Shown: piece by piece, positions 1-64,000 of the stretch
Position numbering within the stretch: position 1 is the stretch's first letter
How the letters are laid out: the number at the start of each line of letters is the position of its first letter
Assembly (NCBI GenBank): GCA_040002925.1
Contig: JBDUDM010000001.1
Coordinates: forward strand, 1,794 to 65,793
From: Spartobacteria bacterium
Lineage (GTDB): Bacteria > Verrucomicrobiota > Verrucomicrobiia > Chthoniobacterales > UBA10450
Reading direction: 5' to 3'
DNA: 64,000 nt
Translations under genes and position numbers: made by a program
The notes under the pieces: generated by a model
Database searches by the model: none
The model's input: the letters and a program-made list of their open reading frames with translations, nothing else
Told to the model about the DNA's origin: nothing

Positions 1-1
1 C

Positions 2-898
2 GACGGCCACTATTACGTTTACCGGTCCTTCTTCGCCATCCCGAATCTTTCGAACTCCAAAGGCGAACCGACCAACGCGATTTTCGGATTTACCAAAACG
101 CTACGGCTGATGATGAAACATCTGCAGCCGCATTTCGGCGCCGTGTTCTGGGACGAGGGCCTTCCGCACAAGCGGATCGAGCTCCAACCCGCCTACAAGG
201 AAACGCGCAAGGAAATGCCGCTGCCGATGGTGCCGCAGCTCGATTTCATTCAAAAACTCACGCCGCTGCTCGGTTTCAAAAATATTTCCCTGCCGAATAC
301 CGAGGCGGACGACCTGATGGGTTGCTACGCCATGCAAGCGTGCAAACGCGGCGGCACTGAAGTGATCCTCGCCACTAATGACAAGGATTTGTATCAATTG
401 GTCGGGCCGTGCGTGAAAGTTTACAGCACGGCGAAAGCGGATCTGGCCACGCCGAAAGATGGCTTTGCGCTTCTGGGCGAAGAGCAAGTGAAAGCGAAAT
501 GGGATGTGGCGCCCGGATTAATTGGCGATGTGCTCGCCATCGCGGGCGATTCCGTCGACAACATTCCCGGCGCGGGGATTGGCCGAAAAGCCGCGGCCAA
601 GTTGCTCAACGAATTCGGAAATCTCGATCAGCTTCTCGCTAAGATCGACATGGTGAAAAGCGTGAAGACGCAGGAAAAGCTGCGGAACGGCCGCGAACAA
701 ATTTTACAAAACCGAGAAATGGTCGCGCTGGATTGCGAGACCGCATTGCCGATCCCGATCGACGACCTCCGGATCAAGCCCGACTATTCGGCCTTGATTT
801 CCACGCTGGAAAAGTGCGAGTTCAAATCGCTTATGCAGGAGATTCGGGACGAGGCAGCCAGGTTATCCACAGCCAGCCAGACCGAGCTAAGTCTCTAG
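2..898 (+). CDS. Stand-alone 5'-3' exonuclease (Pol I N-terminal / FEN-like); 5' end lies off the window
   Basis: The frame is open from base 2 (DGHYYVYRSFFAIPNLSNSKGEPTNAIFGF...). Motifs TNDKDLYQL and GDSVDNIPGAGIGRKAAAKLL (H3TH) are present. A stop at 896-898 means no polymerase domain follows. Confidence 0.85.
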   Translation, partial: DGHYYVYRSFFAIPNLSNSKGEPTNAIFGFTKTLRLMMKHLQPHFGAVFWDEGLPHKRIELQPAYKETRKEMPLPMVPQLDFIQKLTPLLGFKNISLPNTEADDLMGCYAMQACKRGGTEVILATNDKDLYQLVGPCVKVYSTAKADLATPKDGFALLGEEQVKAKWDVAPGLIGDVLAIAGDSVDNIPGAGIGRKAAAKLLNEFGNLDQLLAKIDMVKSVKTQEKLRNGREQILQNREMVALDCETALPIPIDDLRIKPDYSALISTLEKCEFKSLMQEIRDEAARLSTASQTELSL

Positions 899-1084
899 GC
901 AAGATCGACATCGAGATTTATCGAAAATAAATCGAACGCCGCCCCCCGCCCGCTGTCGAATGATACAGGTTAAGGCGATTCGGGTAGTGGCACGTTCTTC
1001 GTATTTGTTGTTTCTCCTTACGTGCGCTGCCCGAATCTTTTTTTTGTCATTGGCGCCCAACTCATGGTTTCATAGGCGCGGCCC

Positions 1085-2431
1085 ATGGAATCCGATGACA
1101 AACTCTTAGGCTTTCGCGGTTTCCTGATCGATGCGCCGGAATTCGGCGCGCTCCGGTCCCGCCCCCACGGCGCGATCATTGTCCAAAACGGGCGCATCAT
1201 CGAAGTCGGCAATTACGACGACCTCCGTCGCTTGCAACGATCCCAGCAAGTCACCTGGATCGACCGCACCGGCGGCGCGATTTTTCCCGGCCTGATCGAT
1301 TGTCATACCCATCTCCCGCAATATTCGGTCGTCGCGCGCGGGGAGAGCGAATTGTTGCCCTGGCTCCGCCAGCATATTTTTCCGGTCGAACGCGAATTCA
1401 CCGGCCCGAAAGCGCGAGAAGAAGCGCCGCGATTTTTCCACGAGCTCGCCCGCCACGGCACCACCACGGCGATGGTTTATGCGGCCATTTACGAAGACAG
1501 TTGCGAAGTCGGTTTCGAAGCCGCCAGCGCCAGCGGCCTTCGCGTTATTCTCGGCAAAATGATGATGGACATCGGCTCCTACGGCGCCTTGCAGCCGAAA
1601 AAAGTCGTCTCCGTTTCGTTGATCGAGAGCGAACGGCTTTGCCGCAAATGGCATGGCGCGGATGATGGCCGCCTCGAATATGCATTCAGTCCGCGGTTTG
1701 CTGTTTCCTGTTCGGAAAAATTAATGCGCGGCGCGGCCGAAATGGCGGCGCGCTTCGGCGCTTATCTCCAAACGCATCTCGCCGAGAACCGTGAAGAAAT
1801 CGAAAAAGTGCATCACCTTTTCATGGGCGCAGTCGATTACACGCATGTCTACGAGAAGTGCGGCTTGCTCACATCGCGGACGGTGCTCGGGCATTGCATT
1901 CACTTGAGCTCGCGCGAGATCGCCGCCATCGCGACCGCCCAGGCGACGGTCGCCCATTGTCCGACCTCGAATCTTTTTCTCGGGAGCGGCTTGATCAAAC
2001 TCGATCAGCTATTAAAAGCCGGCATCGCCGTCGGTCTCGGTTCCGATGTAGCCGCCGGTCCTGAATTAAACATGTGGCAGGTCATGCGCGGCGCTATCGA
2101 TGTGCAACAAGCCCGCGCTGCTTACGAAGCGAATCTGCGCCCGTTGCGGCCGCGCGAAGCTTTTTATCTCGCCACCCAGGGCGGCGCGAAAGCTCTCGGC
2201 AAAGGCGCCACCATCGGCACGCTCGATCCCGGCAAAGAAGCGGACTTTATTGTTGTCGATCTTGCGGCGCTGCCGCCGTATCCGCCGAAAGATCGACAAT
2301 CACTCCAGAATCTTTCGCCCGAAGATGTCATCGCGCTCTGCATCTACCGCGGCGGCGCGCATTCGAATCTCGAAAGCTACGTTCGCGGCCGGTGCGTTTA
2401 TCAATCGCCGAGTTTTGCGGCAGTCGCATGA
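1085..2431 (+). CDS. Amidohydrolase-superfamily deaminase, guanine-deaminase-like
   Basis: 448 aa. Metal-binding motifs PGLIDCHTHLPQ and THLAENREEIEKV plus a late GSDV motif are typical of guanine deaminase / chlorohydrolase family enzymes. Confidence 0.6.
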   Translation: MESDDKLLGFRGFLIDAPEFGALRSRPHGAIIVQNGRIIEVGNYDDLRRLQRSQQVTWIDRTGGAIFPGLIDCHTHLPQYSVVARGESELLPWLRQHIFPVEREFTGPKAREEAPRFFHELARHGTTTAMVYAAIYEDSCEVGFEAASASGLRVILGKMMMDIGSYGALQPKKVVSVSLIESERLCRKWHGADDGRLEYAFSPRFAVSCSEKLMRGAAEMAARFGAYLQTHLAENREEIEKVHHLFMGAVDYTHVYEKCGLLTSRTVLGHCIHLSSREIAAIATAQATVAHCPTSNLFLGSGLIKLDQLLKAGIAVGLGSDVAAGPELNMWQVMRGAIDVQQARAAYEANLRPLRPREAFYLATQGGAKALGKGATIGTLDPGKEADFIVVDLAALPPYPPKDRQSLQNLSPEDVIALCIYRGGAHSNLESYVRGRCVYQSPSFAAVA

Positions 2432-3273
2432 AGGAACTCGATCCGATCGACATCGCGTTGCGCGAAGACATCGGCACGGGCGACATTACCACGGAAACTT
2501 TTGTGCCCGCGGAATTGCAGGCGTCAGCGCGCATTATTGCGCGCGAAAAAGCGATCATCGCCGGAACGCAAACCGCCGCGTCCGTTTTCCAACGCGTCGA
2601 TCCGTCGGTGCAGGTAACGATTGTGCGCGCCGACGGCGCCGAAGCCGGCCCGGGAGATGTGATTGTCGATCTTCGCGGACCGGCGCGTTCCATTTTGACA
2701 GCCGAGCGCGTGGCCTTGAATTTCCTCCAACGACTTTCCGGCATCGCCACCCTAACGAAACAATTTGTCGACGCCGCGGCCAATGAGCGGGTGCAAATTC
2801 TCGACACGCGCAAAACCACTCCGGGATTGCGCGCGCTCGAAAAAGCGGCCGTCGTCGCCGGGGGCGGAGGCAATCATCGCTCCGGGCTCTACGACATGGT
2901 TCTGCTGAAGGACAATCACCTTGCCTGTCATCCTGATTTCAATGCGCTCGCGGAAAGCGTGCGGAAATTGCGCGCGGAACGGCCGGATGTTCGGATCGAA
3001 ATCGAGGCGGATGATTTGCGCCAGGTCCGCGCCATTCTCAAAAAGGTAGATGTCGATCTTGTCCTGCTCGACAACATGCGCCCCGCGCAATTGCGCGAAG
3101 CGGTCGCGCTCGGCAAAAACACGAAAGTGAAATTTGAAGCAAGCGGCGGCGTGAATTTAAAAAGCGTGCGCATTATCGCCGCGACCGGCGTCGATTACAT
3201 TTCCATCGGCGCGCTCACTCACTCCGCGGGCGCGATCGATCTCTCCCTCGAAATGACCAATGTCGGAGCTTAG
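2428..3273 (+). CDS. nadC: Nicotinate-nucleotide pyrophosphorylase (quinolinate phosphoribosyltransferase)
   Basis: MKELDPIDIALREDIGTGDITTE..., ERVALNFLQRLSGIAT, TRKTTPGLR, LLDNM. The ATG at 2428 overlaps the upstream stop (ATGA). The ORF-track start at 2074 is an over-extension. Confidence 0.9.
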   Translation: MKELDPIDIALREDIGTGDITTETFVPAELQASARIIAREKAIIAGTQTAASVFQRVDPSVQVTIVRADGAEAGPGDVIVDLRGPARSILTAERVALNFLQRLSGIATLTKQFVDAAANERVQILDTRKTTPGLRALEKAAVVAGGGGNHRSGLYDMVLLKDNHLACHPDFNALAESVRKLRAERPDVRIEIEADDLRQVRAILKKVDVDLVLLDNMRPAQLREAVALGKNTKVKFEASGGVNLKSVRIIAATGVDYISIGALTHSAGAIDLSLEMTNVGA

Positions 3274-3847
3274 CGCCGAGAAGCTGCGCGCCGATCTCGG
3301 AGAAGTGACAATCGGTCGCGAGATCGTCGTCCTGGACGAAACCACTTCGACTAACGACGAGATTTTCAAAATAGCGACGCCGGATACGCGCGAAGGCATC
3401 GTCGTCATTGCCGAACATCAAACCGCCGGCCGCGGCCAGCGCGGAAAATCCTGGGAATCTGCGGCGCGCAAAGGACTTTGGTTCTCGATCCTCCTTCGTC
3501 CGAAGATCGACATGAAGAATGCGGCGCGGCTGACCGAGTGGGCCGCAAACATTGTCGCAACGACAATCGGAGAGGCCGAGGTGAAACCGCCTAACGACGT
3601 TTACATCAGCGGACGAAAAGTCGCCGGTGTGCTGGTGGAAATGCGCGCGCAGCCGAACGGTCCACACCTCGGTATTCTCGGCATCGGCGTGAACGTGAAT
3701 CAAACCGCGGAAGATTTCTCGGACGCGGTGAAGGAACGCGCGGCGTCGCTCGCGATGTTGCGCGGCCGTCCGCAAGATCGACATCTACTCGCGGTCGCCT
3801 TGCTCCGAAATCTCGATCGGACCTACGCCGAGCTTTTCCATTTGTAG
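3260..3847 (+). CDS. birA: Biotin--[acetyl-CoA-carboxylase] ligase, catalytic core only (no HTH)
   Basis: 195 aa with the EHQTAGRGQRGKSWES biotin-protein-ligase signature and KWPNDV-like PNDVYISGRKVAGVL. Overlaps the nadC end by 14 nt. Its TAG stop lies inside the terminal TGTAGG of the downstream repeat element. Confidence 0.75.
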   Translation: MSELSAEKLRADLGEVTIGREIVVLDETTSTNDEIFKIATPDTREGIVVIAEHQTAGRGQRGKSWESAARKGLWFSILLRPKIDMKNAARLTEWAANIVATTIGEAEVKPPNDVYISGRKVAGVLVEMRAQPNGPHLGILGIGVNVNQTAEDFSDAVKERAASLAMLRGRPQDRHLLAVALLRNLDRTYAELFHL

Positions 3848-3900
3848 GGCGTCTGTGCCAGACGCCATCCTAAAAGTGCCGTCTATAGAGACGGCCTACA
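3843..3900. repeat. TGTAGG...CCTACA double-hairpin palindromic element, copy E1
   Basis: The termini TTGTAGG / CCTACAA pair with each other. Inner hairpins are GGCGTCTG-tgc-CAGACGCC and GCCGTCT-atag-AGACGGC. The element exactly fills the gap between the convergent birA and trpD genes. Confidence 0.75.
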
Positions 3901-3902
3901 AT

Positions 3903-4955
3903 TCACCGCGAGATTTCCGACGCGTAATTCTGCAACGCGCGCAGCTTCTTGAGCGCGCCGCCGTTATCGAGCTGTTCGCGCGCCAGCTCGATCCCCTCAT
4001 TCATGTTCCGCGCGAAGCCGGCGACGACAAAGCCGCCGGCGGCATTCGCCACCGCCAACTCGCGCTTTGCTCCCTTGGTTTCGCCGGAAAGAATTCCGGT
4101 GATGGTCGCGGCGTTCTCCGCGGCCGCACCGCCGCGCAATTCATCGAGCGGACATCGCGTGAGGCCAAGCCACTGCGCATCGAGAATCGCCGCGGTGATC
4201 TTGCCATTCTCCAAGTCGGCGACGGTGGTCGCACCACAAATCGAAATGTCGTCCATCCCCGCCGAATCTTCGGCCATCCCGTGCACAATCCAGGCACGCT
4301 CGCGTCCGAGCCGGCGTAAAACTTCCGCAAACGTGCCGGTCAATTGCGGCGCGAAAACTCCGATGAGCTGACGCGGCGGCCGGGCGGGATTCAAGAGCGG
4401 GCCGAGCAAATTGAAAATCGTCCGCTGATTTTGCCGAGCTAATCTCTCGCGCATGCCGGCCAGCGCGCGAAAAGATGGATGATAATTGCGCGCAAAAATA
4501 AACGCGGCGCCCTCGCGCTCGGCCATGTCGCGTAATTCGTGCGGCGTGAGTTTGATCGGCACGCCGAGGGCCTCGAGCACATCGGCGCTGCCGCAAAGCG
4601 ACGTGACGCTGCGGTTGCCATGTTTCACCACCGCCACTCCGCCCGCAGCCAGAATAAACATGATCGTCGTCGACACGTTGAAGAGATCGATGCCGTCGCC
4701 ACCGGTGCCGCAAACATCGACCATCGGTCCCGGTAATTTCGCGGGATCAATCCCGGGATCGATCGCGCGTTCCATCAGCAGCTCGACGAATGCGGTAATC
4801 TCGTCGGCGCTTTCGCCCTTGGCATGGAGTGCAGTCAGGAAGCGCGCTTTGTCCTCATCGCCGACCGTTTCCGAGATTAACAACGCGACCGCAAAGCGAA
4901 TATCTGCGCTCGTTAGGTCGATACCGCTCTCGGCTTTTTCGATCAATGCTTTCAC
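3903..4955 (-). CDS. trpD: Anthranilate phosphoribosyltransferase
   Basis: 350 aa with CGTGGDG, KHGNRSVTSLCGSADVLEALG and NLLGPLLNPA motifs. Confidence 0.95.
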   Translation of the reverse strand: MKALIEKAESGIDLTSADIRFAVALLISETVGDEDKARFLTALHAKGESADEITAFVELLMERAIDPGIDPAKLPGPMVDVCGTGGDGIDLFNVSTTIMFILAAGGVAVVKHGNRSVTSLCGSADVLEALGVPIKLTPHELRDMAEREGAAFIFARNYHPSFRALAGMRERLARQNQRTIFNLLGPLLNPARPPRQLIGVFAPQLTGTFAEVLRRLGRERAWIVHGMAEDSAGMDDISICGATTVADLENGKITAAILDAQWLGLTRCPLDELRGGAAAENAATITGILSGETKGAKRELAVANAAGGFVVAGFARNMNEGIELAREQLDNGGALKKLRALQNYASEISR

Positions 4956-6052
4956 GCGGGTTTATTTTCCTGCAACCATTCCCGATATATCTGAGGCGCA
5001 ATCTCGGATGGTTTGATCTCGCTGCGCCCGCCCCAGAAAACATTCGTGTAGGAAACCGGCATGCCGACCGAATGAAGATGTCGATCTATCGCCGCTTTGT
5101 GTTCGAGCAGGAGTGATCTGTCGGTACCATGCGCGACCGCCATGATGTTCACGATTTTAAACTCCGGCCCCGCTTCGCGCCAATAACAATGCGTCAGAAT
5201 GTGATGCCGTCCGACTTCGCCGCCCGCTTCGACTTCGCGGCCGGCCGGCACCGCCCAGTGAAAGAGCGCATTGAAGCGCGTCACACGCACTCCGCCGCTC
5301 GAGGGTTTCACGTGTTCGAGGAAAGTCGAAAAACGTCCGACGATTTTGCGCGCACTTAAGTCTTCCGCGACGCCGTAAAAATCCTCCAGCGATACGCCCG
5401 CTTCGGCCGCGCGTTTCGCCCATGGATTCGGCGCGATCTCTTCCGGCGCGAATTCGCGTTTGAGCGTGAGCAATACTTTCCATTGCTCCTCGCTAAGATC
5501 GACAACGTGCACCGGGATCATCTTCGCCGGCTCGTCCGCTTTGCTTCCAGGCGGAATCGTTTTGCGGCGCACGTGCCCGACGCCAAGCGTGAAAATTCCT
5601 TTCGCGGGCATGACACGAAAACGTTCCGCGCCGACTTTCTGCGCGAGCAATTCGCAATGTTCCTCCATCGAAAAACCGCGCGGAACTTTTAGCGTTGTCC
5701 ACAATTTGTAATCCGAACCCGCCGACGCCGTCTCAGTCGAGCGCAAGACGACGTGGCCGGAAAATGGATCGCGTTGAAACATCCAATCGAACGCACTGTC
5801 GATCTTGTTCTCCGGAACTTTCCAGGCGATGAGCGCGCCGCTGGCCAGATTAGTCGCGAGTAAGGTTTGCCGGACGCGGCGGATCGTTCCCGCGCGCAGC
5901 ATGGCCGCGATGCGCGCCATGACAAGATCGACATCTACATCTGAGCGCGCCGCGATTTCCGCGAAAGGCTCACGCACGAAGCCTTCAATCTTGTCCTCGG
6001 AGACGGCGAGGATCTTGGCGTTAACGGAATCGTTGTGCTCTACCGGCAACAT
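4952..6052 (-). CDS. Two-module Lrp/AsnC-fold protein, siroheme-decarboxylase (AhbAB/NirDL)-like
   Basis: 366 aa with two repeats of the pattern G-IRR...(K/W)VP....HxY.R (GTIRRVRQT...WKVPENKID; KIVGRFSTF...WAVPAGRE...LTHCYWR). Its stop overlaps the trpD start (4952-4955). Confidence 0.4.
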   Translation of the reverse strand: MLPVEHNDSVNAKILAVSEDKIEGFVREPFAEIAARSDVDVDLVMARIAAMLRAGTIRRVRQTLLATNLASGALIAWKVPENKIDSAFDWMFQRDPFSGHVVLRSTETASAGSDYKLWTTLKVPRGFSMEEHCELLAQKVGAERFRVMPAKGIFTLGVGHVRRKTIPPGSKADEPAKMIPVHVVDLSEEQWKVLLTLKREFAPEEIAPNPWAKRAAEAGVSLEDFYGVAEDLSARKIVGRFSTFLEHVKPSSGGVRVTRFNALFHWAVPAGREVEAGGEVGRHHILTHCYWREAGPEFKIVNIMAVAHGTDRSLLLEHKAAIDRHLHSVGMPVSYTNVFWGGRSEIKPSEIAPQIYREWLQENKPA

Positions 6053-6082
6053 GCCGATTAATGTCGCACAGGCCGCAGGCGT

Positions 6083-6760
6083 GTGAATGATATTTTGCGC
6101 GTGATCAAAGCGATCTTCTTCGATGCCGCCGGCACGCTCATCTATTTAACCAAAAGCGTCGGCTATCACTACGCGCTGGTCGGCGCGAAACTCGGGCTGA
6201 GCCTGGACGAGCGGAAATTGAACGACGCCTTCTTCGCGCAGTGGAAAAAAATGCCGACGCGCGAAGCAATCGACGGACCGCGCGAGAACGATGACAAAGA
6301 TTGGTGGCTGCAACTTGTCGATCTTGTCCTGCGTGAAGCTGCGCCTTCGCTGAACGAACTTGATCGCGATAATTTCTTCGAGATCGCGTACGAACATTTC
6401 GCGGAAGCGGGCGTGTGGGAGCTTTATCCCGAGGTGATCGACGTTCTCGAAAAATTACAGCCACGGTTTCAACTCGCGGTCGTTTCAAATTTTGATGGGC
6501 GGCTACGCATGATTCTGGAGCAACTCGGCGTCTTGAAATATTTCTCGCACGTATTCGTGTCGAGCGAGATCGGCGCGGACAAGCCGGATGCGGAAGTGTT
6601 TCGCCGCGCGCTCAAGTTTGCCGAGCGCGACGCAAGCGACGTGCTGCACGCTGGCGATGATCCCGAGCGCGATTGGAAAGCGGCGGCCGTCGCGGGATTG
6701 TCGATCTTCGAGTTGCAGCGACCGAAAAATTCGCTGCGTGATTTGTTGTCGATCTTGTGA
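6083..6760 (+). CDS. HAD-superfamily hydrolase, subfamily IA (REG-2-like)
   Basis: Motif I is FFDAAGTLI (second Asp replaced by Ala). Also VVSNFDGRL and a late GDDPERD motif. An alternative GTG start at 6101 is more typical for the family. Confidence 0.8.
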   Translation: MNDILRVIKAIFFDAAGTLIYLTKSVGYHYALVGAKLGLSLDERKLNDAFFAQWKKMPTREAIDGPRENDDKDWWLQLVDLVLREAAPSLNELDRDNFFEIAYEHFAEAGVWELYPEVIDVLEKLQPRFQLAVVSNFDGRLRMILEQLGVLKYFSHVFVSSEIGADKPDAEVFRRALKFAERDASDVLHAGDDPERDWKAAAVAGLSIFELQRPKNSLRDLLSIL

Positions 6761-6811
6761 TCGCTACAATCCTTGCAGCGGCGTGGCAGCTGGAGTACAA
6801 ACTTTTCGCGC

Positions 6812-6883
6812 GGGCTGGTAGCTCAATGGTAGAGCAGCGCCCTTTTAAGGCGTTGGTTGCGAGTTCGAGTCTCGCCCAGCCCA
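6812..6883 (+). tRNA. tRNA-Lys (anticodon TTT)
   Basis: The cloverleaf folds by hand: acceptor GGGCTGG/CCAGCCC, D arm GCTC..GAGC, anticodon arm GCGCC-CTTTTAA-GGCGT, T arm GCGAG-TTCGAGT-CTCGC, discriminator A. CCA is not encoded. Confidence 0.9.
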
Positions 6884-6884
6884 A

Positions 6885-7132
6885 ATGTTCGTCATGGCTT
6901 GGGTTTATATTTTGCGCGGTGCGAAGCGCCATTACATCGGCACGACCGATGATCTTCAGCGCCGACTGATGGAACATGAACACGGAAGTAATCACACGAC
7001 TCATCGTTAGCGGCCACGCCTGTCTTGCTTGCGGCTAAAGAAGTATCGTCGATGGCGGAAGCGCGGGGACTCGAGCAAAAGCTTAAGGCAAAGAAGAATC
7101 CCAAACTGGCAATTTTTGCGTTGCAACATTAA
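6885..7132 (+). pseudogene. GIY-YIG nuclease family gene (UPF0213-like), frameshifted
   Basis: Frame 1 reads MFVMAWVYILRGAKRHYIGTTDDLQRRLMEHEHGSNHTTHR, then a stop at 7008-7010. The rest of the domain continues in another frame from about 7010 (AATPVLLAAKEVSSMAEARGLEQKLKAKKNPKLAIFALQH, stop at 7130-7132). Confidence 0.65.
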
Positions 7133-7188
7133 CGAGCAGCCCCGAAAGCTTTCGGGGTTGGTTGCGAGTTCGAGTCTCGCCCAACCCA
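7133..7188 (+). repeat. Partial duplicate of the tRNA-Lys 3' part (D-stem 3' strand to acceptor end) with a replaced anticodon-arm hairpin
   Basis: 7157-7188 matches 6852-6883 at 31 of 32 nt (GTTGGTTGCGAGTTCGAGTCTCGCCCA[G/A]CCCA). The upstream GAGCAGC also matches. The anticodon arm is replaced by the palindrome CCCCGAAAG/CTTTCGGGG. Confidence 0.85.
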
Positions 7189-7199
7189 AGTTTGTATCC

Positions 7200-8456
7200 A
7201 TGAATCGCGGTTGCACGCTTATCGTCTTGTTCGCATTCACCGCGTGTTTGCAAGCGGCCGATGTCGATCTTGCGGCACGCGCGACGAATGAAGTCGGGGT
7301 CGATCTTTACCGGCAACTCGCGACGGGCGATGAAAATCTTTGTTTGTCGCCGTATTCGATCGAGGCCGCGCTCGCGATGACGTTCGCCGGCGCGGAAGGC
7401 GATACGCGCAGCGAGATGGCGCGGGTGTTGCATTTCCCGAGCGACGGCGAGGCGATCCATTCCTCGTTCGATTCGCTGCAGCGTTCGCTGAAGGAAATGG
7501 CGAAGAAGACAGTGAAAATTGCCGATCAATCAAAACGAAGTGGCGGTCCGAGCGAGCCGATTCGGTTTTCGATCGCGAACCGATTGTTTCCGCAAACGGG
7601 TTACGCTTTCCGCGATCTTTTCCGGCAACTGGTCGAAAAGTTTTACGGCGCGCCGTTTGAGCCGCTCGATTATCACAAAAATCCCGAGAGCGCGCGGGAG
7701 CACATTAATAAATGGGTCGCGGAGCAAACGAACGATCGTATTCGCGATCTGATTCCGCCCGACGGCGTGACCGCGGCGACGCGACTGGTTCTGGCCAACG
7801 CGATTTATTTGAAGGCGCCGTGGCTATCGGAATTCAATGACGCTTTTACAAAACCGAAACCGTTTCACATTCGCGGTGGCGCGCCAGTCGATGTCGCGAC
7901 GATGAACACGCGCGCGCAACTCGGCTATGCGAAACGCGAAGGATTCACCGCGGTCGCGCTTCGCTACACCGGCGCCGAGTTGCAATTTGTCGTGCTCGTT
8001 CCCGATAACGTCAGCGGCTTGCGCGCGTTGGAATCTAAATTGAGCGCGGATGTGCTCGCGCAATGCGCGAAGCTCGAGCCGCACGATGTCGATCTTGCAT
8101 TGCCGAAGTTCAAGCTCGAGCCGCCGACGCTGGCATTGAGCGATAAACTGCGCTCGCGCGGAATGAAAACGGCGTTCGATCAGCCGCCGGGTAGTGCGAA
8201 CTTCGATCGGATGGCGCCGCGCAAGCCAGATGATTATCTCGCCATCTCCGAGGTCTTTCACAAGACATTCATCGCGGTCGACGAAAAAGGAACGGAAGCC
8301 GCCGCGGCGACGGCGGTAGCGATGAAGGCGACCTCTGCGCGCGTGGAAAAACAAAACCCGATCGACGTAAAAGTCGATCGCCCATTTCTCTACGCGATCC
8401 AACACGTGCCCAGCGGCGCGTGTTTGTTTATCGGCCGCGTCACCGATCCGCGCTGA
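7200..8456 (+). CDS. Serpin-family protease inhibitor with signal peptide
   Basis: MNRGCTLIVLFAFTACLQA signal; SPYSIEAALAMTFAGAEGDT; hinge EKGTEAAAATAV; VDRPFLYAIQH. The ORF-track start at 7029 runs through the tRNA-derived repeat and is an over-extension. Confidence 0.9.
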   Translation: MNRGCTLIVLFAFTACLQAADVDLAARATNEVGVDLYRQLATGDENLCLSPYSIEAALAMTFAGAEGDTRSEMARVLHFPSDGEAIHSSFDSLQRSLKEMAKKTVKIADQSKRSGGPSEPIRFSIANRLFPQTGYAFRDLFRQLVEKFYGAPFEPLDYHKNPESAREHINKWVAEQTNDRIRDLIPPDGVTAATRLVLANAIYLKAPWLSEFNDAFTKPKPFHIRGGAPVDVATMNTRAQLGYAKREGFTAVALRYTGAELQFVVLVPDNVSGLRALESKLSADVLAQCAKLEPHDVDLALPKFKLEPPTLALSDKLRSRGMKTAFDQPPGSANFDRMAPRKPDDYLAISEVFHKTFIAVDEKGTEAAAATAVAMKATSARVEKQNPIDVKVDRPFLYAIQHVPSGACLFIGRVTDPR

Positions 8457-8545
8457 TCCCGGGCAAGATCGACAAGTAACAATCTTGCTTTCGCTCCACT
8501 CGCATCAGAGGCTCCGGTTCTCATGAGAAAATTCCCGCGCGAGCT

Positions 8546-9286
8546 TTGCGTCTTCATTCTTACTTCGCGCCGAAAGGCCGCTCGACCCTGGAGGTTTTCA
8601 AAAACTACGAAAACGAGTTGAAAGCAAAGGAAGCGGAAACGCTCTTCACCGGGTCGGGGCCGGAGGAGCTTGGCTTTTCGTTTGACGGCGTGCCGCAATA
8701 CGATTCGATCGACGGTCAGCTTTTTGGCTACAGCCACGTCAATGCGCGATACGGCGCTTACAAAATCGGCGACACCTACATTGCCTTGTACGCGGCGGAA
8801 TTCGATTACGGCGCTACCCATCACCCGATCGAGAAAGGCCAGGCCGCGGTGCAGGTCGATGTCATCGAAGCCAAACCGATGCAGGAAAAAATGGTGACAG
8901 TGAATGCCGGTGAAATGGAGAAACAGATCAGCGACACCGGCAAAGTGGCGCTCTACGGAATTTATTTCGATTTCAACAAAGCGAACGTGAAACCGGAATC
9001 GGAACCGACCCTGAGCGAGATCGTGAAACTGCTGCAAGCCAAACCGGCCTTGCGCATCCTCGTGGTCGGGCACACTGACGGCGTCGGAAATTTCGAAACG
9101 AACAAGACCCTTTCGCAAAAGCGCGCGGAGGCTGTGGTCGCGGCGTTGGCGGCGAAAAGCATCGAAGCGAAACGCATGTTTCCGGTCGGCGTCTCCTTCG
9201 CAGCGCCGGTTGCGACGAATGCAACAGAGGAAGGGCGCGCCAAGAATCGCAGAGTCGAGTTGGTCGAGATGCAGTCGGCGCAATAG
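8546..9286 (+). CDS. OmpA-family (peptidoglycan-binding C-terminal domain) protein; N-terminus looks truncated and the start is uncertain
   Basis: IYFDFNKANVKPES...VVGHTDGVGNFETNKTLSQKRAEAV...NRRVELVE. There is no signal peptide. The only start is a TTG, and the frame is open only back to 8480. Confidence 0.7.
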   Translation: MRLHSYFAPKGRSTLEVFKNYENELKAKEAETLFTGSGPEELGFSFDGVPQYDSIDGQLFGYSHVNARYGAYKIGDTYIALYAAEFDYGATHHPIEKGQAAVQVDVIEAKPMQEKMVTVNAGEMEKQISDTGKVALYGIYFDFNKANVKPESEPTLSEIVKLLQAKPALRILVVGHTDGVGNFETNKTLSQKRAEAVVAALAAKSIEAKRMFPVGVSFAAPVATNATEEGRAKNRRVELVEMQSAQ

Positions 9287-9433
9287 CGGGCGCTTTTAAG
9301 CCGGGCAGTAAACGCACATCCGCGACGAACTTGATTGTCGATCTTGCGCGTGGGAATGCCCCATCGTCCAGATACGGGAAATCATCTTAGTTCTTTTGCT
9401 CGCCGGGCCGAATTGTTAATCTCGAGCAAGCAC

Positions 9434-9967
9434 ATGAACAAAATACTTCTATCAGCAGTGGCCTGCTTAATTACACTAGCGATCATGCAAGGAGCTGAAA
9501 CGCAGAGTCAACCGCCGGTCGGAAAACCGGCGCCGGATTTTAGTTTAACCACGGGCGACGGATCGCAGGTGAGCCTGAAAGATTTTAAAGGGAAATGGGT
9601 CGTCCTTTATTTTTACCCGAAAGATTTCACGAGCGGCTGCACACTCGAAGCGAAGAATTTCCAGCGCGATCTGGCGAAGTACGAACAGGCCGGCGCGATT
9701 ATTCTCGGCGTGAGCGTCGATACGGCGCAATCGCACAAGGATTTTTGCGCGAAGGAAGGTTTGAATTTCAAATTGCTGGCCGATCCCGACACAAAGGTGT
9801 CGACCGCATACGGGTCGACCATGGAGTACGGCGGCGCGAAGATGGCCGCGCGAAACACGTTTCTGATTAATCCGAAGGGCGAGATCGCGAAGGTTTACGC
9901 GGGAGTGAAGCCGGCCGATCACAGCGAACAGGTGCTGAAAGATTTGGCGGAGTTAAATAAAAGCTAA
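9434..9967 (+). CDS. bcp: Secreted peroxiredoxin (Bcp / AhpC-TSA family)
   Basis: Signal peptide MNKILLSAVACLITLAIMQGA, then GKPAPDFSL...KGKWVVLYFYPKDFTSGCTLEA with the peroxidatic Cys motif. Confidence 0.85.
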   Translation: MNKILLSAVACLITLAIMQGAETQSQPPVGKPAPDFSLTTGDGSQVSLKDFKGKWVVLYFYPKDFTSGCTLEAKNFQRDLAKYEQAGAIILGVSVDTAQSHKDFCAKEGLNFKLLADPDTKVSTAYGSTMEYGGAKMAARNTFLINPKGEIAKVYAGVKPADHSEQVLKDLAELNKS

Positions 9968-9989
9968 TAATCGATAACCACCCTGAGCG

Positions 9990-10226
9990 GTGCCAACAGT
10001 CCTTCGTTCTGGTCCCTTCCGTTTTTTCTTCTATTCGGCCGATCGCGACGAGCCACCGCACGTCCACGTCCAACGCGATCGAGCGAAAGCGAACTTCTGG
10101 TTGCAACCGGTTGTGTTTGAATCGGGCGCCGGGTTCAATGCCAAAGACCTGTTGGAGTTGCAACAATTGATTACCGAGCATGAGACGGTATTCTTAGAAG
10201 CCTGGCATGACTACTTTGGTTCTTGA
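9990..10226 (+). CDS. DUF4160-family small protein
   Basis: 78 aa; FRFFFYSADRDEPPHVHVQRD is the family hallmark. Overlaps the next ORF by 20 nt. Confidence 0.7.
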   Translation: MPTVLRSGPFRFFFYSADRDEPPHVHVQRDRAKANFWLQPVVFESGAGFNAKDLLELQQLITEHETVFLEAWHDYFGS

Positions 10227-10521
10227 TCGAGATGCTTCTCGCGCCCGCGCGGCGCGAGTGACGGAAGAGGCTGTGTTCGTTGAACTGGCCGACGGCCGAA
10301 CCATCTCAGCGCCACTGGCGTGGTATCCCCGGCTTGTTCATGGCACGGCAACCGAGCGTGCAAATCTGGAATTGATCGGCAACGGAGAAGGCATTCACTG
10401 GCCCGACCTCGACGAGGACCTAAGCGTAGAAGGAATTTTGGCGGGACGACCCTCCCGCGAACGTCCAGAGTCATTTCAGCGGTGGCTGACGGCACGCAAG
10501 CAAACGCGCACCGATAAATAA
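10207..10521 (+). CDS. DUF2442-family small protein
   Basis: 104 aa; VFVELADGRTISAPLAWYPRL...IGNGEGIHWPDLDEDLSVEGIL matches the DUF2442 pattern. It pairs with the upstream DUF4160 gene as in the common two-gene cassettes. Confidence 0.7.
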   Translation: MTTLVLDRDASRARAARVTEEAVFVELADGRTISAPLAWYPRLVHGTATERANLELIGNGEGIHWPDLDEDLSVEGILAGRPSRERPESFQRWLTARKQTRTDK

Positions 10522-10567
10522 AACTTGCCTTTGCCCGATTCAAAAAAGGGGCGCGAACAATTAATCC

Positions 10568-11692
10568 CTATCCGATCTTCTTGCGGAAGCGGAGCGCGCA
10601 GAGAACGAAGAGCAAGATCGACATGATGATGAGGATCATCAGGTGCGGCCAGTACTCCAGGAAGGTCGCGCCGCGCAGAATGATGGCGCGGGCTAACGAG
10701 ATGAAATAGGTCGCGGGCAGAAGCGCGCCGAGTGCTTTGAAAATCCACGGCATGGTCTCGCGCGGGAAAACGAATCCGGAGAAGAAGACGCTCGGCAACA
10801 TGAACGTCATCGACATTTGCAGTGCCTGCATTTGGTTCTCCGCTTTGGTGGCGACGAGCAGGCCGAGGCTGAGCAAAGCAAACACGTAAACGAAGGTCGC
10901 GAAGATCATCGCGAGGACGCTGCCGGCAATTGGCACGTGAAAGAGGAAACGCATGATGAGGAAGAGTAAGATCGACATCGTCATGCCGATGCAAAGGTAC
11001 GGGATCAATTTCCCCAGCATGAGCCCCCAACGGCTCAGTGGACTAACGAGTAACTGCTCGAGCGTGCCTTTCTCACGCTCGCGCACGACCGCCATGGCCG
11101 TCGCGAAGGTTGTTCCGATTTGCAGCACGATGCCGATCACCCCCGGGATGTAAAAATTCGGGCTACGCATGGTCGGGTTGTAGAGCATTTGCGGACGCAC
11201 ATCGATCGGCACACTGCGTCGGCCGGTTTCGCGCATCATTGCTTCCATCGATTGGGTCAGCCCTACCGCCACCGCGGTGTTCAATGCTTGCAATGCCGTG
11301 GTTGAATTCGAACCGTCCACTAACAATTGCACCTGCGCGGAATGACCTGCGTGCAAATCCTGGGTGAACTTCGGCGGGATTTGCAGCCCGGCATACGCGC
11401 GTCCTTTGCGAATCTCGCTCGACATCGCGTCGATGCTCTGGACTTCGCCGACCACGCGAAACGTTTCCGTGTTGACGAAGCGATCGATGAATTGCCGGCT
11501 TTCGACCGTGCGGTCTTCGTTGAACACCACCAGCGCCATGTGCTTTACATCGGTGTCGAGCGCGTAACCGAACGCGATCATTTCCACCAGCGGCGGAAAG
11601 AACATGAAGAACAAGGTCATCGGATCGCGCCAGACGACGATGAATTCCTTGAACAAGATCGCGCTGAGGCCGCGGAAGGGAACGCGTTTCAT
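10568..11692 (-). CDS. ABC-2 type transporter permease
   Basis: 374 aa with an N-terminal TM segment, a large periplasmic loop and a C-terminal 5-TM ABC-2 domain. In an operon with the ATPase at 12016-12975. Confidence 0.85.
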   Translation of the reverse strand: MKRVPFRGLSAILFKEFIVVWRDPMTLFFMFFPPLVEMIAFGYALDTDVKHMALVVFNEDRTVESRQFIDRFVNTETFRVVGEVQSIDAMSSEIRKGRAYAGLQIPPKFTQDLHAGHSAQVQLLVDGSNSTTALQALNTAVAVGLTQSMEAMMRETGRRSVPIDVRPQMLYNPTMRSPNFYIPGVIGIVLQIGTTFATAMAVVREREKGTLEQLLVSPLSRWGLMLGKLIPYLCIGMTMSILLFLIMRFLFHVPIAGSVLAMIFATFVYVFALLSLGLLVATKAENQMQALQMSMTFMLPSVFFSGFVFPRETMPWIFKALGALLPATYFISLARAIILRGATFLEYWPHLMILIIMSILLFVLCALRFRKKIG

Positions 11693-11695
11693 GCG

Positions 11696-12019
11696 TCACC
11701 TCGATTCATAACCACTTCGAGGATCGCGACCAAGAAACGTAGCTTCGGCCCATCCGTTTTTGACCGTCACTAAAATCACAAAATCACTTCCGGGTGTTCT
11801 ATCTTTCCATTGAAACTCAAACTCCCCGTGCCAATCACTCGCTAGCATTGATCCGTCAAAAAGGGCCGGGTTGTAATGAAAGTTTGCGCAGTAGTGAGAA
11901 AATTCTCCCTGCGCTAATTCGCGCGCTACAACTTCCGGTGATCGTTTATCACAGCCGGCCAACAACATGAAAAACGGGACAGCGAAAAGCGCGATGACAT
12001 TCCATTTACGCTTCATCAC
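11696..12019 (-). CDS. Small lipoprotein, unknown function
   Basis: 107 aa with the lipobox LLAGCDK. Its stop/start overlaps the neighbouring ABC genes. Confidence 0.6.
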   Translation of the reverse strand: MMKRKWNVIALFAVPFFMLLAGCDKRSPEVVARELAQGEFSHYCANFHYNPALFDGSMLASDWHGEFEFQWKDRTPGSDFVILVTVKNGWAEATFLGRDPRSGYESR

Positions 12020-12975
12020 GCCGCCTTCTTTTGTTCCGCTGCGTGTTTCTCGCTGAGTGTGACGAACACATCCTCGAGCGATGGCCCAATCTCGTGAATC
12101 TCGGCGTGGCTGACTCCGACGGTTCGCAAAGTCTTATCGATCTCTTCCCGCTGCACACTTTGATCGACAAGAAGGTGCATCGATTGCCCGAACACGGTTG
12201 CGCTGCGCACGCCGCTGAGTTGCCGCATTGCCTGCAACGCCATTGTGACGTGATCGCAAGTCACATCGAGCCGGCGCGTGCCGGGCGGAGTGACATCGGG
12301 CATTTGCTTCAACTCATCCGGCTCACCGCACGCGATCAACTTCGACATGTAAATATAACCGACATGCGAGCAGCGCTCGGCTTCATCCATATAATGCGTC
12401 GTCACGAATAACGTCATCCCTTCGCTAGCGAACCCGAAGAGCAGATCCCACAGCTCGCGCCGCGCGACCGGATCGATCCCCGCCGTCGGTTCGTCCAAAA
12501 ACAACACCGTCGGTTTGTGCATGAGCGAACAGGCCATGGCCAGGCGTTGCCGCCAACCGCCGGAAAGCAATTGCGCGCGCCGATCGAGATAAGGTTCGAG
12601 ATGCGTGAGCGCGATCAGTTCTTCGCGGCGTTGGGTCAACGCGCGTCCGCTCAATCCGTAAAGTTTGCCGGAGAAGGTCAGGTTCTCGTCCACGCTCAAT
12701 TCGTCGTAGAGCGAAAATTTCTGCGACATGTAACCGATCATGTCCTTGATCGATTCGGTTTCGTTCACGACATCGCGGCCGCCGATGCGCGCGGTGCCTT
12801 CGCTCGGCTCGAGAATTCCGCAGAGCATGCGAATGACAGTCGACTTTCCGGATCCGTTAGGCCCGAGAAAACCGAAGATGGAACCTTTGCCGACCGAAAA
12901 AGAAACCTGATCGACGGCCGTGAATGTGCCGAAGCGTTTCGTTAAGCCCATGCACTCGATCATCGCGTCGTTCAT
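12016..12975 (-). CDS. ABC transporter ATP-binding protein
   Basis: Walker A GPNGSGKST, signature LSGGWRQRLAMA, Walker B LFLDEPT. Confidence 0.9.
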   Translation of the reverse strand: MNDAMIECMGLTKRFGTFTAVDQVSFSVGKGSIFGFLGPNGSGKSTVIRMLCGILEPSEGTARIGGRDVVNETESIKDMIGYMSQKFSLYDELSVDENLTFSGKLYGLSGRALTQRREELIALTHLEPYLDRRAQLLSGGWRQRLAMACSLMHKPTVLFLDEPTAGIDPVARRELWDLLFGFASEGMTLFVTTHYMDEAERCSHVGYIYMSKLIACGEPDELKQMPDVTPPGTRRLDVTCDHVTMALQAMRQLSGVRSATVFGQSMHLLVDQSVQREEIDKTLRTVGVSHAEIHEIGPSLEDVFVTLSEKHAAEQKKAA

Positions 12976-13047
12976 GTCGATCTTGTCCGCCCGTCCGGCT
13001 CGGACTTGTCGATCTTACGATCAGGGAAGATAATTCGCCCGGAAATT

Positions 13048-14391
13048 ATGCCGGAAAAATTTCAGGATGATTCGCCGCTCGAACGGCGGCTCACGTTATT
13101 CGATACGACGCTTCTCGTCATCGGCGGCATCATCGGCACCGGCGTTTTCTTTAACACTTCCAACGTCGCGCAGACCGTCCACACGCCGGGCTTGATCCTC
13201 CTCGTCTGGGTAATCGGCGGAATCATTGCGCTGATCGGTGCGCTCAGTTTCGCGGAGCTTTCCGCGATGATGCCGAAAGTCGGCGGCAACTACGTTTTCC
13301 TCCGCGAAGGTTTCCATCCGCTCATCGGTTTTCTCTACGGCTGGACCATGTTGCTGCTCATCGTGACGAGCGCTTGCGCCGCCGTCGCGATGAAATTCGC
13401 CGAAACGCTGCTGGCGTTGCTGCCACATTCGCCGCCGGCATCGCCACTGGCGATCAAGATCATCGGGCTCTCCGCGATCTGGGCGCTAACGCTTGTAAAT
13501 TATTTCGGCGTGAAGCCGGGCACGATTGTGCAGAATATTTTCACGTCCGGAAAACTGATTGCGTTGTCGATCTTGATCGGGCTCGGACTGGCGTTGCCGC
13601 GCGTATCGCATCTTTCCCTGCAACCGTTCGCCTCCGGCGGTTACGAAGGAAACATCATCACCGCGATCGGCGCGGCGCTTGCGCCGGTGTTGTTCGCCTA
13701 CGGCGGCTGGCAAAATTCCACTTACACCGCCGGCGAAGTGAAAAATCCGCAACGCACTTTGCCGCGCGCGCTCATCATCGGGATTCTCGTAGTCATCACG
13801 ATTTATTTGGCGGCGAGCGTCGTTTATCTTCATGTGCTCGATGTCGATCTTGTCCGCCAAAGTGGAACGCTCGCGACTGATGTCGCTCAACAATTAATCG
13901 GCAACGCCGGCGCGCGATTCGTTTCCGCGGCCATCGTCATTTCCACGTTTGGCTTTCTCGACATGACCATCCTGACCGCGCCGCGCGTCTTCTTCGCCAT
14001 GGCGCGCGACGGTTATCTCATCGGCCCGGCCGCATATCTGCATCCGAAATATAAGTCGCCGGTTGTGGTGCTGATTGTCCTCGCCGCCCTAACAAGTGTG
14101 TACCTGCTGGCCGGTTCCTACGGCGCGCTTTTGAGTTACGCCACCTTCGGCGATTGGATTTTCTTCGGACTCGCGGTCATGACCGTCTTTACTTTGCGCC
14201 GAAAATTCCCCAAGCTGCCGCGCCCCTACAAAGTTTGGGGCTATCCGATCACGCCCGCGCTCTTCGTCATCGTCGCGTTCACATTCGTCGCGATTAACTT
14301 TTGCTCGAACCAGCCGCAATCGTCCTATGGTCTCGGATTAATTTTGCTCGGCGTTCCCGCGTTTTTTCTGTTCCGACGTTTTAATCGGTGA
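13048..14391 (+). CDS. APC-family amino acid permease
   Basis: About 12 TM segments; GGIIGTGVFF and FAELSAMMPKVGGNYVF motifs. The ORF-track TTG start at 13006 lies within a copy of the 12-mer, so the ATG at 13048 is preferred. Confidence 0.85.
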   Translation: MPEKFQDDSPLERRLTLFDTTLLVIGGIIGTGVFFNTSNVAQTVHTPGLILLVWVIGGIIALIGALSFAELSAMMPKVGGNYVFLREGFHPLIGFLYGWTMLLLIVTSACAAVAMKFAETLLALLPHSPPASPLAIKIIGLSAIWALTLVNYFGVKPGTIVQNIFTSGKLIALSILIGLGLALPRVSHLSLQPFASGGYEGNIITAIGAALAPVLFAYGGWQNSTYTAGEVKNPQRTLPRALIIGILVVITIYLAASVVYLHVLDVDLVRQSGTLATDVAQQLIGNAGARFVSAAIVISTFGFLDMTILTAPRVFFAMARDGYLIGPAAYLHPKYKSPVVVLIVLAALTSVYLLAGSYGALLSYATFGDWIFFGLAVMTVFTLRRKFPKLPRPYKVWGYPITPALFVIVAFTFVAINFCSNQPQSSYGLGLILLGVPAFFLFRRFNR

Positions 14392-14431
14392 TCGTGCTAA
14401 CAATATCGTCCTTGGACTCGCGACGGTGGAC

Positions 14432-14491
14432 TTGGAGGGGCACGCGTTGTCGTGCCCCACTCTCAGGCGCCGACGGCGCGGCGCCCTCCAA
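14432..14491. repeat. Structured palindromic element (outer stem plus two hairpins), copy E2
   Basis: Outer stem TTGGAGGG / CCCTCCAA. Hairpins are GGCACG-cgttgt-CGTGCC and GGCGCCG-acggcg-CGGCGCC. It ends 10 nt before the aminotransferase ATG. Confidence 0.6.
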
Positions 14492-14500
14492 AACCGCGCC

Positions 14501-15568
14501 ATGAAGAAGGTCGCCTACATGGAATGGGTGAAAGTGCGCAAGCCGGTGCGATACGAGCTCGGCGGCAGCGCGGTGATGCCCGTGTCGATTTCCGATCTGC
14601 CAGAAGCTCACCGCAAGATCGACATCAACGATTTCAATTTATACGGCTACCGACCGTTGCTCGCGAAAATCGCCGCGCATTACGGAGTGAGCGCGAAGCA
14701 GGTGGTCACGACGCAGGGAACTTCCATGGCTAACTATCTCGCGTGCGCGGCGGTAGTGAGTCGCGGTGATGAAGTTCTCGTGGAAAAACCGGCTTACGAG
14801 CCTTTGCTCGGCATTCCGCGTTTGCTTGGCGCCAGGATCAGGCGATTCAATCGCCCGTTTCGGCGAGGCTTCCATGTCGATCTTGCCGAGATCGAAAAAA
14901 AGATTTCGAAGCGCACGCGATTGATCGTGCTAACCAACATGCACAACCCATCGGGCGTTCTCACATCCAACGAGGTCCTGCGCGAAGTGCAACGAATGGC
15001 GCAGCGCGTCGGCGCTTATGTTTTGGTCGACGAAGTGTATTTGGATTTCCTGGAAGCGCGTCCGCGGTCAGCCGTTCATCTTGGATCGAACGTGATAGTG
15101 ACTTCCAGCCTAACGAAAGCGTTTGGCTTCGACGGTCTGCGCTGCGGCTGGATCCTGGCTTCGCCCAAAATCGCGAAAACGATCTGGCGGTTGCAGGATT
15201 TCTTCGGCGTAAATGGCGCGGTGCCCGCGGAGAAGATTTCGGTCGCGGCCTTCCAGCATCTCGGACGATTCCAGAAAAGGACGATGTCGATCTTGCGAAC
15301 GAATCGGCCGCTGGTGGAAAAATTTTTGCACGACCACGAGACGGAATTGCGCTGCGTTCTGCCCGATGGCGGCTCCGTTTGTTTTCCGCGACTGAATCGG
15401 CGCGAATCAGCGAGAAAATTCGCGCAACGTCTCCTCACCAAATACGAAACGGCTGTTGCCCCCGGTTATTTCTTCGAGATGTCGCAGCATTTCCGGATCG
15501 GCTTCGGCGGGCCGACGGAAAATCTGCGCGGCGGACTGCGCCAGATTTCCCGCGCGCTCAAACGCTAA
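14501..15568 (+). CDS. Class I/II pyridoxal-phosphate aminotransferase
   Basis: VLTNMHNPSG, VDEVY and SSLTKAFGFDGLRCGW (PLP-lysine motif). Confidence 0.8.
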   Translation: MKKVAYMEWVKVRKPVRYELGGSAVMPVSISDLPEAHRKIDINDFNLYGYRPLLAKIAAHYGVSAKQVVTTQGTSMANYLACAAVVSRGDEVLVEKPAYEPLLGIPRLLGARIRRFNRPFRRGFHVDLAEIEKKISKRTRLIVLTNMHNPSGVLTSNEVLREVQRMAQRVGAYVLVDEVYLDFLEARPRSAVHLGSNVIVTSSLTKAFGFDGLRCGWILASPKIAKTIWRLQDFFGVNGAVPAEKISVAAFQHLGRFQKRTMSILRTNRPLVEKFLHDHETELRCVLPDGGSVCFPRLNRRESARKFAQRLLTKYETAVAPGYFFEMSQHFRIGFGGPTENLRGGLRQISRALKR

Positions 15569-15571
15569 CGT

Positions 15572-16453
15572 CTATTTCACGTTCGGGAAAAATGCATCCG
15601 CGGCCATGCCGGCGCGGAGATGATCGTCGTTGTTAGGCAAACGAATCTTCACGCCGAAGACCTGGCGAACGCGATCCTCCACCGTCTGCACATTGCGCGG
15701 CGTGAATTCCGCCTGGCGATTGATTTGTTCGACCTTCCCTTCGAAATCTTTCCCGCGAAACGAATCAACCCGCACCTGCACGGAATCGCCGACTTTGATC
15801 TGGCCAAGCCACGGTTCCGGCACATACACGCGGACCCAAAGATGATCGGGCAGAAGTAACGTCGCCACTTCGCGGTTCGCCGGCAGCACGTCGCCAACTT
15901 TCACGCTCAGCACTTCCAGAATGGAATCGGTCGGCGCTTTCACCTGCATCTCGGCCAGTTGCGCATCGACATCGGCAAGTTGGGCGCGCGCCTGCACCAC
16001 GCGCATGCGCGCGGCGTCGAGAATCTTTTCCTGCGCTCGCGCTGCGCTCGCCGCTTTCTCGGCGTCGGTGGGCGAAACGACTTTGCGCTTCAATAAATCC
16101 TGCTGGCGTTTCGAATCGTCATGCAAAAAGACGAGCTGCGCTTCCTGCGAATCGGCATCGCGCATGGCCGTCTCGATTTGGGCGGCGGCGAGATCGCGGC
16201 GTGCGGCCAATTCCGCGGCGTCGAGTTGCACGATCGGTTGACCGGTTTTCAGTCGGTCGCCTTCCTGCGCGAAAACTTTTTCAACGCGACCACTCGAGCG
16301 CGGGCCGACATGCACCTCATCTACTTCGATGGTGCCGGAGACGGCGTTACTGCGTTGCTCGCAAGCAGGAAACAAGATCGACAATGCAGCCAGGGCCGCG
16401 CTGCAAATATACTTGTCGATCTTAGCGCGCATCAGCATTTCGGAATCTTGCAA
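15572..16453 (-). CDS. HlyD-family periplasmic adaptor (membrane fusion protein)
   Basis: Coiled-coil segment (AAAQIETAMRDADSQEAQL...) flanked by barrel-sandwich motifs (SGRVEKVFAQEGDRLKTGQPIVQLD; APTDSILEVLSVKVGDVL). The start is ambiguous: Met codons at 16453, 16438 and 16432. Confidence 0.8.
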   Translation of the reverse strand: MQDSEMLMRAKIDKYICSAALAALSILFPACEQRSNAVSGTIEVDEVHVGPRSSGRVEKVFAQEGDRLKTGQPIVQLDAAELAARRDLAAAQIETAMRDADSQEAQLVFLHDDSKRQQDLLKRKVVSPTDAEKAASAARAQEKILDAARMRVVQARAQLADVDAQLAEMQVKAPTDSILEVLSVKVGDVLPANREVATLLLPDHLWVRVYVPEPWLGQIKVGDSVQVRVDSFRGKDFEGKVEQINRQAEFTPRNVQTVEDRVRQVFGVKIRLPNNDDHLRAGMAADAFFPNVK

Positions 16454-16481
16454 TCAATGAGAACTCGGCGAAAGCATTAAC

Positions 16482-16889
16482 GTGAGCAAATCGCGAATTT
16501 TAGATCACATCGATCTACGGGTGAAAGATCTCGCGACCGCGCGACAATTCTACGAAAAGCTTTTGCCGGCGCTGGGATTTACTTGCGACCGCTCCGATCC
16601 GGATTGTGGAACGTTTTACGCAGTCGGCTCGGACAAGGCTTCGGAATTCTTCGCATTTAACGAGGATCGAGATCATCGGCCTAACGGAACTCGAATCTCA
16701 TTCTGGGCGGAGTCGCGCGAAGAAGTGGACCGCGTCGCCAGGCTCGTGCGCGAGATCGGCGGAAAAACGTTAGAAGGCCCGGAACTTTGCGCCGAGTACA
16801 GTCCCGGTTATTACGCTTTCTTTTTCGAAGACCCGGACGGGAACAAATTGGAAATTTGCCATCGCGAACAGCCAATCATCCGCGAGTAA
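16482..16889 (+). CDS. VOC-family (glyoxalase / bleomycin-resistance fold) protein
   Basis: 135 aa; HIDLRVKDLATARQFYEKLLPALGF and YYAFFFEDPDGNKLEI. Confidence 0.75.
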   Translation: MSKSRILDHIDLRVKDLATARQFYEKLLPALGFTCDRSDPDCGTFYAVGSDKASEFFAFNEDRDHRPNGTRISFWAESREEVDRVARLVREIGGKTLEGPELCAEYSPGYYAFFFEDPDGNKLEICHREQPIIRE

Positions 16890-16902
16890 ACGAAACTTAA
16901 CG

Positions 16903-17439
16903 ATGAGCGATCCGAAACATGTGCCGAAAATTTTGCAGCCGCGGCAGAGCGTTCGTTATCTCAAGCTCATCGCGCTTTTCAAAATCGGCAAAGGCTTGCT
17001 CTTGTCGATCTTCGCCATGTCGATCTTGTTCCTAAACTCGCGCGATAACTGGATGGACAAAATCTCGGACTGGCTCGACGCCGAGATCCTGCTGGGGCAT
17101 AGCCGCATCGTTATCTTTGCGCTTAACAAACTCCAGGACGTGATCGCGGGCGGGCAATTGCGCGCGACGGCGTTTCTGATTTTAATCTACTGCGCCGTGC
17201 TTTTCACCGAAGGCATCGGCGTTTATTTGCAAAAGCGCTGGGCCGAGTTTCTCATGATCATCGCAACCAGCGCGTTGATTCCGCTGGAAGTGCGGCACCT
17301 CTGGCTTCGTCCCAGTCCCGGCGCGCTCTGCATCCTGCTCGCGAATTGTTTCATCGTCTGGTTTTTGTATCGCATTCTGAAGCGCGACAAACGCGAGCTG
17401 CCGCAGAAACAAGCGCCCGTGCTGGTCGAGACTCGTTAG
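16903..17439 (+). CDS. DUF2127-like membrane protein
   Basis: 178 aa with 4 predicted TM segments. RYLKLIALFKIGKGLLL near the N-terminus is typical of DUF2127. Confidence 0.55.
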   Translation: MSDPKHVPKILQPRQSVRYLKLIALFKIGKGLLLSIFAMSILFLNSRDNWMDKISDWLDAEILLGHSRIVIFALNKLQDVIAGGQLRATAFLILIYCAVLFTEGIGVYLQKRWAEFLMIIATSALIPLEVRHLWLRPSPGALCILLANCFIVWFLYRILKRDKRELPQKQAPVLVETR

Positions 17440-18023
17440 GGTGGCTTTGGTTTAATGCCGAACTCGCGCAACGCCGCGATGGTCCGTTCCATCGGCAGGC
17501 CGACCACGTTCGAGAATGAACCTTCAACCTGCGAGATAATTTCGGCGTCATGTCCCTGCGCCGCGTAGGCGCCCGCCTTATCAAGCGGATTTATCCTCGA
17601 GAAGTACTTGTCGATTTTCGCGGCGTCGAGCGGGCGGAAACGGACGTGCGAGATTTCGGCGATGATTGTCGATCTTCCGCGAGCGAGATGACACATGAAC
17701 ACGCCGGAGCAGACTTGATGAACGCGACCGCTTAATCGCCGAAGAAATTGCGCGGCTTCCTTGAGATTTGCCGGTTTGCCGAGAATCTCGTGATCAAGCG
17801 CCACGAGCGTGTCGGCAGCGAGAACGATCGCGTTTGGATGATAACGCGCGGCCCACAAACCTTTACGCACCGCATTCCAGACGGTGAGCTCGCGGACGGT
17901 AAGATCGACATGAAACTTTTCGCGAACACGCGGCGAGATCGCGCTGAATACGAACCCAGCTTCGGCAAGCAAGTCGCGGCGGCGGGGAGAACTGGAAGCG
18001 AGAATGAGCGGGGATGTTTGCAC
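17436..18023 (-). CDS. maf: Maf-like nucleoside triphosphate pyrophosphatase
   Basis: LILASSSPRRRDLL, ADTLV, DKAGAYAAQG. Confidence 0.9.
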   Translation of the reverse strand: MQTSPLILASSSPRRRDLLAEAGFVFSAISPRVREKFHVDLTVRELTVWNAVRKGLWAARYHPNAIVLAADTLVALDHEILGKPANLKEAAQFLRRLSGRVHQVCSGVFMCHLARGRSTIIAEISHVRFRPLDAAKIDKYFSRINPLDKAGAYAAQGHDAEIISQVEGSFSNVVGLPMERTIAALREFGIKPKPP

Positions 18024-18069
18024 AAAAACTACTTGGCAGCGAAGAGGTGCGGCGGCAGTTTAGGCGCGC

Positions 18070-18140
18070 GCGGGTGTAGCTTAATGGTAAAGCTGTAGCC
18101 TTCCAAGCTACTGACGAGGGTTCGATTCCCTTCACCCGCT
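18070..18140 (+). tRNA. tRNA-Gly (anticodon TCC)
   Basis: Acceptor GCGGGTG/CACCCGC, anticodon arm GTAGC-CTTCCAA-GCTAC, T arm GAGGG-TTCGATT-CCCTT. Confidence 0.9.
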
Positions 18141-18218
18141 GATTTTCCTACGGAGAATTCATTTGACCCTTGGTCGCCTCGGGTATTAGAACAAGGAGTT
18201 ACATTTTAAGGGGGCTAC

Positions 18219-18911
18219 ATGAAAAAATTGTTTAACATCACGAAACGCGAAGTGGCGAACACCTCAGTTTTTAAAGCAGGGCTGGGTCTTCTTGCCGCGG
18301 TTGCACTGGCATCAATCTTTTGGTTTGCCTCGACGCCGCTGGCACAGGCAGCGACGACGACCCCCGCCGAAATGATTCAAAGCAAGCTGCCCGCGAACAT
18401 GACCATCGCGACGTCAACGGACCCGCAACTTCTCGACGCAGTCTGCAAAGCAGTGAAGCAGCATCCGCGGGAAGCTGGACTGATTGTGAGAACCGCGGGA
18501 GGCGCGCGGAAAAGTATTCGTTCGGACATTCTTTGCATGGGGTTGCGTTGCTCGCGTGAAGGCAAAGGCGTTGATTGCACCTGGGTGCTGGATGTCGTTC
18601 GCGAATGGATCAAAACGGATCCGGAGATTGCGAACCAGCTGACCGAATCCGTTTCACAATGCGCGCCTGATTGCCGCGATGCGCTACAGAGCTTGGGCCG
18701 CGATCTCGGCGAAGGAAATTTCGCGAATCCCCCGGCGAACATTAATCCGCCTCCGGGCTCGACCGGCAGCGGAGCCGGTCAGAATCGATGCCTCGTCTGT
18801 CACAACGGACATGAAATTAGTATTCCGTGCGAAGAGGTGGCCAAATATCTGAAGAACCATCCGGGCGATAATGCTGGTCCGTGTCAGCCAACGCCGACCA
18901 CCAACCAGTAA
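18219..18911 (+). CDS. Hypothetical secreted or anchored Cys-rich protein
   Basis: 230 aa with an N-terminal hydrophobic segment and 12 Cys, including CLVCHNGHEISIPC. An SD-like AAGGGGG lies upstream and a terminator downstream. I recognise no family. Confidence 0.55.
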   Translation: MKKLFNITKREVANTSVFKAGLGLLAAVALASIFWFASTPLAQAATTTPAEMIQSKLPANMTIATSTDPQLLDAVCKAVKQHPREAGLIVRTAGGARKSIRSDILCMGLRCSREGKGVDCTWVLDVVREWIKTDPEIANQLTESVSQCAPDCRDALQSLGRDLGEGNFANPPANINPPPGSTGSGAGQNRCLVCHNGHEISIPCEEVAKYLKNHPGDNAGPCQPTPTTNQ

Positions 18912-18934
18912 CCGCCGACTCCTGCTTTTCGAAA

Positions 18935-18968
18935 ATGCCGTTGCGTCTTTTTTCGCAACGGCATTTTT
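18935..18968 (+). terminator. Rho-independent terminator
   Basis: An 11-bp stem ATGCCGTTGCG / CGCAACGGCAT with an 8-nt loop, followed by a T run. Confidence 0.75.
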
Positions 18969-19031
18969 GTTTCGGGCGATGACCGCGCGGAGGTACATGT
19001 CGATCTTGCGCGGACGCAGTGGAGTTTAATC

Positions 19032-20846
19032 GTGAGTAACTCGATGTCGAAGAGTGTCTCACTGCTGGATCGCAGCACCCAGATATTGTGCGCCGCGCTG
19101 GTGGTGATGGCGCTGTGGTCGATCCAGGCACTGATCGGCGGAACACGCTTACTCTTCGCACTGCCGGCGTATGCGCTTTTGGCGATCGGAGGAATCATTA
19201 GCTTGCTCGCGTGGCGTGCGGCCAGACCTGCGCCGTCCCGTGCGTGCTTTTGGAGTGCCGCGATTTTTTTCGGTTACATGTTAGTGCGCGCATTTTTATC
19301 GCCCGCGCCTGATCTGGCGCGATTGGACATCGACGCGGTTCTGGCCGGGTTGGTTTTGTATTTCCTAACCGCGTGCGTTTTGACCTCTGCGAAAATGCGC
19401 ATGTCGATCTTGTCCTGTTTGCTGGCGGCGGCCCTGGTGCATGTGCTGGTGGGCGCGATTCAATTTCGCAGCGGTAACAATTTCATGCCGATTTCGTTTT
19501 TGCAGCGATACGATTATGGCCAGCGCGCGAGCGGGTTTTATGTTTGTCCGAATCACTTAGCGGGGCTGCTCGAGGTGCTGGGGATTTTCGGCGTAAGCCT
19601 GGTCTGTTGGAGTCGCTGGCCGGTGTGGTCGAAACTTCTGATCGGATATGCGGCGGGGGTGTGTTATCTCGGTGTCGCGCTCACCGGAAGCCGCGGTGGG
19701 TATGCCAGCGTCGGGGCGAGTTTGCTCGTTTTCAGCTTGCTGAGCTGGCGGATTTTACGCGCGGCTGGATCGCGGGTGGCGCTACGAGTCGGGGGCGCGG
19801 GATTAGTTGTCGGCGTTCTGATGATCGCCGCGGCGGTGCTCGCTGTTCGTAGTAGCGATTACCTGAACGATCGAACGAAGAAGGTGGGAACAGATAAGAG
19901 CTTTCGCCTCGATCTGTGGCAGGCCGCGATCGAACAATGGAAACTGAGCCCGATCCTGGGCACGGGCAGCCGCACATATTTATTTTACGGCAGAAAATTT
20001 CGCACCGAGCGAATGCAGCTCGATCCGATCTACGCGCACAACGATTATCTACAGCTGCTGGCAGAATATGGAGCGGTCGGAGGGGCGGCGTTTCTTATTT
20101 TTTTTGGCGTGCATTGGCGAAATGGATGGATGAATGGGGCGCGCCTCGGCCCAAAACGCATTGCGGTTTCGCACCGCTTATCGAGCAACGCGATGGCGGT
20201 AAACATCGGCGCATTGAGCGCGCTGGGCGCATACGTGATGCATTCTGCGGTGGACTTTAATCTCCACATCCCGGCCAACATTCTTTTGCTTGCATTCGTG
20301 TTCGGTGTGCTGGCGAATGCCGGCGTCGAGCATGAATCGCCCTCCACATCTCAAGCGCGCCGAGATTTTAGCTGGCGTGGTGTGCTGTTCATTGTGGCGG
20401 TAACACTCGGCATCCAATCGTGGCGCGCCGCGCCGGGAGAATATTTTGCGGAGCAAGCCCGGACCGCTTTGCGGGATTACCGAGTTCTTTCGGCGATCGA
20501 TTCCGCGATGAAAGCTCTGGAGTACGAAAAGCGAAATCCGCTGATTTTCTATTATTTGGGACGCGCGCGGGTGCTAGGGGGCGATGCGCAACCGTCGAAT
20601 GAAGCGGCGGCTTCGTTTTACCGTGCGGCGGCGCCGGCTTTTGAAAGAGCGCGTCAATTGGCGCCTTTGGATGAAACCTACAGCCTCGAGCTAGCGTTTA
20701 CCTACGATTCGCTGAACCGCTTCGCCGAGGCCGAATGGTTGTATGGAGAAGCGCGCGCCATGGACCCAAGATCGACATCGGCAACGAATTACTACACGGA
20801 GCATATCCGCCGATGGAGCGACGGGATGCCCATCTTATCGCCATGA
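19032..20846 (+). CDS. O-antigen ligase / polymerase (Wzy_C)-like membrane protein with C-terminal TPR region
   Basis: 604 aa, multi-TM, LTGSRGGYAS motif and a large periplasmic loop. The C-terminal about 150 aa are TPR-like (YYLGRARVLGGD...). Confidence 0.7.
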   Translation: MSNSMSKSVSLLDRSTQILCAALVVMALWSIQALIGGTRLLFALPAYALLAIGGIISLLAWRAARPAPSRACFWSAAIFFGYMLVRAFLSPAPDLARLDIDAVLAGLVLYFLTACVLTSAKMRMSILSCLLAAALVHVLVGAIQFRSGNNFMPISFLQRYDYGQRASGFYVCPNHLAGLLEVLGIFGVSLVCWSRWPVWSKLLIGYAAGVCYLGVALTGSRGGYASVGASLLVFSLLSWRILRAAGSRVALRVGGAGLVVGVLMIAAAVLAVRSSDYLNDRTKKVGTDKSFRLDLWQAAIEQWKLSPILGTGSRTYLFYGRKFRTERMQLDPIYAHNDYLQLLAEYGAVGGAAFLIFFGVHWRNGWMNGARLGPKRIAVSHRLSSNAMAVNIGALSALGAYVMHSAVDFNLHIPANILLLAFVFGVLANAGVEHESPSTSQARRDFSWRGVLFIVAVTLGIQSWRAAPGEYFAEQARTALRDYRVLSAIDSAMKALEYEKRNPLIFYYLGRARVLGGDAQPSNEAAASFYRAAAPAFERARQLAPLDETYSLELAFTYDSLNRFAEAEWLYGEARAMDPRSTSATNYYTEHIRRWSDGMPILSP

Positions 20847-21012
20847 CTAAGGGCTCCATGTTCGTTTTTATGCACGCATGAACCCCGCCGCAAACGAAAA
20901 AATATTTACGGAAAACGAAAAAAAGACATTGCCTCCTCTGCGACCAGCCTCTAACCTCGAAATCTGTGCTGGGATCGCGTGCGAATAGCAGGGTATTTTT
21001 TCAAAATAAGAC

Positions 21013-22290
21013 ATGACGATTCTTAAAGATCAAAAAGGGCGAATAGCGATTTTTGCGATCGCTTTGGTGGGGATTGTCTCACCCATCGCCTACGGTGGTG
21101 GTGAACCGCTTCCGACGTCGGATGTCTCGGATTCCAAAGTGGTCCCGACTGAAGATCTCGGAACCGGAAACTATTCGCGCTTCCCATTTCACGTCTCTGC
21201 TTCCGTCCGCGGCGGCTACGATGACAACATCACGACGTCGCAGTTTAACCGCCAGGAATCCTGGTTTACCAACGCGGGCGTCGCTCTAACCTACGATTTC
21301 GGCAGCCCCCGGACGCAGTTAAGCCTTCAAGTGGGTGGCGGAGCGACTTACTACTGGGACAATCCAAGCCGCGACGACAGCTTTAACAATCAGGACTATG
21401 ACGTGAATGCGTATGTTAGTTTAACCCTCACGCATAAGGCTTCTCCGAGATTGTCTTTCGCCGCCTCGGTATACGCTACCTACCAAACGGAGCCGGATTT
21501 TACTTTGGCCCTTGGTTTAAATCGGCGCAGCGGCAATTTCTTCTTCACCCAGGATAAGTTCACCGCCACGTATCTTTGGTCGCCACGTTTTGCGACCGCG
21601 ACGAGCTATACCTTTGGCGCCCTCCGCTACGACGACAATAATATCGGATTTTTCGAGGATCGGATTGAAAATACTTTTGGAAACGAATTTAAGTTTCTGC
21701 TGTGGCCGACCACTTCGCTCGTGGCGGAATACCGTTTTCAAATCGTGAATTACGATGAAAACATCGACCGGGATTCGACAACCCATTTCGTCCTCGGCGG
21801 TTTCGATCATAGCTTTAGCCCCCGCTTCAGCGCGTCGTTTCGTGGCGGCGCCGAGTTTCGCGATTACGAAGGCGAAACCAGAGATCAAAGTTCGCCCTAT
21901 TTTGAAGGCACCCTCAACTACGCGCTGGGCAAAGACACCTCTATCTCCTGGACGAATCGTTACGCCATCGAAGAATCGGATGTTCTTATTAATCCGAGCA
22001 GAACGACGTTCCGGACGGGGTTGCGCCTAAAGCACAACTTTACTCAACGGATCTCCATGAACGCAGCGGCCTATTACGAAAACGACGAATACGACGGTGT
22101 CGATACGTCGACGGCGTTCAGTCCTTCTTTCTCAGAAGAGGCGTTCGATGCCGCGGTCAGTCTGCGGTATGCGATCACGCGGCATTTCGCTGTCGAAGCC
22201 GGCTACAACCACACCGAAATTTGGTCCGATATCACCCTGCGCGAGTATTCGCGGAATCGCTACTGGGGCGGACTGAACGTAGTATTCTAG
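21013..22290 (+). CDS. Putative outer-membrane beta-barrel protein of the polysaccharide export locus
   Basis: 425 aa with a signal-like N-terminus, alternating-residue beta-strand pattern rich in Y/F/T/S, and a C-terminal aromatic residue (...GGLNVVF). Confidence 0.5.
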   Translation: MTILKDQKGRIAIFAIALVGIVSPIAYGGGEPLPTSDVSDSKVVPTEDLGTGNYSRFPFHVSASVRGGYDDNITTSQFNRQESWFTNAGVALTYDFGSPRTQLSLQVGGGATYYWDNPSRDDSFNNQDYDVNAYVSLTLTHKASPRLSFAASVYATYQTEPDFTLALGLNRRSGNFFFTQDKFTATYLWSPRFATATSYTFGALRYDDNNIGFFEDRIENTFGNEFKFLLWPTTSLVAEYRFQIVNYDENIDRDSTTHFVLGGFDHSFSPRFSASFRGGAEFRDYEGETRDQSSPYFEGTLNYALGKDTSISWTNRYAIEESDVLINPSRTTFRTGLRLKHNFTQRISMNAAAYYENDEYDGVDTSTAFSPSFSEEAFDAAVSLRYAITRHFAVEAGYNHTEIWSDITLREYSRNRYWGGLNVVF

Positions 22291-22358
22291 CCGCCTAACC
22301 GGCGTTTTACTCGGGCGGATTTTCCGCTACATTTTGCTCCCTTCGAAAGGGACTTGGC

Positions 22359-24497
22359 ATGGCTCAAACGGAAGAAGTTAAGTTACATTTTCTCGATTAC
22401 TGGCGCGTCATTCGTGTGCGCTGGATATTAATCGTTCTTGCCTTTCTTCTGGTCGTCATCACGGCAGCCGTCGTCACCTATTTCCAGCCCCGGGAATTTC
22501 AATCATCCGTCTTCGTTGAAGTCAGGTCCACCGCTGCTAACCCGCGGATTTTCGCGCAGGGCGACCCGAACGTTCCCATTCACGATCCTCAACTCGCCCC
22601 CACCGTCTTCCAGGTCATTCAACGAACCGGTATTCTTTACCCGGTCATCGAGGAACTGAAGCTTCAGGATAAGTGGGGCCGCGATGGAACGCGTCTGTCG
22701 CGCGAGCAAACCTATGCCCGGTTGCGGAGCAAGCTCGATGTCGATGAAGTGCGTAATACCGATCTCTTGCAGATCAGCGTCTACGACACGAATCCGCAAC
22801 TGGCCGCTGACATCGCGAATAAGATCGTGGCGGTGTATCAGGACAAACGCGTGGAAGAGGAAAGAGAGATCCTCAACCGTGCTGTCTCGTCGATGAACGA
22901 GGAGGTTTCGAAGCAGCAGAATAAAGTCGATGAATCCCTCGCTGAGGTCGCTCGCATTCGCGACGAAGAACACATTGTCGATCTTAACCCAGAGGGAACC
23001 GAAGATTCTCAGGCGCCGGTTAACAACATGGTCATTAAGCAGGAAGGCCAGGTCAACGACGCCGAAGCGCAGGTTGCTACCCTATCTTCGAGATTGGACG
23101 AAATCGAGAAGCTGAAAGGCGAGGACCTGACGCGGATGCTCGCGACGCTCAACGTTCAGGACCCCACCATTCAGAAAACGTTGCCTAACTATCAGGACGC
23201 CGTCGCGCAGGAAGCGTTACTGCTCAATTCCGGTCTGGCGGAAAATCATCCCAAGGTGAAGGCCACTCGCGCCACCAAGGAAGTTTATTCGAAACAGCTC
23301 GCGGAGCAGGTGCTCAGTATTCGCAGCGCGCTCGACAAAAATCTAAAAACAGCCCAGGCCACCCGAAACGAACTGCGCAAGCGCCTCGATGAGATCAACG
23401 CCAAGCAGGTCCAGACTAAGAACACCAGCGCGACTTACACACGGGCCAAGAACAAATACATCAAGGAAAAATTGCTCCTCGATGGAATTCGCACGCGTGC
23501 GCAGACCCAGACCATGGAAATGGCGATGCCGCGAATTGCCGTCAGCGTAAAACAGGTGGCTGAACCGCCCAGCTACGCGGCGAGACCGCGCGTCGGTCTT
23601 AATCTAACTCTTGGCGCGCTCGTTGGTCTGGTCGTTGGCCTCGGTCTCGCCTTTTTCATCGAGTATCTCGATACCAGTGTGAAGACGATGGAAGACGTTG
23701 AAAGTCTGCTCGGCGTTCCCGTTCTCGCCATTATCCCACAAGGCATCCGCGTCTTGCATAAGGAAGCGGGCGATTCCCCCGACGCGGAAGCTTATCGAAT
23801 CTTACGCACGAACATTGAGTTCAACCGAAAAAATCCCCAGGCAAACAGCATTTCAATCGTGAGCGGCGGGCCCGGCGAGGGAAAATCGACCACTATCGCC
23901 AACCTCGCTTTCATTTGCGCCCAGGGCGGCTACTCCACTCTGGTTGTCGATGCCGATTTACGTCGACCGGTGCAACACGGTCTTTTCGACGTCCAAAACA
24001 ATATCGGTCTAACGAACTATCTCACCACCGAGATGCAGTTGGACGATGTCATTCTCCCGACCGCGGTGGAGAACTTGTCGATCATGCCCAGCGGTATTTT
24101 ACCATCCGATGCCGTCGGCATTCTGAATTCGCAGCGCATGTCGGACATGGTATCCGAACTGAAACTGCGCTACGACATCGTCTTCTTCGATTCACCGCCC
24201 ATGCTCGGGGTGAGCGACGCTTCCGTTCTGGCGAGCGAAGTCGATCAGACTATCATCGTCGTGCAACATCGGAGATTCCCGCGCGCCATGCTTACCCGGG
24301 TAAAACAGGCGGTGCTCGGAGTCGGCGGCACCGTTCTCGGAGTCGTGTTGAACAATGTCGATCTTAAACACGATCAGAATTACTACTACTACACCAACTA
24401 CTACAGCTATTACCAAGCTCGCGACAAAGAACCGGCCCGCGCCCCCGACGCTGCCGAACCGGCGCGCACGCGCAACGGCAATACGGACGATTACTAA
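22359..24497 (+). CDS. Polysaccharide co-polymerase / tyrosine autokinase (Wzc/GumC-like)
   Basis: 712 aa: an N-terminal Wzz domain with a long coiled coil, a second TM segment, Walker A SGGPGEGKST, and a C-terminal Tyr cluster YYYYTNYYSYY. Confidence 0.85.
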   Translation: MAQTEEVKLHFLDYWRVIRVRWILIVLAFLLVVITAAVVTYFQPREFQSSVFVEVRSTAANPRIFAQGDPNVPIHDPQLAPTVFQVIQRTGILYPVIEELKLQDKWGRDGTRLSREQTYARLRSKLDVDEVRNTDLLQISVYDTNPQLAADIANKIVAVYQDKRVEEEREILNRAVSSMNEEVSKQQNKVDESLAEVARIRDEEHIVDLNPEGTEDSQAPVNNMVIKQEGQVNDAEAQVATLSSRLDEIEKLKGEDLTRMLATLNVQDPTIQKTLPNYQDAVAQEALLLNSGLAENHPKVKATRATKEVYSKQLAEQVLSIRSALDKNLKTAQATRNELRKRLDEINAKQVQTKNTSATYTRAKNKYIKEKLLLDGIRTRAQTQTMEMAMPRIAVSVKQVAEPPSYAARPRVGLNLTLGALVGLVVGLGLAFFIEYLDTSVKTMEDVESLLGVPVLAIIPQGIRVLHKEAGDSPDAEAYRILRTNIEFNRKNPQANSISIVSGGPGEGKSTTIANLAFICAQGGYSTLVVDADLRRPVQHGLFDVQNNIGLTNYLTTEMQLDDVILPTAVENLSIMPSGILPSDAVGILNSQRMSDMVSELKLRYDIVFFDSPPMLGVSDASVLASEVDQTIIVVQHRRFPRAMLTRVKQAVLGVGGTVLGVVLNNVDLKHDQNYYYYTNYYSYYQARDKEPARAPDAAEPARTRNGNTDDY

Positions 24498-25045
24498 TGC
24501 GGGTCTGTTTGTTCCTCTCGATTTTTCTCGCGTTCGCGGCCGGGGCCTTCGGACAGGCGGTTTTGCGCATCGGCGATCCGATTGAGCTGAAGATCGGCGG
24601 AGTGCCAGCCGAAGAGCAGGCGCAGGTCAACAACACCTACACGGTAGACACCGCCGGTTTCATCAACCTCCCTTACATCAACAAAATCAAAGCGGAAGGT
24701 TTGCCGCCCGCGCAGCTCGCGCGTTCCATCGAGGAGATGTACCGGTCGAACAAGATCTACACGAATCCGAACATCACCATTTTGATGCAGCCGGCTTCGC
24801 GTTTCGTGAACGTCGGCGGCTCCGTTCGCACACCCTCGCGGATTCCGTTCACCGAAGACATGACTCTGCTCGCTGCGATTAACGCCGCCGGCGGTTTCAA
24901 CGATTTCGCGGATCAAAAACGCGTGCGTCTTTTGCGCGGCAGCGAGGTGAAGATGTACGATGTGCGGCAATTCCGGCGCGACCCTTCGCAGGATGTGAAA
25001 TTGCAGCCGGGCGACCGCGTCGAAGTTCCGCAGACGTTTTTCTAA
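24497..25045 (+). CDS. Polysaccharide export protein (Wza-like, short form)
   Basis: 182 aa with a signal peptide; IGDPIELKIGGVP...YTVDTAGFINLPYI and an SLBB-like C-terminus (LQPGDRVEVP). The start overlaps the Wzc stop (TAATG). Confidence 0.7.
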   Translation: MRVCLFLSIFLAFAAGAFGQAVLRIGDPIELKIGGVPAEEQAQVNNTYTVDTAGFINLPYINKIKAEGLPPAQLARSIEEMYRSNKIYTNPNITILMQPASRFVNVGGSVRTPSRIPFTEDMTLLAAINAAGGFNDFADQKRVRLLRGSEVKMYDVRQFRRDPSQDVKLQPGDRVEVPQTFF

Positions 25046-25049
25046 CGTC

Positions 25050-25628
25050 TCACTGGTCCGGCGCGATCAATCCGCGATTTCGCCAGGCAAATCCAAGGCC
25101 GGAATAAATCGTCAGGGCGACGGTGATCCAAACCAGAATCGGACCCGCCTGATCCCGCGCCCGCAACCACCATGTCGATCTTTCATCGGCGTAGCGCAAT
25201 TCACTCGCGGCTAGCAACGCCAGAAAGAAAATCACCGTGATGATTTGCCATGATGTTTTTTGCTTTCCGAGTCGCTCCGCCGGCAGCACCCGACCTCTCG
25301 CCGTCGCCATCATGCGCAATCCCGTAATCAAAAAATCCCGCGCCACCACCGCGACCGCGGCCCACGCCGGAATCACCTTCAACGGCACCAGCGAAATGAA
25401 CGCCGCCGCCATCATGATCTTGTCGACCAATGGATCCATCAACTTGCCGAAGTTCGTGACAATGGCATAGCGACGAGCGATTTCGCCGTCCACAAAATCC
25501 GTTAGGCCGGCCACGACGAATAACGCGAGGGCACAGGTCCGGGCGTACTCCCAGGAGGAATTCAGCGCGCCGACGAACAAAAGCGTAAGCAGGAGCCGGC
25601 TTAAGGTCAGGCGATTCGCCCAATTCAC
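25050..25628 (-). CDS. pgsA: CDP-alcohol phosphatidyltransferase (PgsA-like)
   Basis: The DGEIARRYAIVTNFGKLMDPLVDK motif. A GTG start at 25628 overlaps the moaE stop (GTGA). The ORF-track start at 25784 is an over-extension into moaE. Confidence 0.8.
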   Translation of the reverse strand: MNWANRLTLSRLLLTLLFVGALNSSWEYARTCALALFVVAGLTDFVDGEIARRYAIVTNFGKLMDPLVDKIMMAAAFISLVPLKVIPAWAAVAVVARDFLITGLRMMATARGRVLPAERLGKQKTSWQIITVIFFLALLAASELRYADERSTWWLRARDQAGPILVWITVALTIYSGLGFAWRNRGLIAPDQ

Positions 25629-26068
25629 GCCGAAACCTCCGCGACAATCGGCAACGGCAGGCCGGAGGTGTGATTGTCGATCTTGTAACGCACCTGTTTC
25701 CAAATCGGCACACTCTTTTTCAATTCGTCCACCATCCATCGACTCGCATCGAATGCTTCCGCGCGATGCCCACTGCTCACGCAAACAAGCAGCGACGCTT
25801 CACCAGCCGGCACAAAACCAATTCGGTGATGAATCAAAACGGCGCGCAGTGGAGATCGCGCCAACGCGCGTTGCGCAATGGAGAGCAATTGATGCTCTGC
25901 CATGATTTGATGCGCTTCATATTCGATTCCCTCAATCTCGCGGCCATCCTCAAGTTGCCGGACAATTCCTCGGAAAACCACCTCAGCGCCGCAGGCAAGA
26001 TCGACAATCGCCTTTGGTTCTCCGATCGGTTCTTCACTCAGTGATACGTCACAAACTGGGTTTGCCAT
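25625..26068 (-). CDS. moaE: Molybdopterin synthase catalytic subunit
   Basis: VFRGIVRQLEDGREIEGIEYEAH...LIHHRIGFVPAGEASLLVCVSSGHRAEAF...VPIWK. Confidence 0.85.
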   Translation of the reverse strand: MANPVCDVSLSEEPIGEPKAIVDLACGAEVVFRGIVRQLEDGREIEGIEYEAHQIMAEHQLLSIAQRALARSPLRAVLIHHRIGFVPAGEASLLVCVSSGHRAEAFDASRWMVDELKKSVPIWKQVRYKIDNHTSGLPLPIVAEVSA

Positions 26069-26133
26069 GGAGTCGGGATGCTCGCTAGATTGCGGTTCGC
26101 CGTGGGGACGGCGCACCACAGGAGATACTCAAA

Positions 26134-27618
26134 ATGAGCATGAAGCAATGTGATATTGGACTCATCGGTCTCGCCGTGATGGGCGAGAACCTGGTTTTGA
26201 ACATGGTATCCAAGGGATTCTCCGTGGCGGTCTTCAATCGCACGACGGAGGTCACAGATAAATTCGCAGCCGGAAAGGCGAAAGGGAAAAACATTCAGCC
26301 GACGCGCACGATCGAGGAATTCGTTTCCGCACTTAAACGTCCGCGCAAGGCGATGATCATGGTTAAAGCGGGCGCGCCGGTGGACGCGGTGATCGGCCAA
26401 CTTTCGCCGTTGCTGGAAAAAGGCGACGTCATTATCGACGGCGGCAATTCTCTATTCACCGACACCCAGCGGCGCTGCGGCGAGCTTGAACCAAAAGGAA
26501 TTCATTTTGTCGGCATGGGAGTTTCCGGCGGTGAGGAAGGCGCGCTGAAAGGTCCCTCGCTCATGCCCGGTGGCTCGCGCGCATCCTGGGAAATCATTGC
26601 GCCGATCTTCCAGAAAATCGCGGCGCAGGTAGATGGCGAACCGTGTTGCCGATACATGGGCCCCGACGGCGCCGGCCATTACGTGAAGATGGTGCACAAC
26701 GGCATCGAGTACGGTGACATGCAATTGATCTGCGAAGCCTACGCGATTTTAAAAGACGTTGTCGGGATGGATGCGTCGCAGCTCGCCGGCACATTTTCCG
26801 AATGGAATCGCGGTGAGCTCGACAGCTACTTGATCGAAATCACGTCGCAGATTTTTCGGAAGATCGATCCCGACACGGGTAAACCACTTGTCGATGTTAT
26901 CCTCGATAAAGCCGGCCAAAAAGGAACCGGCCTTTGGACGCTGCAATCGGCCATACAAAGATCAGTCGTCATTTCCACGATTAATGCCGCGGTCGAAGCA
27001 CGCGTGATTTCCTCGCGCAAAGACGAACGCGTTGCTTCGTCGAAAATTCTACCGCAGCCGAAGCCGAAAAAATTCGAGGGCGACCGTGGGCAACTCATCG
27101 ACGCCGTTCGCAATGCCCTTTACGCATCGAAGATTGTTTCCTACGCACAGGGAATGGAACTGCTCGGTGCCGCCAGTACCGAATACAAATGGAAGCTGAA
27201 CTTCGGCGACATCGCCACCATTTGGCGGGGCGGTTGCATCATCCGCGCGAAGTTTCTTAATTGCATTGTCGATGCTTACAAGCGGGACGCCGCGCTGCAC
27301 AATCTGCTGCTCAATTCCTATTTTACCGACATTATCGCGAAGACGCAGGACAACTGGCGCGTTGCTGTTTCGACTGCGGTCGAACACGGCGTCGCCGTGC
27401 CGGCCTTTGCCGCTTCGCTCGGTTACTTCGATAGCTATCGGTCCGCGCGATTGACTTCGAATTTGCTCCAAGCCCAGCGCGATTTCTTTGGCGCGCACAC
27501 CTACGAGCGCGTCGACAAGCCGGGCGTGTTTCACACCGAATGGATGGAATCCGAGACGAAGCCGGTGGAGAAACCGGCCGAGGAAAAAACGCCGACGCGA
27601 CGGCATGTTGGCGAGTAG
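26134..27618 (+). CDS. gnd: 6-phosphogluconate dehydrogenase (decarboxylating)
   Basis: 494 aa; IGLIGLAVMGENLVLNM, GMGVSGGEEGA, HYVKMVHNGIEYGDMQLI. Confidence 0.95.
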   Translation: MSMKQCDIGLIGLAVMGENLVLNMVSKGFSVAVFNRTTEVTDKFAAGKAKGKNIQPTRTIEEFVSALKRPRKAMIMVKAGAPVDAVIGQLSPLLEKGDVIIDGGNSLFTDTQRRCGELEPKGIHFVGMGVSGGEEGALKGPSLMPGGSRASWEIIAPIFQKIAAQVDGEPCCRYMGPDGAGHYVKMVHNGIEYGDMQLICEAYAILKDVVGMDASQLAGTFSEWNRGELDSYLIEITSQIFRKIDPDTGKPLVDVILDKAGQKGTGLWTLQSAIQRSVVISTINAAVEARVISSRKDERVASSKILPQPKPKKFEGDRGQLIDAVRNALYASKIVSYAQGMELLGAASTEYKWKLNFGDIATIWRGGCIIRAKFLNCIVDAYKRDAALHNLLLNSYFTDIIAKTQDNWRVAVSTAVEHGVAVPAFAASLGYFDSYRSARLTSNLLQAQRDFFGAHTYERVDKPGVFHTEWMESETKPVEKPAEEKTPTRRHVGE

Positions 27619-27678
27619 AGTGGCGCAACCGTCCCGGTTGCGATCTTTCCCGAACGCAAGCCAGAGGCTCGCGCCACT
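27619..27678. other. Structured inverted repeat in a convergent gap; possible bidirectional terminator or element remnant
   Basis: Outer stem AGTGGCGC (27619-26) / GCGCCACT (27671-78). Inner hairpin GCAACCG-tcc-CGGTTGC. No clean T run. Confidence 0.35.
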
Positions 27679-30600
27679 AATGAAAGTCGTGCGACTCGCT
27701 GCCGACGAGTTGTTCGTGCGCGAGAGGCCGGATATCGCGCGTCTTAATCAACACGACGTTTTCAGAATTCTGCACATCGCCTTCGATTAGCAAAAATGAT
27801 TCTTCGGTAATCATCAGCCGAAACCGCTCGAATACGTCAGGATCGACAATCGCATTCGCGACCCCGGTCTCATCTTCCAGGCTGATAAAGACAAAACCTT
27901 TCGCCGTGCCGGGACGCTGACGACAAATGACATTGCCGGCGATTTGCACAGACGCGCCGGGCTGCGCCTGCGCGAGATCGATCGCTCGCCAAACATTCGG
28001 CAAACGTTCGCGTAACAACTTCATTGGATGCGGTCCGATCGTCAGGTTCATCGTTTCGTAATCCGCCTGCACCCGCTCGGAGATGTTCATGCGCTTCAAC
28101 GGAGATGAAGATGTCGATCTTGCGAGGAGATCGTCGTGCATCGCTTCTTCCACGCGCCACATGGCGGCGCGGCGATGATCGGTGAAGCAGTTGAGCGCAC
28201 CGAGTTCGGCAAGCGCTCGCAGTTCTTCCTTCGAAACGGCGACGCGCCGTTTGAAATCATCGAGCGAATCGAATTGTCGATCTTGCCGTTGCCGCACGAG
28301 TTCATCCGCATGTTCGTGGCGAAGTCCGTTTACCACACAAAATCCCAGTCGCACCGTTTCATCGGAAACAACCGCACAGTTCCATGTCGATCTTTGCACA
28401 CAGACCGGTTGCGTTTTCACGCCGTGGCGGCTGGCGTCTTTCACGATGGTCGCCGGCGTATAAAAACCCATCGGCTGATTGTTGAGCAGGCTGGCGTAAA
28501 ACTCGGACGCGCGATGCACTTTCAAATACGCGCTGCCGTAAGCGAGGATGGCAAAACTGATCGCGTGCGATTCGGGAAATCCGTAAAGCGCGAACGAGGT
28601 GATCGATTGCAGGATTTTGTCGATCACGGCCGGCGCTACGTTTTTGCGCTGCATGGCCGCGCGCAGTTTTACACTCACCTTGTTCATGCGGACTTCGGAT
28701 CGATGAAAGCTGAGCGCGCGCCGCAATTCTTCCGCTTCATCGCCGGAGAAATCCGCCATCACCATCGCAATCTTTAACATCTGTTCCTGAAATAGCGGAA
28801 CACCGAGCGTGCGGCCGAGAATCGGTTTCAATCGCGGATCGAAATACGTCACCGGTTCGCGGCCGGCGCGCCGCGCGAGATAAGGATGCACCATGTCGCC
28901 CTGGATCGGCCCGGGGCGAATGATCGCGACTTCGATGACGACATCGTAAAAACATTTCGGTTTCATCCGCGGCAGCGTGGCCATTTGTGCGCGGCTCTCG
29001 ATTTGAAAAACGCCGATGGTGTCGGCCTTCTGCATGATCTCGAAAGTGGCCGCGTCGTCTTTCGGAATGTGAGCAAGATCGAGAGGTCGCCCGCGTTCGC
29101 GGCAAAGCTCGAGCGCGTCCTGCATCACCGACATCATGCCCAGGCCTAACAAATCCACTTTGACGATGCCGAGATCTTCGCAATCGTCCTTGTCCCATTG
29201 CGCGACGACGCGACCGGGCATCGACGCATTTTCGAGCGGCACGAAGGAGCTGAGTTTGTCTTGGCAAATAATCATGCCGCCGGAGTGCTGGCCGAGATGG
29301 CGCGGCAATCCGTACATCGCCTGATAAAGATCGATGAACGCCGGCATGCGCGGGTGTTCCTTTGGCAAACCGGCCTGCTCGATTTGCGATTGCAGGTCGA
29401 GCGTGTGCGGAAAATCTCCGCTCGCAAACAAGTGCGAGAACCGATCAAGAATGCTCGGCGAGAAATTCAGCGCTTTGCCGATCTCGCGCGCGGCGCTGCG
29501 GCCACGATACGTGATGACGTTCGCGGTCATGGCCGCGCCGTGTTTGCCGTAGCGCCGATAAATTTCCTGGATCACGCTTTCGCGACGATCGCCGCTCGGA
29601 AGATCGAGATCGATATCGGGCCAGCCTTTGCGGCTCTCGCTCAGGAAACGCTCGAAGACGAGATGATTGCTGACCGGATCGACCGGGGTGATGCCGAGGC
29701 AATAACAGACCGCGCTATTGGCCGCGCTGCCGCGACCCTGGACCATGACATCGTGTTCGCGGCAAAAGTTAACGATATCCCAGACGATCAAAAAATATCC
29801 CGGGAATCCGAGTTTGCTGATGAGCGCGAGTTCTTCCTCGAGCTGACGTTTCACCGCGGCGCTGACCGCGGTGTAACGTTGTTGCGCGCCGAACCAGACG
29901 ATGGTGCGGAGAAAAGAATCCATGCTGTGACCGCTCGGCACGGGGAAGGATGGAAATTCGTAGCCTATGTTTTCGAGCGAAAAAGTAAGGCGCTCGGCCA
30001 GGCGCGAAGTGTTCTCGATCGCTTCGGGCAAATCGCGAAAGAGCTCTCGCATTTCGCGGTCGCTCTTCAAATGACGCTCGGCATTTTGCGTGAGCAATTT
30101 GCCGGCGGCATCGAGATGGGTGTGCTCGCGGATGCAGGTGAAAACATCAGCGACCTGGCGACCGGACGGTTTGGCGTATTGCACGCCATTGGTCGCTAAG
30201 ATCGACAATCGATAATGCGCGGCAAGATCGACAAGTGGCCGGTTAATGCGTTCTTTGCCGCGGAGAAAGTGCCGCTGGATTTCAACGAACACATTTTCGC
30301 AGCCGAACGCATCGATGAGAAACTGCGCGCGATTTTCTGAACTGTAGGCGACGCTGTTAGCGTCGCGAGGGAAGCAAACTGCTTCCCCTACAAGCGCGAC
30401 CAAGCCATCCGCGAACTCCGCGAGCTCGCTCCATTGCACCGAGCATTTTCCTTTTTCGCTGCGCAGATGCGCTTGCGTGAGCAGCCCGCATAAATTTTTG
30501 TAGCCGGCGCGATTCTCGACCAGCACCGGAAGAATCGCGCCGTCTTCCATGGTCAACTCGGCGCCAGTGATGGGCCGAACATTTTGTTCGCGCGCGGCCA

Positions 30601-30754
30601 TCGCGAAACGTTGCGAGCCGTAAACACCGTCGCGATCCAGCAATGCCATTGCCGGCATCTCGAGCTCGGCGGCGGTCTCGGCTAGTTGTTCAGGAAAGGA
30701 ACCACCGCGCAGAAAACTGAATGCGCTGCCGGCATGCAATTCAACGTAAGACAT
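27677..30754 (-). CDS. dnaE2: Error-prone DNA polymerase (Pol III alpha-like, ImuC)
   Basis: About 1025 aa from MSYVELHAGSAFSFLRGGS (PHP domain). Pol III alpha core and an OB fold are at the C-terminus. It lies directly downstream of the imuB 3' fragment. Confidence 0.9.
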   Translation of the reverse strand: MSYVELHAGSAFSFLRGGSFPEQLAETAAELEMPAMALLDRDGVYGSQRFAMAAREQNVRPITGAELTMEDGAILPVLVENRAGYKNLCGLLTQAHLRSEKGKCSVQWSELAEFADGLVALVGEAVCFPRDANSVAYSSENRAQFLIDAFGCENVFVEIQRHFLRGKERINRPLVDLAAHYRLSILATNGVQYAKPSGRQVADVFTCIREHTHLDAAGKLLTQNAERHLKSDREMRELFRDLPEAIENTSRLAERLTFSLENIGYEFPSFPVPSGHSMDSFLRTIVWFGAQQRYTAVSAAVKRQLEEELALISKLGFPGYFLIVWDIVNFCREHDVMVQGRGSAANSAVCYCLGITPVDPVSNHLVFERFLSESRKGWPDIDLDLPSGDRRESVIQEIYRRYGKHGAAMTANVITYRGRSAAREIGKALNFSPSILDRFSHLFASGDFPHTLDLQSQIEQAGLPKEHPRMPAFIDLYQAMYGLPRHLGQHSGGMIICQDKLSSFVPLENASMPGRVVAQWDKDDCEDLGIVKVDLLGLGMMSVMQDALELCRERGRPLDLAHIPKDDAATFEIMQKADTIGVFQIESRAQMATLPRMKPKCFYDVVIEVAIIRPGPIQGDMVHPYLARRAGREPVTYFDPRLKPILGRTLGVPLFQEQMLKIAMVMADFSGDEAEELRRALSFHRSEVRMNKVSVKLRAAMQRKNVAPAVIDKILQSITSFALYGFPESHAISFAILAYGSAYLKVHRASEFYASLLNNQPMGFYTPATIVKDASRHGVKTQPVCVQRSTWNCAVVSDETVRLGFCVVNGLRHEHADELVRQRQDRQFDSLDDFKRRVAVSKEELRALAELGALNCFTDHRRAAMWRVEEAMHDDLLARSTSSSPLKRMNISERVQADYETMNLTIGPHPMKLLRERLPNVWRAIDLAQAQPGASVQIAGNVICRQRPGTAKGFVFISLEDETGVANAIVDPDVFERFRLMITEESFLLIEGDVQNSENVVLIKTRDIRPLAHEQLVGSESHDFH
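30343..30392. repeat. TGTAGG...CCTACA double-hairpin element, copy E3, inside the dnaE2 CDS and in frame
   Basis: TGTAGG-CGACGC-tgtta-GCGTCG-cga-GGGAAGC-aaac-TGCTTCCC-CTACA. It is translated on the minus strand as VGEAVCFPRDANSVAY. It is closely similar to the reverse complement of copy E4. Confidence 0.7.
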
Positions 30755-30773
30755 GGCGCAACTCGCGAAATCA

Positions 30774-31733
30774 TCAGTCGTAAACACCGTCGATTTGCCA
30801 GCCGGACTCATCGGCATGACAACGGACGAGCTCGCCCGGATTCAATTCCAAATCCCATTCCGCCCGCGACCAAGTTTGCACATCCCACCAATTTCCCGAT
30901 GCCAGATACGGTCCGTTTTTTTTCGAAATGGCTCCGCTCACTTTTGCGCTGCGGAGATGGAGCGGTTTATTTTGTTCTAGCAAAACGGAGGCGTTGGTTG
31001 CTGGCCGGAAGCGACGTAAGGCAGCACCAGATTTCGGTTCGGCCGGAGTAGATGGCGGACTAAAATTCCACGCGAACGGTTCAAGATGAAAAGCATCGGG
31101 ACGATGCGTTTCTTCTACAACGGGCGTGCCGACTCGATTGCTTCCGAGTAAGGCGACGAGGCGCGCGAGCGTTTCGGAAAGTTGGGCGGGATTTCGCAGT
31201 GCCGTTTCGAAAAGGCCGAACTGTTGCGGCGCCGGTTTGGTTGGCTTCGCTTCCAACGCGATGGCGATAATGGGATGTTCCGATTGGAAATTCTCCAAGT
31301 GCGTGTGCAGCATGCGAAAGAGAAGATCGACATCGTTCGTCGGCTGCGGAATGGAGAAGCAGCGTTCGTATTGCTCTCGATTATCGAAGGTGATGCGAAG
31401 GGTGAGTTCCTGCGCGACGAGGTAAATCGCCTGTAAACGAATCGCGATTTGTTCCAAGAATCTTCGTAGCATGAAGAGCAACGGATCGATCGTTTCGACT
31501 TCGTGTTCGAACTCAAAGCTCTCGGCAAATGATTCCGGCGGCTCGATCAGTTTGAGAAGCCGCATTGATTTGCCCTGAGCGCGTTCCCAAAGCCGGACCG
31601 CTTCCGGGCCGAGCCTCGCGCTAATGTCTTTACGATCTAGCGCAGCGAAATCGCCGACGGTATGCACGCCCCATTTGTGCAAGATCGACATGATGCGCCC
31701 GACTTCCCCCGCTGTCTTCCTGGGGTCAGGCAT
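30774..31733 (-). CDS. imuB: ImuB (Y-family polymerase-like) C-terminal two-thirds; one half of a split gene
   Basis: 319 aa starting within the HhH/little-finger region (ILHKWGVHTVGDFAALD...). It has a beta-clamp-type motif QQFGLF. The ATG overlaps the stop of the upstream repeat-protein gene (TAATG). The N-terminal third is encoded at 41350-41910 on the other strand. Confidence 0.75.
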   Translation of the reverse strand: MPDPRKTAGEVGRIMSILHKWGVHTVGDFAALDRKDISARLGPEAVRLWERAQGKSMRLLKLIEPPESFAESFEFEHEVETIDPLLFMLRRFLEQIAIRLQAIYLVAQELTLRITFDNREQYERCFSIPQPTNDVDLLFRMLHTHLENFQSEHPIIAIALEAKPTKPAPQQFGLFETALRNPAQLSETLARLVALLGSNRVGTPVVEETHRPDAFHLEPFAWNFSPPSTPAEPKSGAALRRFRPATNASVLLEQNKPLHLRSAKVSGAISKKNGPYLASGNWWDVQTWSRAEWDLELNPGELVRCHADESGWQIDGVYD

Positions 31734-33676
31734 TACCGTTGTTGCGAGAGCAAACGTGTTTTTATTTCGGCGGGCAGCGTAGCGTTATTGATCCACGAGG
31801 CGGCGCTGCCGGGATTGACCTTGAGCCAATTCGTTAGGATGGATTCGACCTGGCTGTTGCGCATTCCTTCATTCCCGATCGACGACGCCCATTGCGCGGC
31901 CGCTTCCGGATCGGACACCGCGATGCGACGAGTGAAAACCGCGATACCGGCGTCGCGCGTAGTCCCTTGGTGCAAACTGCCTAACCAAGTCGCGGCCGCC
32001 GATGGATCGCTTTCGGCCCAGCGGTTCACCACATTTTCCACCGCGCGTTGCCGACCGACACCTTCCGGAAAGGACGTGGCCCACTTGCTCGCTTCGCGCG
32101 GATCTTGCGACGCCCATTGCCACCCGATGGTGCCGGCAGCATTCGCTTGCGCGTCTGACGAAGAAATTTTCGAAATAAGGCGCGCGGCTTCGCGGACATT
32201 ATTTTCTGCGACGCTCGCGACAATTCCGGGAAGCATGGCGTCGCGCGCGGCGGTGTCGGAAAGATTTTCCGCCCAGGTGAGCGCGGCTGTTGGATCAGAC
32301 TGAGCCCAACGTCGCGCAACGTGATCCAGTAAATTGCCGCCCGCATTCGAGCTGCGCTGGCGCAATGCGAAATCGGCCGCGGCCCGTGGATCCGCATCGC
32401 TCCATTGCGCCACGATGTTGCTCAGGGCGTTTTGGCGGGCCTGCCCCGGCGGGAGTTTTTGCGCCCAAGCCGCGGCGCTTTGCACATCGCTCCCAGCCAA
32501 TTGCGTAGCGATCGCGGTGATCGCTTCTTCCTGCGTTTTTCCGGGAGGCAAAGTGGAAATATAATCTGCCGCCGCAGCCGGCTCAGATTGAACCCATGCG
32601 ACGAGGACACCACGCACCGCCTGGGATTGCCCTTCACCTATCGGTAATTGTTGCGCCCAACTCAGTGCTGCGCGCACATCGCTCTGGGCCCATTGCCGGG
32701 CAATATTACCTAACGATTGCTCTCGCACGGTGCCGCCCGGAAGCGTCACCACCAGCGCCGCCGCTTTCGCGGGGTCCTTACCCGCCCAGCTCGTTAGGAT
32801 ATTTTGCAACGTGTTATTGCGGCCGCGTCCAGGCGGCAGGTTGTTCGCCCAGGCGAATGCCGCTTCCGGATCTTGATTTGCCCATGTCGATCCAACGGCC
32901 TGGCAAGCGGCGTCGTGGTTCGCATCCGGCGGCAGGCGCGTGACCATGGCGGCAGCGGCGGCAGGATCATTCGCTGCCCAATTATTGAAGATGGGCCAAT
33001 AGAGATTCTGGCGCGCACGACTCGCGGGCAGAGCCTGCACCAACGTGAGCGCGCGTTGCGGATCATTTTCGGCAATCGCGGTAACGACGGTTTGCATCGC
33101 CTGATCGTGCGCCGGTCCCGGCGGAAGTTGCTGCACCCAGGCGGCGGCAGCGTTGGCATCGCGACTGGCCCAACCTTTCGCCGCGCTCGTCATCGCCGAG
33201 GTGCGAGCTGGGCCCGGCGGTTGTTTTTCCGCATAAGCGATCGCGGCCGTGGCATCGAACTCGGCCCAACGGTTCACGATCGCCGCAACGAGGACATTTT
33301 TTTCCTGGGAACCCGGCAAACTTTCGGCGAACGCGACGACGTCGTTCACATTTTTTTCGTCCAGCGCGTCGACCAGTTTAGTGAATTCGGTTTTAGCGCG
33401 GCGAGTGTTGCGCTGACCGAGCGCCGCTTTGATCGAGCCGATAATTTTTTCGGGCGGCGCGTGCGGATCGACCGAAGCATCGATTATCGATCTTGCGCGT
33501 TCTGGTTCTGGCGCAGCAACAATCTTTGCCGGAACAGGCGGGGTGGATGGCAGCATCGCGACCGGTTTAGGTGGCGCGACGGCCGGTTTCGAAAATGGAT
33601 TTGGGTAATGTCCGACAAGGAGCCCAGCGCAAAACAGCAGAACCGCGCTGCCGATCGTAATGGTGGCGCGATTCAT
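31733..33676 (-). CDS. Membrane-anchored alpha-solenoid repeat protein (about 13 repeats of about 38 aa)
   Basis: 647 aa with an N-terminal TM segment. The repeat unit is of the form DPxAAAxWxxxLPPGxxRxxAxxxIxxxWA. AGGAG lies 5 nt before the ATG and a LexA box 29-42 nt upstream. Confidence 0.7.
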   Translation of the reverse strand: MNRATITIGSAVLLFCAGLLVGHYPNPFSKPAVAPPKPVAMLPSTPPVPAKIVAAPEPERARSIIDASVDPHAPPEKIIGSIKAALGQRNTRRAKTEFTKLVDALDEKNVNDVVAFAESLPGSQEKNVLVAAIVNRWAEFDATAAIAYAEKQPPGPARTSAMTSAAKGWASRDANAAAAWVQQLPPGPAHDQAMQTVVTAIAENDPQRALTLVQALPASRARQNLYWPIFNNWAANDPAAAAAMVTRLPPDANHDAACQAVGSTWANQDPEAAFAWANNLPPGRGRNNTLQNILTSWAGKDPAKAAALVVTLPGGTVREQSLGNIARQWAQSDVRAALSWAQQLPIGEGQSQAVRGVLVAWVQSEPAAAADYISTLPPGKTQEEAITAIATQLAGSDVQSAAAWAQKLPPGQARQNALSNIVAQWSDADPRAAADFALRQRSSNAGGNLLDHVARRWAQSDPTAALTWAENLSDTAARDAMLPGIVASVAENNVREAARLISKISSSDAQANAAGTIGWQWASQDPREASKWATSFPEGVGRQRAVENVVNRWAESDPSAAATWLGSLHQGTTRDAGIAVFTRRIAVSDPEAAAQWASSIGNEGMRNSQVESILTNWLKVNPGSAASWINNATLPAEIKTRLLSQQR

Positions 33677-33704
33677 AATCTCCTCTTACGGCAAATCGTT
33701 GATA

Positions 33705-33718
33705 TGTTCAAATGAACT
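33705..33718 (-). promoter_or_regulatory. Putative LexA box upstream of the repeat-protein / imuB-3' / dnaE2 unit
   Basis: TGTTCAAATGAACT on the plus strand (AGTTCATTTGAACA in the gene orientation). Matches TGTTC-N4-GAACA at 13 of 14 positions and is nearly identical to the box in front of lexA. Confidence 0.6.
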
Positions 33719-35703
33719 TATAAGATTGTGACCGGACATTTTGGTAATGCCTGCATAAATGCGCGGCCATACGGCTTCGTCACAATGCGATTATCCAGGA
33801 TCACCGCGATCCCATGATCGCTCTTTGTCCGAATCAAGCGTCCGATTCCCTGACGCAATTTCAGGATCGCTTCCGGCAGCGAGTATTCCGTGAAAGGATC
33901 GCCGCCGCGTTCCTGCACTAATTCGAGCTTCGCTTCTATCAGCGGATGATCGGGCACCGCGAAGGGCAAACGGGTGATGATGACGTTTGAAAGTGCTTCG
34001 CCCGGCACATCCACGCCCATCCAAAAACTGTCGGTGCCAAAAAGGACGCTGCGCGGAGTCGCCTTAAATTGTTCAAGTAATTTGCCGCGCGGCATCCCTG
34101 CACCCTGGACGAACAGGTTCAGATTCTTGTCGATGAAACTCTGCTGCAATCGCGCCACCATTTGCTGCATCCCGCGATAACTGGTGAAAAGAATAAAGGC
34201 GCGCCCTTCCGTTTCCTCGACGAAATGCGCAATCCATTTCGCCAGCGCTTCTTCGTAACCGGCCTCGCGCGGGTCGGGCATTTTTTGGACGATGAAAAGT
34301 TTCATCTGGTTTTGAAAATCGAACGGACTCCCCAGTTGCAACGGTTCCGCGTCATTCGCGCCGATGCGATTCCGGAAATACGCCATGTCGGCGCGGCCGA
34401 CCGAAAGGGTGGCGCTCGTCATCACGCATGAGCAGGAATCGCGAAACAACATGCGACGAAGCACTGGCGCGATGTCGATCGGCGATGCGTTCAGCGAAAG
34501 AAACTGACCGGCTTTCCCGGTGCGTTCGACCCAGTAGACGTGCGGCTCCTGCGCGCTTTGCTCGAGGAATACTTTAATGCCATCGCGCGCATCGCGAATT
34601 CTTCCGCCGATGTCCTGCAATTCCGCCCGCAGAAATTCATCCTCGGTTTTACGGACGACCTCGGCCACGCGTGCTTGCAGCGCAATCAATCGCCCGGTGA
34701 TGGTGTCCGGCACGAAGTCCGGAGCGCGGACGCGGAACTCGCGGCCTTTGGTGAAGTTGCAATGCGTCTCCAGTTTCTCGAAAAAGATGTCGACTTCATC
34801 GGCAAGGGATGCGGCCAGCGTCACGCCAGCGGCTTCGCGCGTGACCGTGAAAAGGCCTTTGCGGCTCCGCGCGTTGTAGAGCCGTTGGATTGTCGATCTT
34901 AGCCCGTATTGCGAAACGCCGAGGCCGACCTGACGGGAAGCCACCTGCTCGATCGTGTGCGCCTCGTCGAAGATGATGAAGTCGTTAGGGAACAAAAACC
35001 CGCTCTCGCGTGCGGCCTGCTCCTCTGGATCACCGAACAACTTGAAGAGCAAAGTGTGATTGATGACGAGGACATCGGCGACGAGCAAACGTTTGCGCGC
35101 CTGCTGATAAAAACACCCGTGATGTTGTCCGCACGTTTTCGTGGTGCAGACGTGCGCCTCGCTACAGACCTGCGTCCAAACTTTCGAGTCCGGTTCGAAA
35201 TTCAAATCGCTCAGCGACCCGTCCTGCGTCTTCGCGGCCCATTCCGCCAGTTGCTGCAATTCCTCCTTCTCCGACGTGGTGAAGAGATCGTTCGCCTGTT
35301 GCAGCGCGCGCTCGAGCCGGCGCGGACAAAGATAGTTTTGCCGACCCTTCACTAAGGCCGCCTCGAACTCGACCGGCAATGTCTTCTTTAAAATCGGGAT
35401 GTCTTTATAGAGAAGCTGCTCTTGCAGATTGATCGTGTGCGTCGAAATGATCGCTTTCTTTTTCTGCTCGAGCGCGAACAGAATCGACGGCACCAGATAG
35501 GCGATCGATTTGCCTACGCCCGTCCCGGCCTCGACGACAAGATGTCGATCTTCCTCCAGCGTGCGCGCCACCGCCACCGCCATCTCCTGTTGCTCGGGAC
35601 GAAACTCGAAATTCTTCGCCTTCGACAGCAAACCGGTTTCAGAAAAGATCGCGCGGACACGCTCGACCAGCTCAGTTCCGATAGAGTCCTTGAGCGCAAT
35701 CAT
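33718..35703 (-). CDS. dinG: DinG/Rad3-family ATP-dependent DNA helicase
   Basis: 661 aa; Walker A AGTGVGKS, DEAH box FDEAH, Fe-S Cys cluster (CPRR...C...C..C), and C-terminal helicase motifs. Confidence 0.85.
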   Translation of the reverse strand: MIALKDSIGTELVERVRAIFSETGLLSKAKNFEFRPEQQEMAVAVARTLEEDRHLVVEAGTGVGKSIAYLVPSILFALEQKKKAIISTHTINLQEQLLYKDIPILKKTLPVEFEAALVKGRQNYLCPRRLERALQQANDLFTTSEKEELQQLAEWAAKTQDGSLSDLNFEPDSKVWTQVCSEAHVCTTKTCGQHHGCFYQQARKRLLVADVLVINHTLLFKLFGDPEEQAARESGFLFPNDFIIFDEAHTIEQVASRQVGLGVSQYGLRSTIQRLYNARSRKGLFTVTREAAGVTLAASLADEVDIFFEKLETHCNFTKGREFRVRAPDFVPDTITGRLIALQARVAEVVRKTEDEFLRAELQDIGGRIRDARDGIKVFLEQSAQEPHVYWVERTGKAGQFLSLNASPIDIAPVLRRMLFRDSCSCVMTSATLSVGRADMAYFRNRIGANDAEPLQLGSPFDFQNQMKLFIVQKMPDPREAGYEEALAKWIAHFVEETEGRAFILFTSYRGMQQMVARLQQSFIDKNLNLFVQGAGMPRGKLLEQFKATPRSVLFGTDSFWMGVDVPGEALSNVIITRLPFAVPDHPLIEAKLELVQERGGDPFTEYSLPEAILKLRQGIGRLIRTKSDHGIAVILDNRIVTKPYGRAFMQALPKCPVTIL

Positions 35704-35778
35704 TCAATCACTCGCGCAGCGTGCGAAATCACGCCGTTACGTTAAACTGATCCTGCCGAAGCCTCATCCCTAATTTCC

Positions 35779-36918
35779 GTGAAACTGCTCGATCGCTACG
35801 TCACCCGCAATTTTCTGCAGGCCTACATTTACTGCATCGCGGGGTTCATCTCCATCTGGCTCGTCTTCGATGTGAGCGACAACATCTCCACCTTCATCGA
35901 TCAGCACCTCGGCGTGCGCCGCGTCGCGCTTTACTATTTAACGCAGGTTCCGCAAATCGTGGTCATTCTCCTGCCGGTTTCGTTGCTGCTCGCGTTGCTA
36001 TTTTGTCTCGGACGGATGTCACGCGCGAACGAAGTCGTGTCGATGTTGACCGCCGGAGTCAGCGTACCGCGCGTCTTGCTTCCACTCATCATCATCGGCG
36101 GATTGACTGCGATCGGGACGCTGGCGCTTAACTACGAACTCGCGCCGCATGCCGATCTCGCGAAAAAAAATGTGTTATCGGCCGAGCGCGTGCGACGCGC
36201 CTCGCAAGTCGAGGGACAAATTTTTCGTAATCGAAGCGACGCCCGCACTTGGTTCATCCAAAGTTTTCGCATCCATCAAAATGCTTTCAATAACGTGCAG
36301 GTGCTGCAACAGGACGCGCAGGATAACATCGTCATGAGTTACATGGCGAAACGCGCAGTGTTCCGGCCCGAAACAAAAGCGTGGGAACTCGAATCGGCCA
36401 AGATCGTCCACTACGACAACGCGGGAAATATTCTCCGCGAAGAGTTTCAGCCGACGATGTCGATCTTGCACTGGAGCGAAACGCCTTACCGCTTGAGCAG
36501 CGCGAATGTTCGCGCCGAGCAACTCGGCGTCCCGGAGCTGCGTGAGTATTTGCATTTTAATTCCGACTTCCCTCCTACTCTGCTCGCGCCATTCAAAACC
36601 CATCTGCAATATCGACTCGCCCTGCCTTGGACATGTCTCGTCGTCGTTTTCATCGCGGCGCCGCTCGGCATCGGCTTTTCGCGCCGCGGCGTCCTCTCCA
36701 GCGTCGCCGCATCCATCGTTCTCGTGTTCTCCATGAATTTTCTCACCCACTTGTTTCTCGCGCTTGGCGAGGGTTATCGCATTCCGGCGTGGGCCGCCGC
36801 GTGGACGCCGAACGCAATCTTCGCCGTCATCGGCTTGTATCTGCTTTATCTCCGGGCGACCAATCGCGAAGGCTTCGGCTTTCGCCTGCTGCCGACGCGT
36901 CGTATAGTTGCGCGATGA
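35779..36918 (+). CDS. LptF/LptG-family LPS export permease
   Basis: 379 aa with a GTG start. MKLLDRYVTRNFLQAYIYCIAGFISIW is typical of the YjgP/YjgQ family. It has 6 TM segments and a periplasmic beta-jellyroll loop. Confidence 0.8.
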   Translation: MKLLDRYVTRNFLQAYIYCIAGFISIWLVFDVSDNISTFIDQHLGVRRVALYYLTQVPQIVVILLPVSLLLALLFCLGRMSRANEVVSMLTAGVSVPRVLLPLIIIGGLTAIGTLALNYELAPHADLAKKNVLSAERVRRASQVEGQIFRNRSDARTWFIQSFRIHQNAFNNVQVLQQDAQDNIVMSYMAKRAVFRPETKAWELESAKIVHYDNAGNILREEFQPTMSILHWSETPYRLSSANVRAEQLGVPELREYLHFNSDFPPTLLAPFKTHLQYRLALPWTCLVVVFIAAPLGIGFSRRGVLSSVAASIVLVFSMNFLTHLFLALGEGYRIPAWAAAWTPNAIFAVIGLYLLYLRATNREGFGFRLLPTRRIVAR

Positions 36919-37424
36919 GTCTTCTGGCTAACGAATGGGCGATCAAACATCGCTCGGATGTCTGCGCGGCCACGCAACGGCCTTTTGCGGAGGGAGAATT
37001 TTTCTACACCCTGCTCTTTCACGAAGCCGAAGGTTTTCGCAGGGAAGATTTGAGCGAAGCAGCCTGGCAAAGCCGTAACGAAAACATTCGGCCGTTTTCA
37101 TTTTGGAAAAGCCGCTACGAGCCCACGCCGCCCGCTCCGCCTGAAACTTTGGCCAAAGAAAATGCCGAAGAATTATTTCGTCGCCTGGTGGCATCCGAAA
37201 ACGCGCCCGCGAATGCATGCTACGTCCTGGCCGCCATGCTTGAGCGCAAACGCGTGCTGAAACAAATTAAGACCGAGAAGACCGATGACGGCCGCGTTTT
37301 GGTTTACGAGCATCGGGAAAACGGCGACGTCTTCATCGTGCGCGATCCCGGCCTGCGCCTGGATGAATTGCAGAACGTGCAGAGCGAGGTCGCAAATCTG
37401 CTCCAAGCCGGAATCCCCCGCTAA
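36915..37424 (+). CDS. Hypothetical protein
   Basis: 169 aa. The ATG overlaps the upstream stop (ATGA). No family recognised. The ORF-track start at 36627 is an over-extension. Confidence 0.55.
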   Translation: MSLLANEWAIKHRSDVCAATQRPFAEGEFFYTLLFHEAEGFRREDLSEAAWQSRNENIRPFSFWKSRYEPTPPAPPETLAKENAEELFRRLVASENAPANACYVLAAMLERKRVLKQIKTEKTDDGRVLVYEHRENGDVFIVRDPGLRLDELQNVQSEVANLLQAGIPR

Positions 37425-37431
37425 GATCGAC

Positions 37432-38517
37432 ATGGACAAGATCGACAATGGAACCGCGGGGAAGCGAGCGACATGGACGGGGAAGCGCGAGAGGGTTGAT
37501 GAGGCGGGAGCCGAATCAATCAATCACTCGTTGCCTTGGTTTTCGAACGGCTTTCCGCTCTATCTCGCGCCGATGGCAGGAGTGTCGGACAAAATCTTTC
37601 GGCAAATCTGCAAACGCTACGGCGCCGATGTTCTAACGACTGAATTCGTTTCCTCCGAAGGAATTTTTCGACGCAACGATCGCACGAGCGAATACCTCGA
37701 CTTCGATGAAATCGAGCGGCCCCTCGGCGTGCAACTTTTCGGCGGCAATGCCGAACACATGGCCGAAGCCGCGCGCCAGGTCGTCGACTGGGTCGTGCCG
37801 GACTTTGTCGATCTTAACTTCGGTTGTCCGGTCAACAAAGTTGTCGCGAAGAACGGCGGCTCCGCGTTGCTGAAAGATTGTCCGACACTCGCGAGCGTCG
37901 CCGGCGCAGTTGTTCGCGCGGTCGCGCCGTTGCCGGTCACCGCGAAAATTCGCATTGGTTGGGATGCCGATTCCATCAACGCCGTCCGGGTCGCACATAT
38001 CCTTGTGGATCAAGGCATCGCCGCCATCACCGTCCACGGCCGTACTCGCGCGCAAGGTTATTCCGGCGAAGCGGATTGGAATGTCATCGGCGAAGTGGCC
38101 GCAGCGGTTTCGATTCCAGTGATCGGAAACGGCGATCTTTTCACCCCGATGGATGTCGCGAAGCGTCGGCGCGAAACCGGAATCGCTGCGGCGATGATTG
38201 GCCGCGCCGCGATGAGCGCGCCGTGGATCTTCCAACAGATCAAAGAATTTCTAGCCACAAATACGATTGTCGATCCACCGAACGCGCAGCAAAAGTGGGA
38301 CGTGATCTTGGAACATTGCCGCTTAGCGGTCGACGAATGGGGCGAGGAAGAGCCGGCCATTCGCTCGATGCGTGCGCGATTGATGGCTTACTCGAAAGGA
38401 TTTCCGGCGAGCAAATTATTGCGCGAGAAATTCCAGCACGTCTCCACCTTGCTTGAGCTTGAAGAAATCGCGCATGCGCATTTGCAGATGGCGTTCGAAC
38501 CCGCACTGGCCACTTGA
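37432..38517 (+). CDS. dusB: tRNA-dihydrouridine synthase
   Basis: LYLAPMAGVSDKIFRQICKRYGADVLTTEFVSSEG, DLNFGCPVNKV, TVHGRTR. Two copies of the 12-mer sit at the start codon. Confidence 0.85.
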   Translation: MDKIDNGTAGKRATWTGKRERVDEAGAESINHSLPWFSNGFPLYLAPMAGVSDKIFRQICKRYGADVLTTEFVSSEGIFRRNDRTSEYLDFDEIERPLGVQLFGGNAEHMAEAARQVVDWVVPDFVDLNFGCPVNKVVAKNGGSALLKDCPTLASVAGAVVRAVAPLPVTAKIRIGWDADSINAVRVAHILVDQGIAAITVHGRTRAQGYSGEADWNVIGEVAAAVSIPVIGNGDLFTPMDVAKRRRETGIAAAMIGRAAMSAPWIFQQIKEFLATNTIVDPPNAQQKWDVILEHCRLAVDEWGEEEPAIRSMRARLMAYSKGFPASKLLREKFQHVSTLLELEEIAHAHLQMAFEPALAT

Positions 38518-38520
38518 TCG

Positions 38521-38889
38521 ATGGAAACCGTAGCCACGCCTAACTACAAGATCGGTAACGAGCGTCTAGTTAAAGTGACCGAGGCCGCCGCCGGAAAATT
38601 AATTTCGCTGCTGACAAAACAGGGGCGGCCGCAAGGCGCGCTCCGGGTCGCGGTCATCGGCGGCGGTTGCTCCGGTTTGCAATACAAAATGGACCTCGTC
38701 GACGGCCCCGCGAATCGCGACATCATGGTCCCGACCGCGAACGTCCGTGTCGTGGTCGATCCAAAAAGCGCGCTCTTCGTTAGCGGCTCCGTCCTCGATT
38801 ACAGCGACGACCTGCAAAAAGGCGGATTCAAAGTGACGAATCCGAACGCAGTCGCCCATTGCTCGTGTGGCGAAAGCTTCGCGGCATGA
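38521..38889 (+). CDS. erpA: Iron-sulfur cluster insertion protein (HesB/IscA/ErpA family)
   Basis: 122 aa; [20 protein letters not shown] and C-terminal CSCGESF. Confidence 0.9.
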
Positions 38890-38914
38890 CCGACTTTCTG
38901 GGCAAATAGTCGGC

Positions 38915-39518
38915 ATGAAGATCGCGTTGAAGCCTGAGAATGTCGCGCGGCTGGTGTTCTTCATCCGCGGTGAGAAGGTTATGCTCGATTCCGACCTCGC
39001 CATGCTTTATGGCGTTGAAGCGCGTAGCCTAAACCAAGCGGTCGCAAGGAATCACAAGCGCTTTCCGGCTGATTTCATGTTTCAACTTTCCGAGAAAGAA
39101 TACGAAGACATCCGGTCACAATCTGTGACCACATCCGGAGGGAAAAAGCTTAAGTCATCACAAACTGTGATCTCAAAACCACCAACTTCCGGCGATGCAT
39201 CGCGTTTGAGATCACAAATTGTGACCTCAAAGGGCGGCCGCGGAGGTCGTCGCTATCGCCCATACGCCTTCACCGAACAAGGCGTGGCCATGCTATCGAG
39301 CGTTCTGCGCAGCTCGCGCGCGGTGAGGTAAACATCGCGATCATGCGGACTTTTGTGCAACTCCGGCGATTAATGGACGGCAACCAGGAGCTTGCTCGAA
39401 AAATCAATGCACTTGAAAATAAATACGACGAACAATTCTCTGTCGTCTTTGCCGCAATAAAACAGCTCATCACGCCCCCACCGCGGACAAAAAAAAAGAT
39501 CGGATTCCATTCCGAGTG
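38915..39518 (+). pseudogene. ORF6N-domain (KilA-N-like) protein gene, frameshifted near 39325
   Basis: N-terminal part: [42 protein letters not shown]...[21 protein letters not shown], then a stop at 39329-39331. The conserved continuation [16 protein letters not shown]...LENKYDEQFSVVFAAIKQL is in another frame and ends at 39518. Confidence 0.7.
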
Positions 39519-39980
39519 ACCGATTACTTCACGGTTCTGGAACAGCAGAGAAAACCCTGGCTCGATCCACAAGAGCTGAAGGAAAAATATCACGGGCTCG
39601 CGCGTCGCAGCCAGCCGGACCAGAATGTCAACGAAGCCTACCGGGTCCTCGTCGATCCGAAGCTGCGGCTGCAACATCTTTTGACTTTGGAAGGCGCGCC
39701 GCCGTCGGCTTCATCCACGGAAATCCCGGAGGAGTTGGCCGACCTCTTCATGGCGATCGCGCCGACGTTGCACAAGATCGACATGGTGGATGCAACGCAC
39801 GTCGACGAGCTGATTAATCAAGTTAGAGATTTGAATGAAGAAACGCTGGCGGATGTGCGCGCAATCGATGCGAATTGGAACAAGAGGTTGAGCGAGATCG
39901 AGAAACTATATCGCCGCATTAGTTATTTAAGTCGCTGGTTGGAGTTGCTCGAAGAACGCCGTTTTCAGTTGTCGATCTAA
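39516..39980 (+). CDS. HscB-like J-domain co-chaperone with a degenerate J-domain (QPD instead of HPD)
   Basis: 154 aa. DYFTVLEQ...LKEKYHGLARRSQPDQNVNEAYRVLVDPKLRLQHLLTLEG parallels E. coli HscB, but lacks about 12-14 aa after the HPD position. The C-terminus is helical. Confidence 0.5.
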   Translation: MTDYFTVLEQQRKPWLDPQELKEKYHGLARRSQPDQNVNEAYRVLVDPKLRLQHLLTLEGAPPSASSTEIPEELADLFMAIAPTLHKIDMVDATHVDELINQVRDLNEETLADVRAIDANWNKRLSEIEKLYRRISYLSRWLELLEERRFQLSI

Positions 39981-39982
39981 GA

Positions 39983-39996
39983 TGTTCATTTGAACT
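39983..39996 (+). promoter_or_regulatory. Putative LexA box upstream of lexA
   Basis: TGTTCATTTGAACT lies 35 nt before the lexA ATG. Matches TGTTC-N4-GAACA at 13 of 14 positions. Confidence 0.7.
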
Positions 39997-40030
39997 TGCG
40001 CTGGTTTCGTTAGCCTGCGATGCTGATGTC

Positions 40031-40657
40031 ATGCTCACGCATCGGCAGAAAAGCATTCTCGATTTCATCCAAAGCGAGCAGCGTGAGAAAGGACTCACCC
40101 CGAGCACGCGCGAAATCCAAAAACATTTTCGCTTCGCTAGCCAGACGTCGGTGATGCAATACCTCGCCACCCTGGAGCGAAAAGGTTTCCTTAACCGCCA
40201 CGCCCGCAAAGCGCGCGCGCTCATTACCCCGGTGCAGAAGGTGCGTATTTCCGATATCCCGATTTACGGGCAAATCCCGGCCGGCATGTCAGCGCTGAAC
40301 GAGCAAAGCATCGAAGGCCATATTTCACTCGACAGTCGCTCCGTTAACGCATCGAAAAGCGCCGGGACATTTGCGCTGCGAGTGCGGGGTGATTCGATGA
40401 TCGATGCACACATTCTCGACGGGGACATCGTCATTCTGGAAGACCGCAAAGATGTGCAGAACGGGGACATCGTGGCGGCATTGATCGATGGGGAGACAAC
40501 GCTGAAGCGATTTGTGACGGAACATGGCCGGCCTTATTTGAAAGCAGAGAACCCGCAGTATCCCAATTTGATTCCCGCGCGCGAGTTGCTCATTCAGGGG
40601 GTGATGGTATCGCTCGTGCGCAAACATATTGGTCGACAACGCAAGAAACGAGTTTAA
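40031..40657 (+). CDS. lexA: LexA repressor
   Basis: 208 aa; N-terminal wHTH (REIQKHFRFASQTSVMQYLATLERKGFL), S24 peptidase Ser (VRGDSMIDA) and Lys (TLKRF). Confidence 0.9.
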   Translation: MLTHRQKSILDFIQSEQREKGLTPSTREIQKHFRFASQTSVMQYLATLERKGFLNRHARKARALITPVQKVRISDIPIYGQIPAGMSALNEQSIEGHISLDSRSVNASKSAGTFALRVRGDSMIDAHILDGDIVILEDRKDVQNGDIVAALIDGETTLKRFVTEHGRPYLKAENPQYPNLIPARELLIQGVMVSLVRKHIGRQRKKRV

Positions 40658-40671
40658 TGTTCACTTGAACA
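40658..40671 (+). promoter_or_regulatory. Putative LexA box upstream of imuA
   Basis: The perfect palindrome TGTTCACTTGAACA lies immediately after the lexA stop and 29 nt before the imuA GTG. Confidence 0.75.
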
Positions 40672-40699
40672 TAAACTCAGAACATGCCAATGTCTCCGC

Positions 40700-41350
40700 G
40701 TGGCTGCGCGGAATCCGCTTGTCGATCTTAGGAACCTGCTCGCCGAAAGATTTCCGGCCGCGCTCACGCCGCGCCCCACACATTTATCGACAGGGCTGGC
40801 TTTTCTCGACGCCGCCATCGCGGGCGGGTTATGCAAAGGTGCGATTACCGAGATAATCAGCCCGCAGCTCAGCGCCGGCAGCGCGACTCTTATTGCTGCT
40901 CTGCTGCAAGCAGCGCAACGCGATCGTTACTTTGTCGCGCTCATCGATGGGAGCGATTCGTTCGACCCGCAGCCGCTCGGAAACAATTGTTTGCGTCATT
41001 TGCTCTGGATGCGTTGCGATACAGCGCGCACGGCCATGCAAGCGGCTGATCTGCTCTTGCGCGATGGCAATTTTCCATTGGTGATTGTCGATCTTGTCCT
41101 CAATCCGGCGGAGCAACTTCGAAAAATTCCACAGGCGAATTGGTACCGATTGCAACGTTTGGTCGAGCCGACTTCCAGCGCATGTCTGGTCTTGAGTCGG
41201 CAAAGCATGGTGGCGAGCGCGCAACTTAAACTCGTTCTCGAAAACGCGTGGACGCTTTCGAGCTTTGAGGCCGATGATGCCTTGGCACGGCTGCGCGTTC
41301 GCATTCAACGTTCGCACGCAAGATCGACATGGACGGAAGCGGCCAGCTGA
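40700..41350 (+). CDS. imuA: ImuA (RecA/SulA-like component of the SOS mutagenesis cassette)
   Basis: 216 aa with a GTG start; STGLAFLDAAIAGGLCKGAITEI...LWMRC...AADLLLRDGNFPLVIVDL. It sits between lexA and imuB. Confidence 0.7.
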   Translation: MAARNPLVDLRNLLAERFPAALTPRPTHLSTGLAFLDAAIAGGLCKGAITEIISPQLSAGSATLIAALLQAAQRDRYFVALIDGSDSFDPQPLGNNCLRHLLWMRCDTARTAMQAADLLLRDGNFPLVIVDLVLNPAEQLRKIPQANWYRLQRLVEPTSSACLVLSRQSMVASAQLKLVLENAWTLSSFEADDALARLRVRIQRSHARSTWTEAAS

Positions 41351-41910
41351 TGTTCGCCACCATTTATCTGCCGAACTTTTATCTGCAGGCCGCATTGCGC
41401 CATCAATCGGAATCGCAGGACAAACCCGCGGCGTTGATCGAGGAACAGGAAAAGAAACCGGTCATCATCCAATTGAACGAAGCCGCGGAAGCGGTCGGCG
41501 TGCGCAAAGGAATGACGCCGAGCCAGGCGTTAGCGCGATATTTGCACGTCGTGATTAAAGCGCGGGCGGCGATGAACGAGCAATCGATGCAGGAGATGCT
41601 GCTGCAATCCGCCTTTACGCTTAGTCCGTATGTGGAAGCGACCGCGCCCGGAGTCGCCACTGTCCGGTTTACTGCGTGGCATCGGCATCTTGCCGATGAT
41701 TCATGCGCTGGAAGCGCATGCCACAAAGTTCTGCGCGTGATCGAGCAATTAAGCGAATGCGAGATCAAAGCGCAGGCCGCAATCGCGCGGACGCCGGACA
41801 CGAGTTTTCTCGCGGCCCATTTGGCGCGACCGGTGTTGGAGGTGAACGACGCGAAAGATTTTCTCGGCCCGTTGCCGATCGAAACGCTCGCGCTTACGCC
41901 ATCTCTGTAG
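41350..41910 (+). CDS. imuB: ImuB N-terminal third (Y-family palm/fingers); other half of the split gene
   Basis: MFATIYLPNFYLQAALR... The start overlaps the imuA stop (TGATG). It ends at ...PLPIETLALTPSL, with a TAG supplied by the terminal CTGTAGG of repeat copy E4. Confidence 0.75.
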   Translation: MFATIYLPNFYLQAALRHQSESQDKPAALIEEQEKKPVIIQLNEAAEAVGVRKGMTPSQALARYLHVVIKARAAMNEQSMQEMLLQSAFTLSPYVEATAPGVATVRFTAWHRHLADDSCAGSACHKVLRVIEQLSECEIKAQAAIARTPDTSFLAAHLARPVLEVNDAKDFLGPLPIETLALTPSL

Positions 41911-41965
41911 GGGAAGCTGCCAGCTTCCCGTAAATTCGATGGGACGCTAACAGGGTCCCCTACAG
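41905..41965. repeat. TGTAGG...CCTACA double-hairpin element, copy E4
   Basis: CTGTAGG-GGAAGCTG-c-CAGCTTCC-cgtaaattcgat-GGGAC-gctaacagg-GTCCC-CTACAG. Its reverse complement aligns with copy E3 (30343-30392). Confidence 0.75.
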
Positions 41966-41981
41966 TTTGTCTGTTGCGCTT

Positions 41982-42646
41982 TTAAGAAATTGCTGGCTCT
42001 GGTTTTCGCTCGATCAAAAGTCGGTAAACCAATCCGCCCAGTCCTGCGCCCAGAAACGGACCGATCCAGCAAACCAAGTGATCTTTCCAGAAACCTGCGG
42101 CGAGCGCCGGACCGAAAACGCGCGCGGGATTCATGGCCGCGCCGGTGAGCGGTCCGCCGAATAAGATATCGAGAGTAATTGTCGATCCAATGGCCAGGCC
42201 GGCAACGGCGCGCTGAGCGCGTTCATCGACGGCGGTGCCGTGAACGACGAAGACGAGGAAGAAAGTCAGGATGCTTCGACCAGAATCCCCTGGGCCGGCG
42301 TGAGATTGATCGCCAATTGCGGTGTGCCGGTGACAACTACGTCGCGCGCGAACAAACTGAGACAAATGAAGGCTGCGGCGGTCGCGCCTAACAACTGCGC
42401 GATCCAGTAACGAATGACGTCGCCGATTTTCATGTGCCCGCCGCAGTAGAGACCGAAGGTGACGGCCGGATTGAATTGCCCGTCGGAAATGTGCAGCGTG
42501 GCGCAGACAAATGCGGCGATGGTTAAGCCGTGCGCGACCGCGACGGCGAGGGTGTCGTGACCGGCGGTTTTAATGGCGCCGATGCCGACAAAGATGAGCG
42601 CGAAGGTTCCGATGAATTCAGCAAGACAGGGCCGAAATTTGTTCAT
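41982..42646 (-). pseudogene. MIP/aquaporin-family channel gene, frameshifted near 42275
   Basis: The first NPA half (MNKFRPCLAEFIGTFALIF...GQFNPAVTFG...GILVEAS, then a stop) is in ORF 42266-42646. The second NPA half (ILTFFLVFVV...GAAMNPARVFGPA...) is in the overlapping ORF 41982-42365. A 1-nt indel would join them. Confidence 0.8.
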
Positions 42647-42723
42647 GCCCCGATGGAATCAAATTGCGGGCGCCGTGACAATGGAGATGTCGATCTAACG
42701 AAGGTCAGCGCGATGGACGGACT

Positions 42724-42846
42724 CTGGGGAGCGCACGCGCCCTCGCGTGCTGTTGCGGCGCCCTCGCCGCAACGAACTTTGTCTTGCGAAAAGATGGCGA
42801 TCGCGAGGGCGCAATCGCCAGCACGCGAGGCGCGTGCGCTCCCCAG
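42724..42846. repeat. Long structured palindromic element, copy E5 (123 bp)
   Basis: A 28-bp outer stem CTGGGGAGCGCACGCGCC(C)TCGCGTGCTG / CAGCACGCGAGGCGCGTGCGCTCCCCAG. Inner hairpins are TTGCGGCG-ccct-CGCCGCAA and GGCGAT...ATCGCC. It shares strings with E2 (GCACGCG, GCGGCGCCCTC). Confidence 0.7.
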
Positions 42847-42854
42847 AAAGAGGT

Positions 42855-45308
42855 CTAACCGCCGACGTAGTTAGGATATTTATCGTGGAGCTGCTTGGCC
42901 GCGCGATCTGCTTCGCTGCCTTTGCCAGCGCGTTGGTAGGCGGAAGCGGCTTTTTGCAATGCGCGCGGCGTCACCGCGGGATCGTCGTAAAGCAAGGCAA
43001 CACCCATGAATGCTTTCCCCGCTTCATCGAAATTCCCGCGTTCGATCTGGACTTCGCCCGCAAGTAAGCGCGCTTCGGCGTTAACGCGGCCTTCTGGCTG
43101 GAGCCGCATAATCTCTTCCGCGATTTTCTGCGCGTCGTCGGCCTTATGCGCGCCGACCTTGGCCGCGCCGAGCGCGAGCAATACTTTGGCTTTGCCGGCC
43201 GGGTCGGTCGCGGTTTGCAAATATTTTCCGTAAGCTTCTTCCGCTTCGGGAAAATTCTGGAGCTTGATGGCGGCGTCGCCGAGATAGAACCAGAAATCCG
43301 GTTTGATGTTGGGGGGATTGTCGATCTTGCCGAGCGCGCTCAGATATTTTTCGGCGGCGCGATAATTTTTCTCGTTGTAATACTCGATGCCGAGCCACTC
43401 GAGGATCTCCGGCGGCACGGTCGCGTTCGGCGCAGTCATAAAATTATCGACTTCCTTTGTGACCGCGGGACGGTCGCGCAGACCAAAGTAGGACGAGATG
43501 ATGCGAACAGTCGCCGGATTGTAGTACTGCTCTTTGTTTAACTGCCGCGCCGCATTCAATAGCAGGATCGCCGCCTTGAAATCCTTCGTCTCGAACGCGG
43601 CTTTGCCGATGTAATATTGCGCCTGCGCGGCGACGGAGCTTTTCGGGTATTCCTTGAGCAACTGGCGAAAGGTATCGCTCATTCCTTTGCGATTTTCCTG
43701 CTGGCCGAGGACAAGCGCTTTTTGTTGCAAGGCGGCTTCGCGTTCGCGCGCTTGCGGATACTTCGACAGAATCGTGTTCAGGTCAGCTAAGGCGGCGTCG
43801 TAGTTTTTGGCTTGTTCGTAAACGAGCGCGCGTTGCGCGAAAGCGGAAGGAGCCTGCGCGTTATCCGGGTAGGCCTGGACGTAATAAGTGAAAGCCTCGA
43901 TGATTCCGTTCTCATCCTTCAACTGCAGCTGACACGAACCGAGCTTGTAGGCTGCTTCCGCGCGCAGCTTTGGTGAAAGCTGACCGACGCGCAATTCCGC
44001 ATAGATCGGCGCTGCATCCGCCCACGCTTTTTGTTTGTAGAGCGCTTCGGCTTTCAAAAGCTTGGCTTGATCGGCGCGTTCGGCGGTCGGGTTTGTTTTT
44101 AAAAATTCGTCGACTGCGACCAGGAGATGACCGGGGTCCGAGTTGTAAATATTGATGAGGCGCTGGTATTGCGCGTCTTTCGCTTCATCGCGGCTGGGAT
44201 ACTTGGCGATGATCTCGTCGTAAATAACGCCGGCTTCCCTGGCGTGATTCAATTGCCGCTCGGCGTTCGCGACCAGCAACATCACTTCAGCCCGCGCTTC
44301 TTCTGGGATTTTCTGCTGCTCTTTTTTGTAATCGACGAGTAATTGCGCGTATTGGCCGCTGTAATATTGCAGACGCAGATAGCCGACTTGCGCGATCGCG
44401 CGGAATTTTCCTGCCTCCGGCATGGTTCGGCCTTTTTGTAAAAGGCTGGCCGCTTTATCGATAATTCCCTTATCGACCTTGCCTTTCTCAGCCTGGACAA
44501 GATCGACAGCGATCACGCCGCCACGCACCGCTGCTTCCGCTTTCAACGCGGGCTTCTGCGCTTCGTTTGCCAGCGCCTCATATTGCTTCAACGCGTCGAT
44601 CTTTTTCCCGCGCGAAAACAAAATCGACGCGGCGGCGTACCGGCAATCATCGCGGTACGGGTTCGCGCCTTTCGCGTCGATGACCTGTAGATATATCCCA
44701 CACGCTTCGTCTTTTTTGTCGAGCGCCTCGAAACAGCGCGCTTCGAAATAACGCGCGGAAAGCGCAATGGATGGCTCCTTTGACTTCGCCGCCGCGCGAT
44801 GAAACAGCGGTAAGGCGGCGCCAAAGTTTTTTTCGTTGAAGGCGGTCTCGCCGAGAACATAGGCGGCGGGTCCGGCGAAATCGCTCTCGGGATAATTGTC
44901 GAGGACAGCCTGAAACGCTTTGCGCGCGGGACTGTTCTTATTTAGGGCGCGGTAACTCTCGCCCAGAAAAAAATAGGCGGTGGCGCGCCCGGAGCCATTT
45001 GGATATTGATCGATGTATTTTTCGTACTCGGGAATCGCGAGGTCGTACAACTTCTGATGGAAGAGACCTTCAGCGTACTCGAGCTGGCGTTGCGCCGGCG
45101 GTTCAGTTGGCGCCGCTGATGGCTCGGCCGATTCCGCAGAAGAAGATGTCGATCTTTCATTCGGTTCCGGTGCATCCGGCGGAAGTGCGCGGGCGACGGG
45201 AGGGTCTTCCGCCGGTCGAGCGCGGCGCACCGGCTGATTCTGCGCGACAGCCGAAGTGATGATTAAAGCAAAGGCGACGACGCCATTCGCGCGATGCGCG
45301 ATTTTCAT
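42855..45308 (-). CDS. Large TPR-repeat protein with signal peptide
   Basis: About 817 aa from MKIAHRANGVVAFALIITSAVA, with many TPR units (YxxAxxxFxxxLxxYP). The ATG overlaps the exbD stop (ATGA). Confidence 0.8.
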   Translation of the reverse strand: MKIAHRANGVVAFALIITSAVAQNQPVRRARPAEDPPVARALPPDAPEPNERSTSSSAESAEPSAAPTEPPAQRQLEYAEGLFHQKLYDLAIPEYEKYIDQYPNGSGRATAYFFLGESYRALNKNSPARKAFQAVLDNYPESDFAGPAAYVLGETAFNEKNFGAALPLFHRAAAKSKEPSIALSARYFEARCFEALDKKDEACGIYLQVIDAKGANPYRDDCRYAAASILFSRGKKIDALKQYEALANEAQKPALKAEAAVRGGVIAVDLVQAEKGKVDKGIIDKAASLLQKGRTMPEAGKFRAIAQVGYLRLQYYSGQYAQLLVDYKKEQQKIPEEARAEVMLLVANAERQLNHAREAGVIYDEIIAKYPSRDEAKDAQYQRLINIYNSDPGHLLVAVDEFLKTNPTAERADQAKLLKAEALYKQKAWADAAPIYAELRVGQLSPKLRAEAAYKLGSCQLQLKDENGIIEAFTYYVQAYPDNAQAPSAFAQRALVYEQAKNYDAALADLNTILSKYPQAREREAALQQKALVLGQQENRKGMSDTFRQLLKEYPKSSVAAQAQYYIGKAAFETKDFKAAILLLNAARQLNKEQYYNPATVRIISSYFGLRDRPAVTKEVDNFMTAPNATVPPEILEWLGIEYYNEKNYRAAEKYLSALGKIDNPPNIKPDFWFYLGDAAIKLQNFPEAEEAYGKYLQTATDPAGKAKVLLALGAAKVGAHKADDAQKIAEEIMRLQPEGRVNAEARLLAGEVQIERGNFDEAGKAFMGVALLYDDPAVTPRALQKAASAYQRAGKGSEADRAAKQLHDKYPNYVGG

Positions 45309-45712
45309 TTTGCCGTGGCAAACGCGACGTTCGTGACGCCGGCTTCGCTGCAAAGATTTAGGACCGAGACAATGTTTCGGTAGGCCCCGGCTTCGTCGCC
45401 GCGGATAACGACCGCCTGCTCAGCATTCAGCTGCACGAGGTTCCGGAGCAGATCGCTCAGTTCCGGACCGGACAACATCCGCCGATTTACCACGACATTG
45501 CCGTCGCTCTTCACGTTGACGACGACGTCGCCGATCGGCGCCGCTTTTTCTTTCGCGGCGTTCGCCTTCGGCACTTTGACATCCAGCTCGTTTTCGTTAC
45601 GCGCCGCGTTCCACGTCATCAAAAAGAAAATGAGCAACAGGAGAAGAACATCGACCAGCGGCGCGAGCTGAATGCCGGGATGATGAGGGATGGCGCGGCC
45701 GCGGAGGTTCAT
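45305..45712 (-). CDS. exbD: ExbD/TolR-family biopolymer transport protein
   Basis: 135 aa; QLAPLVDVLLLLLIFFLMT TM segment and a periplasmic domain. Confidence 0.85.
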   Translation of the reverse strand: MNLRGRAIPHHPGIQLAPLVDVLLLLLIFFLMTWNAARNENELDVKVPKANAAKEKAAPIGDVVVNVKSDGNVVVNRRMLSGPELSDLLRNLVQLNAEQAVVIRGDEAGAYRNIVSVLNLCSEAGVTNVAFATAK

Positions 45713-45751
45713 GGTGGGAAAACGGAAACGCTCGCTAAGATCGACAATCGA

Positions 45752-46522
45752 TCAAAATTCATCCTCGAGCAAAACCGGCGCGCGTTCCGATCGTCTTTCG
45801 CCGTGATGAATCGATAGCAACGCGAGGATGTGGGTGACGGCTCCTTCGAGATCGGAGATGAGTCGTTGCACGCGTCCGCGGAAAAACGCATAGAAGATCA
45901 TCGCCGGGATGCCGATGGCGAGACCGCCGCAGGTGTTGAGGAGAGCTTCGCTCACTCCTTTTGAAAGCAAGGCGTAGCGGGCTGTCCCGAGATCGGCGCC
46001 GAGCGCGGAGAACGAACGCACGATACCGATGGCTGTGCCGAGCAATCCAATGAGCGGCGCGATCATGCCGATGTCAGCGAGATAGGTGACGCGATTGTTC
46101 AGATTCGCGGCGACGCGGGTGCCTTCCGTTTCGGCCAGGTCGCGCACCTGTTGAAAATCGGCGCTCGGATTTTTGGTGGTGAAATCGAGGACCTTTTGCA
46201 CGACGCGAGCAATCGCTTCGCCATGTCGATTAGAAACCGCGAGTAAACCGAGATGATCGCGTTTGCGCAGCAAGGCGTCGGCCGTAGCCATGAATCCGCT
46301 GGAGACGACCGCGCCTTTACGGATCGTCATCAAATAAACGATAACGAGCATGAGCGAAAAGACGGACAGCGCGATCAATGCGTACATGACCGGGCCAGCC
46401 GTGAGAATGGCGTCGAGCACGGTTCGCGTCCGTGGAAGATCGGGCGCGATCGATGGCGTGGGGGTTTGCGCGAGCAGCGGAGACGCGATCGCAGCGGCGA
46501 TCAGCGAGAGCAAAATTTTCAT
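45752..46522 (-). CDS. exbB: MotA/TolQ/ExbB-family proton channel
   Basis: 256 aa with 3 TM segments and the conserved C-terminal region APLIGLLGTAIGIVRSF...ALLNTCGGLAIGIPAMIFY. Confidence 0.85.
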   Translation of the reverse strand: MKILLSLIAAAIASPLLAQTPTPSIAPDLPRTRTVLDAILTAGPVMYALIALSVFSLMLVIVYLMTIRKGAVVSSGFMATADALLRKRDHLGLLAVSNRHGEAIARVVQKVLDFTTKNPSADFQQVRDLAETEGTRVAANLNNRVTYLADIGMIAPLIGLLGTAIGIVRSFSALGADLGTARYALLSKGVSEALLNTCGGLAIGIPAMIFYAFFRGRVQRLISDLEGAVTHILALLSIHHGERRSERAPVLLEDEF

Positions 46523-46606
46523 GCGGAAGGTCTGGCTACGATAGGCGGAGTGGGTTTCGATGCAAACGCCGCCATCAGCTAAAACCCGGGTAAGAGCCGC
46601 AAGTTG

Positions 46607-48574
46607 CTAGACAAAGCGATCCTCGGCCGCGCGCCGAATGCGGAAGATGTGGGCCGGTTGGATTTGCGGATCGAGCTCTACGTAATTGCGGCGGCCGGAC
46701 CAGGTGTAGCGCGCGTCGCTGAGCAGATCATGAACTTGATACGGCATCCCTTCGGAAGATCCGAAGAGCTCGATCGGTACATCGACATAGGAATGTTGCT
46801 TGCGATGCGGATCGAGATTGAGCACAACCAAAACGATATTTTCCCCAGCGGCCGTCATTTTGCCGTAGAAAATAATCGAATCGTTCTCCGCGGGATAGAA
46901 ACGGAGATTCTCGTAGAAATGTAACGCGCGGTTCGTGCGGCGAATCTCATTCAACCGCGTGATCCAATCCTTGATATTGCCGGGCGCGTTCCAGTCGCGT
47001 TGTTTAAACTGGTACTTTTCCGAATCGATATACTCTTCGCGACCGGGCAAAGCCGCATTCTCGCAAAGCTCGAATCCGCTGTAGATGCCGTAAACGCTCG
47101 AGAGCGTCGCAGCCAGCACCGCCCGAATCATGAAAGCAGGACGACCGCCTTCCTGCAGATGAAGCGGCAGAATATCCGGCGTGTTCGGCCAGAGATTGCC
47201 GCGAAAATATTCCGTCATCTCTGTCTGGGTCAGCTCCGTGAAATACTCGACGAGTTCCTGCCGGGTGTTACGCCAGGTGAAGTAGGTGTAGCTCTGGGTA
47301 AATCCGGCTTTGGCCAGCGCCTTCATCATTTTCGGTTTGGTGAAGGCTTCGGATAGGAAGATCACATCCGGATATTTATCGCGCACGCCGGTGATCAAGT
47401 ATTCCCAGAATGGCAGCGGCTTGGTGTGCGGATTATCAACCCGGAAAATGCGCACGCCGTGACTCGCCCAAAAGAGAATGATGCTCTTCATCTCCGCCCA
47501 AAGCTCGCGCCAGTTCGCGCAGTGGAAATTTAGCGGATAAATATCCTCGTACTTCTTCGGCGGATTTTCGGCGAATTTGATCGTGCCGTCTGGCCGATGA
47601 TAGAACCACTCCGGATGCTCCTGCACATAAGGATGATCGGGAGAGCAATTGATGGCGAAATCGAGCGCGATCTCCATTCCACGCTTGCGCACTTCCTCGT
47701 CCAGCCAGGCGAAATCTTCGAGCGTTCCGAGTGAAGGATCGATCGCTTTATGCCCGCCGTACTCGTTGCCGATAGCATACGGCACTCCCGGCTCGAATGG
47801 TTCGCTTGTGACCGAGTTGTTGCGTCCTTTGCGGTTGGTATGACCGATCGGATGGATCGGCGGAAAATAAATAACGTCAAAGCCCATGGCGCGGGCATCG
47901 TCAATCCGCGGCAAACAATCCCGCAAGGTCGAGCCGCGATCGGCGTGTCCCGCAGCGGAACGCGGGAAAAACTCATACCACGCAGCTGTCCGCGCTCTCG
48001 TTCGATCGACAATTACACGTGGAGCCGGCGCGTATTGCGTGGCGGCGGCCCGATCGGGATAACTGGCCATCAAAACATCCACCTCCGCCGAATGGGTGAT
48101 GGCATTAATCTCCGCGTTTCCGCTGGTGCGGATCAGCTCCGATAACTCAAGAAGCCGGCTCGCATCGGTGGGCTCATGCGCGCGCTGGGCCGCGTCGTCG
48201 AAAAGCGCAGCTCCTTCCAGCGCCTCGGTCGTTAGGCTGGTGGTACCGGCCTCGAATTTTTTGGCGAACTCGTGTTGCCAGCCGCGAAAGATATCCGTCC
48301 ATGCTTCTACGGTGTACTCGTAGATGGCGTTCTCATAAAACGTGCACACGCCCCGCCAGCGATCGTTATCGACAAACGTCATCGCGGTTTCGTGCCAGCG
48401 ATTTTCACCGACCGTCCGCCACTTTAGGCTGGCCGCAACCACGTCGCGGCCATTTTTGAAAATATCCGCTTCGACGACGAGGTCTTCACCGACGACTCGT
48501 TTGACCGGATAACGCCCGCCGTCGATCAGCGGCTGCAAATTTTCAATAACGACGGCTGGAAAAGCCCGAATCAT
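46607..48574 (-). CDS. glgE: Alpha-1,4-glucan:maltose-1-phosphate maltosyltransferase
   Basis: 655 aa; N-terminal IENLQPLIDGGRYPVKRVVGE (GlgE N-domain), FRVDNPHTKP, GH13 catalytic motifs. Confidence 0.9.
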   Translation of the reverse strand: MIRAFPAVVIENLQPLIDGGRYPVKRVVGEDLVVEADIFKNGRDVVAASLKWRTVGENRWHETAMTFVDNDRWRGVCTFYENAIYEYTVEAWTDIFRGWQHEFAKKFEAGTTSLTTEALEGAALFDDAAQRAHEPTDASRLLELSELIRTSGNAEINAITHSAEVDVLMASYPDRAAATQYAPAPRVIVDRTRARTAAWYEFFPRSAAGHADRGSTLRDCLPRIDDARAMGFDVIYFPPIHPIGHTNRKGRNNSVTSEPFEPGVPYAIGNEYGGHKAIDPSLGTLEDFAWLDEEVRKRGMEIALDFAINCSPDHPYVQEHPEWFYHRPDGTIKFAENPPKKYEDIYPLNFHCANWRELWAEMKSIILFWASHGVRIFRVDNPHTKPLPFWEYLITGVRDKYPDVIFLSEAFTKPKMMKALAKAGFTQSYTYFTWRNTRQELVEYFTELTQTEMTEYFRGNLWPNTPDILPLHLQEGGRPAFMIRAVLAATLSSVYGIYSGFELCENAALPGREEYIDSEKYQFKQRDWNAPGNIKDWITRLNEIRRTNRALHFYENLRFYPAENDSIIFYGKMTAAGENIVLVVLNLDPHRKQHSYVDVPIELFGSSEGMPYQVHDLLSDARYTWSGRRNYVELDPQIQPAHIFRIRRAAEDRFV

Positions 48575-48628
48575 GGGCCTTCAATCAACTGATATTCCCG
48601 GTGTGCGAAAGCGGAAACTCCGCTCGCG

Positions 48629-49291
48629 CTAACTACCGTTGGCGGATGGTTCGAGCGCGAAATAGAACGCGCACTCGTAATTGCCCGAATTGCGCGTCTC
48701 TTCCCGGCGAACACTGGTGCCGAGAACGGCTTCCACCAAATCCTGCTCCAAACGGCGCACGATCGGATACTGATCGAGCAGATTCGCGATCGGTGAGTGA
48801 CATTCCAGGATCTGCGGGCCACCGTCTTTTTCCTCGGTCGTGAATTGCGACATATGGCCTTCGCCATCACGCACCTTCGCCAACCATTTGGCCCGGTCGG
48901 CGATGGTATCGCCTTTGACCTTCGCCTTCAGCGTCGCTGTCTTCCGCTCGAACACATTATAGAGAAGCTTCTCCGGCGCGTTCGGTCCGTGGATTTCGTG
49001 GATCGATTTCAGGAGTTCAAGCGTGAATTGATTACTATCCGACTGAAAAAGATCGTGCGTGCGCTGGGTCAATCGATACACCATTTCCGGGCGACCCATC
49101 TTTTGCGGGCGTCGCCAGGTATCGAGATAACCGTCGCGTTGCAGCGTTAGGCAATGCTGTTTGATGCCCATGTAGCTCATCTTCATTTTGCGCACCAACT
49201 CATTAACCGACAGCCCCTTCGAGCGCTTCAACGAGTTCAGAATCTCCAGCCGCTGGGTGCGGCCAATCTCAGCAAGCAATCGTTGGTTCAT
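48629..49291 (-). CDS. Winged-helix (ArsR-like) transcriptional regulator with C-terminal domain
   Basis: 220 aa; RLEILNSLKRSKGLSVNELVRKMKMSYMGIKQHCLTLQRDGYL. Confidence 0.6.
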   Translation of the reverse strand: MNQRLLAEIGRTQRLEILNSLKRSKGLSVNELVRKMKMSYMGIKQHCLTLQRDGYLDTWRRPQKMGRPEMVYRLTQRTHDLFQSDSNQFTLELLKSIHEIHGPNAPEKLLYNVFERKTATLKAKVKGDTIADRAKWLAKVRDGEGHMSQFTTEEKDGGPQILECHSPIANLLDQYPIVRRLEQDLVEAVLGTSVRREETRNSGNYECAFYFALEPSANGS

Positions 49292-49413
49292 GGCGGTAAG
49301 GAAGGTTAGCTGGGCAGTTTATACGCGGCTCCATTTAAAATCGCAACGTCAAAATTACGCAAGTAGCGGGAGCATAGGAAATTAAACATCTTCGAGGCAA
49401 AAACAGCCCTCTC

Positions 49414-50295
49414 TTATTCACCGACCTTAAACGGAAGATCGACAATCTCCACCCCGATGGTCCCCTCCGCAGCCACTACCTTCAGCTGCGTTCCCGCAGC
49501 ATTGAAACCGCGCTTCACGTAGCCCAAAGCCATCTCCCCTCCGACGCGTTTACTCCGCGCCGCGCTTGTAATCCAGCCCACCTCCTTGCCTTCATCGTTT
49601 TGCAATCTCATACCCGCCCCGAGCGGCGAATCCGAAACCAAACCGCACAGCGCCTTGTTCCGCTGCCCCGACATCTTCATCCGCGAAATCACTTCCTGCC
49701 CGATGTAACACCCTTTCCCATAATCGACGCTGTTACTTTCGAGACCGGCCTCGGGCGGAATCACATCGGCCGTTAGCTCAGCGCCCCAACGCGGAATTCC
49801 TTGCTCGATCCGAAAAACCTCCGCCTGCGCTTCGTCGCAAAACGAAATTGTCTCGGCGAGGCGCGCGAAAGTTTCGTCCCGCACCGATGCTTCCATCCAC
49901 AAATCTTTTCCGGCTTCGCCGAAACGATTCGCCGCGATCGTTCGGCAATTTGGTAATTCCGGCAAAGCCGCGCCGATCACGTGCAAGATCGACAATCGCT
50001 CAGTGACATCTTCGAGAATCACATCGTCCGCGATGACATAGCGCTCCAGTCGAGACGGCAGCGTTTCGCGCAACACCGGATCAGCATCCAGCATGAACGC
50101 TTCGCCGTCGCTCGCCACCATCGCGTGCGCATCCATCTTTCCTTTCGCGTTCAGGATACATGCTGCGATCGCTTCCGACTCCGTCGCTTTGCGGACGTCG
50201 TTGGTCAGCTGCCCATTGAGATAACGTTGTCGATCTTGCCCGGTCACCCGAATTTTCGTGCGGGCGGACAGATCGAAAAACAGGCCGTCGTGCAA
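49414..50295 (-). CDS. ygfZ: Folate-binding YgfZ / GcvT-like protein
   Basis: 293 aa; the KGCYIGQEVISRMK signature and a GcvT-like N-terminus (IRVTGQDRQRYLNGQLTNDV). Confidence 0.8.
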   Translation of the reverse strand: MHDGLFFDLSARTKIRVTGQDRQRYLNGQLTNDVRKATESEAIAACILNAKGKMDAHAMVASDGEAFMLDADPVLRETLPSRLERYVIADDVILEDVTERLSILHVIGAALPELPNCRTIAANRFGEAGKDLWMEASVRDETFARLAETISFCDEAQAEVFRIEQGIPRWGAELTADVIPPEAGLESNSVDYGKGCYIGQEVISRMKMSGQRNKALCGLVSDSPLGAGMRLQNDEGKEVGWITSAARSKRVGGEMALGYVKRGFNAAGTQLKVVAAEGTIGVEIVDLPFKVGE

Positions 50296-50298
50296 TTT

Positions 50299-51492
50299 TT
50301 AGCTGTTGCTCTCGCGTCGCAAAAGTCGGCCGAGAAATCCGCGGCGTTCCGCCTGTTCCGGCTCGAGGGCTTCCGCTTCCAGTGGAGCGGGCTCCTCGGG
50401 AAAGTTCATCTCTGTCGGCTGCTCTTCCTGGATCACATCGGCCACTACCTCGCTCGGCGCGATCAACGGCTCTTCCGCCGCGGGGACAAGATCGACAGCG
50501 ACATTTGGCTCCGCCGTGGTTTCGACTTGCGGCGGCACTTCGGTTGATTCCGCAGGTAAGTGAAGGTCGACCCACGGTGGGTCTACTTCTGGCGGCTGCG
50601 GGTTGAATAGCTCAAGATCTGATTCTGTTCCGCCACTCGGCGTGTCTCCAAAATATTTTCGCGCGACGGCCGAGTAATCTTCGTCCCCATAACCGCGTTG
50701 CATTTGCTCCAGCAATCGGTCGCGCGCCGCCGAGGTGATGCCAAGTTCGAGATGATGCGACAACCCCATCCGACTCGCGATCTGCATATCCTTGAGCATG
50801 TGTTTGACCGAAAAATGCGGCTCGAAATTGCGATCGACCATTTTCGGAAGTTTCAGCCCAAGCGTTTTTGAATTGCTGGCGTTGCCTTCCATGGCCGCCA
50901 CAAATTTTTCGAGCGACAACTCTGCGCTGCGCATGAGAGCGAGCGCCTCGGCCGCAGCTTGCACCGTCGCGGCCGTCACCATATTCGTCGTGATCTTAAT
51001 CACGGTGGCGTGTCCGATTTCGCCGATCACCATCAATTCCTTGCTCGTCGCCTCCAGAATCGGACGCGCTTCTGCGATCGCCGCTTCGTCACCGCCGATG
51101 TAATACACCAGAGCGCCATTCTCGGCCGCTTCCTTACTTCCGGTAAACGGCGCCTCGATGAAACGGGCGCCGCGGCGCGCCACGATTTCTCCCGCCAGGA
51201 TCATCGTGTGCGGCGACACCGTCGAGTGCGCGATCACGATATGTTGCGCGCCCAATCCGGGCGAAAGTTGTTTCACGACATCGAGCAGCGCGTCGTCATC
51301 GGAGACGAAGAGCTGGATGTAATCGCACATTTCCGCCAACTCCTCCGGCGCCCCGACGAAATTCGGTACCGGACGCGGCGTGCGATTCCAAACAAAAACG
51401 TGAAAGCCTTTATTGCGCAAAACCTCCCGCACCCGGCTGCCGATAATGCCGAGACCGATAATGCCAACATTTTTTCGCCTTCGCCGGGACAT
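50299..51492 (-). CDS. NAD(P)-dependent oxidoreductase (3-hydroxyisobutyrate / 6PGDH NAD-binding family) with an acidic C-terminal extension
   Basis: VGIIGLGIIGSRV Rossmann motif. An about 290-aa dehydrogenase core is followed by about 100 aa rich in E/P, ending in the basic amphipathic RRGFLGRLLRRESNS. Confidence 0.8.
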   Translation of the reverse strand: MSRRRRKNVGIIGLGIIGSRVREVLRNKGFHVFVWNRTPRPVPNFVGAPEELAEMCDYIQLFVSDDDALLDVVKQLSPGLGAQHIVIAHSTVSPHTMILAGEIVARRGARFIEAPFTGSKEAAENGALVYYIGGDEAAIAEARPILEATSKELMVIGEIGHATVIKITTNMVTAATVQAAAEALALMRSAELSLEKFVAAMEGNASNSKTLGLKLPKMVDRNFEPHFSVKHMLKDMQIASRMGLSHHLELGITSAARDRLLEQMQRGYGDEDYSAVARKYFGDTPSGGTESDLELFNPQPPEVDPPWVDLHLPAESTEVPPQVETTAEPNVAVDLVPAAEEPLIAPSEVVADVIQEEQPTEMNFPEEPAPLEAEALEPEQAERRGFLGRLLRRESNS

Positions 51493-51575
51493 GAAATCTG
51501 CGCCACGTCTGAATACGCGACTCGGCGCGCGTCCAGAGTGAAGTTAAACATTCTATCGCGCAATGCCGAACTTGG

Positions 51576-52541
51576 CTACTTGCCCGGAATCTGCGGGGCG
51601 CGCTTCGCGGAATCAGCCACCAGTTTCTCCACCGCAATTCGGCGTTTGTCGTTTTCCAACTCTGCTTTGACGTCGCTGAGTGCGTCCTCAAATTTCATCT
51701 GCCTTACGCCCTTGATCTCCATCAGTTGGACCAGATGAAACCCCAGTTCGGTGCGGATTGAAGCGATCTCGCCCACGCCCATTCGCAAGATCGACATCAT
51801 AAAATCCGGCGGCATCCGCCATTCAGAAAAATAACCGAGGTCGCCGCCCTGTTTCTTGGTCGCTTCATCCTCCGAGAACAACGGCACTAGTTCGGAGAAC
51901 TTTTCGCCACGGCCGATTCGCGCCGCGAGTTCTTGGATAATGCGCTGCTTGGTCTCTACAATTTCGTTAGCGGTGTCCGGCGGCGCCGCCAGGAAGAGAT
52001 GGGCCGCGCGATATCGAGCGGGTTGCGCCCAGTCCTGCGCGTGCTTCTCAAAATAGTCGCGACCTTCCTGCTCGCCGATTGCGGATTGATTCGCCAGTTG
52101 TCGATCTAACCAGCGGGTCGCGCGCAAATTTGCCGCGACATCTCTTCTAAACAGGAGCGGGTAAAGACCATTCGCCTTCAGGGCAGCCGCCCACGCCAGG
52201 ACGTCCGGCAACTGAAACGTCAGCGCCGCGTATTCCTTCTCCAGTTCTGCGTCGGTAATTTTTTCCCGGCGCGCTTCGTCACGCAGCGACGCATCGGCGA
52301 TCAAACTCGTTAGTGCCGAGCGTTCCGATCCATTCGTCGCTCGCTCTCGCCATTCTCCTTCGCGGCGCTGAACGTCTTGTTCGTAGATGCCGGTTTCGCC
52401 GACCAAGACGACCAGCGCGCCTCGGGCTAACAACTGCCCGATGGCGCTGCGACAGCGAATCGAGTCAGCGACATTGTGACCGACAAACGCTCCGCCCACG
52501 CCCGCGACGAGGATTAAAATCGCGAACGACAACCTGTTCAC
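51576..52541 (-). CDS. Parvulin-type peptidyl-prolyl isomerase (SurA/PpiD-like)
   Basis: 321 aa with an N-terminal anchor; AAHLFLAAP...GGDLGYFSEWRMPPDF...GFHLVQL. Confidence 0.8.
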   Translation of the reverse strand: MNRLSFAILILVAGVGGAFVGHNVADSIRCRSAIGQLLARGALVVLVGETGIYEQDVQRREGEWRERATNGSERSALTSLIADASLRDEARREKITDAELEKEYAALTFQLPDVLAWAAALKANGLYPLLFRRDVAANLRATRWLDRQLANQSAIGEQEGRDYFEKHAQDWAQPARYRAAHLFLAAPPDTANEIVETKQRIIQELAARIGRGEKFSELVPLFSEDEATKKQGGDLGYFSEWRMPPDFMMSILRMGVGEIASIRTELGFHLVQLMEIKGVRQMKFEDALSDVKAELENDKRRIAVEKLVADSAKRAPQIPGK

Positions 52542-53431
52542 TTGAAAGCCAGCTCCGAAAGGTAGTACGCCGCTACCGCGCCGACGCGCTGCAAACTCTC
52601 CGCACTCACCTTGTCGATCTTATCATCGGCCGTGTGCCACGCCGGAAAATCAAAATCGATTAGATCGATTGTCGGAATGCCGATGCCGTTCAGCGGCGTG
52701 TGATCATCGGTAATGTCGCCTTGGAAATAGGTGAAATATTCTCGCAGCTTCAGCGCGGTCGCCGCAGCGAAGATTTGTTCAGTGATCTGCGGCGGCGAAT
52801 TCGGTGAAAGCGTGATGTTCAACAAACGATCGCCGACCATGTCGAACAACACCCCGCCGCGGAATTGTCCCGCCGTTTTGTTCTCGACCAATTGCTTCGC
52901 GAAATAGCGACTGCCATACAGACCATCGGTCGCCGTGAAACTCTCGTAGGCTTCTTCGCCGTCGAAGAAAACAAGTTGGATCTTCGCGGCCAACTCCGGT
53001 CGCAACGCGAGCACCCGCGCCATCTCTAATAGAAGACCCGTGCTCGAGCCGCCGTCGTTTGCGCCGACAAATGCGAACGTATCAAACGTTTTCGTATCGT
53101 AGTGCGACAACAAGAGAAACGACGGCGGTGACGTGCGTTTTTCTTTTCCTTCGAACTGCGCGATCAGGTTAACGAAAGTGATTTTTCCGCGCGGCGTTTC
53201 ATCGCTGAACATTTGCCGCGACAGCTTCCAGCCGTAACTCGCAAGTTCCTTCTCGATATAAGCGCGCGATTTTTCGATCGCTTCAGATGCGGCCGGCCTA
53301 GGCCCAAGATCGACAAGGTGCTGCATGTGTTGCCGCGCTTTTTCGCCGGAGAACTCTTCCCAGATCTTTGGCGAAGCGCCGCCCAAAGCGGGCAGAGCAC
53401 TCAGAAAAACTGCGGACAGGATCGCGCGCAT
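52538..53431 (-). CDS. M28-family peptidase / glutaminyl-cyclase-like
   Basis: Signal peptide; SHYDTK, GANDGGSSTGLLLEMARV, VFFDGEEA, and a late HT.DD motif. Confidence 0.8.
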   Translation of the reverse strand: MRAILSAVFLSALPALGGASPKIWEEFSGEKARQHMQHLVDLGPRPAASEAIEKSRAYIEKELASYGWKLSRQMFSDETPRGKITFVNLIAQFEGKEKRTSPPSFLLLSHYDTKTFDTFAFVGANDGGSSTGLLLEMARVLALRPELAAKIQLVFFDGEEAYESFTATDGLYGSRYFAKQLVENKTAGQFRGGVLFDMVGDRLLNITLSPNSPPQITEQIFAAATALKLREYFTYFQGDITDDHTPLNGIGIPTIDLIDFDFPAWHTADDKIDKVSAESLQRVGAVAAYYLSELAFK

Positions 53432-53457
53432 GCGATTGTCGATCTTGCGACGGACCG

Positions 53458-54339
53458 TCAGTTTTGCACGGTCAATCCGAGAGCAGTGACCACGCGCTCG
53501 AGATCGTCGTTCCCGTAATACTCGATCTCGATCCGGCCGCGTTTCGCGCCGTGGTGAATCGCCACCCTCGTACCGAGATGCTGTTGCAATCGGTTCTGCA
53601 AATCCTCGATCGACGCCGGGTTATCAGTAGATGTCGATCTTGCCTTTCGGCGTGGTCGATTCGACCCGAGCTGGCGCGCGACCAATCTCTCGGTCTGCCG
53701 CACGGTCGCCTTCCGGCGCAACACCGTTTCGGCGACGAGCAGTTGTTCTTCGGGCGCTTTTAGCCCAAGCAAAACTTTAGCGTGACCGACCGAAAGTAAT
53801 TCCTGATTCAACCACGTTTGCAGCTGCGGATGAAGATCGAGCAAGCGCATCGCATTCGCGACGGCGGCGCGGCTGCGGCCGACTTTCGTCGCGATATCTT
53901 CCTGGCGCATGCCGAATTCGTTAGCCAGTCGCGCGTAACCTTGCGCTTCTTCGATCGGATTCAGGTCCGCGCGTTGGAGATTCTCGATCAGCGAAAGCTC
54001 GAGCACTTCGAGATCGCCGGCGCTGCGAATGATCACCGGCACCTCGCTCAATCCCACTTCTTTCGCTGCCCGCCAACGGCGTTCCCCGGCGATGAGCTCG
54101 TGCCCGCCGTTAACGCGACGGACGATGAGCGGCTGAATGATTCCGTGTTGGCGAATCGAATCGATCAATTCCTGCAACGCTTCGCGTGCGAATTCTTTTC
54201 GCGGCTGGAGCGGACTGGGAACGATGGCATCCAGGCTAAGACGATGAATTTTCTCGCCTGAATCCGGCGCCGCCAAAGGAGTGGCAGGCCGGGTGCCGAT
54301 CAATGCGCCGAGGCCTTTGCCGAGACCGGTTTTCGCCAT
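53458..54339 (-). CDS. parB: ParB/Spo0J chromosome partitioning protein
   Basis: MAKTGLGKGLGALI, IIQPLIVRR, ELIAGERRWRAA, LIENLQRADLNPIEEA. There is no parA next to it. Confidence 0.9.
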   Translation of the reverse strand: MAKTGLGKGLGALIGTRPATPLAAPDSGEKIHRLSLDAIVPSPLQPRKEFAREALQELIDSIRQHGIIQPLIVRRVNGGHELIAGERRWRAAKEVGLSEVPVIIRSAGDLEVLELSLIENLQRADLNPIEEAQGYARLANEFGMRQEDIATKVGRSRAAVANAMRLLDLHPQLQTWLNQELLSVGHAKVLLGLKAPEEQLLVAETVLRRKATVRQTERLVARQLGSNRPRRKARSTSTDNPASIEDLQNRLQQHLGTRVAIHHGAKRGRIEIEYYGNDDLERVVTALGLTVQN

Positions 54340-54424
54340 GGGTGCAGCGTACCGGAAGCGTATGCTCAACGCAAACAACAAGGTGTTGCATTGCGCGGGG
54401 CGAGGGCGCGGCTAGCGTGCGCAC

Positions 54425-55261
54425 ATGTCAGCCACGCCGGACGTATTCACTTTGGGTCATTCACCCGACCCAGATGACGCGTTCATGTTTTATGCGATGG
54501 CGGAAAATAAAATCGACCTGCGCGGTTATCGCTTTGAACACCGGCTCGAAGATATTCAAACGTTGAACGAACGCGCGCTGCGCGGCGAATTGCATATCTC
54601 CGCCATTTCGATTCATGCTTACGCGTTCGTGTCGGATAAATACGCGCTGCTGCCGTGCGGCGCGAGCATGGGCGACGGCTATGGACCGATGGTCATTTCG
54701 CGAAATGAAGATGTCGATCTTAGCAAATGCCTGATCGCGATTCCCGGACGCATGACGAGCGCATTTCTCGCGTTGCAACTTTATCTCGGCGAATTCCGAC
54801 ACATCGTCGTGCCGTTCGACCAAATCTTCGCGGCAGTAGAAAGTGGCCGCGCCGAAGCCGGCCTGATTATCCACGAGGGCCAGCTAACCTACGCGAAATC
54901 CGGTTTTCGGAAGATTATCGATCTTGGTGAATGGTGGAAAAGCAAGACCGGGTTGCCGCTACCTCTCGGCGGCAACGTTGTGCGCAAAGATATTTCATCG
55001 CCCATCCGTTCGGACATTGCGCAGATCATGAGCGAAAGCATCGATTACGCGCTAACGCATCGCACGGACGCGGTCGCTCACTCAATGCCATATGCGCGCG
55101 ACATGAATGCAGATCTCGCCGGCAAATTCATCGGGATGTATGTGAACGATTTCACGCGCGATTACGGCGACACTGGGCGCGCAGCGATTACGCGATTCCT
55201 AAACGACGCGCGCGCGGGCGGGTACATCGACACCCCGCCGCAGCTGGAATTCGTCGAATAG
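54425..55261 (+). CDS. MqnA/MqnD-family menaquinone (futalosine pathway) biosynthesis protein, MqnD-like
   Basis: 278 aa; FTLGHSPDPDDAFMFYAM...EDIQTLNERALRGELHISAISIHAY resembles the periplasmic-binding-fold MqnD pattern. Confidence 0.55.
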   Translation: MSATPDVFTLGHSPDPDDAFMFYAMAENKIDLRGYRFEHRLEDIQTLNERALRGELHISAISIHAYAFVSDKYALLPCGASMGDGYGPMVISRNEDVDLSKCLIAIPGRMTSAFLALQLYLGEFRHIVVPFDQIFAAVESGRAEAGLIIHEGQLTYAKSGFRKIIDLGEWWKSKTGLPLPLGGNVVRKDISSPIRSDIAQIMSESIDYALTHRTDAVAHSMPYARDMNADLAGKFIGMYVNDFTRDYGDTGRAAITRFLNDARAGGYIDTPPQLEFVE

Positions 55262-55432
55262 CTACTTCTTCTTCTCGGGCTCTCTCGCCTGCTTCACGAA
55301 CGCTTCAACCCGCGCGAATTCCTTTTTGAATCCCACGGTGAAATCATGCGTGCCGTACTCGAAAAGAACGACGAAACAAAAAGTGAAAAATAGAAACAGA
55401 ACGACCCAGAAAAGGGTGCGGATCAGGCCCAT
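55262..55432 (-). CDS. Small hydrophobic protein (56 aa), hypothetical
   Basis: Own translation: MGLIRTLFWVVLFLFFTFCFVVLFEYGTHDFTVGFKKEFARVEAFVKQAREPEKKK. It has one TM segment and a charged tail. It is below the ORF-track size cutoff. Confidence 0.35.
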   Translation of the reverse strand: MGLIRTLFWVVLFLFFTFCFVVLFEYGTHDFTVGFKKEFARVEAFVKQAREPEKKK

Positions 55433-55536
55433 ATGGAGTGAGGGTATCTCACTCGGAAGGTGGGGTCAACGGCGCTTCCTTGGGTAAAAGTTCGCATTGA
55501 ACCGGCGATTGAAACTGCCATGCTTTTTTTGCAGCT

Positions 55537-56724
55537 ATGCGTGTGCCACTGCTCGACCTAACTGAACAATACCGGCAACTGGCCGCTCCCATTCGGGACA
55601 AGATCGACAAGGTCCTGTCGAGCCATCGTTTTATTCTCGGACCGCACGTCGAAAGTTTCGAAAAGGCGATGTGCGATTTCACCGGCGCGCCTCACGCGAT
55701 CGGTGTTTCGTCCGGAACAGACGCTCTGCTCGCGGCGTTGATGGCGATGGAGATAGGCCCCGGTGACGCGGTCATCACGACCCCTTTCTCGTTTTTTGCC
55801 ACCGCTGGATGCATCGCGCGCGTCGGAGCCACACCCATCTTCGTCGACATCGATCCGACGTCTTACAACATTTCCACGCGCGCCCTCGAGCAGTTCCTCA
55901 ATGGCGAATGCGAACGTGCTGATGATCGATTGAAGGTCCGCAAAACCGATGAGCGCGTCCGCGCGATCATTCCAGTCCATCTTTACGGCTTGTGCTGCGA
56001 TATGAATGCGATCCATCGCATCTCGGAACAATATCAGCTCGAAGTAATCGAAGATGCCGCGCAAGCGATCGGTGCCGCGTATCCGTTTCATTCAGGAACG
56101 AAGCAGGCGGGGACGTTGGGCGAAGTCGGCTGCTTCAGCTTTTACCCATCGAAAAACCTCGGCGCCGCTGGCGACGCCGGCCTGGTTGTCTGTCGCGACG
56201 AAGAATTTGCTCACAAGCTGCGCAGTTATCGACAGCACGGAATGGAACCGCGTTATTTTCATCATGCCATCGGCGGAAATTTTCGGCTCGATGAAATCCA
56301 AGCTGCGATTCTCGAGGTTAAGCTGCCGCATCTGAACGATTGGTCGGCGCGCCGACGCGAAGCGGCCGATTATTACGGCGCAGAGTTTACCAGAAGTGGA
56401 TTGACCACGACGATCACGCTGCCGGCAGAGCCGTATCGCAAGTCGGGCCTAACAAGTCATCACATTTACCATCAATACGTCATTCGCACGTCCAGACGAG
56501 ATGCTCTGCGGGAGCACCTGACTAAACGCGAGATCGGCACCGAGATTTATTATCCGCTCGGTTTGCACGAGCAGAAATGCTTCGCTTATCTCGGCTACAA
56601 ACAGGGCGATTTCCCCGAGACTGAACGAGCAGCTCAGGAGATCCTGGCGTTGCCGATTTATCCGGAAATTTCTCGCGCAGCGCAAAGCTACGTGGTCGAC
56701 ACCATCGCGGAATTCTTCCGCTAA
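55537..56724 (+). CDS. DegT/DnrJ/EryC1/StrS-family sugar aminotransferase
   Basis: 395 aa; VPLLDL..QY, ILGPHVESFEKA, GVSSGTDAL, SFYPSKNLGA (PLP Lys). Confidence 0.9.
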   Translation: MRVPLLDLTEQYRQLAAPIRDKIDKVLSSHRFILGPHVESFEKAMCDFTGAPHAIGVSSGTDALLAALMAMEIGPGDAVITTPFSFFATAGCIARVGATPIFVDIDPTSYNISTRALEQFLNGECERADDRLKVRKTDERVRAIIPVHLYGLCCDMNAIHRISEQYQLEVIEDAAQAIGAAYPFHSGTKQAGTLGEVGCFSFYPSKNLGAAGDAGLVVCRDEEFAHKLRSYRQHGMEPRYFHHAIGGNFRLDEIQAAILEVKLPHLNDWSARRREAADYYGAEFTRSGLTTTITLPAEPYRKSGLTSHHIYHQYVIRTSRRDALREHLTKREIGTEIYYPLGLHEQKCFAYLGYKQGDFPETERAAQEILALPIYPEISRAAQSYVVDTIAEFFR

Positions 56725-56802
56725 GATCGACAATCACTGGACGGCGGGCGGCAAAATAGTTGCAGCCGATTCCGCGCGAGCCTATATCAACGCGCACGCA
56801 CC

Positions 56803-56885
56803 GGGTAGGTACCGAAGTGGCCAAACGGGGCGGACTGTAAATCCGCTGGCTTACGCCTTCGCTGGTTCGAATCCAGCCCTGCCCA
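56803..56885 (+). tRNA. tRNA-Tyr (anticodon GTA), long variable arm
   Basis: Acceptor GGGTAGG/CCTGCCC (one G-U pair), anticodon arm GCGGA-CTGTAAA-TCCGC, variable arm, T arm GCTGG-TTCGAAT-CCAGC. Confidence 0.9.
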
Positions 56886-56893
56886 GTTTTTCT

Positions 56894-57361
56894 TTAACGG
56901 CGCTTTTTGCCACCGCGGCGCTTGCCGGCGCTCCGCGAAGACTTCGCGCTTTTTGCTTTGCCGCGTGCTTTGCTCGCGCGGCTGCTCGCCTTTTTACCCC
57001 CCTTTGCCTCACTCACGGCACCGCCGGATTCGCGAGCAGACGATTTTCCGGCTGAGGAGCGCTTCTTTCCGGCACTGGCGCGAGAAGAACTCTTTGATTT
57101 GCGAGAAGCTGCCTTGCGGCCAGTGGTGCTAACGACCGCTTTCGCTTTTTGCGCAACTTTCTTGACCGCTTTCCGACCGCTGGAGTTGCTCCGGGCCGAG
57201 GCTCTGCCCGCAAGCGCTCCGACCACGCCGCCGACTACCGCGCCGACTGGACCGGCCACACTCCCGAGGGCCGCGCCCGCTACTGCGCCCGCCGTCTGTC
57301 TCGGGATAGAGGGAAGTTCGATGTCTCGTTGATCCTGATTAAATTTTTGATCGTCCGCCAT
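56894..57361 (-). CDS. Highly basic Lys/Ser/Ala-rich low-complexity protein with an N-terminal Gly/Ala zipper
   Basis: 155 aa; GAVAGAALGSVAGPVGAVVGGVVGALAG followed by K/R/S/A-rich sequence. No family assigned. Confidence 0.5.
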   Translation of the reverse strand: MADDQKFNQDQRDIELPSIPRQTAGAVAGAALGSVAGPVGAVVGGVVGALAGRASARSNSSGRKAVKKVAQKAKAVVSTTGRKAASRKSKSSSRASAGKKRSSAGKSSARESGGAVSEAKGGKKASSRASKARGKAKSAKSSRSAGKRRGGKKRR

Positions 57362-57460
57362 AAAATGAAGAGCTCCTTAGTTTGGTGTGTATCAATAGTT
57401 CGAAGGACAGCACCGTCGTAGCCGTGCGAAATCAAAAAAACATCGCGGGGCGAGGACAAC

Positions 57461-57490
57461 AAAAAAGCGGTCGCCGGAGCGACCGCTTTT
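57461..57490 (-). terminator. Rho-independent (bidirectional-looking) terminator downstream of the RRM gene
   Basis: A6-GCGGTCGC-cgga-GCGACCGC-T4. On the minus strand the hairpin is followed by T6, 16 nt after the stop of the RRM gene. Confidence 0.8.
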
Positions 57491-57505
57491 CGTGAAAAGT
57501 TGTCT

Positions 57506-57898
57506 TTAGCGTCGGCCGCCACCATCGCGACGTCCACCACCACCGCCGCCGCCATAGCCGCCACCACCGCCGCCGCCACCGTAGCCGCCGCCACCACCGC
57601 CGCCGCCGTAACCACGGCCGCCTCCTCCACCGCCACCGGGCGGACGTGCTTCACGAGGACGCGCTTCGTTTACAGTCAAAGGGCGACCTTCGACCGTTTG
57701 GCCATTTAGCTTTGTAACAGCATTCTGGGCGTCCTGATCCGAGCCCATCGTTACAAACGCGAAGCCGCGCGATTTGCCGGTGAATTTATCTTGCATGAGC
57801 ATTACTTCCTGGACGGCGCCAGCGGATGAAAAAAGCTCCTGCAGTTCGTTTTCCGTCGTATTGAAGGAAAGATTGCCAACGTATAATTTAGTACCCAT
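57506..57898 (-). CDS. RRM-type RNA-binding protein with a Gly-rich tail
   Basis: KLYVGNLSF (RNP2), RGFAFVTM (RNP1), and a C-terminal GGGGGGRGYGGGGGGGGYGGG tail. Confidence 0.9.
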   Translation of the reverse strand: MGTKLYVGNLSFNTTENELQELFSSAGAVQEVMLMQDKFTGKSRGFAFVTMGSDQDAQNAVTKLNGQTVEGRPLTVNEARPREARPPGGGGGGGRGYGGGGGGGGYGGGGGGGGYGGGGGGGRRDGGGRR

Positions 57899-58080
57899 CG
57901 AGTTTATTGATGAAAACGTCGCCTGGTCACTGTTCCCGCTTATCGGATTTCAAATCGCCACTGAATAAACTCAACTGACAATTCACCAACTTCCGAGCTG
58001 CCGTTTTCTTTTTCGGGCTCATTAGTAAGGTGCTTCAAAGCAGAAAGCAATAGCAAAGCAGAGCCCCAAAAACCGACCAG

Positions 58081-59304
58081 ATGTCGACATTTACTGATCA
58101 AAACGGAAAAACAACCTCTTCCCGCGTGGCCGTGGTCGCTGCCGGCCTCATTTCTCCTCTCGGGTCGGGTTTAAATGATAACCGCGAGGCGTTGGCCGAG
58201 GCGAAAGATTGTGTCACCGAAGTCGAGCGCTTCCGGGTCGATCACTGTCGCTGTAAAACGGCCGGTCAGGTTCCCGAAAAATATCTCCCTGCCGTAAATG
58301 GCAGAAGTCGCGACCGAATTCATCGCGCATCGCGGATGATGATCGGCGCGTTGGACCAAGCACTCGCGCAAGATCGACAATTCAAACCGGAAGTAGCCGT
58401 GATCGGAACCACCAGCGGCGGAATGTCCTTTGGCGAAGATTACTACCGCGCCCTCCATCGACACGGTGACTTGCGACCATCCCCCGCCTGGATCGCGAAC
58501 TATCCGCCACAAAAACCCGTCATCGAGGCGCTGCAGAAATTTCAATTAGATATCGCTTCGCAGGTCATCGCGAATGCGTGCGCATCGGGAACAAATGCGA
58601 TCGGCCATGCTTTCGAATGCATTCGGTCTGGTCGTTACGAGCGCGTGCTCACGGGTGGCTACGATGCGATTTCAGAACTGGTGTTTGTTGGTTTCGATTC
58701 GTTACAAGCCTCGACCCCGGAAAAATGTCGTCCGTTTGATCGACAACGCACGGGAATGGTTCTGGGAGAAGGCGCCGCCATCTTGGCGCTGGAAAATCTC
58801 GAAAGAGCGCGCGCACGTGGCGCGAACGTCCTGGCAGAGATCACGGGTTACGGGATTTCCACGGATAACCATCACCTCACTCAACCTAATCCTTCGGGTG
58901 TCGGACCGCGCGCGGCGATGTCTCAGGCATTGCGTAGCGCAAACATCGAACCGGCGGCGGTCGATTACATTAATGCGCATGGAACGGCGACGATCTTCAA
59001 CGACGCGGCCGAAGGAAAAGCGATCGCCGAATTGTTCGGCCGCAAAGTTCCAGTCAGTTCGACCAAGTCGATGATGGGACACTCGTTAGGGGCGGCCGGT
59101 GCGATTGAAGCGGTTTTCTGCATCCTCGCCCTGCAACAGCAGCTTCTGCCGCCGAATATCCATCACCGCAGCTCAGATGAAGATGTCGATCTTAACATCG
59201 TCGCCAACGCCGCGCGTTCGGCTAAGATCGACATCGCGCTATCGAACTCATTTGGATTCGGGGGAACCAATGCTTCGATCGTGATCGAGCGATATCGCGA
59301 ATGA
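58081..59304 (+). CDS. fabF: Beta-ketoacyl-ACP synthase II-like (active KS)
   Basis: 407 aa; active-site NACASGTNAIG, HGTAT and GHSLGAAG all present. Confidence 0.85.
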   Translation: MSTFTDQNGKTTSSRVAVVAAGLISPLGSGLNDNREALAEAKDCVTEVERFRVDHCRCKTAGQVPEKYLPAVNGRSRDRIHRASRMMIGALDQALAQDRQFKPEVAVIGTTSGGMSFGEDYYRALHRHGDLRPSPAWIANYPPQKPVIEALQKFQLDIASQVIANACASGTNAIGHAFECIRSGRYERVLTGGYDAISELVFVGFDSLQASTPEKCRPFDRQRTGMVLGEGAAILALENLERARARGANVLAEITGYGISTDNHHLTQPNPSGVGPRAAMSQALRSANIEPAAVDYINAHGTATIFNDAAEGKAIAELFGRKVPVSSTKSMMGHSLGAAGAIEAVFCILALQQQLLPPNIHHRSSDEDVDLNIVANAARSAKIDIALSNSFGFGGTNASIVIERYRE

Positions 59305-60407
59305 GCGTCTGCATCGCAGGCCTTGGGTGGGCCACGCCACTCGGTAGCGGAGTTCCTGAAGTCTGGACGCGTTTGCTCGCAGGCGAGGAAGCAGCGGTCG
59401 CACAAATTTCCGACATCGTCAGCGATGTGAGTTATCCGGCTTTTCGTGTTCCAGAAAGCGCGTTGAGCAATCTACCGCGTCATCCGCGGCTGCGTCGCGC
59501 CAGCGCGATATCTCGTTTCGCCGCCGCGGCCGGATTAGCGGCGCTCGAGCAGGCAAGATCGACAATCGGCAAGATCGACATGCAACGAGTCGCGCTCATC
59601 TTCGCGATCTCGAATGGCGGCGTGATTTACACGAAACGTTTTTATCACGACATCGTGGCGACCGGTGCGCAATCGGCCAGCCCGTTGCTTTTTCCCGAAA
59701 CGGTTTTCAATGCGCCCGCGAGTCATCTCGCCGCGATCGTCGGAAGTGAAGGAGCGAGCTACACGCTGGTGGGCGATGGCGCTGTCGGCATTCTCGCCGT
59801 AAAAATGGCGGAGGATTTACTGGCTTCGGATGCGCTGGATTATTGCCTGGTCGTCGGCGCGGAGGAAGCGGACTGGCTTTTGTGCGATGCCTATCATCGC
59901 TGGCGAATGGCGCGACCAACGCCGCCGATCGAGCCGTTTCATTCGTCTGCTAAAGGAATGATCCTGAGCGAAGGCGCCGGCGCAATTCTCATCGGACGTA
60001 GCGGCCAAGTGAAGATCGAGCAAACACATGCGGGCGGAAATTATGCCGGACGCCGCCAGGCGCGCGAGTTGGTCGGTCGGGTGGTGAAGGAACTCGCCAC
60101 GCCGGATCTGCAACTCGCAGTGGCGAGCGCGAACGGGACGTTCGTCGATTCACTCGAAGCGAGCGCGTTCTCGCAATTCGTCCCCGACGCTACGATTTAC
60201 ACGGTGAAGCCGGCGCTGGGCGAAAGCGTGGGTGCGAGCGCGGTCTGGCAAATCATTGTCGCGGCGGAGGCGTTGCGGACTCAACAATTGCCACCTTTGC
60301 TTCACGTGGGTGCGGAGGTGAAACGCGACGCTGCTAAATTGCAGAGCGCGCTGGTTTCGAGCTGCGGATTGAACCAGCAAGTGGCCGGAATGCGCTTGTC
60401 GATCTAA
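59301..60407 (+). CDS. KS-like partner lacking the catalytic triad (chain-length-factor-like)
   Basis: 368 aa with a thiolase fold. The Cys position reads LVGDGAVG, the His positions read SANGT and GESVGAS. The ATG overlaps the upstream stop (ATGA). Confidence 0.7.
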   Translation: MSVCIAGLGWATPLGSGVPEVWTRLLAGEEAAVAQISDIVSDVSYPAFRVPESALSNLPRHPRLRRASAISRFAAAAGLAALEQARSTIGKIDMQRVALIFAISNGGVIYTKRFYHDIVATGAQSASPLLFPETVFNAPASHLAAIVGSEGASYTLVGDGAVGILAVKMAEDLLASDALDYCLVVGAEEADWLLCDAYHRWRMARPTPPIEPFHSSAKGMILSEGAGAILIGRSGQVKIEQTHAGGNYAGRRQARELVGRVVKELATPDLQLAVASANGTFVDSLEASAFSQFVPDATIYTVKPALGESVGASAVWQIIVAAEALRTQQLPPLLHVGAEVKRDAAKLQSALVSSCGLNQQVAGMRLSI

Positions 60408-60473
60408 GGGATTGTCGATCTTGGCCTTTTGTCTTTGCAACGAGGGACGGGTGCGGTACGTTCGGCGTCCGCC

Positions 60474-62720
60474 ATGGCAAAACCGGTTTGGTTTATTTTA
60501 AGCCTTTTTCTGGCGTTCAATTTCGCTGGCGCGGCTATTAATGCTCCGAAGGATCAGCCGGTCGAGATCACTTCGACAGGCGAGACGACCTACGAAGGTG
60601 GGCTGGCCACGGCGCGCGATAATGTCGCGATTCATATCGGCGACACGGACATTTACGCCGATTACGCGCAGTACAATTCGCAAAAGCACGAGATTCTGGT
60701 GCAAGGCAACGCGCGCATCTACCGCGACGTGAGCATGTATGTGGGCGAGCAGGCGATTTACAACACGGAGACGAAACAGATTCGCGCCGTGAACATGCAA
60801 ACGGAGTATTTCCCCTACTTTGTTTCGGGCGCTAAGATTTCGTCGCTCTCGGAACAAAACGCCTACTTGATCGAGAACGGCACGTTCACGACGCACGACG
60901 CGCCCACGTCGGATTTCCATTTACGCGCACGGACCGTTCGCGTTTACGAAAACGATCACGTCGTGTTTCAGAACGTCACTTTTTTTGTAGGCCGCGTTCC
61001 TATTTTTTGGTGGCCCTACGTTTACCAAAGACTCGACGACGCTTTCAGTTTTTCGATTTCGCCGGCGTTTCTCAGCTCGTGGGGACCGTCGTTGCTAACG
61101 GAAATTACTTTTCCCATACGAGAAAACATTAAGGGGCGATTGCACGTGGATTATCGGACACGGCGCGGAGTCGCGGTGGGTTTCGATTCGGACGTCGAGT
61201 ACGGAAAGGACAAGAAGAGCTGGGTAAATCTCAAAACGTATTACCTGCAAGACCAGAACCCGCTGTTGAACCGGACGGACGTGCCGCGCGGGCTTGTTTC
61301 AGCGGGGCGCTATCGCGTCACGCTGGAAGATCACACTCAGTTTACGGACGATATTTACGGAATCATCGACATCACGAAGCTGAGCGATCCGTTTGTGATG
61401 CAGGATTTTTATCACAACGATTTCCGCATCGATCCCGTCCCCGACAACGTGGTCTCGCTCGCGAAAACGAATCCGTTCTACACGCTGACCGCGATTGCCC
61501 GTTTCCAGGCGAACGAGTTTTTCGAACAGACGGAGCGGCTCCCGGAAGTCGTGCTGGACGTAAAGCGCCACGCGCTTTTCGGCGGCCCGATTTTTTACGA
61601 AGGGGAAACCGGCGTGGCTGATCTCCATCGAAACTTTGCCAGTGGATCGGATTTTCAAGACTACGGCTCGTGGCGCTTCGACTCGTTCCATCAACTGACT
61701 TATCCAAACACTTACTTCGACTGGCTCTCGATCGTGCCGCGAGCCGGATTTCGCGAAACGTATTACAGCAAGACGCGAGATTTAGGGCAGACCATCTTCG
61801 AGCCGAGCGAAAATCCGCTCGTTCCCGCATTCCTTCTTCCAGAGCCGACCTTGGAAATGCCGATCCTAAATGGCGGAGATAAATTTCGCGATGTCGTCAA
61901 TCTTGGCGTCGAAGCGTCCTTCAAGATGTCGCGCGAATGGGAAAACGCGCAAAGCCGCACCCTCGGACTCGATGGCCTGCGCCATATCATTCAGCCTTTC
62001 ACAAACTTTTCCTGGGTTTCGAACGGAGGCCCGGATCCGCGGGAAATCCTGCAGTTCGATCGCTACGAACCTTCCACGCAACTTCGCCCGATCGACTTCC
62101 CGCAATTTACTTCGATCGATTCGATCGATCGCTGGACGGTCTGGCGCGTCGGCGTGCGCAATCGCCTGCTAACGCGGCGAGACGATCTCACTGTCAGCTG
62201 GCTCGATCTCCAAACGTATTTCGACGCGAACATCGACAATCCCTACGACCGCACGCCGTATTCAAATTTGTTTAACCGGTTGAGATTCACGCCGCTGCCT
62301 TGGGCCAGCTTGGTCATCAATTCGCAAATCCCGGTGTTCGACAAGGGTTTCACCGAAGTAAATACCAACGTTATCATTCAACCCATCGCCAATATGCAAG
62401 TGAGCGTCGGCCATCGTTATCTGAATTCGAATCCGTTTTTCAATAACAGCAGCCTCTTCGTCGTGGGCGGCTATTATCGTTTCGACGATAACTGGGGCAT
62501 CGGCCTGCAGGAGCAATACGAAGCGGCGAACGGCGTGCTCGAACAGCAGCGTTACTCGATCTATCGCGATTTAACCAGCTGGGTTGCCTCGCTCGGCGCG
62601 GTCATCCGCGATAACGGCGGAATCAAAGAATACGGCGTCCTTCTCACCTTCACCCTGAAGGCGTTTCCGAAATTCGGTTTCGATCTCAATTTCGATCCAG
62701 CGGGCGCCAGCGATAATTGA
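60474..62720 (+). CDS. lptD: LPS-assembly outer membrane protein LptD-like
   Basis: Signal peptide MAKPVWFILSLFLAFNFAGA; OstA-like N-domain (VEITSTGETTYEGGLATARDNVAIHIGDTDIYADYAQYN...); large C-terminal beta-barrel. Confidence 0.8.
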   Translation: MAKPVWFILSLFLAFNFAGAAINAPKDQPVEITSTGETTYEGGLATARDNVAIHIGDTDIYADYAQYNSQKHEILVQGNARIYRDVSMYVGEQAIYNTETKQIRAVNMQTEYFPYFVSGAKISSLSEQNAYLIENGTFTTHDAPTSDFHLRARTVRVYENDHVVFQNVTFFVGRVPIFWWPYVYQRLDDAFSFSISPAFLSSWGPSLLTEITFPIRENIKGRLHVDYRTRRGVAVGFDSDVEYGKDKKSWVNLKTYYLQDQNPLLNRTDVPRGLVSAGRYRVTLEDHTQFTDDIYGIIDITKLSDPFVMQDFYHNDFRIDPVPDNVVSLAKTNPFYTLTAIARFQANEFFEQTERLPEVVLDVKRHALFGGPIFYEGETGVADLHRNFASGSDFQDYGSWRFDSFHQLTYPNTYFDWLSIVPRAGFRETYYSKTRDLGQTIFEPSENPLVPAFLLPEPTLEMPILNGGDKFRDVVNLGVEASFKMSREWENAQSRTLGLDGLRHIIQPFTNFSWVSNGGPDPREILQFDRYEPSTQLRPIDFPQFTSIDSIDRWTVWRVGVRNRLLTRRDDLTVSWLDLQTYFDANIDNPYDRTPYSNLFNRLRFTPLPWASLVINSQIPVFDKGFTEVNTNVIIQPIANMQVSVGHRYLNSNPFFNNSSLFVVGGYYRFDDNWGIGLQEQYEAANGVLEQQRYSIYRDLTSWVASLGAVIRDNGGIKEYGVLLTFTLKAFPKFGFDLNFDPAGASDN

Positions 62721-62766
62721 TGGCCAGCGGCTTGCTTCTCCGCTAAGCCGCTGCAACTGCTAAACT

Positions 62767-64000
62767 ATGGATCTCTCCATCATCGGCTCGGGTTATGTCG
62801 GCCTCGTCACCGGCGCGTGCTTCGCGGACGTGGGCCACAACGTTATTTGCGTCGATAACGATCCGCGCAAAGTCGAATCGCTCCAGGCCGGCAAAGTGCC
62901 GATCTATGAGCCCGGGCTTGAAGAAGTCATTCATCGAAATGTTTCCGCGCAAAGGCTGCGCTTCACCGGAAGCATTAAGGAAGGCGTGGATAATTCGCAG
63001 GTCATCTTCATCGCCGTGCCCACGCCGCAGCACCCGAATGGAGATGTCGATCTTAGCTACATCGAGAAAGTCGCGCGCGAGATCGCCGGTGTGCTGACCG
63101 ATTACCGCGTCATCGTCGATAAAAGCACCGTGCCCGTAAAAACGGGTGAGAAAGTGGCCGAGTCGATCAAGCGCTACAATCGCCACGGAGCAAAATTCGA
63201 CGTCGTCAGCAATCCAGAGTTTCTCCGCGAAGGTTGCGCCGTCGGCGACCTGATGCATCCGGACCGCATCGTTATCGGCGCACAAAGCGAACACGCAATC
63301 GACTTGATGAAAAAAGTTTACGAGCCATTCATGGCGCCGATTCTCGTGACCGATATCAACAGCGCCGAACTGATTAAACACGCCGCTAACTCGTTCCTCG
63401 CCCTAAAGATTTCTTACATCAACGCGGTCTCAGCCATCTGTGCCGCCAGCGGCGCCGACGTGGAGAAAGTGGCCGACGGCATCGGGATGGATCGACGGAT
63501 CGGGCGGACGTTTTTGAATGCGGGAATCGGTTACGGTGGATCTTGTTTTCCGAAAGATATCGCCGCTTTTATTACCATCAGCGAGCAGCTCGGCGTCCCT
63601 TTTCAGTTATTGAAAGAAGTGCAGCGAATCAACGCGACCCAGAAGGAGCGTTTTTTGAAAACCATTCGCGAAGCGCTCTGGGTATTGCGCGAGAAAAAAA
63701 TCGCGGTCTGGGGACTCACCTTTAAGCCGGATACGGACGACATCCGTTCCTCGGTCGCGATCGATCTGGTCGCCGACATGCTCGGCGAAGGCGCGCACGT
63801 TTCTGTTTACGATCCGAAAGGAATGGAGAAAGCGCGGGAGCTGAAGTCGCTTTCCGGTGCGCAGTTTGCCTCGTCGCCGATGGAAGCGATCGAAGGCGCG
63901 GAAGCGCTCATCATCGCCACGGAATGGAGCGAGTTCGCCAATGTCGATCTTGCGCTGGTCAAAGAGCGAATGACGACGCCGATTATTTTCGACGGCCGAA
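62767..64000 (+). CDS. ugd: UDP-glucose 6-dehydrogenase; 3' end lies off the window
   Basis: Own translation: MDLSIIGSGYVGLVTGACFADVGHNVICVD..., SNPEFLREG, GGSCFPKD, GLTFKPDTDDIR. It is absent from the ORF track because there is no in-window stop. The listed minus-strand ORF 62743-63381 is antisense noise. Confidence 0.9.
   Translation, partial: MDLSIIGSGYVGLVTGACFADVGHNVICVDNDPRKVESLQAGKVPIYEPGLEEVIHRNVSAQRLRFTGSIKEGVDNSQVIFIAVPTPQHPNGDVDLSYIEKVAREIAGVLTDYRVIVDKSTVPVKTGEKVAESIKRYNRHGAKFDVVSNPEFLREGCAVGDLMHPDRIVIGAQSEHAIDLMKKVYEPFMAPILVTDINSAELIKHAANSFLALKISYINAVSAICAASGADVEKVADGIGMDRRIGRTFLNAGIGYGGSCFPKDIAAFITISEQLGVPFQLLKEVQRINATQKERFLKTIREALWVLREKKIAVWGLTFKPDTDDIRSSVAIDLVADMLGEGAHVSVYDPKGMEKARELKSLSGAQFASSPMEAIEGAEALIIATEWSEFANVDLALVKERMTTPIIFDGR

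Follow-up and report, generated by a model that had tools for sequence, protein, structure and literature searches.

A ten-base word of high density in a clade of uncultured soil Chthoniobacterales as a possible self-recognition signal for DNA uptake

In the genome of an uncultured soil bacterium of the Chthoniobacterales (Verrucomicrobiota) and in its closest relatives, the ten-base word TGTCGATCTT occurs at about 400 times the frequency expected by chance. The window, a 64 kb stretch of the housekeeping chromosome of this bacterium with a coding share of 91.7%, carries 82 copies between positions 641 and 63951 (46 on the plus and 36 on the minus strand; 1.28 per kb). These are the same numbers as in a preliminary description of this DNA, in which they had been regarded as far above chance; 100 dinucleotide-preserving shuffles of the window gave 0.20 +/- 0.40 copies (maximum 1). 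The word ranks first among the 10-mers of the window and is the sole outlier word there. The odds are about even that it is a lineage-specific self-recognition word, accumulated and maintained genome-wide in a single clade of these uncultured soil Chthoniobacterales. The best reading of its role, to which a probability of roughly 0.5 is assigned, is that it marks DNA as self in transformation or uptake in the manner of DUS/USS, possibly depending on methylation as with HIP1.

Most copies (71) lie in coding sequences (CDS), while eight are intergenic and three straddle the end of a CDS. All copies are listed below with strand and location. For copies within a CDS, the tripeptide read from the word is given, and relatives with which a site is common are named by locus (L083, a syntenic relative with 76% nucleotide identity to the window, L084, L002 and L001).

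641..650 (-), CDS 2-898(+), KID
901..910 (-), intergenic
2254..2263 (+), CDS 1085-2431(+), VDL
2289..2298 (-), CDS 1085-2431(+), DR[Q/H]
2664..2673 (+), CDS 2392-3273(+), VDL
3051..3060 (+), CDS 2392-3273(+), VDL
3503..3512 (-), CDS 3260-3847(+), KID
3774..3783 (-), CDS 3260-3847(+), DR[Q/H]
5495..5504 (-), CDS 4952-6052(-), VDL
5797..5806 (+), CDS 4952-6052(-), KID
5924..5933 (-), CDS 4952-6052(-), VDL
6316..6325 (+), CDS 6083-6760(+), VDL
6699..6708 (+), CDS 6083-6760(+), SI[L/F]
6747..6756 (+), CDS 6083-6760(+), SI[L/F]
7262..7271 (+), CDS 7116-8456(+), VDL
8087..8096 (+), CDS 7116-8456(+), VDL
8465..8474 (-), intergenic
9336..9345 (+), intergenic
10614..10623 (-), CDS 10568-11692(-), SI[L/F]
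10968..10977 (-), CDS 10568-11692(-), SI[L/F]
12975..12984 (+), overlaps start-codon end of CDS 12016-12975(-)
13007..13016 (+), intergenic
13565..13574 (+), CDS 13048-14391(+), SI[L/F]
13842..13851 (+), CDS 13048-14391(+), VDL
14615..14624 (-), CDS 14426-15568(+), KID
14875..14884 (+), CDS 14426-15568(+), VDL
15285..15294 (+), CDS 14426-15568(+), SI[L/F]
16374..16383 (-), CDS 15572-16453(-), SI[L/F]
16414..16423 (+), CDS 15572-16453(-), KID
17003..17012 (+), CDS 16903-17439(+), SI[L/F]; first of direct pair, 15 bp
17018..17027 (+), CDS 16903-17439(+), SI[L/F]; second of direct pair, 15 bp
17667..17676 (+), CDS 17436-18023(-), RST; common to L083, L084, L002
17901..17910 (-), CDS 17436-18023(-), VDL; common to L083, L084
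18998..19007 (+), intergenic
19402..19411 (+), CDS 19032-20846(+), SI[L/F]; common to L083
20768..20777 (-), CDS 19032-20846(+), RST; common to L083, L084
22976..22985 (+), CDS 22359-24497(+), VDL; common to L083
24356..24365 (+), CDS 22359-24497(+), VDL; common to L083, L084
25173..25182 (+), CDS 25050-25739(-), RST; common to L083
25675..25684 (+), overlap of ORFs 25050-25739(-) and 25625-26119(-); common to L083
25997..26006 (-), MoaE CDS 25625-26119(-), VDL
28112..28121 (+), dnaE2 CDS 27677-30817(-), RST; common to L083
28275..28284 (+), dnaE2 CDS 27677-30817(-), DR[Q/H]; common to L083, L084, L002
28385..28394 (+), dnaE2 CDS 27677-30817(-), RST; common to L083
30198..30207 (-), dnaE2 CDS 27677-30817(-), SI[L/F]; common to L083
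30224..30233 (-), dnaE2 CDS 27677-30817(-), VDL; common to L083, L084, L002
31323..31332 (-), CDS 30774-31733(-), VDL; common to L083, L084, L002, L001
31681..31690 (-), CDS 30774-31733(-), SI[L/F]; common to L083, L084
34891..34900 (+), DinG/YoaA CDS 33718-35703(-), RST; common to L083, L002
35543..35552 (+), DinG/YoaA CDS 33718-35703(-), DR[Q/H]; common to L083
36458..36467 (+), CDS 35779-36918(+), SI[L/F]; in L083 and L002 the word is reversed in orientation on the same GATC
37423..37432 (-), supplies TAA stop of CDS 36915-37424(+); first of direct pair, 15 bp
37438..37447 (-), CDS 37432-38517(+), KID; second of direct pair, 15 bp
37806..37815 (+), CDS 37432-38517(+), VDL
39774..39783 (-), CDS 39516-39980(+), KID
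40720..40729 (+), CDS 40700-41350(+), VDL
41086..41095 (+), CDS 40700-41350(+), VDL
41320..41329 (-), CDS 40700-41350(+), RST
43319..43328 (+), CDS 42855-45308(-), KID
44499..44508 (-), CDS 42855-45308(-), VDL
45147..45156 (+), CDS 42855-45308(-), RST
45737..45746 (-), intergenic
49435..49444 (-), CDS 49414-50295(-), VDL
49985..49994 (-), CDS 49414-50295(-), SI[L/F]
50228..50237 (+), CDS 49414-50295(-), DR[Q/H]
50488..50497 (-), CDS 50299-51432(-), VDL
51787..51796 (-), CDS 51576-52541(-), SI[L/F]
52612..52621 (+), CDS 52538-53431(-), KID
53306..53315 (-), CDS 52538-53431(-), VDL
53437..53446 (+), intergenic
53632..53641 (+), parB CDS 53458-54381(-), RST
54712..54721 (+), CDS 54425-55261(+), VDL
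55600..55609 (-), CDS 55537-56724(+), KID
56723..56732 (-), supplies TAA stop of CDS 55537-56724(+)
58370..58379 (-), CDS 58081-59304(+), DR[Q/H]
59184..59193 (+), CDS 58081-59304(+), VDL
59224..59233 (-), CDS 58081-59304(+), KID
59555..59564 (-), CDS 59301-60407(+), RST; first of direct pair, 16 bp
59571..59580 (-), CDS 59301-60407(+), KID; second of direct pair, 16 bp
60413..60422 (+), intergenic; 16 bp downstream of variant copy at 60397
63045..63054 (+), CDS 62767-63999(+), VDL
63942..63951 (+), CDS 62767-63999(+), VDL

The flanks of the word are biased, as had been noticed before. A or T precedes 79 of the 82 copies (A 40, T 39, C 3, G 0), T is found two positions upstream in just one copy, and the following base is G in 50 copies (61%) and A in 20. 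The extended form can be written V-W-TGTCGATCTT-G/A, i.e. [not T][A/T]TGTCGATCTT[G>A]. Past 3 nt on either side the flanks carry almost no information and are otherwise random, which identifies TGTCGATCTT as a word and not as a piece of a longer repeat. Only 18 one-mismatch copies were counted in the window compared to the 82 perfect ones, in line with the earlier figure of at least 15 one- or two-mismatch variants; in the pooled relatives, 525 perfect and 221 one-mismatch copies were found. Among the one-mismatch copies, the central CGAT tolerates change least. Reading its letters directly gives no stop codon, whichever of the six frames is taken. The variant TGTCGATCTA (mismatch at position 10) had been reported from five places and was found at all of them:

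5079..5088 (+), variant TGTCGATCTA
39970..39979 (+), variant TGTCGATCTA; with the next A, TAA stop of ORF 39516-39980(+)
42688..42697 (+), variant TGTCGATCTA
52099..52108 (+), variant TGTCGATCTA
60397..60406 (+), variant TGTCGATCTA; with the next A, TAA stop of ORF 59301-60407(+)

The constraint acts on the DNA word, overriding codon usage, and not on a peptide, as the preliminary description had argued. Based on the gene calls of this analysis, the copies within CDS use five of the six frames (VDL 27, SI[L/F] 15, KID 13, RST 10, DR[Q/H] 6), and intergenic DNA is used as well. The use of all frames, claimed previously, does not extend to CRS, which is absent from the window and accounts for 3 of the 525 copies in the pooled relatives. 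Within the window, 27 of the 30 VDL tripeptides are written GTCGATCTT (1 expected) and 10 of the 14 RST tripeptides AGATCGACA (0.02 expected), while the word codons are used by 13 of 16 KID and 10 of 10 DR[Q/H]. The copies sit at the least conserved protein positions: word codons share 43% amino acid identity with relatives that lack the word, compared to 72% elsewhere (p = 3e-31). Either the word carries a protein cost or it prefers permissive sites.

In the part of the window aligned to L083, 17 of 18 sites are identical at the orthologous position, compared to 9.9% of other 10-mers. Every copy in an aligned CDS falls on an ungapped stretch of the ortholog; the copies therefore arose by substitution and not by insertion. 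The presence of word sites among the relatives is largely nested, with losses consisting of one or two point changes, and the oldest site seen is the one at 31323..31332. Three decayed copies in the window correspond to perfect words in relatives:

17609..17618 (+), decayed copy TGTCGATTTT; perfect word at orthologous site in L083, L084
24076..24085 (+), decayed copy TGTCGATCAT; perfect word at orthologous site in L083, L084
28618..28627 (+), decayed copy TGTCGATCAC; perfect word at orthologous site in L083, L084, L002, L001

The word-bearing genomes form one clade, across which the density is graded (1.37 per kb in L083, 1.28 in the window, then 0.70, 0.42 and 0.09), and the density in outgroup genomes is zero. 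No 'dialects' of the word were seen in sister lineages. In soil metagenome contigs the word is common, reaching up to about 2 per kb, and matches of similar G+C content are mostly word-dense. A local feature of this region, a possibility raised at the outset, is ruled out by the occurrence of the word in relatives, equally dense in the syntenic one, and in many soil contigs. In a set of 2.9 million viral contigs, neither the 38 matches to the pair pattern nor the first 120 of the 14-mer matches listed included a word-dense contig.

No preference for either strand was detected, which upholds the earlier view. The split of 46:36 in the window is not significant (p = 0.32; runs test z = 0.14), and four independently chosen loci each showed a split near 50:50 (summed chi-square p = 0.79). 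Relative to the genes, orientation is nearly random as well (42 sense versus 29 antisense copies).

Close direct pairs show a sharp preference for a spacing of 15-17 bp. Inverted pairs are rare; the three within the window are all intragenic, and no match between inverted pairs and terminator predictions was found in the 1-20 kb stretch scanned. The sharpness of the direct-pair spacing points to head-to-tail recognition, with a reader protein that may be able to bind as a cooperative dimer. The spacing rule would be accounted for just as well by any cooperative DNA-binding protein.

For the self-recognition word, a process acting on double-stranded DNA whatever the orientation, frame or gene would have to maintain the copies. 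The most likely process is the one known for DUS and USS, in which the natural-transformation machinery has a DNA receptor, at the surface or in the periplasm, that prefers word-bearing fragments. Alleles in which mutation has created the word would therefore enter other cells and recombine there more often, so that words would become more frequent, rise to about one per kb and be restored after decay. We infer that the reader would belong to the uptake or transformation proteins, that DNA would be taken up with a sequence bias and that the lineage would be naturally competent. Competence, pilus and methyltransferase genes were looked for in the window itself and none were found. E. coli DprA, ComEC, ComEA, PilQ/M/N/O/B/C and pilin seeds gave no match in a partial, redundant sample of word-rich DNA (0.56 Mb, 5016 ORFs).

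The GATC and TCGA embedded in the word might allow a methylation-dependent version of this mechanism, as proposed for HIP1 in cyanobacteria. The preliminary description had instead set a HIP1-like methylation- or repair-linked word against the uptake signal, favoured if all words containing a methyltransferase target were equally enriched. Such general enrichment was not found: outside the word, GATC, TCGA, TCGATC and CGATCG occur at Markov expectation with the word masked. HIP1, the function of which is still debated, shows the same genomic signature as TGTCGATCTT. Since recent work proposes HIP1 as a methylation-dependent transformation signal, a HIP1-like word hardly competes with the uptake reading now.

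Among known systems, TGTCGATCTT most resembles the DUS of Neisseriaceae and the USS of Pasteurellaceae. To our knowledge, self-recognition DNA uptake sequences are established so far only in relatives of Neisseria and Haemophilus. The DUS/USS reading of the preliminary description is partly supported, and of the refuting computational tests it had named, none of those run went against it. The reading is favoured by the lack of strand skew, the spread beyond this region, the absence of a general GATC enrichment, the override of codon usage, the conservation and nesting of orthologous sites and the location at poorly conserved protein positions. It fits less well in two respects: DUS and USS form inverted-repeat terminator pairs, whereas TGTCGATCTT lacks them in the stretch scanned, and we know of no counterpart of the 15-17 bp direct-pair rule in DUS/USS. 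The density of the word (1.28-1.37, up to about 2 per kb) is of the same order as that of DUES, quoted as covering 'up to ~2% of the chromosome', and the poorly conserved protein positions occupied by the word are as described for DUES.

The 10-mer TGTCGATCTT outnumbers all other 10-mers of the window, with 82 copies (46 in plus and 36 in minus orientation). Shuffles of the window that preserved dinucleotide composition contained 0.20 ± 0.40 copies, with a maximum of one, corresponding to an approximately 400-fold excess over chance. Recounting reproduced the number and coordinates of the copies in the preliminary description as well as the five positions reported there for the variant TGTCGATCTA. 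The core is sharply bounded, as seen from the counts for the 8-mer TGTCGATC (98), the 9-mer (87) and the 10-mer (82). Alignment of all copies with 20-nt flanks revealed A or T at position -1 in 79 of 82 copies, T at position -2 in a single copy, and mostly G (50) or A (20) at position +1, while the flanks are near background beyond about +/-2-3 nt. The same flank pattern was obtained with 524 pooled copies from related DNA. Only 18 one-mismatch copies are found in the window, five of them being TGTCGATCTA, and with the word masked no other 8- to 10-mer was an outlier in the window apart from this variant.

A self-trained ORF caller predicted 58 genes covering 91.7% of the window. Copies of the word are located in coding sequences (71, 87%), in intergenic DNA (eight) and across the end of a coding sequence (three), those in genes being oriented sense (42) or antisense (29) to the host gene. 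Five reading frames are used in the window, encoding VDL (27), SI[L/F] (15), KID (13), RST (10) and DR[Q/H] (6). The sixth, CRS, which had been named among the readings in the preliminary description, does not occur there and was found in 3 of 525 pooled copies, compared to 144 for VDL, 109 for KID, 88 for SI[L/F], 41 for DR[Q/H] and 31 for RST. Codon usage is overridden at these sites: 27 of 30 VDL tripeptides are encoded as GTCGATCTT (one expected by codon usage) and 10 of 14 RST as AGATCGACA (0.02 expected; AGA makes up 3.5% of the arginine codons), and the codons of the word are used by 13 of 16 KID and all ten DR[Q/H]. A peptide-level cause is ruled out by this codon usage together with the five frames, both strands and the intergenic copies. 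Amino acid identity to the orthologues of relatives lacking the word is 43% at word codons and 72% elsewhere (p = 3e-31), so that the word either occupies permissive positions or has altered the proteins, or both. As read off its sequence, the word contains no stop codon in any of the six frames. TAA stops at gene ends are supplied by words or TGTCGATCTA variants (37422-37424, 56722-56724, 39978-39980 and 60405-60407), the triplet being formed by T plus AAGATCGACA on one strand and by TGTCGATCTA plus A on the other. At a gene junction of a word-rich locus (L226), a tandem pair of words covers, in this order, the stop codon, an AGGAG-containing spacer and the ATG start.

The copies are spaced randomly along the window, with a coefficient of variation (CV) of 0.94, no sign of regular or even spacing and an ordinary largest gap of 3.7 kb. 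Their orientation is random as well (46:36, p = 0.32; runs test z = 0.14). In three further loci of approximately 21 kb each, which were picked via a protein and not via the word, orientations are split 16:13, 8:7 and 5:4, and the four loci combined gave p = 0.79 (chi-square). The absence of strand bias noted in the preliminary description is therefore upheld, and a polarity of the Chi or KOPS type is excluded at the scale available. The orientation evidence accordingly led to rejection of the word as a polar signal for recombination or segregation, as recognised by RecBCD/AddAB or FtsK, and this explanation is very improbable. Short, non-palindromic words over-represented in core genes are typical of such signals, and a Chi-like contribution during transformation has been suggested for HIP1 of cyanobacteria. 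Chi and KOPS are, however, strongly skewed with respect to replication, direct pairs at fixed spacing are not among their features, and a 400-fold excess and a length of 10-12 nt are to our knowledge far beyond the known words of this type.

The word embeds GATC and TCGA. In the window with the word masked, and relative to a maximal-order Markov expectation, the observed and expected counts are 482 and 517 for GATC, 592 and 561 for TCGA, 85 and 107 for CGATCG, and 83 and 72 for TCGATC; the remaining sub-words, including GATCGA, are also at expectation. The excess thus belongs to the full 10-mer and not to a short methylation target, and a general enrichment of methyltransferase targets is ruled out. 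The preliminary description had regarded equal enrichment of all target-containing words as favouring a HIP1-like methylation target; words of the GATC and TCGA type are not enriched outside the word.

Relatives were compared over approximately 21 kb of syntenic DNA around gnd, the nearest named gnd homologues being those of soil metagenome-assembled genomes (MAGs) of Verrucomicrobiota/Chthoniobacterales.

Word density in relatives of the window lineage
L083, NCBI MAG GCA_038229295.1: gnd identity 90%, 1.37 words per kb
L084, JGI: gnd identity 88%, 0.70 words per kb
L002: gnd identity 86%, 0.42 words per kb
L001: gnd identity 86%, 0.09 words per kb
L017, L005, L007, L009 and all more distant genomes: 0 words per kb

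The word is shared by four relatives and is hence not restricted to the region in which it was first noticed. The five word-bearing genomes form a single clade in a neighbour-joining tree based on 1858 ungapped protein columns. No alternative dominant word was seen in the word-less relatives, and thus no 'dialects'. Some relatives or unrelated genomes have locally repeated 10-mers of their own, such as GTCATCCCGA/GAGGGACCTC (eight times in L009) and AGGTTAGCGC (25 times in L053), and others in L013 and L067.

For comparison of orthologous sites, the codons of the window were placed on the relatives via tblastn alignments. Among the 18 window copies alignable to L083, 17 are the identical word at the identical position, while overall nucleotide identity is 76% and other 10-mers are conserved in 9.9% of cases. 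All aligned copies are ungapped and thus originated by substitution and not by insertion. Site sharing is largely nested, with six sites in the window and L083, four also in L084, three also in L002 and one in all five genomes. A few losses were found in the window; their remnants are one- or two-mismatch copies (17609, 24076 and 28618), so that the 'variants' of the window are at least partly decayed words. The six sites confined to the window and L083 fit awkwardly with the tree, in which L083 groups with L084, and may reflect loss in L084, weak resolution of the tree or recombination. At 36458-36469, the word lies on the plus strand in the window (read as MSIL) and on the minus strand in L083 and L002 (LKID), centred on the same GATC; the two forms are seven substitutions apart, and the flanks align well. 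This switch of orientation could stem from an independent gain or a short recombination patch; the flanking residues in the window are closer to those of the outgroup L017 than to those of L083.

Both word sites common to the window lineage and its most distant word-bearing relative, L001, lie within dnaE2 and imuB. In L002, all nine words are situated in the half of the locus encoding dnaE2, imuB, dinG and lptF, and none in the 12.4-kb exopolysaccharide/gnd half (244-12628), i.e. the density is uneven in this low-density genome. L084 carries an insertion between gnd and dnaE2 (11587-14981) encoding a TonB-dependent receptor and a 91-aa ORF, at a site matching 27618-27677 of the window; one other contig has the same insertion. 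This 3.4-kb segment is free of the word, compared to 0.7 per kb in L084 (p about 0.09), which hints that newly acquired DNA lacks it.

These alignments also bear on the word as a by-product of a miniature mobile element, a REP-like repeat, a peptide motif or an assembly artefact, the probability of which is negligible. High copy number is the sole observation in its favour. Orthologous sequence is replaced without indels, the flanks are unconserved beyond +/-2 nt, no hairpin is formed, most copies are intragenic, five frames on both strands are used against codon preference, and the same word occupies the same sites in independent NCBI, ENA and JGI assemblies. A longer repeat, MITE or REP element is ruled out by the uninformative flanks, the ungapped orthologous alignments and the 87% of copies in coding sequences.

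Metagenome contigs with two direct copies of the word within 30 nt were found in at least 120 stretches. Among the matches listed, most of those with 54-58% G+C are word-dense soil contigs; 36 of the listed loci are at least 3 kb long and hold 0.6-2.1 copies per kb, and the word-dense loci include pieces of contigs of 0.4-1.6 Mb. When 2.9 million viral contigs were scanned for two direct copies in the same way, 38 stretches matched, and not one is word-dense. With the 14-mer form, the 120 viral stretches among the matches listed carry one copy (108), two copies (11) or three copies (one). In both scans, the viral matches listed are chance single or double copies.

The viral contigs are relevant to an explanation by biased repair or gene conversion toward the word inside the cell, without DNA uptake, as by a mismatch endonuclease coupled to a methyltransferase recognising a site with GATC or TCGA. 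Such a process would both create copies and preserve orthologous ones; the embedded GATC and TCGA and the central CGAT, which varies least, would suit it, and very-short-patch repair is an established case of repair altering word frequencies. We consider it quite improbable. The repair biases known to us change word frequencies less than about two-fold, compared to 400-fold here, and the enzyme would have to recognise its 10-12 bp site whichever position was mismatched. No enrichment was found for the shorter words holding the putative methylation targets. Any DNA replicated in these cells should drift alike, so the lack of word-dense viral contigs among the matches listed counts against biased repair, though with little weight, as these contigs may come from other hosts. 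Neither a methyltransferase nor a Vsr-like gene is encoded in the window.

Close pairs of the word show a marked preference in spacing. In word-rich DNA, 76 direct pairs 11-40 bp apart were collected among the matches listed, 33 of them at exactly 15 bp from start to start, ten at 16 bp and five at 17 bp, and none at 11-14 or 18-25 bp. The loci were chosen for holding a pair in that range, which leaves the shape of the distribution within it unbiased. The window, which was not selected for pairs, contains three at 15-16 bp (0.2 expected, p = 0.0015). Direct pairs in the window are located at the following positions.

17003-17027, direct pair of the word
37423-37447, direct pair of the word
59555-59580, direct pair of the word
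60397-60422, a further direct pair, formed by the variant copy at 60397 and a word 16 bp downstream

The pairs are not 15-bp duplications, as their spacers and flanks differ. A coding repeat is likewise ruled out by the use of several frames, by 20 of 48 pairs being intergenic and by the absence of the in-frame spacings 12, 18, 21 and 24. The end of locus L153, another word-rich locus, is formed by an array of a 15-bp unit, (AAGATCGACATGTCC)n. Pairs account for only about 4-7% of the copies, and no degenerate partner was found beside single copies at the pair offsets. Inverted pairs within 40 bp are rare, with five in the pooled set of 525 copies; those of the window, three in number, are all intragenic. 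None of the terminators predicted between 1 and 20 kb, the stretch scanned, is made of words.

The rule of 15-17 bp is a concrete clue to the protein that reads the word. Sharp head-to-tail spacing is expected from cooperative, sequence-specific binding, and together with the 15-bp array in L153 it would agree with a binding site for an abundant chromosome-organising or DNA-tracking protein (nucleoid-associated, an SMC/ParB-like loader or similar), each copy being kept by selection for chromosome structure. A function in chromosome structure was reportedly proposed for HIP1 by Xu, Lawrence and Durand. Conservation at orthologous sites far above background, an argument also used for HIP1, and independence of orientation would be in line with such a role. 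It is nonetheless an unlikely one: if thousands of copies were kept one by one through selection, the benefit would need to exceed measurable costs in codon usage and protein sequence, and the site would need to have originated within a single young clade, with no comparable word in sister lineages that possess these genes. Moreover, spacing in the window is random and not regular (CV 0.94), tandem pairs are few, single copies have no degenerate partner, and no candidate protein was found.

The window encodes ordinary chromosomal genes, comprising a 5'-3' exonuclease, nadC, trpD, a serpin, ABC transporters, an exopolysaccharide cluster, gnd, dnaE2 with imuB-like genes, a DinG/YoaA helicase, lptF/G, lexA, tol/exb, parB, menaquinone and fatty-acid genes and three tRNAs. 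Genes for competence, pili or methyltransferases are absent from the 64 kb. A phmmer search with ten com/pil proteins of E. coli against 5016 ORFs from 559 kb of sampled word-rich loci gave no match, even at E<=5. Genes for SOS mutagenesis occur in two places, and several other features of the gene content are listed with them.

7116-8456, full-length bacterial serpin (Pfam Serpin, E = 8.5e-98) amid housekeeping genes
27677-35703, dnaE2 (error-prone polymerase, 1046 aa), an ImuB-like gene (IMS_C), an unannotated 647-aa gene and a DinG/YoaA helicase
40031-41910, lexA, a RecA-fold ImuA-like gene and a short ImuB-like gene (IMS)
53458-54381, chromosomal parB
18219-18911, 31733-33676, 48629-49291 and 60429-62720, sizeable ORFs without Pfam match

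The 647-aa ORF adjoining imuB and dnaE2 is conserved in all relatives, and a 763-aa protein among the products of the ORFs without Pfam match has weak LptD-like similarity. Although parB is often found near the replication origin, neither dnaA nor a clear switch in GC skew was seen in the window.

The combination of an asymmetric 10-12-nt word, present about once per kb, free in orientation and both genic and intergenic, is the signature of the DNA uptake sequences of Neisseriaceae (DUS) and Pasteurellaceae (USS), as are its conflict with codons and proteins, its origin by substitution, its maintenance at orthologous sites and its restriction to one clade with graded density. This signature is summarised in a survey of 2025, according to which uptake sequences are established only in these two proteobacterial families (bioRxiv 10.1101/2025.10.24.684340). 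With a probability of about one half, the word would be a self-recognition word for transformation or DNA uptake that is under uptake drive. Such a drive, in which fragments bearing the word would preferentially enter cells and recombine, accounts best for the signature; from a recognised word under drive or selection, we infer an uptake receptor. A methylation-dependent variant is plausible because the word embeds GATC and TCGA. More tentatively, sequence-specific self-recognition of DNA for natural transformation may have been invented independently in Verrucomicrobiota, with a receptor unrelated to ComP that would recognise the asymmetric word of 10-12 bp and could bind in head-to-tail arrangement where copies lie 15-17 bp apart. 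Full-text literature searches returned the word or its 8-mer core only in primers and other unrelated sequences, and nothing relevant was found on uptake sequences in Verrucomicrobia or Udaeobacter. With its putative function, the word represents a footprint of the DUS, USS or HIP1 type in a new phylum, unrelated in sequence and distinct in the geometry of its pairs.

No other genomic footprint reveals habitual natural transformation restricted to a species as clearly as uptake sequences do. If the proposed function holds true, this would be the first such system outside the Proteobacteria, apart from the debated HIP1 of cyanobacteria. It would indicate natural competence in a dominant uncultured group of soil bacteria, and DNA exchange in one of the soil's most abundant uncultured lineages would then be directed preferentially towards its own members. 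Binning of soil metagenomes and the tracking of gene flow in them would gain a simple marker in the word, and its addition to donor DNA would provide a handle for making these organisms genetically accessible. Densities that grade from 1.4 to 0.09 per kb among close relatives and largely nested sites represent a rare natural time series of the invasion of a word, and bear on the long debate about molecular drive versus selection.

Among the known systems, the DUS of Neisseriaceae (GCCGTCTGAA and dialects), for which ComP is the receptor, is likewise a non-palindromic 10-mer with an extended 12-nt form, found about once per kb in either orientation, both within and between coding sequences; it too is biased in reading frame and favours permissive positions of proteins. 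Conserved positions common to related species and an excess of perfect over one-off copies are further similarities. In contrast to DUS, the word is of unrelated sequence, belongs to the phylum Verrucomicrobiota, forms direct pairs at 15-17 bp instead of inverted-repeat terminator pairs, and has no dialects in the sister lineages examined. Terminator inverted repeats are a frequent but not strictly defining feature of DUS and USS. With the USS of Pasteurellaceae (AAGTGCGGT/ACAAGCGGT), the word shares the mostly intragenic location, the tripeptides imposed on proteins and the gain by point substitution at poorly conserved sites, for which molecular drive is plausible. It differs in the lack of helically phased AT-rich flanking segments, its flanks being uninformative beyond +/-3 nt, in the embedded GATC and TCGA and in its still putative function. 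Chi and KOPS are also short, non-palindromic and over-represented in core DNA, but they comprise 5-8 nt and are enriched few-fold and strongly skewed between strands, whereas the word shows no skew at 400-fold excess. For HIP1 of cyanobacteria (GCGATCGC), a palindromic octamer, cognate orphan methyltransferases are known, and recent work links it to methylation-dependent transformation and proposes that it acts as an uptake sequence. It is 15-300-fold over-represented, occurs about once per gene within and between ORFs, has no role at the RNA or peptide level, and its sites are conserved between genomes above background (PMC5861425). By the latter criterion (PMC5861425) the word resembles HIP1, as it does in its hyper-abundance and its CGATC/GATC core. 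Unlike the palindromic and phylum-wide HIP1, however, the word lacks symmetry, spans 10-12 nt and is restricted to a single young clade, and neither CGATCG (85 in the window, 107 expected) nor shorter GATC words are enriched along with it.

What the first reader, a model, noticed from the sequence alone, without database searches (positions are those of the whole stretch)
30343..30392. A double-hairpin palindromic element sits in frame inside dnaE2 (RPE-like behaviour)
The 50-nt segment TGTAGG-CGACGC-tgtta-GCGTCG-cga-GGGAAGC-aaac-TGCTTCCC-CTACA has the same termini and two-hairpin layout as the intergenic copies E1 (3843-3900) and E4 (41905-41965). Its sequence aligns well with the reverse complement of E4, sharing CTGTAGG, CTGTTAGCGTC and GGGAAGC...GCTTCCCCTACA. 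It nevertheless lies inside the dnaE2 reading frame, where it is translated as VGEAVCFPRDANSVAY without a stop. Palindromic elements inserted in frame into proteins are established for Rickettsia RPEs and are otherwise uncommon. E3 and E4 are also inverted copies bracketing an 11.5-kb segment that holds both imuB halves, which makes them a potential substrate for further rearrangement.
Basis: partly seen in the sequence, partly recalled or inferred. Interest (0 to 1): 0.65.

Follow-up and report, generated by a model that had tools for sequence, protein, structure and literature searches.

The report
Mobile REP hairpin pair inside dnaE2
A 50-base pair of mobile hairpin repeats (a GTAG-type REP doublet) sits in frame in a dispensable loop of the error-prone DNA polymerase DnaE2 of a soil verrucomicrobium; the kind of event is already documented, but this loop turns out to be a busy landing site for many such repeats.

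Summary
Window 30343-30392 is a TGTAGG...CCTACA double hairpin lying in frame in dnaE2 (minus strand), read as VGEAVCFPRDANSVAY.

It is a head-out doublet of two GTAG-tagged REP units. The family is abundant in soil Chthoniobacterales/Udaeobacter genomes. In a related genome the same units flank a RAYT (Y1 transposase) gene.

Close orthologues at 89% identity lack it, so it is an insertion. The site, between GLVAL and RAQFLIDAFG in the PHP domain, is a hot-spot. In 84 orthologous loci the segment is 15-183 nt, always a multiple of three, and mostly built from nested palindromes of several repeat families. REP units there are 92-100% identical, while the flanking codons are only 72-82% identical.

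The same REP family also sits in frame in FtsK, E2 acyltransferase, Mfd, MiaA and an ABC transporter.

Intragenic GTAG REPs, including ones in dnaE2 and in Verrucomicrobia, were described by Di Nocera et al. 2013. This is therefore a new member of a known kind; the hot-spot behaviour is the new part.

The suggested E3/E4 rearrangement has no support: gene order and the split imuB are conserved in relatives that lack the element.

The parts
30343..30392 (.). REP doublet: two GTAG-tagged REP units in inverted, GTAG-outward orientation, in frame in dnaE2. It encodes VGEAVCFPRDANSVAY on the minus strand.
30343..30366 (+). REP unit of the 'GACGC' type, TGTAGGCGACGCTGTTAGCGTCGC. Against the family consensus GGGACGC..GCGTCCC it carries a compensated stem change (G>C paired with C>G).
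30369..30392 (-). REP unit of the 'GGAAGC' type, TGTAGGGGAAGCAGTTTGCTTCCC. This is the commonest stem type of the family (124 of 162 units).
27677..30754 (-). dnaE2 (error-prone DNA polymerase, ImuC), 1025 aa from MSYVEL. The polymerase aspartates are present (PDIDLD, KVDLLGLG). The longest ORF extends to 30817.
30302..30406 (-). Insertion hot-spot 1: the PHP-domain segment between the codons for GLVAL (30392-30406) and RAQFLIDAFG (30302-30331). It is 15-183 nt long in 84 orthologous loci.
28097..28138 (-). Insertion hot-spot 2: the linker HDDLL..SPL between the HhH and OB domains. It is unoccupied in the window and holds inserts of 0 to about 54 aa, of the same repeat families, in orthologues.
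41905..41965 (.). E4: an intergenic REP doublet of the same two unit types, in the opposite order. Its GTAG supplies the TAG stop (41908-41910) of the imuB N-half ORF.
3843..3900 (.). E1: a REP doublet of a sister family (TGTAGGGCGTCTG...), lying between convergent ORFs. The same family occupies the dnaE2 hot-spot in L183, L194 and L200.
42723..42847 (.). A 125-nt nested palindrome: outer stem GGGGAGCGCACGCG.. with two inner hairpins. It is intergenic here; the same family is the commonest in-frame occupant of the dnaE2 hot-spots in other genomes.

Best explanation
The segment is a non-autonomous mobile element: a doublet of two GTAG-tagged repetitive palindromes (REP units) arranged GTAG-outward, like a REPIN or BIME.

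Such elements are thought to move as single-stranded hairpins through a RAYT, an HUH/Y1 tyrosine transposase encoded elsewhere in the genome. That step is inferred here.

This copy landed in dnaE2 directly after the PHP-domain strand GLVAL. In this clade that loop has lost the native segment of about 17 residues and is dispensable. The copy adds a whole number of codons and has no stop in the gene's frame. The ribosome therefore reads through it, and DnaE2 gains 16 REP-encoded residues while the rest of the enzyme stays intact.

The loop is permissive, and palindromes attract further insertions and hairpin-mediated deletions. The same few codons have consequently become a turnover hot-spot for several repeat families across the clade. 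Selection on DnaE2 removes every variant that breaks the frame.
For: Shown:
- REP anatomy. A pyrimidine precedes TGTAGG in 157 of 162 units, followed by a 7-8 bp GC stem and a 3-5 nt loop.
- Dispersed copies. More than 119 genome stretches, mostly Chthoniobacterales, Udaeobacter or Chthoniobacter. They occur as single units, as one-hairpin palindromes and as doublets with variable spacers. One copy elsewhere is 96% identical over 50 nt (L009).
- No target-site duplication is visible at the flanks printed.
- A RAYT. The 162-aa ORF at L042 5193-5681 matches Pfam Y1_Tnp (E 7.5e-7, above the cut-off). It has HAH and YVQDNPV motifs and is flanked by inverted copies of this REP unit at 5215 and 5688-5711.
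- An empty site. L001 (P0002, 89% identical) lacks the element, in otherwise syntenic DNA.
- The hot-spot. In 84 loci the segment is 15-183 nt, with 31 distinct lengths, all multiples of 3 and none with a stop.
- The inserts are strong palindromes, many of them nested. They average -0.48 kcal/mol/nt against -0.29 for the flanks, and 54 of 77 beat every same-length flank window.
- The insert families have copies elsewhere in these genomes.
- 210 of the 248 internal insertion columns of the DnaE2 alignment fall at two sites.
- The polymerase active-site motifs are invariant.
- The same REP family lies in frame in Pfam-verified FtsK, E2 acyltransferase (twice), Mfd, an HMGL-like protein, an ABC transporter and MiaA.
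- The loop is permissive. Canonical DnaE2 representatives have 41-42 aa here, and the clade's empty allele has 25. Other lineages carry inserts that bring the segment to as much as 178 aa (alignment to 4jom and 2hpi).
- Precedent: PMC3733652.
Against: - No RAYT lies in the 64-kb window, and the rest of this genome could not be searched.
- Movement was not observed. Every REP-A copy at this site has the same junctions (T|TGTAGG...CCTACA|GTTC in six of the seven DNA copies, GAAC in L120) and the same orientation. This fits one old insertion as well as repeated site-specific ones.
- A purely neutral passenger should decay. Yet the REP units are 92-100% identical between loci whose flanks are 72-82% identical, with third positions at 44-65%. 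Something keeps them intact: selection, gene conversion or recent re-insertion.
- The all-in-frame result is partly biased, because the loci were picked by protein match.
- The AlphaFold model was too poor (mean pLDDT 48.9) to confirm surface exposure.
- Translation through the element has no direct RNA or peptide evidence.
Confidence: 0.8

Rival explanations
1. The hairpins are kept because they do something in cis. As structures in the dnaE2 mRNA or DNA they could throttle translation or stability of the mutagenic polymerase. The site would then be selected to hold 'any strong palindrome' rather than merely tolerating one. This is compatible with a mobile origin.
For: - REP units at the site are 92-100% identical while neighbouring third codon positions are 44-65% identical. 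The spacers between units vary freely.
- The window copy carries a compensated stem change (G>C with C>G) that preserves pairing.
- Most of the 77 loci whose segment is 27 nt or longer hold a strong hairpin there, whatever the family.
- Di Nocera et al. noted that replication and repair genes are over-represented among REP-tagged genes.
Against: - Five loci have alleles of 15-18 nt with no hairpin: L001, L122, L123, L163, L125.
- REP units are just as conserved at intergenic sites across these genomes, so the conservation may reflect the family's own dynamics.
- There are no expression data.
- The same family sits in unrelated genes.
Confidence: 0.12
2. The element is not translated. The ribosome hops over it, as over the 50-nt gap of phage T4 gene 60 or the 'byp' GC-hairpin inserts of Magnusiomyces mitochondria.
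For: The element is 50 nt long, strongly folded and sits inside a coding sequence. The parallel with bypass elements rests on my own knowledge of those systems.
Against: Bypassed inserts need not keep the frame and usually carry stops. Here all 84 loci, and all 31 distinct insert lengths, are multiples of three and stop-free. No stop follows a take-off codon. The REP-encoded peptide is conserved as a peptide in annotated orthologues.
Confidence: 0.02
3. The segment is native DnaE2 sequence that happens to be palindromic, and the resemblance to E1 and E4 is coincidental. There was no insertion.
For: By length it fills the position of a native segment present in canonical DnaE.
Against: - Close orthologues lack it.
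- It shows no similarity to the canonical SGCxxG... helix.
- Near-identical 24-nt units and a 96% identical 50-nt copy occur at unrelated loci in many genomes.
- Chance expectation for the pattern in the window is 0.00.
Confidence: 0.03
4. dnaE2 is a decaying pseudogene, or the element is a mis-assembly.
For: A repeat inside a gene of a metagenome-derived sequence is a classic place for assembly errors.
Against: - Contigs from four independent runs carry it, with at most one differing base across the stretch.
- The ORF is intact over 1025 codons.
- 120 orthologues at 79-100% identity keep the catalytic motifs invariant.
Confidence: 0.02

Closest known systems
GTAG-tagged REPs and REP dimers, including intragenic ones (Di Nocera, De Gregorio & Rocco 2013, BMC Genomics 14:522, PMC3733652)
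   Same: - GTAG tag abutting a short GC-rich stem-loop.
- Units mostly paired in inverted orientation.
- Association with a RAYT flanked by the units.
- The TAG of the tag supplies stop codons to neighbouring ORFs (seen here at E4).
- Copies lie inside genes and encode about 7-30 residues.
- The host genes listed there include dnaE2 and E2 acyltransferases of the verrucomicrobium Opitutus terrae.
   Different: - The sequence family differs (GGGGAAGC / GGGACGC stems), and so does the host order (Chthoniobacterales/Udaeobacter).
- The site in DnaE2 differs. Here it is the PHP loop at residues 122-137. In O. terrae it is residues 934-971 of 1116, which may correspond to the second hot-spot here; that was not tested.
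- That paper does not describe one codon position occupied by many families across about 200 orthologues.
REPIN-RAYT systems (Bertels & Rainey 2011, PMC3116915; Nunvar et al. 2010, PMC2817692)
   Same: Two inverted REPs form a hairpin doublet. They are non-autonomous, and the cognate single-copy RAYT is flanked by the same REPs. The RAYT lies at an orthologous position in two genomes (L042 and L083, next to the same neighbouring genes). REP sequence is conserved across diverged hosts.
   Different: - The two units of this doublet have different stems, so it folds as two hairpins on a short outer stem rather than as one long hairpin.
- The spacer is only 2-4 nt in this copy.
- The location is intragenic.
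Rickettsia palindromic elements (RPEs; Ogata et al. 2000, cited in PMC3733652)
   Same: The behaviour matches: palindromic repeats inserted in frame into functional genes and read through as extra peptide segments.
   Different: There is no sequence relationship. RPE-4 and RPE-6 are CGTC-tagged according to PMC3733652, and RPE-1 is about 100-150 nt. No RAYT association has been reported for CGTC repeats. The host phylum and lifestyle also differ.
Translational bypass inserts (T4 gene 60; Magnusiomyces mitochondrial byps)
   Same: Short, structured, mobile-looking inserts inside coding sequences; T4 gene 60 has a 50-nt gap (own knowledge).
   Different: Those inserts break the frame or carry stops and are skipped. 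These always keep the frame and are stop-free.

Membership tests
GTAG-tagged REP / REPIN | Conserved GTAG tetranucleotide at one end of a short GC-rich imperfect palindrome | tested here: met
   Both units begin TGTAGG and continue with a 7-8 bp stem and a 3-5 nt loop. In 162 family units the base before TGTAGG is C (121) or T (36).
GTAG-tagged REP / REPIN | Many dispersed copies in the genome | tested here: met
   There are 5 units in the 64-kb window against 0.25 expected. Copy number in this particular genome could not be counted.
GTAG-tagged REP / REPIN | Units paired in inverted orientation (doublet, REPIN or BIME) | tested here: met
   The window has doublets at 30343-30392 and 41905-41965, and dozens more occur in other genomes with spacers of 2 to about 60 nt.
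GTAG-tagged REP / REPIN | A RAYT (Y1/HUH transposase) gene flanked by the same REP units | tested here: met
   In a related genome, L042 ORF 5193-5681 matches PF01797 (E 7.5e-7, 29.7 bits against a cut-off of 23) and has REP units at 5215(+) and 5688-5711(-). L083 holds a frameshifted homologue in the same neighbourhood.
GTAG-tagged REP / REPIN | A cognate RAYT present in this same genome | not testable with these tools
   None lies in the 64-kb window (tblastn). The rest of the genome is not available.
GTAG-tagged REP / REPIN | Extragenic location | tested here: not met
   This copy lies inside dnaE2. Intragenic exceptions are documented for the family (PMC3733652), so this does not exclude membership.
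GTAG-tagged REP / REPIN | Cleavage and mobilisation by the RAYT at GTAG | not testable with these tools
   This needs biochemistry. The inference rests on the E. coli work cited in PMC3733652.
Rickettsia palindromic elements (RPE) | Sequence membership in RPE-1 to RPE-8, or the CGTC tag | tested here: not met
   The termini are GTAG/CTAC, not CGTC. Nearly all family members are found in Verrucomicrobiota.
Rickettsia palindromic elements (RPE) | In-frame insertion into an otherwise intact gene | tested here: met
MITE of a DDE transposon | Terminal inverted repeats bounded by a target-site duplication | tested here: not met
   No consistent direct repeat flanks the doublets printed, nor the dnaE2 copy.
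Translational bypass element | The insert breaks the frame or carries a stop, with matching take-off and landing codons | tested here: not met
   84 of 84 loci are in frame and stop-free, and 31 distinct lengths are all multiples of 3.
DnaE2 / ImuC error-prone polymerase (the host gene) | Pol III alpha architecture with catalytic aspartates, encoded next to an imuB-like gene | tested here: met
   Pfam finds PHP, DNA_pol3_alpha, finger, HHH_6 and OB. PDIDLD and KVDLLGLG are invariant. An IMS_C gene lies directly upstream. Sources name the orthologues 'error-prone DNA polymerase'.

The most novel reading that the evidence does not exclude
The PHP-loop codons of dnaE2, and a second linker near residue 877, would be an actively maintained landing pad. 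Under this reading RAYT-mobilised palindromes of at least eight families are inserted there repeatedly in one orientation, and their hairpins are kept intact by selection or gene conversion. The reason would be that they tune expression, or switch the state, of the SOS mutasome in globally abundant soil Udaeobacter-like bacteria. That would make dnaE2 a host gene whose regulation has been handed to resident REP elements, not just a tolerant bystander.
Probability: 0.15. Interest if true: 0.7.

Novelty: new member of a known kind. Interest (0 to 1): 0.42.

Why it matters
The finding extends intragenic REPs to one of the most abundant uncultured soil lineages, Chthoniobacterales / Ca. Udaeobacter. 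It also provides an unusually rich natural experiment. About 200 orthologues of one enzyme differ almost only at two loops, where different palindromic repeat families have been inserted, nested and trimmed, always in frame.

This is useful in three ways:
- as a marker of REP/RAYT activity and turnover;
- as a map of permissive sites in DnaE2;
- as a warning for annotation and alignment, because the repeat-encoded peptides (VGEAVCFP, CQPVxxGSLP, ACAPQ and others) are not homologous protein sequence.

If the hairpins proved to be maintained for a cis effect on the mutasome, that would link mobile repeats to control of induced mutagenesis.

Tried and rejected
- AlphaFold2 of the full protein with 45 close orthologues gave mean pLDDT 48.9. 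The insert came out as low-confidence coil, so the model cannot be used to show surface exposure. No fold search was run on it.
- I tried to recover the Sphingomonas wittichii DnaE2 (Swit_1119, REP cluster at residues 166-246 according to PMC3733652) by searching its REP-encoded peptide. No candidates were found. Whether that cluster sits at the same PHP-loop site remains untested.
- No RNA runs hold the sequence.
- Rfam at gathering thresholds finds only three tRNAs in the window. None of the palindromes matches a curated RNA family.
- The RAYT search used the E. coli YafM sequence recalled from memory, as a lead only. The L042 hit was then verified with Pfam. The L083 homologue did not reach Pfam significance and looks frameshifted.
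- No target-site duplication is apparent.
- The NJ tree of 540 flanking nt scatters the insert types. It is too short and unbootstrapped to separate repeated insertion from loss, replacement or recombination.
- 35 of 133 REP sites lie in long open frames, but most of those frames look spurious (Arg/Pro-rich reading of GC-rich DNA). Besides three dnaE2 copies, I count as intragenic only the eight Pfam-confirmed ORFs in seven gene families; one of these, TrmD, is from a Saccharibacteria bin.
Full report
**1. Observation.**
Window 30343-30392 reads TGTAGGCGACGCTGTTAGCGTCGCGAGGGAAGCAAACTGCTTCCCCTACA. The pattern TGTAGG-N35-60-CCTACA occurs three times in the window, at 3843, 30343 and 41906, against 0.00 expected. 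The 50 nt fold as a short outer stem (TGTAGG/CCTACA) carrying two 8-bp hairpins. As RNA the energy is -29.7 and -30.0 kcal/mol on the two strands, z about -4.5. As DNA it is -19.6 kcal/mol, z -5.5. Contigs from four independent soil and root metagenome runs cover the stretch without gaps and with at most one differing base. The sequence is real.

**2. Host gene.**
The element lies in the minus-strand ORF 27677-30817. The likely start is MSYVEL at 30754, 19 nt after the stop of the upstream gene, giving 1025 aa. The Pfam architecture is PHP, DNA_pol3_alpha, finger, HHH_6 and OB. The 120 best database relatives are 79-100% identical. Where a source names them, they are 'error-prone DNA polymerase' from Chthoniobacterales or Verrucomicrobiota MAGs. 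The polymerase aspartate motifs PDIDLD and KVDLLGLG are invariant among 45 aligned orthologues. The gene therefore looks functional. The element is translated VGEAVCFPRDANSVAY, residues 122-137.

**3. It is an insertion.**
P0002 (89% identical; DNA in L001) reads GLVVL-CGNSN-RAQFLIDAFG. The window reads GLVAL-VGEAVCFPRDANSVAYSSEN-RAQFLIDAFG, a net gain of 15 codons. L001 is otherwise syntenic with the window over at least 17 kb.

**4. What the element is.**
Each half is TGTAGG followed by a GC-rich stem-loop. The two halves face each other with the GTAG ends outward. By record title, 98 of them are Verrucomicrobiota: Chthoniobacterales, Ca. Udaeobacter, Chthoniobacter or 'Spartobacteria'.
- The copies occur as single units, as one-hairpin palindromes (TGTAGGGGAAGCTGnCAGCTTCCCCTACA) and as doublets with spacers of 2 to about 60 nt. 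No target-site duplication is apparent at their flanks.
- Among 162 units, the stems are GGAAGC/GCTTCC in 124 and GGACGC/GCGTCC in 28. The base before TGTAGG is a pyrimidine in 157.
- L009 holds a 96% identical 50-nt copy at an unrelated locus.
- In L042, a 162-aa ORF matches Pfam Y1_Tnp (PF01797, E 7.5e-7, above the curated cut-off). It carries HAH and YVQDNPV motifs. It is flanked by two inverted copies of this very unit, which is the REPtron arrangement. L083 has a frameshifted homologue beside the same neighbouring gene.

These are the defining features of GTAG-tagged REPs and REPINs mobilised by RAYTs (PMC3733652, PMC3116915, PMC2817692). The window itself encodes no RAYT.
E4 (41905-41965) is a doublet of the same two unit types in the opposite order. 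E1 (3843-3900) is a doublet of a sister family.

**5. The site is a hot-spot.**
All length variation among the 120 orthologues at the N-terminal end falls between GLVAL and RAQFLIDAFG. I fetched DNA for 80 further orthologous loci and delimited the segment with flanking protein anchors.
- In 84 loci the segment is 15-183 nt. There are 31 distinct lengths, every one a multiple of three, and none has a stop.
- Most segments of 27 nt or more are strong palindromes, many of them nested, reaching -112 kcal/mol. The mean is -0.48 kcal/mol/nt against -0.29 for same-length windows of the flanking codons. 54 of 77 beat every flank window.
- At least eight unrelated sequence families occur:
  - this REP doublet, sometimes with an extra small hairpin (AGTCCGAGCCGGAC, 'SPSRTG') nested between its units;
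  - the E1-type doublet (L183, L194, L200);
  - a large family with outer arms GGGGAGCGC or GGGTAGCGC and inner hairpins ('VSRVGFGV...RDACATQ');
  - a 'CQPV...SGSLP...RLAACAPQ' family;
  - 'NRPYLHAGE';
  - 'KLDCFKQSS';
  - 'PSPQDGEK';
  - a GGAGGGACGACC... family.
- Short alleles such as GGGTAGCGCGTGCGCTACCC look like trimmed remains of the large family.
- Several of these families have copies elsewhere. Examples are the window's intergenic 42723-42847, the imuB C-half gene (L001 9672-9733), and a second place in dnaE2 (L002 2673-2794).
- L163 and L183 have identical flanks and differ by a 75-nt block containing an E1-type doublet.
- In the 45-sequence alignment, 210 of 248 internal insertion columns lie at two places: residues 123-136, and after residue 877 (the HhH-OB linker). 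The second site carries the same families in other orthologues and is empty in the window.

**6. Turnover and conservation.**
A neighbour-joining tree of 540 flanking nt scatters the insert types. The REP doublet appears in at least four places. The tree is short and unbootstrapped. All seven DNA copies of the doublet share the same left junction (T|TGTAGG) and the same orientation. Six of them share the same right junction (CCTACA|GTTC); L120 reads CCTACA|GAAC. One origin with later replacement, recombination between alleles, and repeated site- and strand-specific insertion all remain possible.
The 48 nt of the two units are 92-100% identical between loci (mean 95%). The flanks of the same loci are 72-82% identical, with third codon positions at 44-65%. 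The spacer between the units varies freely. The window copy, L002 and L133 share a compensated stem change (GGGACGC..GCGTCCC to GCGACGC..GCGTCGC), which is rare in the family. So the units are kept intact by something: selection on the hairpin, gene conversion from other copies, or recent re-insertion.

**7. Other genes.**
The same REP family sits in frame in Pfam-verified genes:
- FtsK (inside the motor domain);
- two E2 acyltransferases (the lipoyl to E3-binding linker; L058 has two copies);
- Mfd (just before the TRCF domain);
- an HMGL-like protein;
- an ABC exporter (between the TMD and the NBD);
- MiaA.

It also recurs in dnaE2 of L120. A TrmD hit comes from a Saccharibacteria bin and may belong to a different GTAG family. 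Most other long ORFs spanning REP copies look spurious.

**8. Structural context.**
HMMER alignment to solved Pol III alpha structures places the insert right after the PHP strand. It corresponds to [35 protein letters not shown] in E. coli (4jom) and LIALSG-CLGAEIPQFILQDRLDL-AEARL in Taq (2hpi). Among 150 diverse DnaE2 representatives, the stretch from GLxAL to FGxxN is 41-42 aa in about half. It is 25 aa in the clade's empty allele, 40 aa in the window, and as much as 178 aa in scattered other lineages. The clade has therefore lost the native segment of about 17 residues, and REP-derived sequence fills its place. The loop is permissive in general. The N-terminal PHP metal-ligand motif is degenerate (ELHAGS...LRG against HLHVHS...IDG). 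An inactive PHP site would explain the tolerance; this is inference. The AlphaFold model was too poor to add anything.

**9. Mechanism and rivals.**
The best-supported reading is as follows. A RAYT-dependent REP doublet inserted into a dispensable loop (mobilisation is inferred). It is read through by the ribosome, as shown by frame and stop conservation. It persists because it does no harm, and the site accumulates further palindromes and deletions.
- A cis-regulatory role for the hairpins is not excluded. It would explain the conservation of the units, but hairpin-free alleles exist.
- Translational bypass is contradicted by the perfect frame conservation.
- In-situ origin is contradicted by the orthologues and the dispersed copies.
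- Artefact or pseudogene is contradicted by the independent assemblies and the intact ORF.

**10. Known precedent.**
Di Nocera, De Gregorio and Rocco (2013, PMC3733652) defined GTAG and CGTC REP super-families. They reported REPs inside genes and found most intragenic GTAG REPs in the verrucomicrobium Opitutus terrae. They listed dnaE2 (Oter_4053, residues 934-971; Swit_1119, residues 166-246) and E2 acyltransferases among the tagged genes. They also noted that GTAG termini supply TAG stops. Full-text searches found nothing on such repeats in Udaeobacter or Chthoniobacterales, nor on a multi-family hot-spot in dnaE2.

**11. The E3/E4 idea.**
E3 and E4 are inverted relative to each other and do bracket both imuB halves. 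However, L001 has the same gene order without E3. The imuB C-half gene is directly upstream of dnaE2 in all 81 related loci, and the N-half is never found there. The split is therefore old and unrelated to these two copies. Recombination between them would also destroy dnaE2.

**12. Verdict.**
The element is a new member, in a new family and host order, of a known kind: the intragenic GTAG REP doublet. The added value is the hot-spot: two loops of one enzyme that collect, nest and trim palindromic repeats of many families, always in frame, with the REP units far better conserved than the surrounding codons.

Limits of this analysis:
- the loci were chosen by protein match, which biases the sample towards intact frames;
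- there are no RNA or peptide data;
- no complete genome of this lineage was available.

Noticed in passing
window 41329-41910 (+) and 30774-31733 (-): imuB appears split. A 193-aa IMS (N-terminal) ORF follows ORFs that, by synteny with L001, are lexA and an imuA-like gene. A 319-aa IMS_C ORF sits directly upstream of dnaE2, about 10 kb away on the other strand. Inverting 31734-41910 would restore a canonical lexA-imuA-imuB-dnaE2 operon. The split arrangement is conserved in L001 and in all 81 related loci.
   Followed up: partly
window 41905-41910: The TAG stop of the imuB N-half ORF (41908-41910) is supplied by the GTAG of REP doublet E4. PMC3733652 describes this habit for GTAG REPs.
   Followed up: yes
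window 42723-42847: A 125-nt nested palindrome with an outer 19-bp perfect stem and two inner hairpins (DNA fold -63 kcal/mol, z -10.7). It lies between a membrane-protein-like ORF and the TPR gene. The same family is the commonest in-frame occupant of the dnaE2 hot-spots elsewhere. No Rfam match.
   Followed up: partly
window 28097-28138 (dnaE2 residues 873-886): A second insertion hot-spot of DnaE2, in the HhH-OB linker. It is empty here. Orthologues carry inserts of 0 to about 54 aa from the same repeat families, plus a 'CHPERSEGP...RSARDD' family and a 'VAGIGDPGSS..TGITDPGY' family. The latter resembles the O. terrae GTAG-17 peptides.
   Followed up: partly
L001 9672-9733; also L163 1640-1704, L154 1545-1609, L135 746-810: A palindromic repeat of about 62-65 nt (GGAGGGACGACC...GGACGCGACGGAGCGCGTCCCTCC) lies inside the imuB C-half gene of relatives, about 300-450 nt upstream of dnaE2. 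The same repeat occupies the dnaE2 PHP hot-spot in L173.
   Followed up: no
L042 5193-5681 and L083 1259-1811: The RAYT gene sits between the same two neighbouring genes (a 522-aa ORF and a 566-aa AAA-ATPase-like ORF) in two different MAGs. It is intact in L042 and frameshifted in L083. This fits vertical inheritance of a single-copy RAYT.
   Followed up: partly
window 27619-27678: An imperfect 27-nt inverted repeat fills the gap between the convergent ends of the 6-phosphogluconate dehydrogenase gene and dnaE2. It is probably a bidirectional terminator.
   Followed up: no
window 6887-7010: A short ORF directly after a tRNA gene reads MFVMAWVYILRGAKRHYIGTTDDLQRRLMEHEHGSNHTTHR. By eye it looks like a GIY-YIG nuclease-type small protein. 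It is followed at 7140-7166 by a small hairpin (GCCCCGAAAGCTTTCGGGG) that also occurs in some dnaE2 inserts.
   Followed up: no
L015, L022, L071, L099, L100, L104, L115 (one Zoogloeaceae MAG): A betaproteobacterial MAG carries many copies of a very similar GTAG REP unit (TGTAGGGGACGCAGGTTGCGTCCC). This shows how alike GTAG REP stems can be across phyla.
   Followed up: no
window 30100-30148: In three of the four metagenome runs, many short higher-depth contigs pile up on and end in this dnaE2 stretch. It probably marks a segment shared by co-occurring strains, where the assembly graph branches.
   Followed up: no

Follow-up and report, generated by a model that had tools for sequence, protein, structure and literature searches.

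Organization of the locus

The window analysed here, a 64,000-nt stretch of a Spartobacteria bacterium contig, carries the genes of an ImuA-ImuB-DnaE2 mutasome in two operons on opposite strands. On the forward strand, lexA (40031..40657; Pfam LexA_DNA_bind and Peptidase_S24) is followed by a gene encoding a 216-aa RecA-like protein (40700..41350, +; Pfam RecA, E 8.6e-10, passing the Pfam cutoff). The score of this protein against the NCBIfam model ImuA_translesion (40 bits, E 3.6e-10) is well below the curated cutoff of 150 bits, while its position and coupling fit ImuA; the gene is referred to here as imuA. Its stop codon overlaps, in the sequence TGATG, the start of a 186-aa ORF (41350..41910, +), the N-half of imuB. 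On the reverse strand, the second operon begins in the window with p647 (31733..33676, −), which encodes a 647-aa protein of unknown family; no Pfam match above cutoff and no NCBIfam match was found for it. The p647 stop overlaps the start of a 319-aa ORF (30774..31733, −), the C-half of imuB, as TAATG. The gene that follows, dnaE2 (27677..30754, −), encodes an error-prone Pol III alpha paralogue that scores 1209.7 bits against NCBIfam NF004225 'error-prone DNA polymerase' (cutoff 939 bits) and contains the Pfam domains PHP, DNA_pol3_alpha, finger, HHH_6 and OB. The dnaE2 ORF extends to 30817, and the true start is probably M22 at 30754, where the alignment to the orthologue in locus L001 begins. 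This layout agrees with the original prediction, which had placed an N-half translationally coupled to imuA behind lexA, and a C-half with a start overlapping the stop of the 647-aa gene and with dnaE2 downstream.

In related genomes p647 is a variable member of the operon, present in L001, L017, L032, L046 and L048 and absent in L003 and L047, with dN/dS values of 0.15-0.20.

The two ORFs are abutting halves of one ImuB

Y-family polymerase domains are spread over both ORFs: in the N-half, Pfam IMS is matched over profile positions 1-146 of 148 (E 1.6e-10), and in the C-half there is a match to Pfam IMS_C (E 1.4e-8). The N-half comprises a dead palm, the fingers and the first thumb helix, and it ends 8 aa past a conserved FL.PLPIETL motif. 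The catalytic acidic residues are absent, as MFATIYLPNFYLQA stands at its N-terminus where active enzymes have D.D..F; the same N-terminal sequence, as read by eye, is common to the full-length ImuB relatives. The C-half consists of a new leader of ~12 aa, the remaining thumb (ILHKWGVHTVG), the little finger, a clamp motif, a helix and the ImuB-C region, and it is matched by Pol IV models from model position ~188-225 onward.

Full-length ImuB relatives are 480-502 aa long and 45-51% identical. Their positions ~178-492 pair with C-half residues 13-319, the C-terminal region aligning end to end, and only the leader, the first ~12 residues, has no homology to them. In alignment A1 the end of the N-half, ...LPIETLALTPSL, faces LPVATLTPSAAL of full-length ImuB and IMSILHKWGV of the C-half faces AAILQKWGI; since this places both ends along the full-length protein, the halves abut. 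A profile built from the full-length relatives matches Pol IV structures, and on these the break falls at the helix-hairpin-helix turn of the thumb, at approximately residue 183-187 of E. coli Pol IV chain 4irc_F (alignment numbering).

The clamp motif, QQFGLF, occupies C-half residues 170-175 and is followed by a conserved helix, ETLARL.ALLG, both being invariant or nearly so in alignment A3. This helix (residues 182-196) sits at the expected position of RecA-NT, the ImuA'-binding element of mycobacterial ImuB (PMC11791113), and to judge from its position alone it may be RecA-NT. In the AF2 model of the C-half, the thumb and little finger have pLDDT values of 71-89, and the Foldseek matches of the C-half are Y-family polymerases. 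The N-half alone reaches pLDDT 46 from a shallow alignment, a value that speaks neither for nor against independent folding.

From these alignments, the two ORFs are abutting halves of one ImuB and not paralogues. The ORF coordinates and the IMS and IMS_C domains thus bear out the proposal that imuB is divided between opposite strands, and when the halves are aligned to full-length ImuB, a check that had been suggested for their concatenated translation, they abut.

Both operons and lexA carry a predicted LexA operator

A palindrome of the form TGTTC-N4-GAAC[A/T] is found at three positions in the window: TGTTCATTTGAACT (39983..39996), 41 nt upstream of lexA; TGTTCACTTGAACA (40658..40671), 35 nt upstream of imuA; and TGTTCAAATGAACT (33705..33718), 35 nt upstream of the p647-imuB(C)-dnaE2 operon. 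The sequence TGTTC-N4-GAACA is reportedly the verrucomicrobial LexA motif, as described by Erill et al. in 2016 (a study cited in PMC8565304). Among related loci with available upstream sequence, the box lies ~40 nt upstream of lexA in 32/32, ~34 nt upstream of imuA in 33/33 and in front of whichever gene opens the C-half operon in 8/8; in L003 and L047, both of which lack p647, it directly precedes imuB(C). These three kinds of position account for 73 of the 101 such boxes in 758 kb.

LexA would be expected to bind at these predicted operators. As both operons and lexA carry the same one, DNA damage should induce all parts at once, and the two halves of ImuB are probably induced together.

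The split is old and under purifying selection

Half-length proteins make up the whole of the best 120 relatives of either half, and in every one the break falls at the same residue position (N-halves 175-228 aa, C-halves 312-391 aa; 59-80% identity). The N-half homologues stop 2-10 aa past a conserved FLAPLPIETLA, and the C-half homologues open with 5-57 aa of variable leader sequence, followed by IL.ILHKWGIHTLG. Upon 50% clustering the split clade collapses to one representative, and the next matches are full-length ImuB proteins at no more than 51% identity. Independent splits in other lineages were also considered and rejected, as the short matches there are truncated gene calls.

The divergent arrangement of the window recurs in L001, L017, L032 and L047, which are independent assemblies of other species. 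Their half-proteins are only 58-77% identical to those of the window, and in a tree of the helicase and LptFG these loci are spread over both major branches. More widely, lexA-imuA-imuB(N) was found in 34 loci with an adjacent C-half in 0/34; thirty of these are other Udaeobacter/Chthoniobacterales loci with no adjoining C-half. Throughout the clade, as on the two strands of the window, ImuB is not a single polypeptide. The halves lie far apart in many genomes; imuA accompanies the N-half in every case, and dnaE2 the C-half. Among genomes with full-length ImuB, the closest relative, L043, has lexA-imuA-imuB, and L040-L045 have imuA-imuB-dnaE2. This is the order that the original prediction had obtained by re-inverting the segment between the halves. 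Comparison of synteny thus upheld the colinear cassette in full-length relatives but not a recent event, given the same arrangement in L001, L017, L032 and L047. No outgroup genome was found that combines an intact imuB with the same flanking genes and so shows the gene order before the presumed inversion.

Both halves show the signature of purifying selection, with dN/dS values of 0.15-0.19 for the N-half and 0.14-0.16 for the C-half, next to 0.20-0.22 for imuA (dS ~0.9-1.2). The N-half ORF is intact in the best 120 homologues and in 34/34 loci examined. It is 39% identical to the N-regions of full-length ImuB, which are themselves 39% identical to one another.

At the breakpoints, 31733 and 41905, re-examination found no inverted repeat, as had been noted before. 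Also as noted, the TAG stop of the N-half comes from element E4, a 61-nt double-hairpin palindrome (41905..41965) that is a genome-specific insertion. The GGGGAAG microhomology, previously noted at the breakpoints, is contained in E4, and L001 and L017 lack E4 at this site. The E4 family occurs in 0/48 related loci, and in relatives the N-half has the same end point with its own stop codon. By this comparison, E4 and the microhomology are specific to the genome of the window and unrelated to the break.

An inversion private to this genome, be it recent, reversible or an assembly error, would explain why the halves lie on opposite strands and why re-inversion regains the canonical order, but it is scarcely credible: four assemblies obtained independently from other species share the arrangement, with amino-acid identities of 58-77%, which also disposes of the misassembly first considered; synonymous sites are near saturation; the microhomology belongs to an element found only here; and the suggested switch has no flanking inverted repeats, no recombinase encoded by those large ORFs of the segment that were scanned and only one orientation across five assemblies. 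Since the relatives are half-length, the arrangement is recurrent, both halves are under purifying selection and the operators are conserved, the split is ancient and fixed. On this sequence evidence, Udaeobacter and its relatives, an entire group of soil Verrucomicrobia, have retained it.

A proposed four-protein mutasome

We propose that the division of imuB goes back to one event, a break at the early helix-hairpin-helix turn of the thumb domain, in an ancestor shared by a large Chthoniobacterales/Udaeobacter clade. A single old inversion would be the simplest origin and the likeliest cause, with one breakpoint in imuB and the other downstream of either the neighbouring YoaA/DinG-like helicase or p647. 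The two pieces would then have persisted as separate genes. ImuB-N (palm and fingers, without the catalytic acidic residues) would still be co-translated with ImuA from the lexA-imuA operon, and ImuB-C (the remaining thumb and the little finger, together with beta-clamp motif, RecA-NT-like helix and ImuB-C domain) would be made with DnaE2 from the second operon. The two may associate without a covalent link, giving a mutasome of ImuA, ImuB-N, ImuB-C and DnaE2 in which ImuB-C would provide the partner-binding modules described for ImuB and ImuB-N whatever the dead polymerase core does. Taken as a whole, this account of one ancient break, retention of both halves, co-induction and non-covalent reassembly is in our view probable. 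Its more specific form, in which the dead core (palm and fingers) forms a separable subunit having its own function and ImuB is rebuilt after translation from two LexA-controlled operons, we hold to have about an even chance of being right.

Both halves may instead be functional but no longer work together: the N-half would have a role of its own, such as one with ImuA alone, and ImuB-C would form a distinct unit with DnaE2. The location of the halves in separate operons, often far apart, and their fixed association with imuA and dnaE2, respectively, are in keeping with such a division of labour; it is nonetheless unlikely, as the same predicted operator precedes all three units, sequence constraint on the N-half is at ancestral levels, and the position of the ImuA-binding RecA-NT is on the C-half, encoded away from imuA. 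Because of this last point, assembly across operons would be needed in any case.

Alternatively, the N-half may be a non-functional remnant, the C-half doing the whole job with ImuA and DnaE2. The C-terminal extension of ImuB binds DnaE2 and ImuA (PMC6511836), every partner-binding module described for ImuB lies on the C-half (PMC11791113; PMC6511836), and other mutasome variants have a standalone ImuB-C (PMC6511836; PMC12926913). With no known partner-binding module on the N-half, it is only from its conservation that a role for it is suggested. We consider a remnant improbable, since the N-half ORF is intact in all homologues and loci noted above, its dN/dS is on par with that of the C-half and imuA, it diverges no faster than the N-regions of full-length ImuB, and it retains the stop/start coupling to imuA behind a conserved predicted operator.

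Comparison with known systems

Like the canonical LexA-regulated imuA-imuB-dnaE2 cassette of Caulobacter and Pseudomonas, the system described here comprises lexA, imuA, imuB and dnaE2 of the same families, a predicted LexA operator ahead of the cassette, imuA translationally coupled to the imuB start, and a dead Y-family imuB that includes a clamp motif and a C-terminal region. It differs in that ImuB consists of two polypeptides, whose genes are on opposite strands and separated by 7-10 kb or more, and in that the dnaE2-proximal half has gained a predicted operator of its own and, in many genomes, p647 as a new gene upstream of it. The mycobacterial imuA'-imuB / dnaE2 'split cassette' is divided between genes, whereas the break here is inside imuB.

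Systems of iPolY, standalone ImuB-C and DnaE2, with or without RecA ('DnaE2X', Kyrpidia-type), have been termed 'a split ImuB' and are possibly ancestral according to their authors (PMC12926913, PMC6511836). These likewise spread ImuB functions over two proteins working with DnaE2, but they divide after a complete polymerase-like core and have no ImuA, whereas here the cut is inside the core, early in the thumb. Assignment to this type was ruled out, as the C-half still has the thumb and little finger and imuA is present. Since the halves derive from full-length ImuB, the split here is secondary.

A further parallel is offered by naturally split enzymes that are restored by fragment complementation or by split inteins, such as the split DnaE of cyanobacteria, in which one ancestral protein is likewise divided over two genes that lie far apart on opposite strands. 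No intein or Hint domains were detected at the junction ends, and with N-half tails of 2-10 aa and variable C-half leaders of 5-57 aa, trans-splicing by a split intein was ruled out. Without an intein, any reassembly must be non-covalent.

Implications for ImuB and SOS mutagenesis

The Udaeobacter-type clade that carries the two-gene ImuB is among the most abundant soil bacterial groups. A survey of Y-family proteins discarded fragments of less than 200 aa (PMC12926913, methods); surveys of this kind would overlook the N-half, and ImuB could then be scored as truncated or absent in these genomes.

The role of the inactive polymerase core of ImuB is not known (PMC11791113). This clade has a natural cut between the dead core and the part that binds the clamp, ImuA and DnaE2, and both pieces are kept under selection while synonymous sites are at or near saturation. 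That both cut pieces have been retained speaks for a function of the dead core, one that can be supplied in trans. The halves are ready-made constructs for probing that function. If our proposal is correct, SOS mutagenesis in these bacteria may include an added assembly checkpoint, and their genomes would amount to a natural separation-of-function experiment on the dead core of ImuB.

imuB is encoded by two abutting half-length genes

The original prediction placed imuB in two ORFs on opposite strands, approximately 10 kb apart, and our analysis confirmed this arrangement. The first ORF, imuB(N) (41350-41910, plus strand; 186 aa), covers positions 1-146 of the 148-position Pfam IMS profile and lies behind lexA (40031-40657; Pfam LexA_DNA_bind and Peptidase_S24) and the RecA-like imuA (40700-41350), which follows lexA. 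The second, imuB(C) (30774-31733, opposite strand; 319 aa), matches IMS_C and, from approximately model position 190 on, Pol IV models. It is preceded by a 647-aa ORF, referred to as p647 herein (31733-33676, minus strand), and followed by dnaE2 (NF004225, 1209.7 bits versus a cutoff of 939). Both proposed overlaps were found: the imuA stop and imuB(N) start codons form TGATG, coupling imuB(N) to imuA, and the p647 stop and imuB(C) start codons form TAATG. The dnaE2 ORF as listed (27677-30817, minus strand) begins 21 codons 5' of MSYVELHAGS, the conserved start in the related locus L001; with the start at 30754, dnaE2 is separated from the imuB(C) stop by a 19-nt gap rather than overlapping it.

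Alignment to full-length homologues bore out the proposal that the two ORFs are abutting halves of one ImuB. Searching the cluster representatives exhaustively with the C-half gave a single 353-aa representative for its own group, followed by full-length ImuB proteins (480-502 aa, 45-51% identity), of which positions ~178-492 are matched by C-half residues 13-319. In the joint alignment the N-half end (...FLGPLPIETLALTPSL) lies opposite FLAGLPVATLTPSAAL and the C-half IMSILHKWGVHTVG opposite AAILQKWGIHTLG, while C-half residues ~1-12 form a leader that has no counterpart in the full-length proteins. When a profile of 30 full-length relatives was compared with solved Pol IV structures, the break fell in the first helix-hairpin-helix, on its IPGVG hairpin (approximately residues 183-187 of chain 4irc_F), which we take, from Pol IV domain limits, to be ~20 residues into the thumb. 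This profile was needed for matches, as single-sequence searches of the PDB with each half separately gave none. In the AlphaFold2 model of the C-half, the little finger and the thumb helices left on this half were well modelled (pLDDT 71-89) and the ImuB-C region poorly, and a Foldseek search with the model matched Y-family polymerases. Modelling the N-half by itself gave a poor result (pLDDT 46 from a shallow alignment), which was left out of the fold search. The N-terminus of the N-half (MFATIYLPNFYLQA) lacks aspartates at the positions that carry them in active Y-family enzymes, a feature common to its full-length ImuB relatives.

The break is shared across a clade and both halves are maintained

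For each half, the best 120 homologues were all half-length, at 312-391 aa (59-76% identical) for the C-half and 175-228 aa (59-80% identical) for the N-half, and the named members of both sets belong to Chthoniobacterales or Candidatus Udaeobacter. Each of these N-halves stops 2-10 residues past a conserved FLAPLPIETLA with a variable tail, and in each C-half ..IL.ILHKWGIHTLG follows a leader of 5-57 aa that is hydrophilic and variable. The pattern is best explained by a single break inherited by every half-length homologue. A scan of species-representative genomes yielded 31 loci from metagenome-assembled genomes (MAGs) that were labelled, with two exceptions, Udaeobacter, Chthoniobacterales or Verrucomicrobiota; lexA-imuA-imuB(N) was present in all 31, and in none was the C-half next after the N-half. 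The two exceptions, L006 (DASXIT010000043.1) and L011 (DATIOX010000070.1), carry Udaeobacter-type lexA-imuA-imuB(N), are filed under Candidatus Acidoferrum and Dormibacterota MAGs, and are probably mis-binned contigs. Five 312-346-aa matches from more distant lineages (P0296, P0300, P0317, P0327 and P0354) were checked as independent splits and rejected; four retain sequence from before the break, P0317 begins abruptly within the conserved WG motif, and all five look like truncated gene calls.

Pairwise dN/dS, taken at dS ~0.9-1.2, was 0.15-0.19 for the N-half and 0.14-0.16 for the C-half, with 0.20-0.22 for imuA, 0.15-0.20 for p647 and 0.04-0.06 for lexA. Identity between the N-half and the N-regions of full-length ImuB is 39%, the same value as among those N-regions themselves, so the divergence of the N-half has not accelerated since the split. 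These comparisons indicate that both halves are maintained. A helicase dN/dS of ~0.8-1.0 involving L017 was discarded, as the extracted translation contained an in-frame stop (a frame problem in the coordinates or sequence).

Predicted LexA operators precede both halves

With up to one mismatch allowed, the window contains five sites matching the motif TGTTC-N4-GAACA, three of which (39983-39996, 40658-40671 and 33705-33718) lie 35-41 nt 5' of lexA, imuA and p647, respectively. Among related loci with upstream sequence, the box was found before lexA in 32 of 32, before imuA in 33 of 33 and before the first gene of the C-half operon in 8 of 8; together these positions hold 73 of the 101 boxes in 758 kb of fetched loci. 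In L003 and L047, which lack p647, the box is directly 5' of imuB(C). Since it constantly precedes lexA, we take this box as a predicted LexA operator, and it agrees with the motif reported for verrucomicrobial LexA. Its occurrence before the C-half operon places the dnaE2-proximal half again behind a predicted damage-inducible promoter. The p647 and lexA operator regions (33706-33726 and 39975-39995) share 21 nt at 86%, extending past the 14-nt box (ATCT-N5-GTTCATTTGAAC, oriented alike with respect to each gene); the two promoters may have a layout in common, or one may be a copy.

p647 matched no Pfam or NCBIfam family, giving only a weak ELYS match below cutoff. Internal repeats are apparent from tblastn, which aligned it to its L002 orthologue in several offset registers at lower identity. 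It is present in part of the clade's lineages. With a predicted operator 35 nt upstream and stop/start coupling to the C-half, p647 is a candidate new SOS gene.

A possible four-protein mutasome

Mycobacterial ImuB is a catalytically dead hub whose clamp motif is required for mutagenesis, whose RecA-NT motif binds ImuA' and whose C-terminal extension binds DnaE2 and ImuA (PMC11791113; PMC6511836). All three elements map to the C-half (RecA-NT by position), in which QQFGLF (aa 170-175) and the next helix, ETLARL.ALLG, are (nearly) invariant. The N-half is limited to the dead palm and fingers plus a single helix of the thumb. We favour a mutasome of four proteins, whose ImuB-N and ImuB-C would associate non-covalently after SOS induction. 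That the halves now have separate jobs seems unlikely to us. Also unlikely is that the N-half is a relic, a reading contradicted by the selection data; its constraint is as strong as that of the rest, and its coupling to imuA has been kept. A split intein was excluded, since no intein domain was found and the tails at the junction are short and variable.

The split is ancient and probably arose by inversion

The window reads TPR protein, aquaporin / imuB(N)-imuA-lexA ... Fe-S, Dus, LptF/G / helicase-p647-imuB(C)-dnaE2 / 6PGD. The same layout was found in L001, L017 and L032 and, minus p647, in L047, and these loci are spread over both main branches of a neighbour-joining tree of helicase and LptF/G. 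At this site the lexA-imuA-imuB(N) block is gone in L003, and in L046 lexA is kept with imuA-imuB(N) missing. As the layout occurs on both branches and the L003 and L046 arrangements look derived, it was probably present in the ancestor of the split clade.

The closest full-length relatives are colinear (lexA-imuA-imuB in L043; imuA-imuB-dnaE2 in L040-L045), and one inversion, with a breakpoint in imuB and another after the helicase or p647, turns this order into the observed one. The proposed inversion through the cassette thus stands as the likeliest historical cause of the split; it is not recent, since four other loci share the layout. No flanking genes common to the window and the closest full-length loci, L039-L045, were found, so the inversion remains inferred. 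A recent inversion, an assembly error or a reversible switch in this genome, as had been raised, is scarcely credible: synonymous sites are near saturation between the species that share the layout, neither junction carries inverted repeats (the original prediction had noted no long one), and the large ORFs scanned between the halves include no recombinase. We therefore conclude that the split is ancient and fixed.

In every locus, the gene immediately upstream of the C-half operon is a YoaA/DinG-like DEAH helicase (33718-35703, minus strand; NF053712, 588 bits, below the 680-bit cutoff), which lacks a separate operator and is divergent from LptF/G in all cases. Between the Fe-S assembly and DnaJ-like genes lies an ORF6N-domain ORF (38867-39331, plus strand; E = 8.6e-35) in a low-GC stretch (0.52-0.55), holding a 20-nt inverted repeat (39158-39224). 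L001, L017 and L032 carry no equivalent ORF here, so it appears to be a small insertion confined to the window genome.

A palindromic element at the N-half junction

The N-half does take its TAG from the element E4, a 61-nt double-hairpin palindrome (41905-41965). In L001 and L017, where no E4-like element is present at this position, the N-half ends a few codons past ETLA with its own TAA, at the 3' end of the convergent aquaporin gene; in the L001 gene calls, the two 3' ends overlap by a few nt. The GGGGAAG microhomology previously tied to the inversion is part of E4 and specific to the window genome, and the junction details cited with it are irrelevant to the inversion.

An exact-end search for E4 copies gave few; the looser pattern TGTAGG-N30-55-CCTACA gave three in 64 kb, versus 0.02 expected by chance (3843-3900, 30343-30392 and 41906-41964), with two internal hairpins whose sequence varies. 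As none occurred in 48 related loci (695 kb in all), the element family is specific to the window lineage. The copy at 30343-30392 (minus strand) lies in frame within dnaE2 and adds 15 aa (EAVCFPRDANSVAYS, aa 144-158) missing from the 89%-identical L001 orthologue; it is a small repeat inserted in the coding region with the frame unbroken. Rickettsia palindromic elements are a parallel for such a repeat inside a coding region.

Relation to known systems

In the literature searched, 'split ImuB' led only to iPolY and standalone ImuB-C systems, which lack ImuA and are divided after a complete polymerase core (PMC12926913; PMC6511836). In contrast, the clade described here has its break inside the core, retains ImuA and has acquired a second, predicted operator. 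In the mycobacterial 'split cassette' the break is between genes, whereas here it is inside the polymerase core of imuB. According to its methods, the PMC12926913 survey discarded fragments of <200 residues, a filter that would remove the N-half. No paper pairing ImuB with Udaeobacter was found in the literature searched. The core-internal break, retained ImuA and second operator constitute a new form of ImuA-ImuB-DnaE2 system. In a lineage that is very abundant in soil, the least-understood part of ImuB is isolated as a separate conserved gene, which makes the split relevant to research on translesion synthesis.
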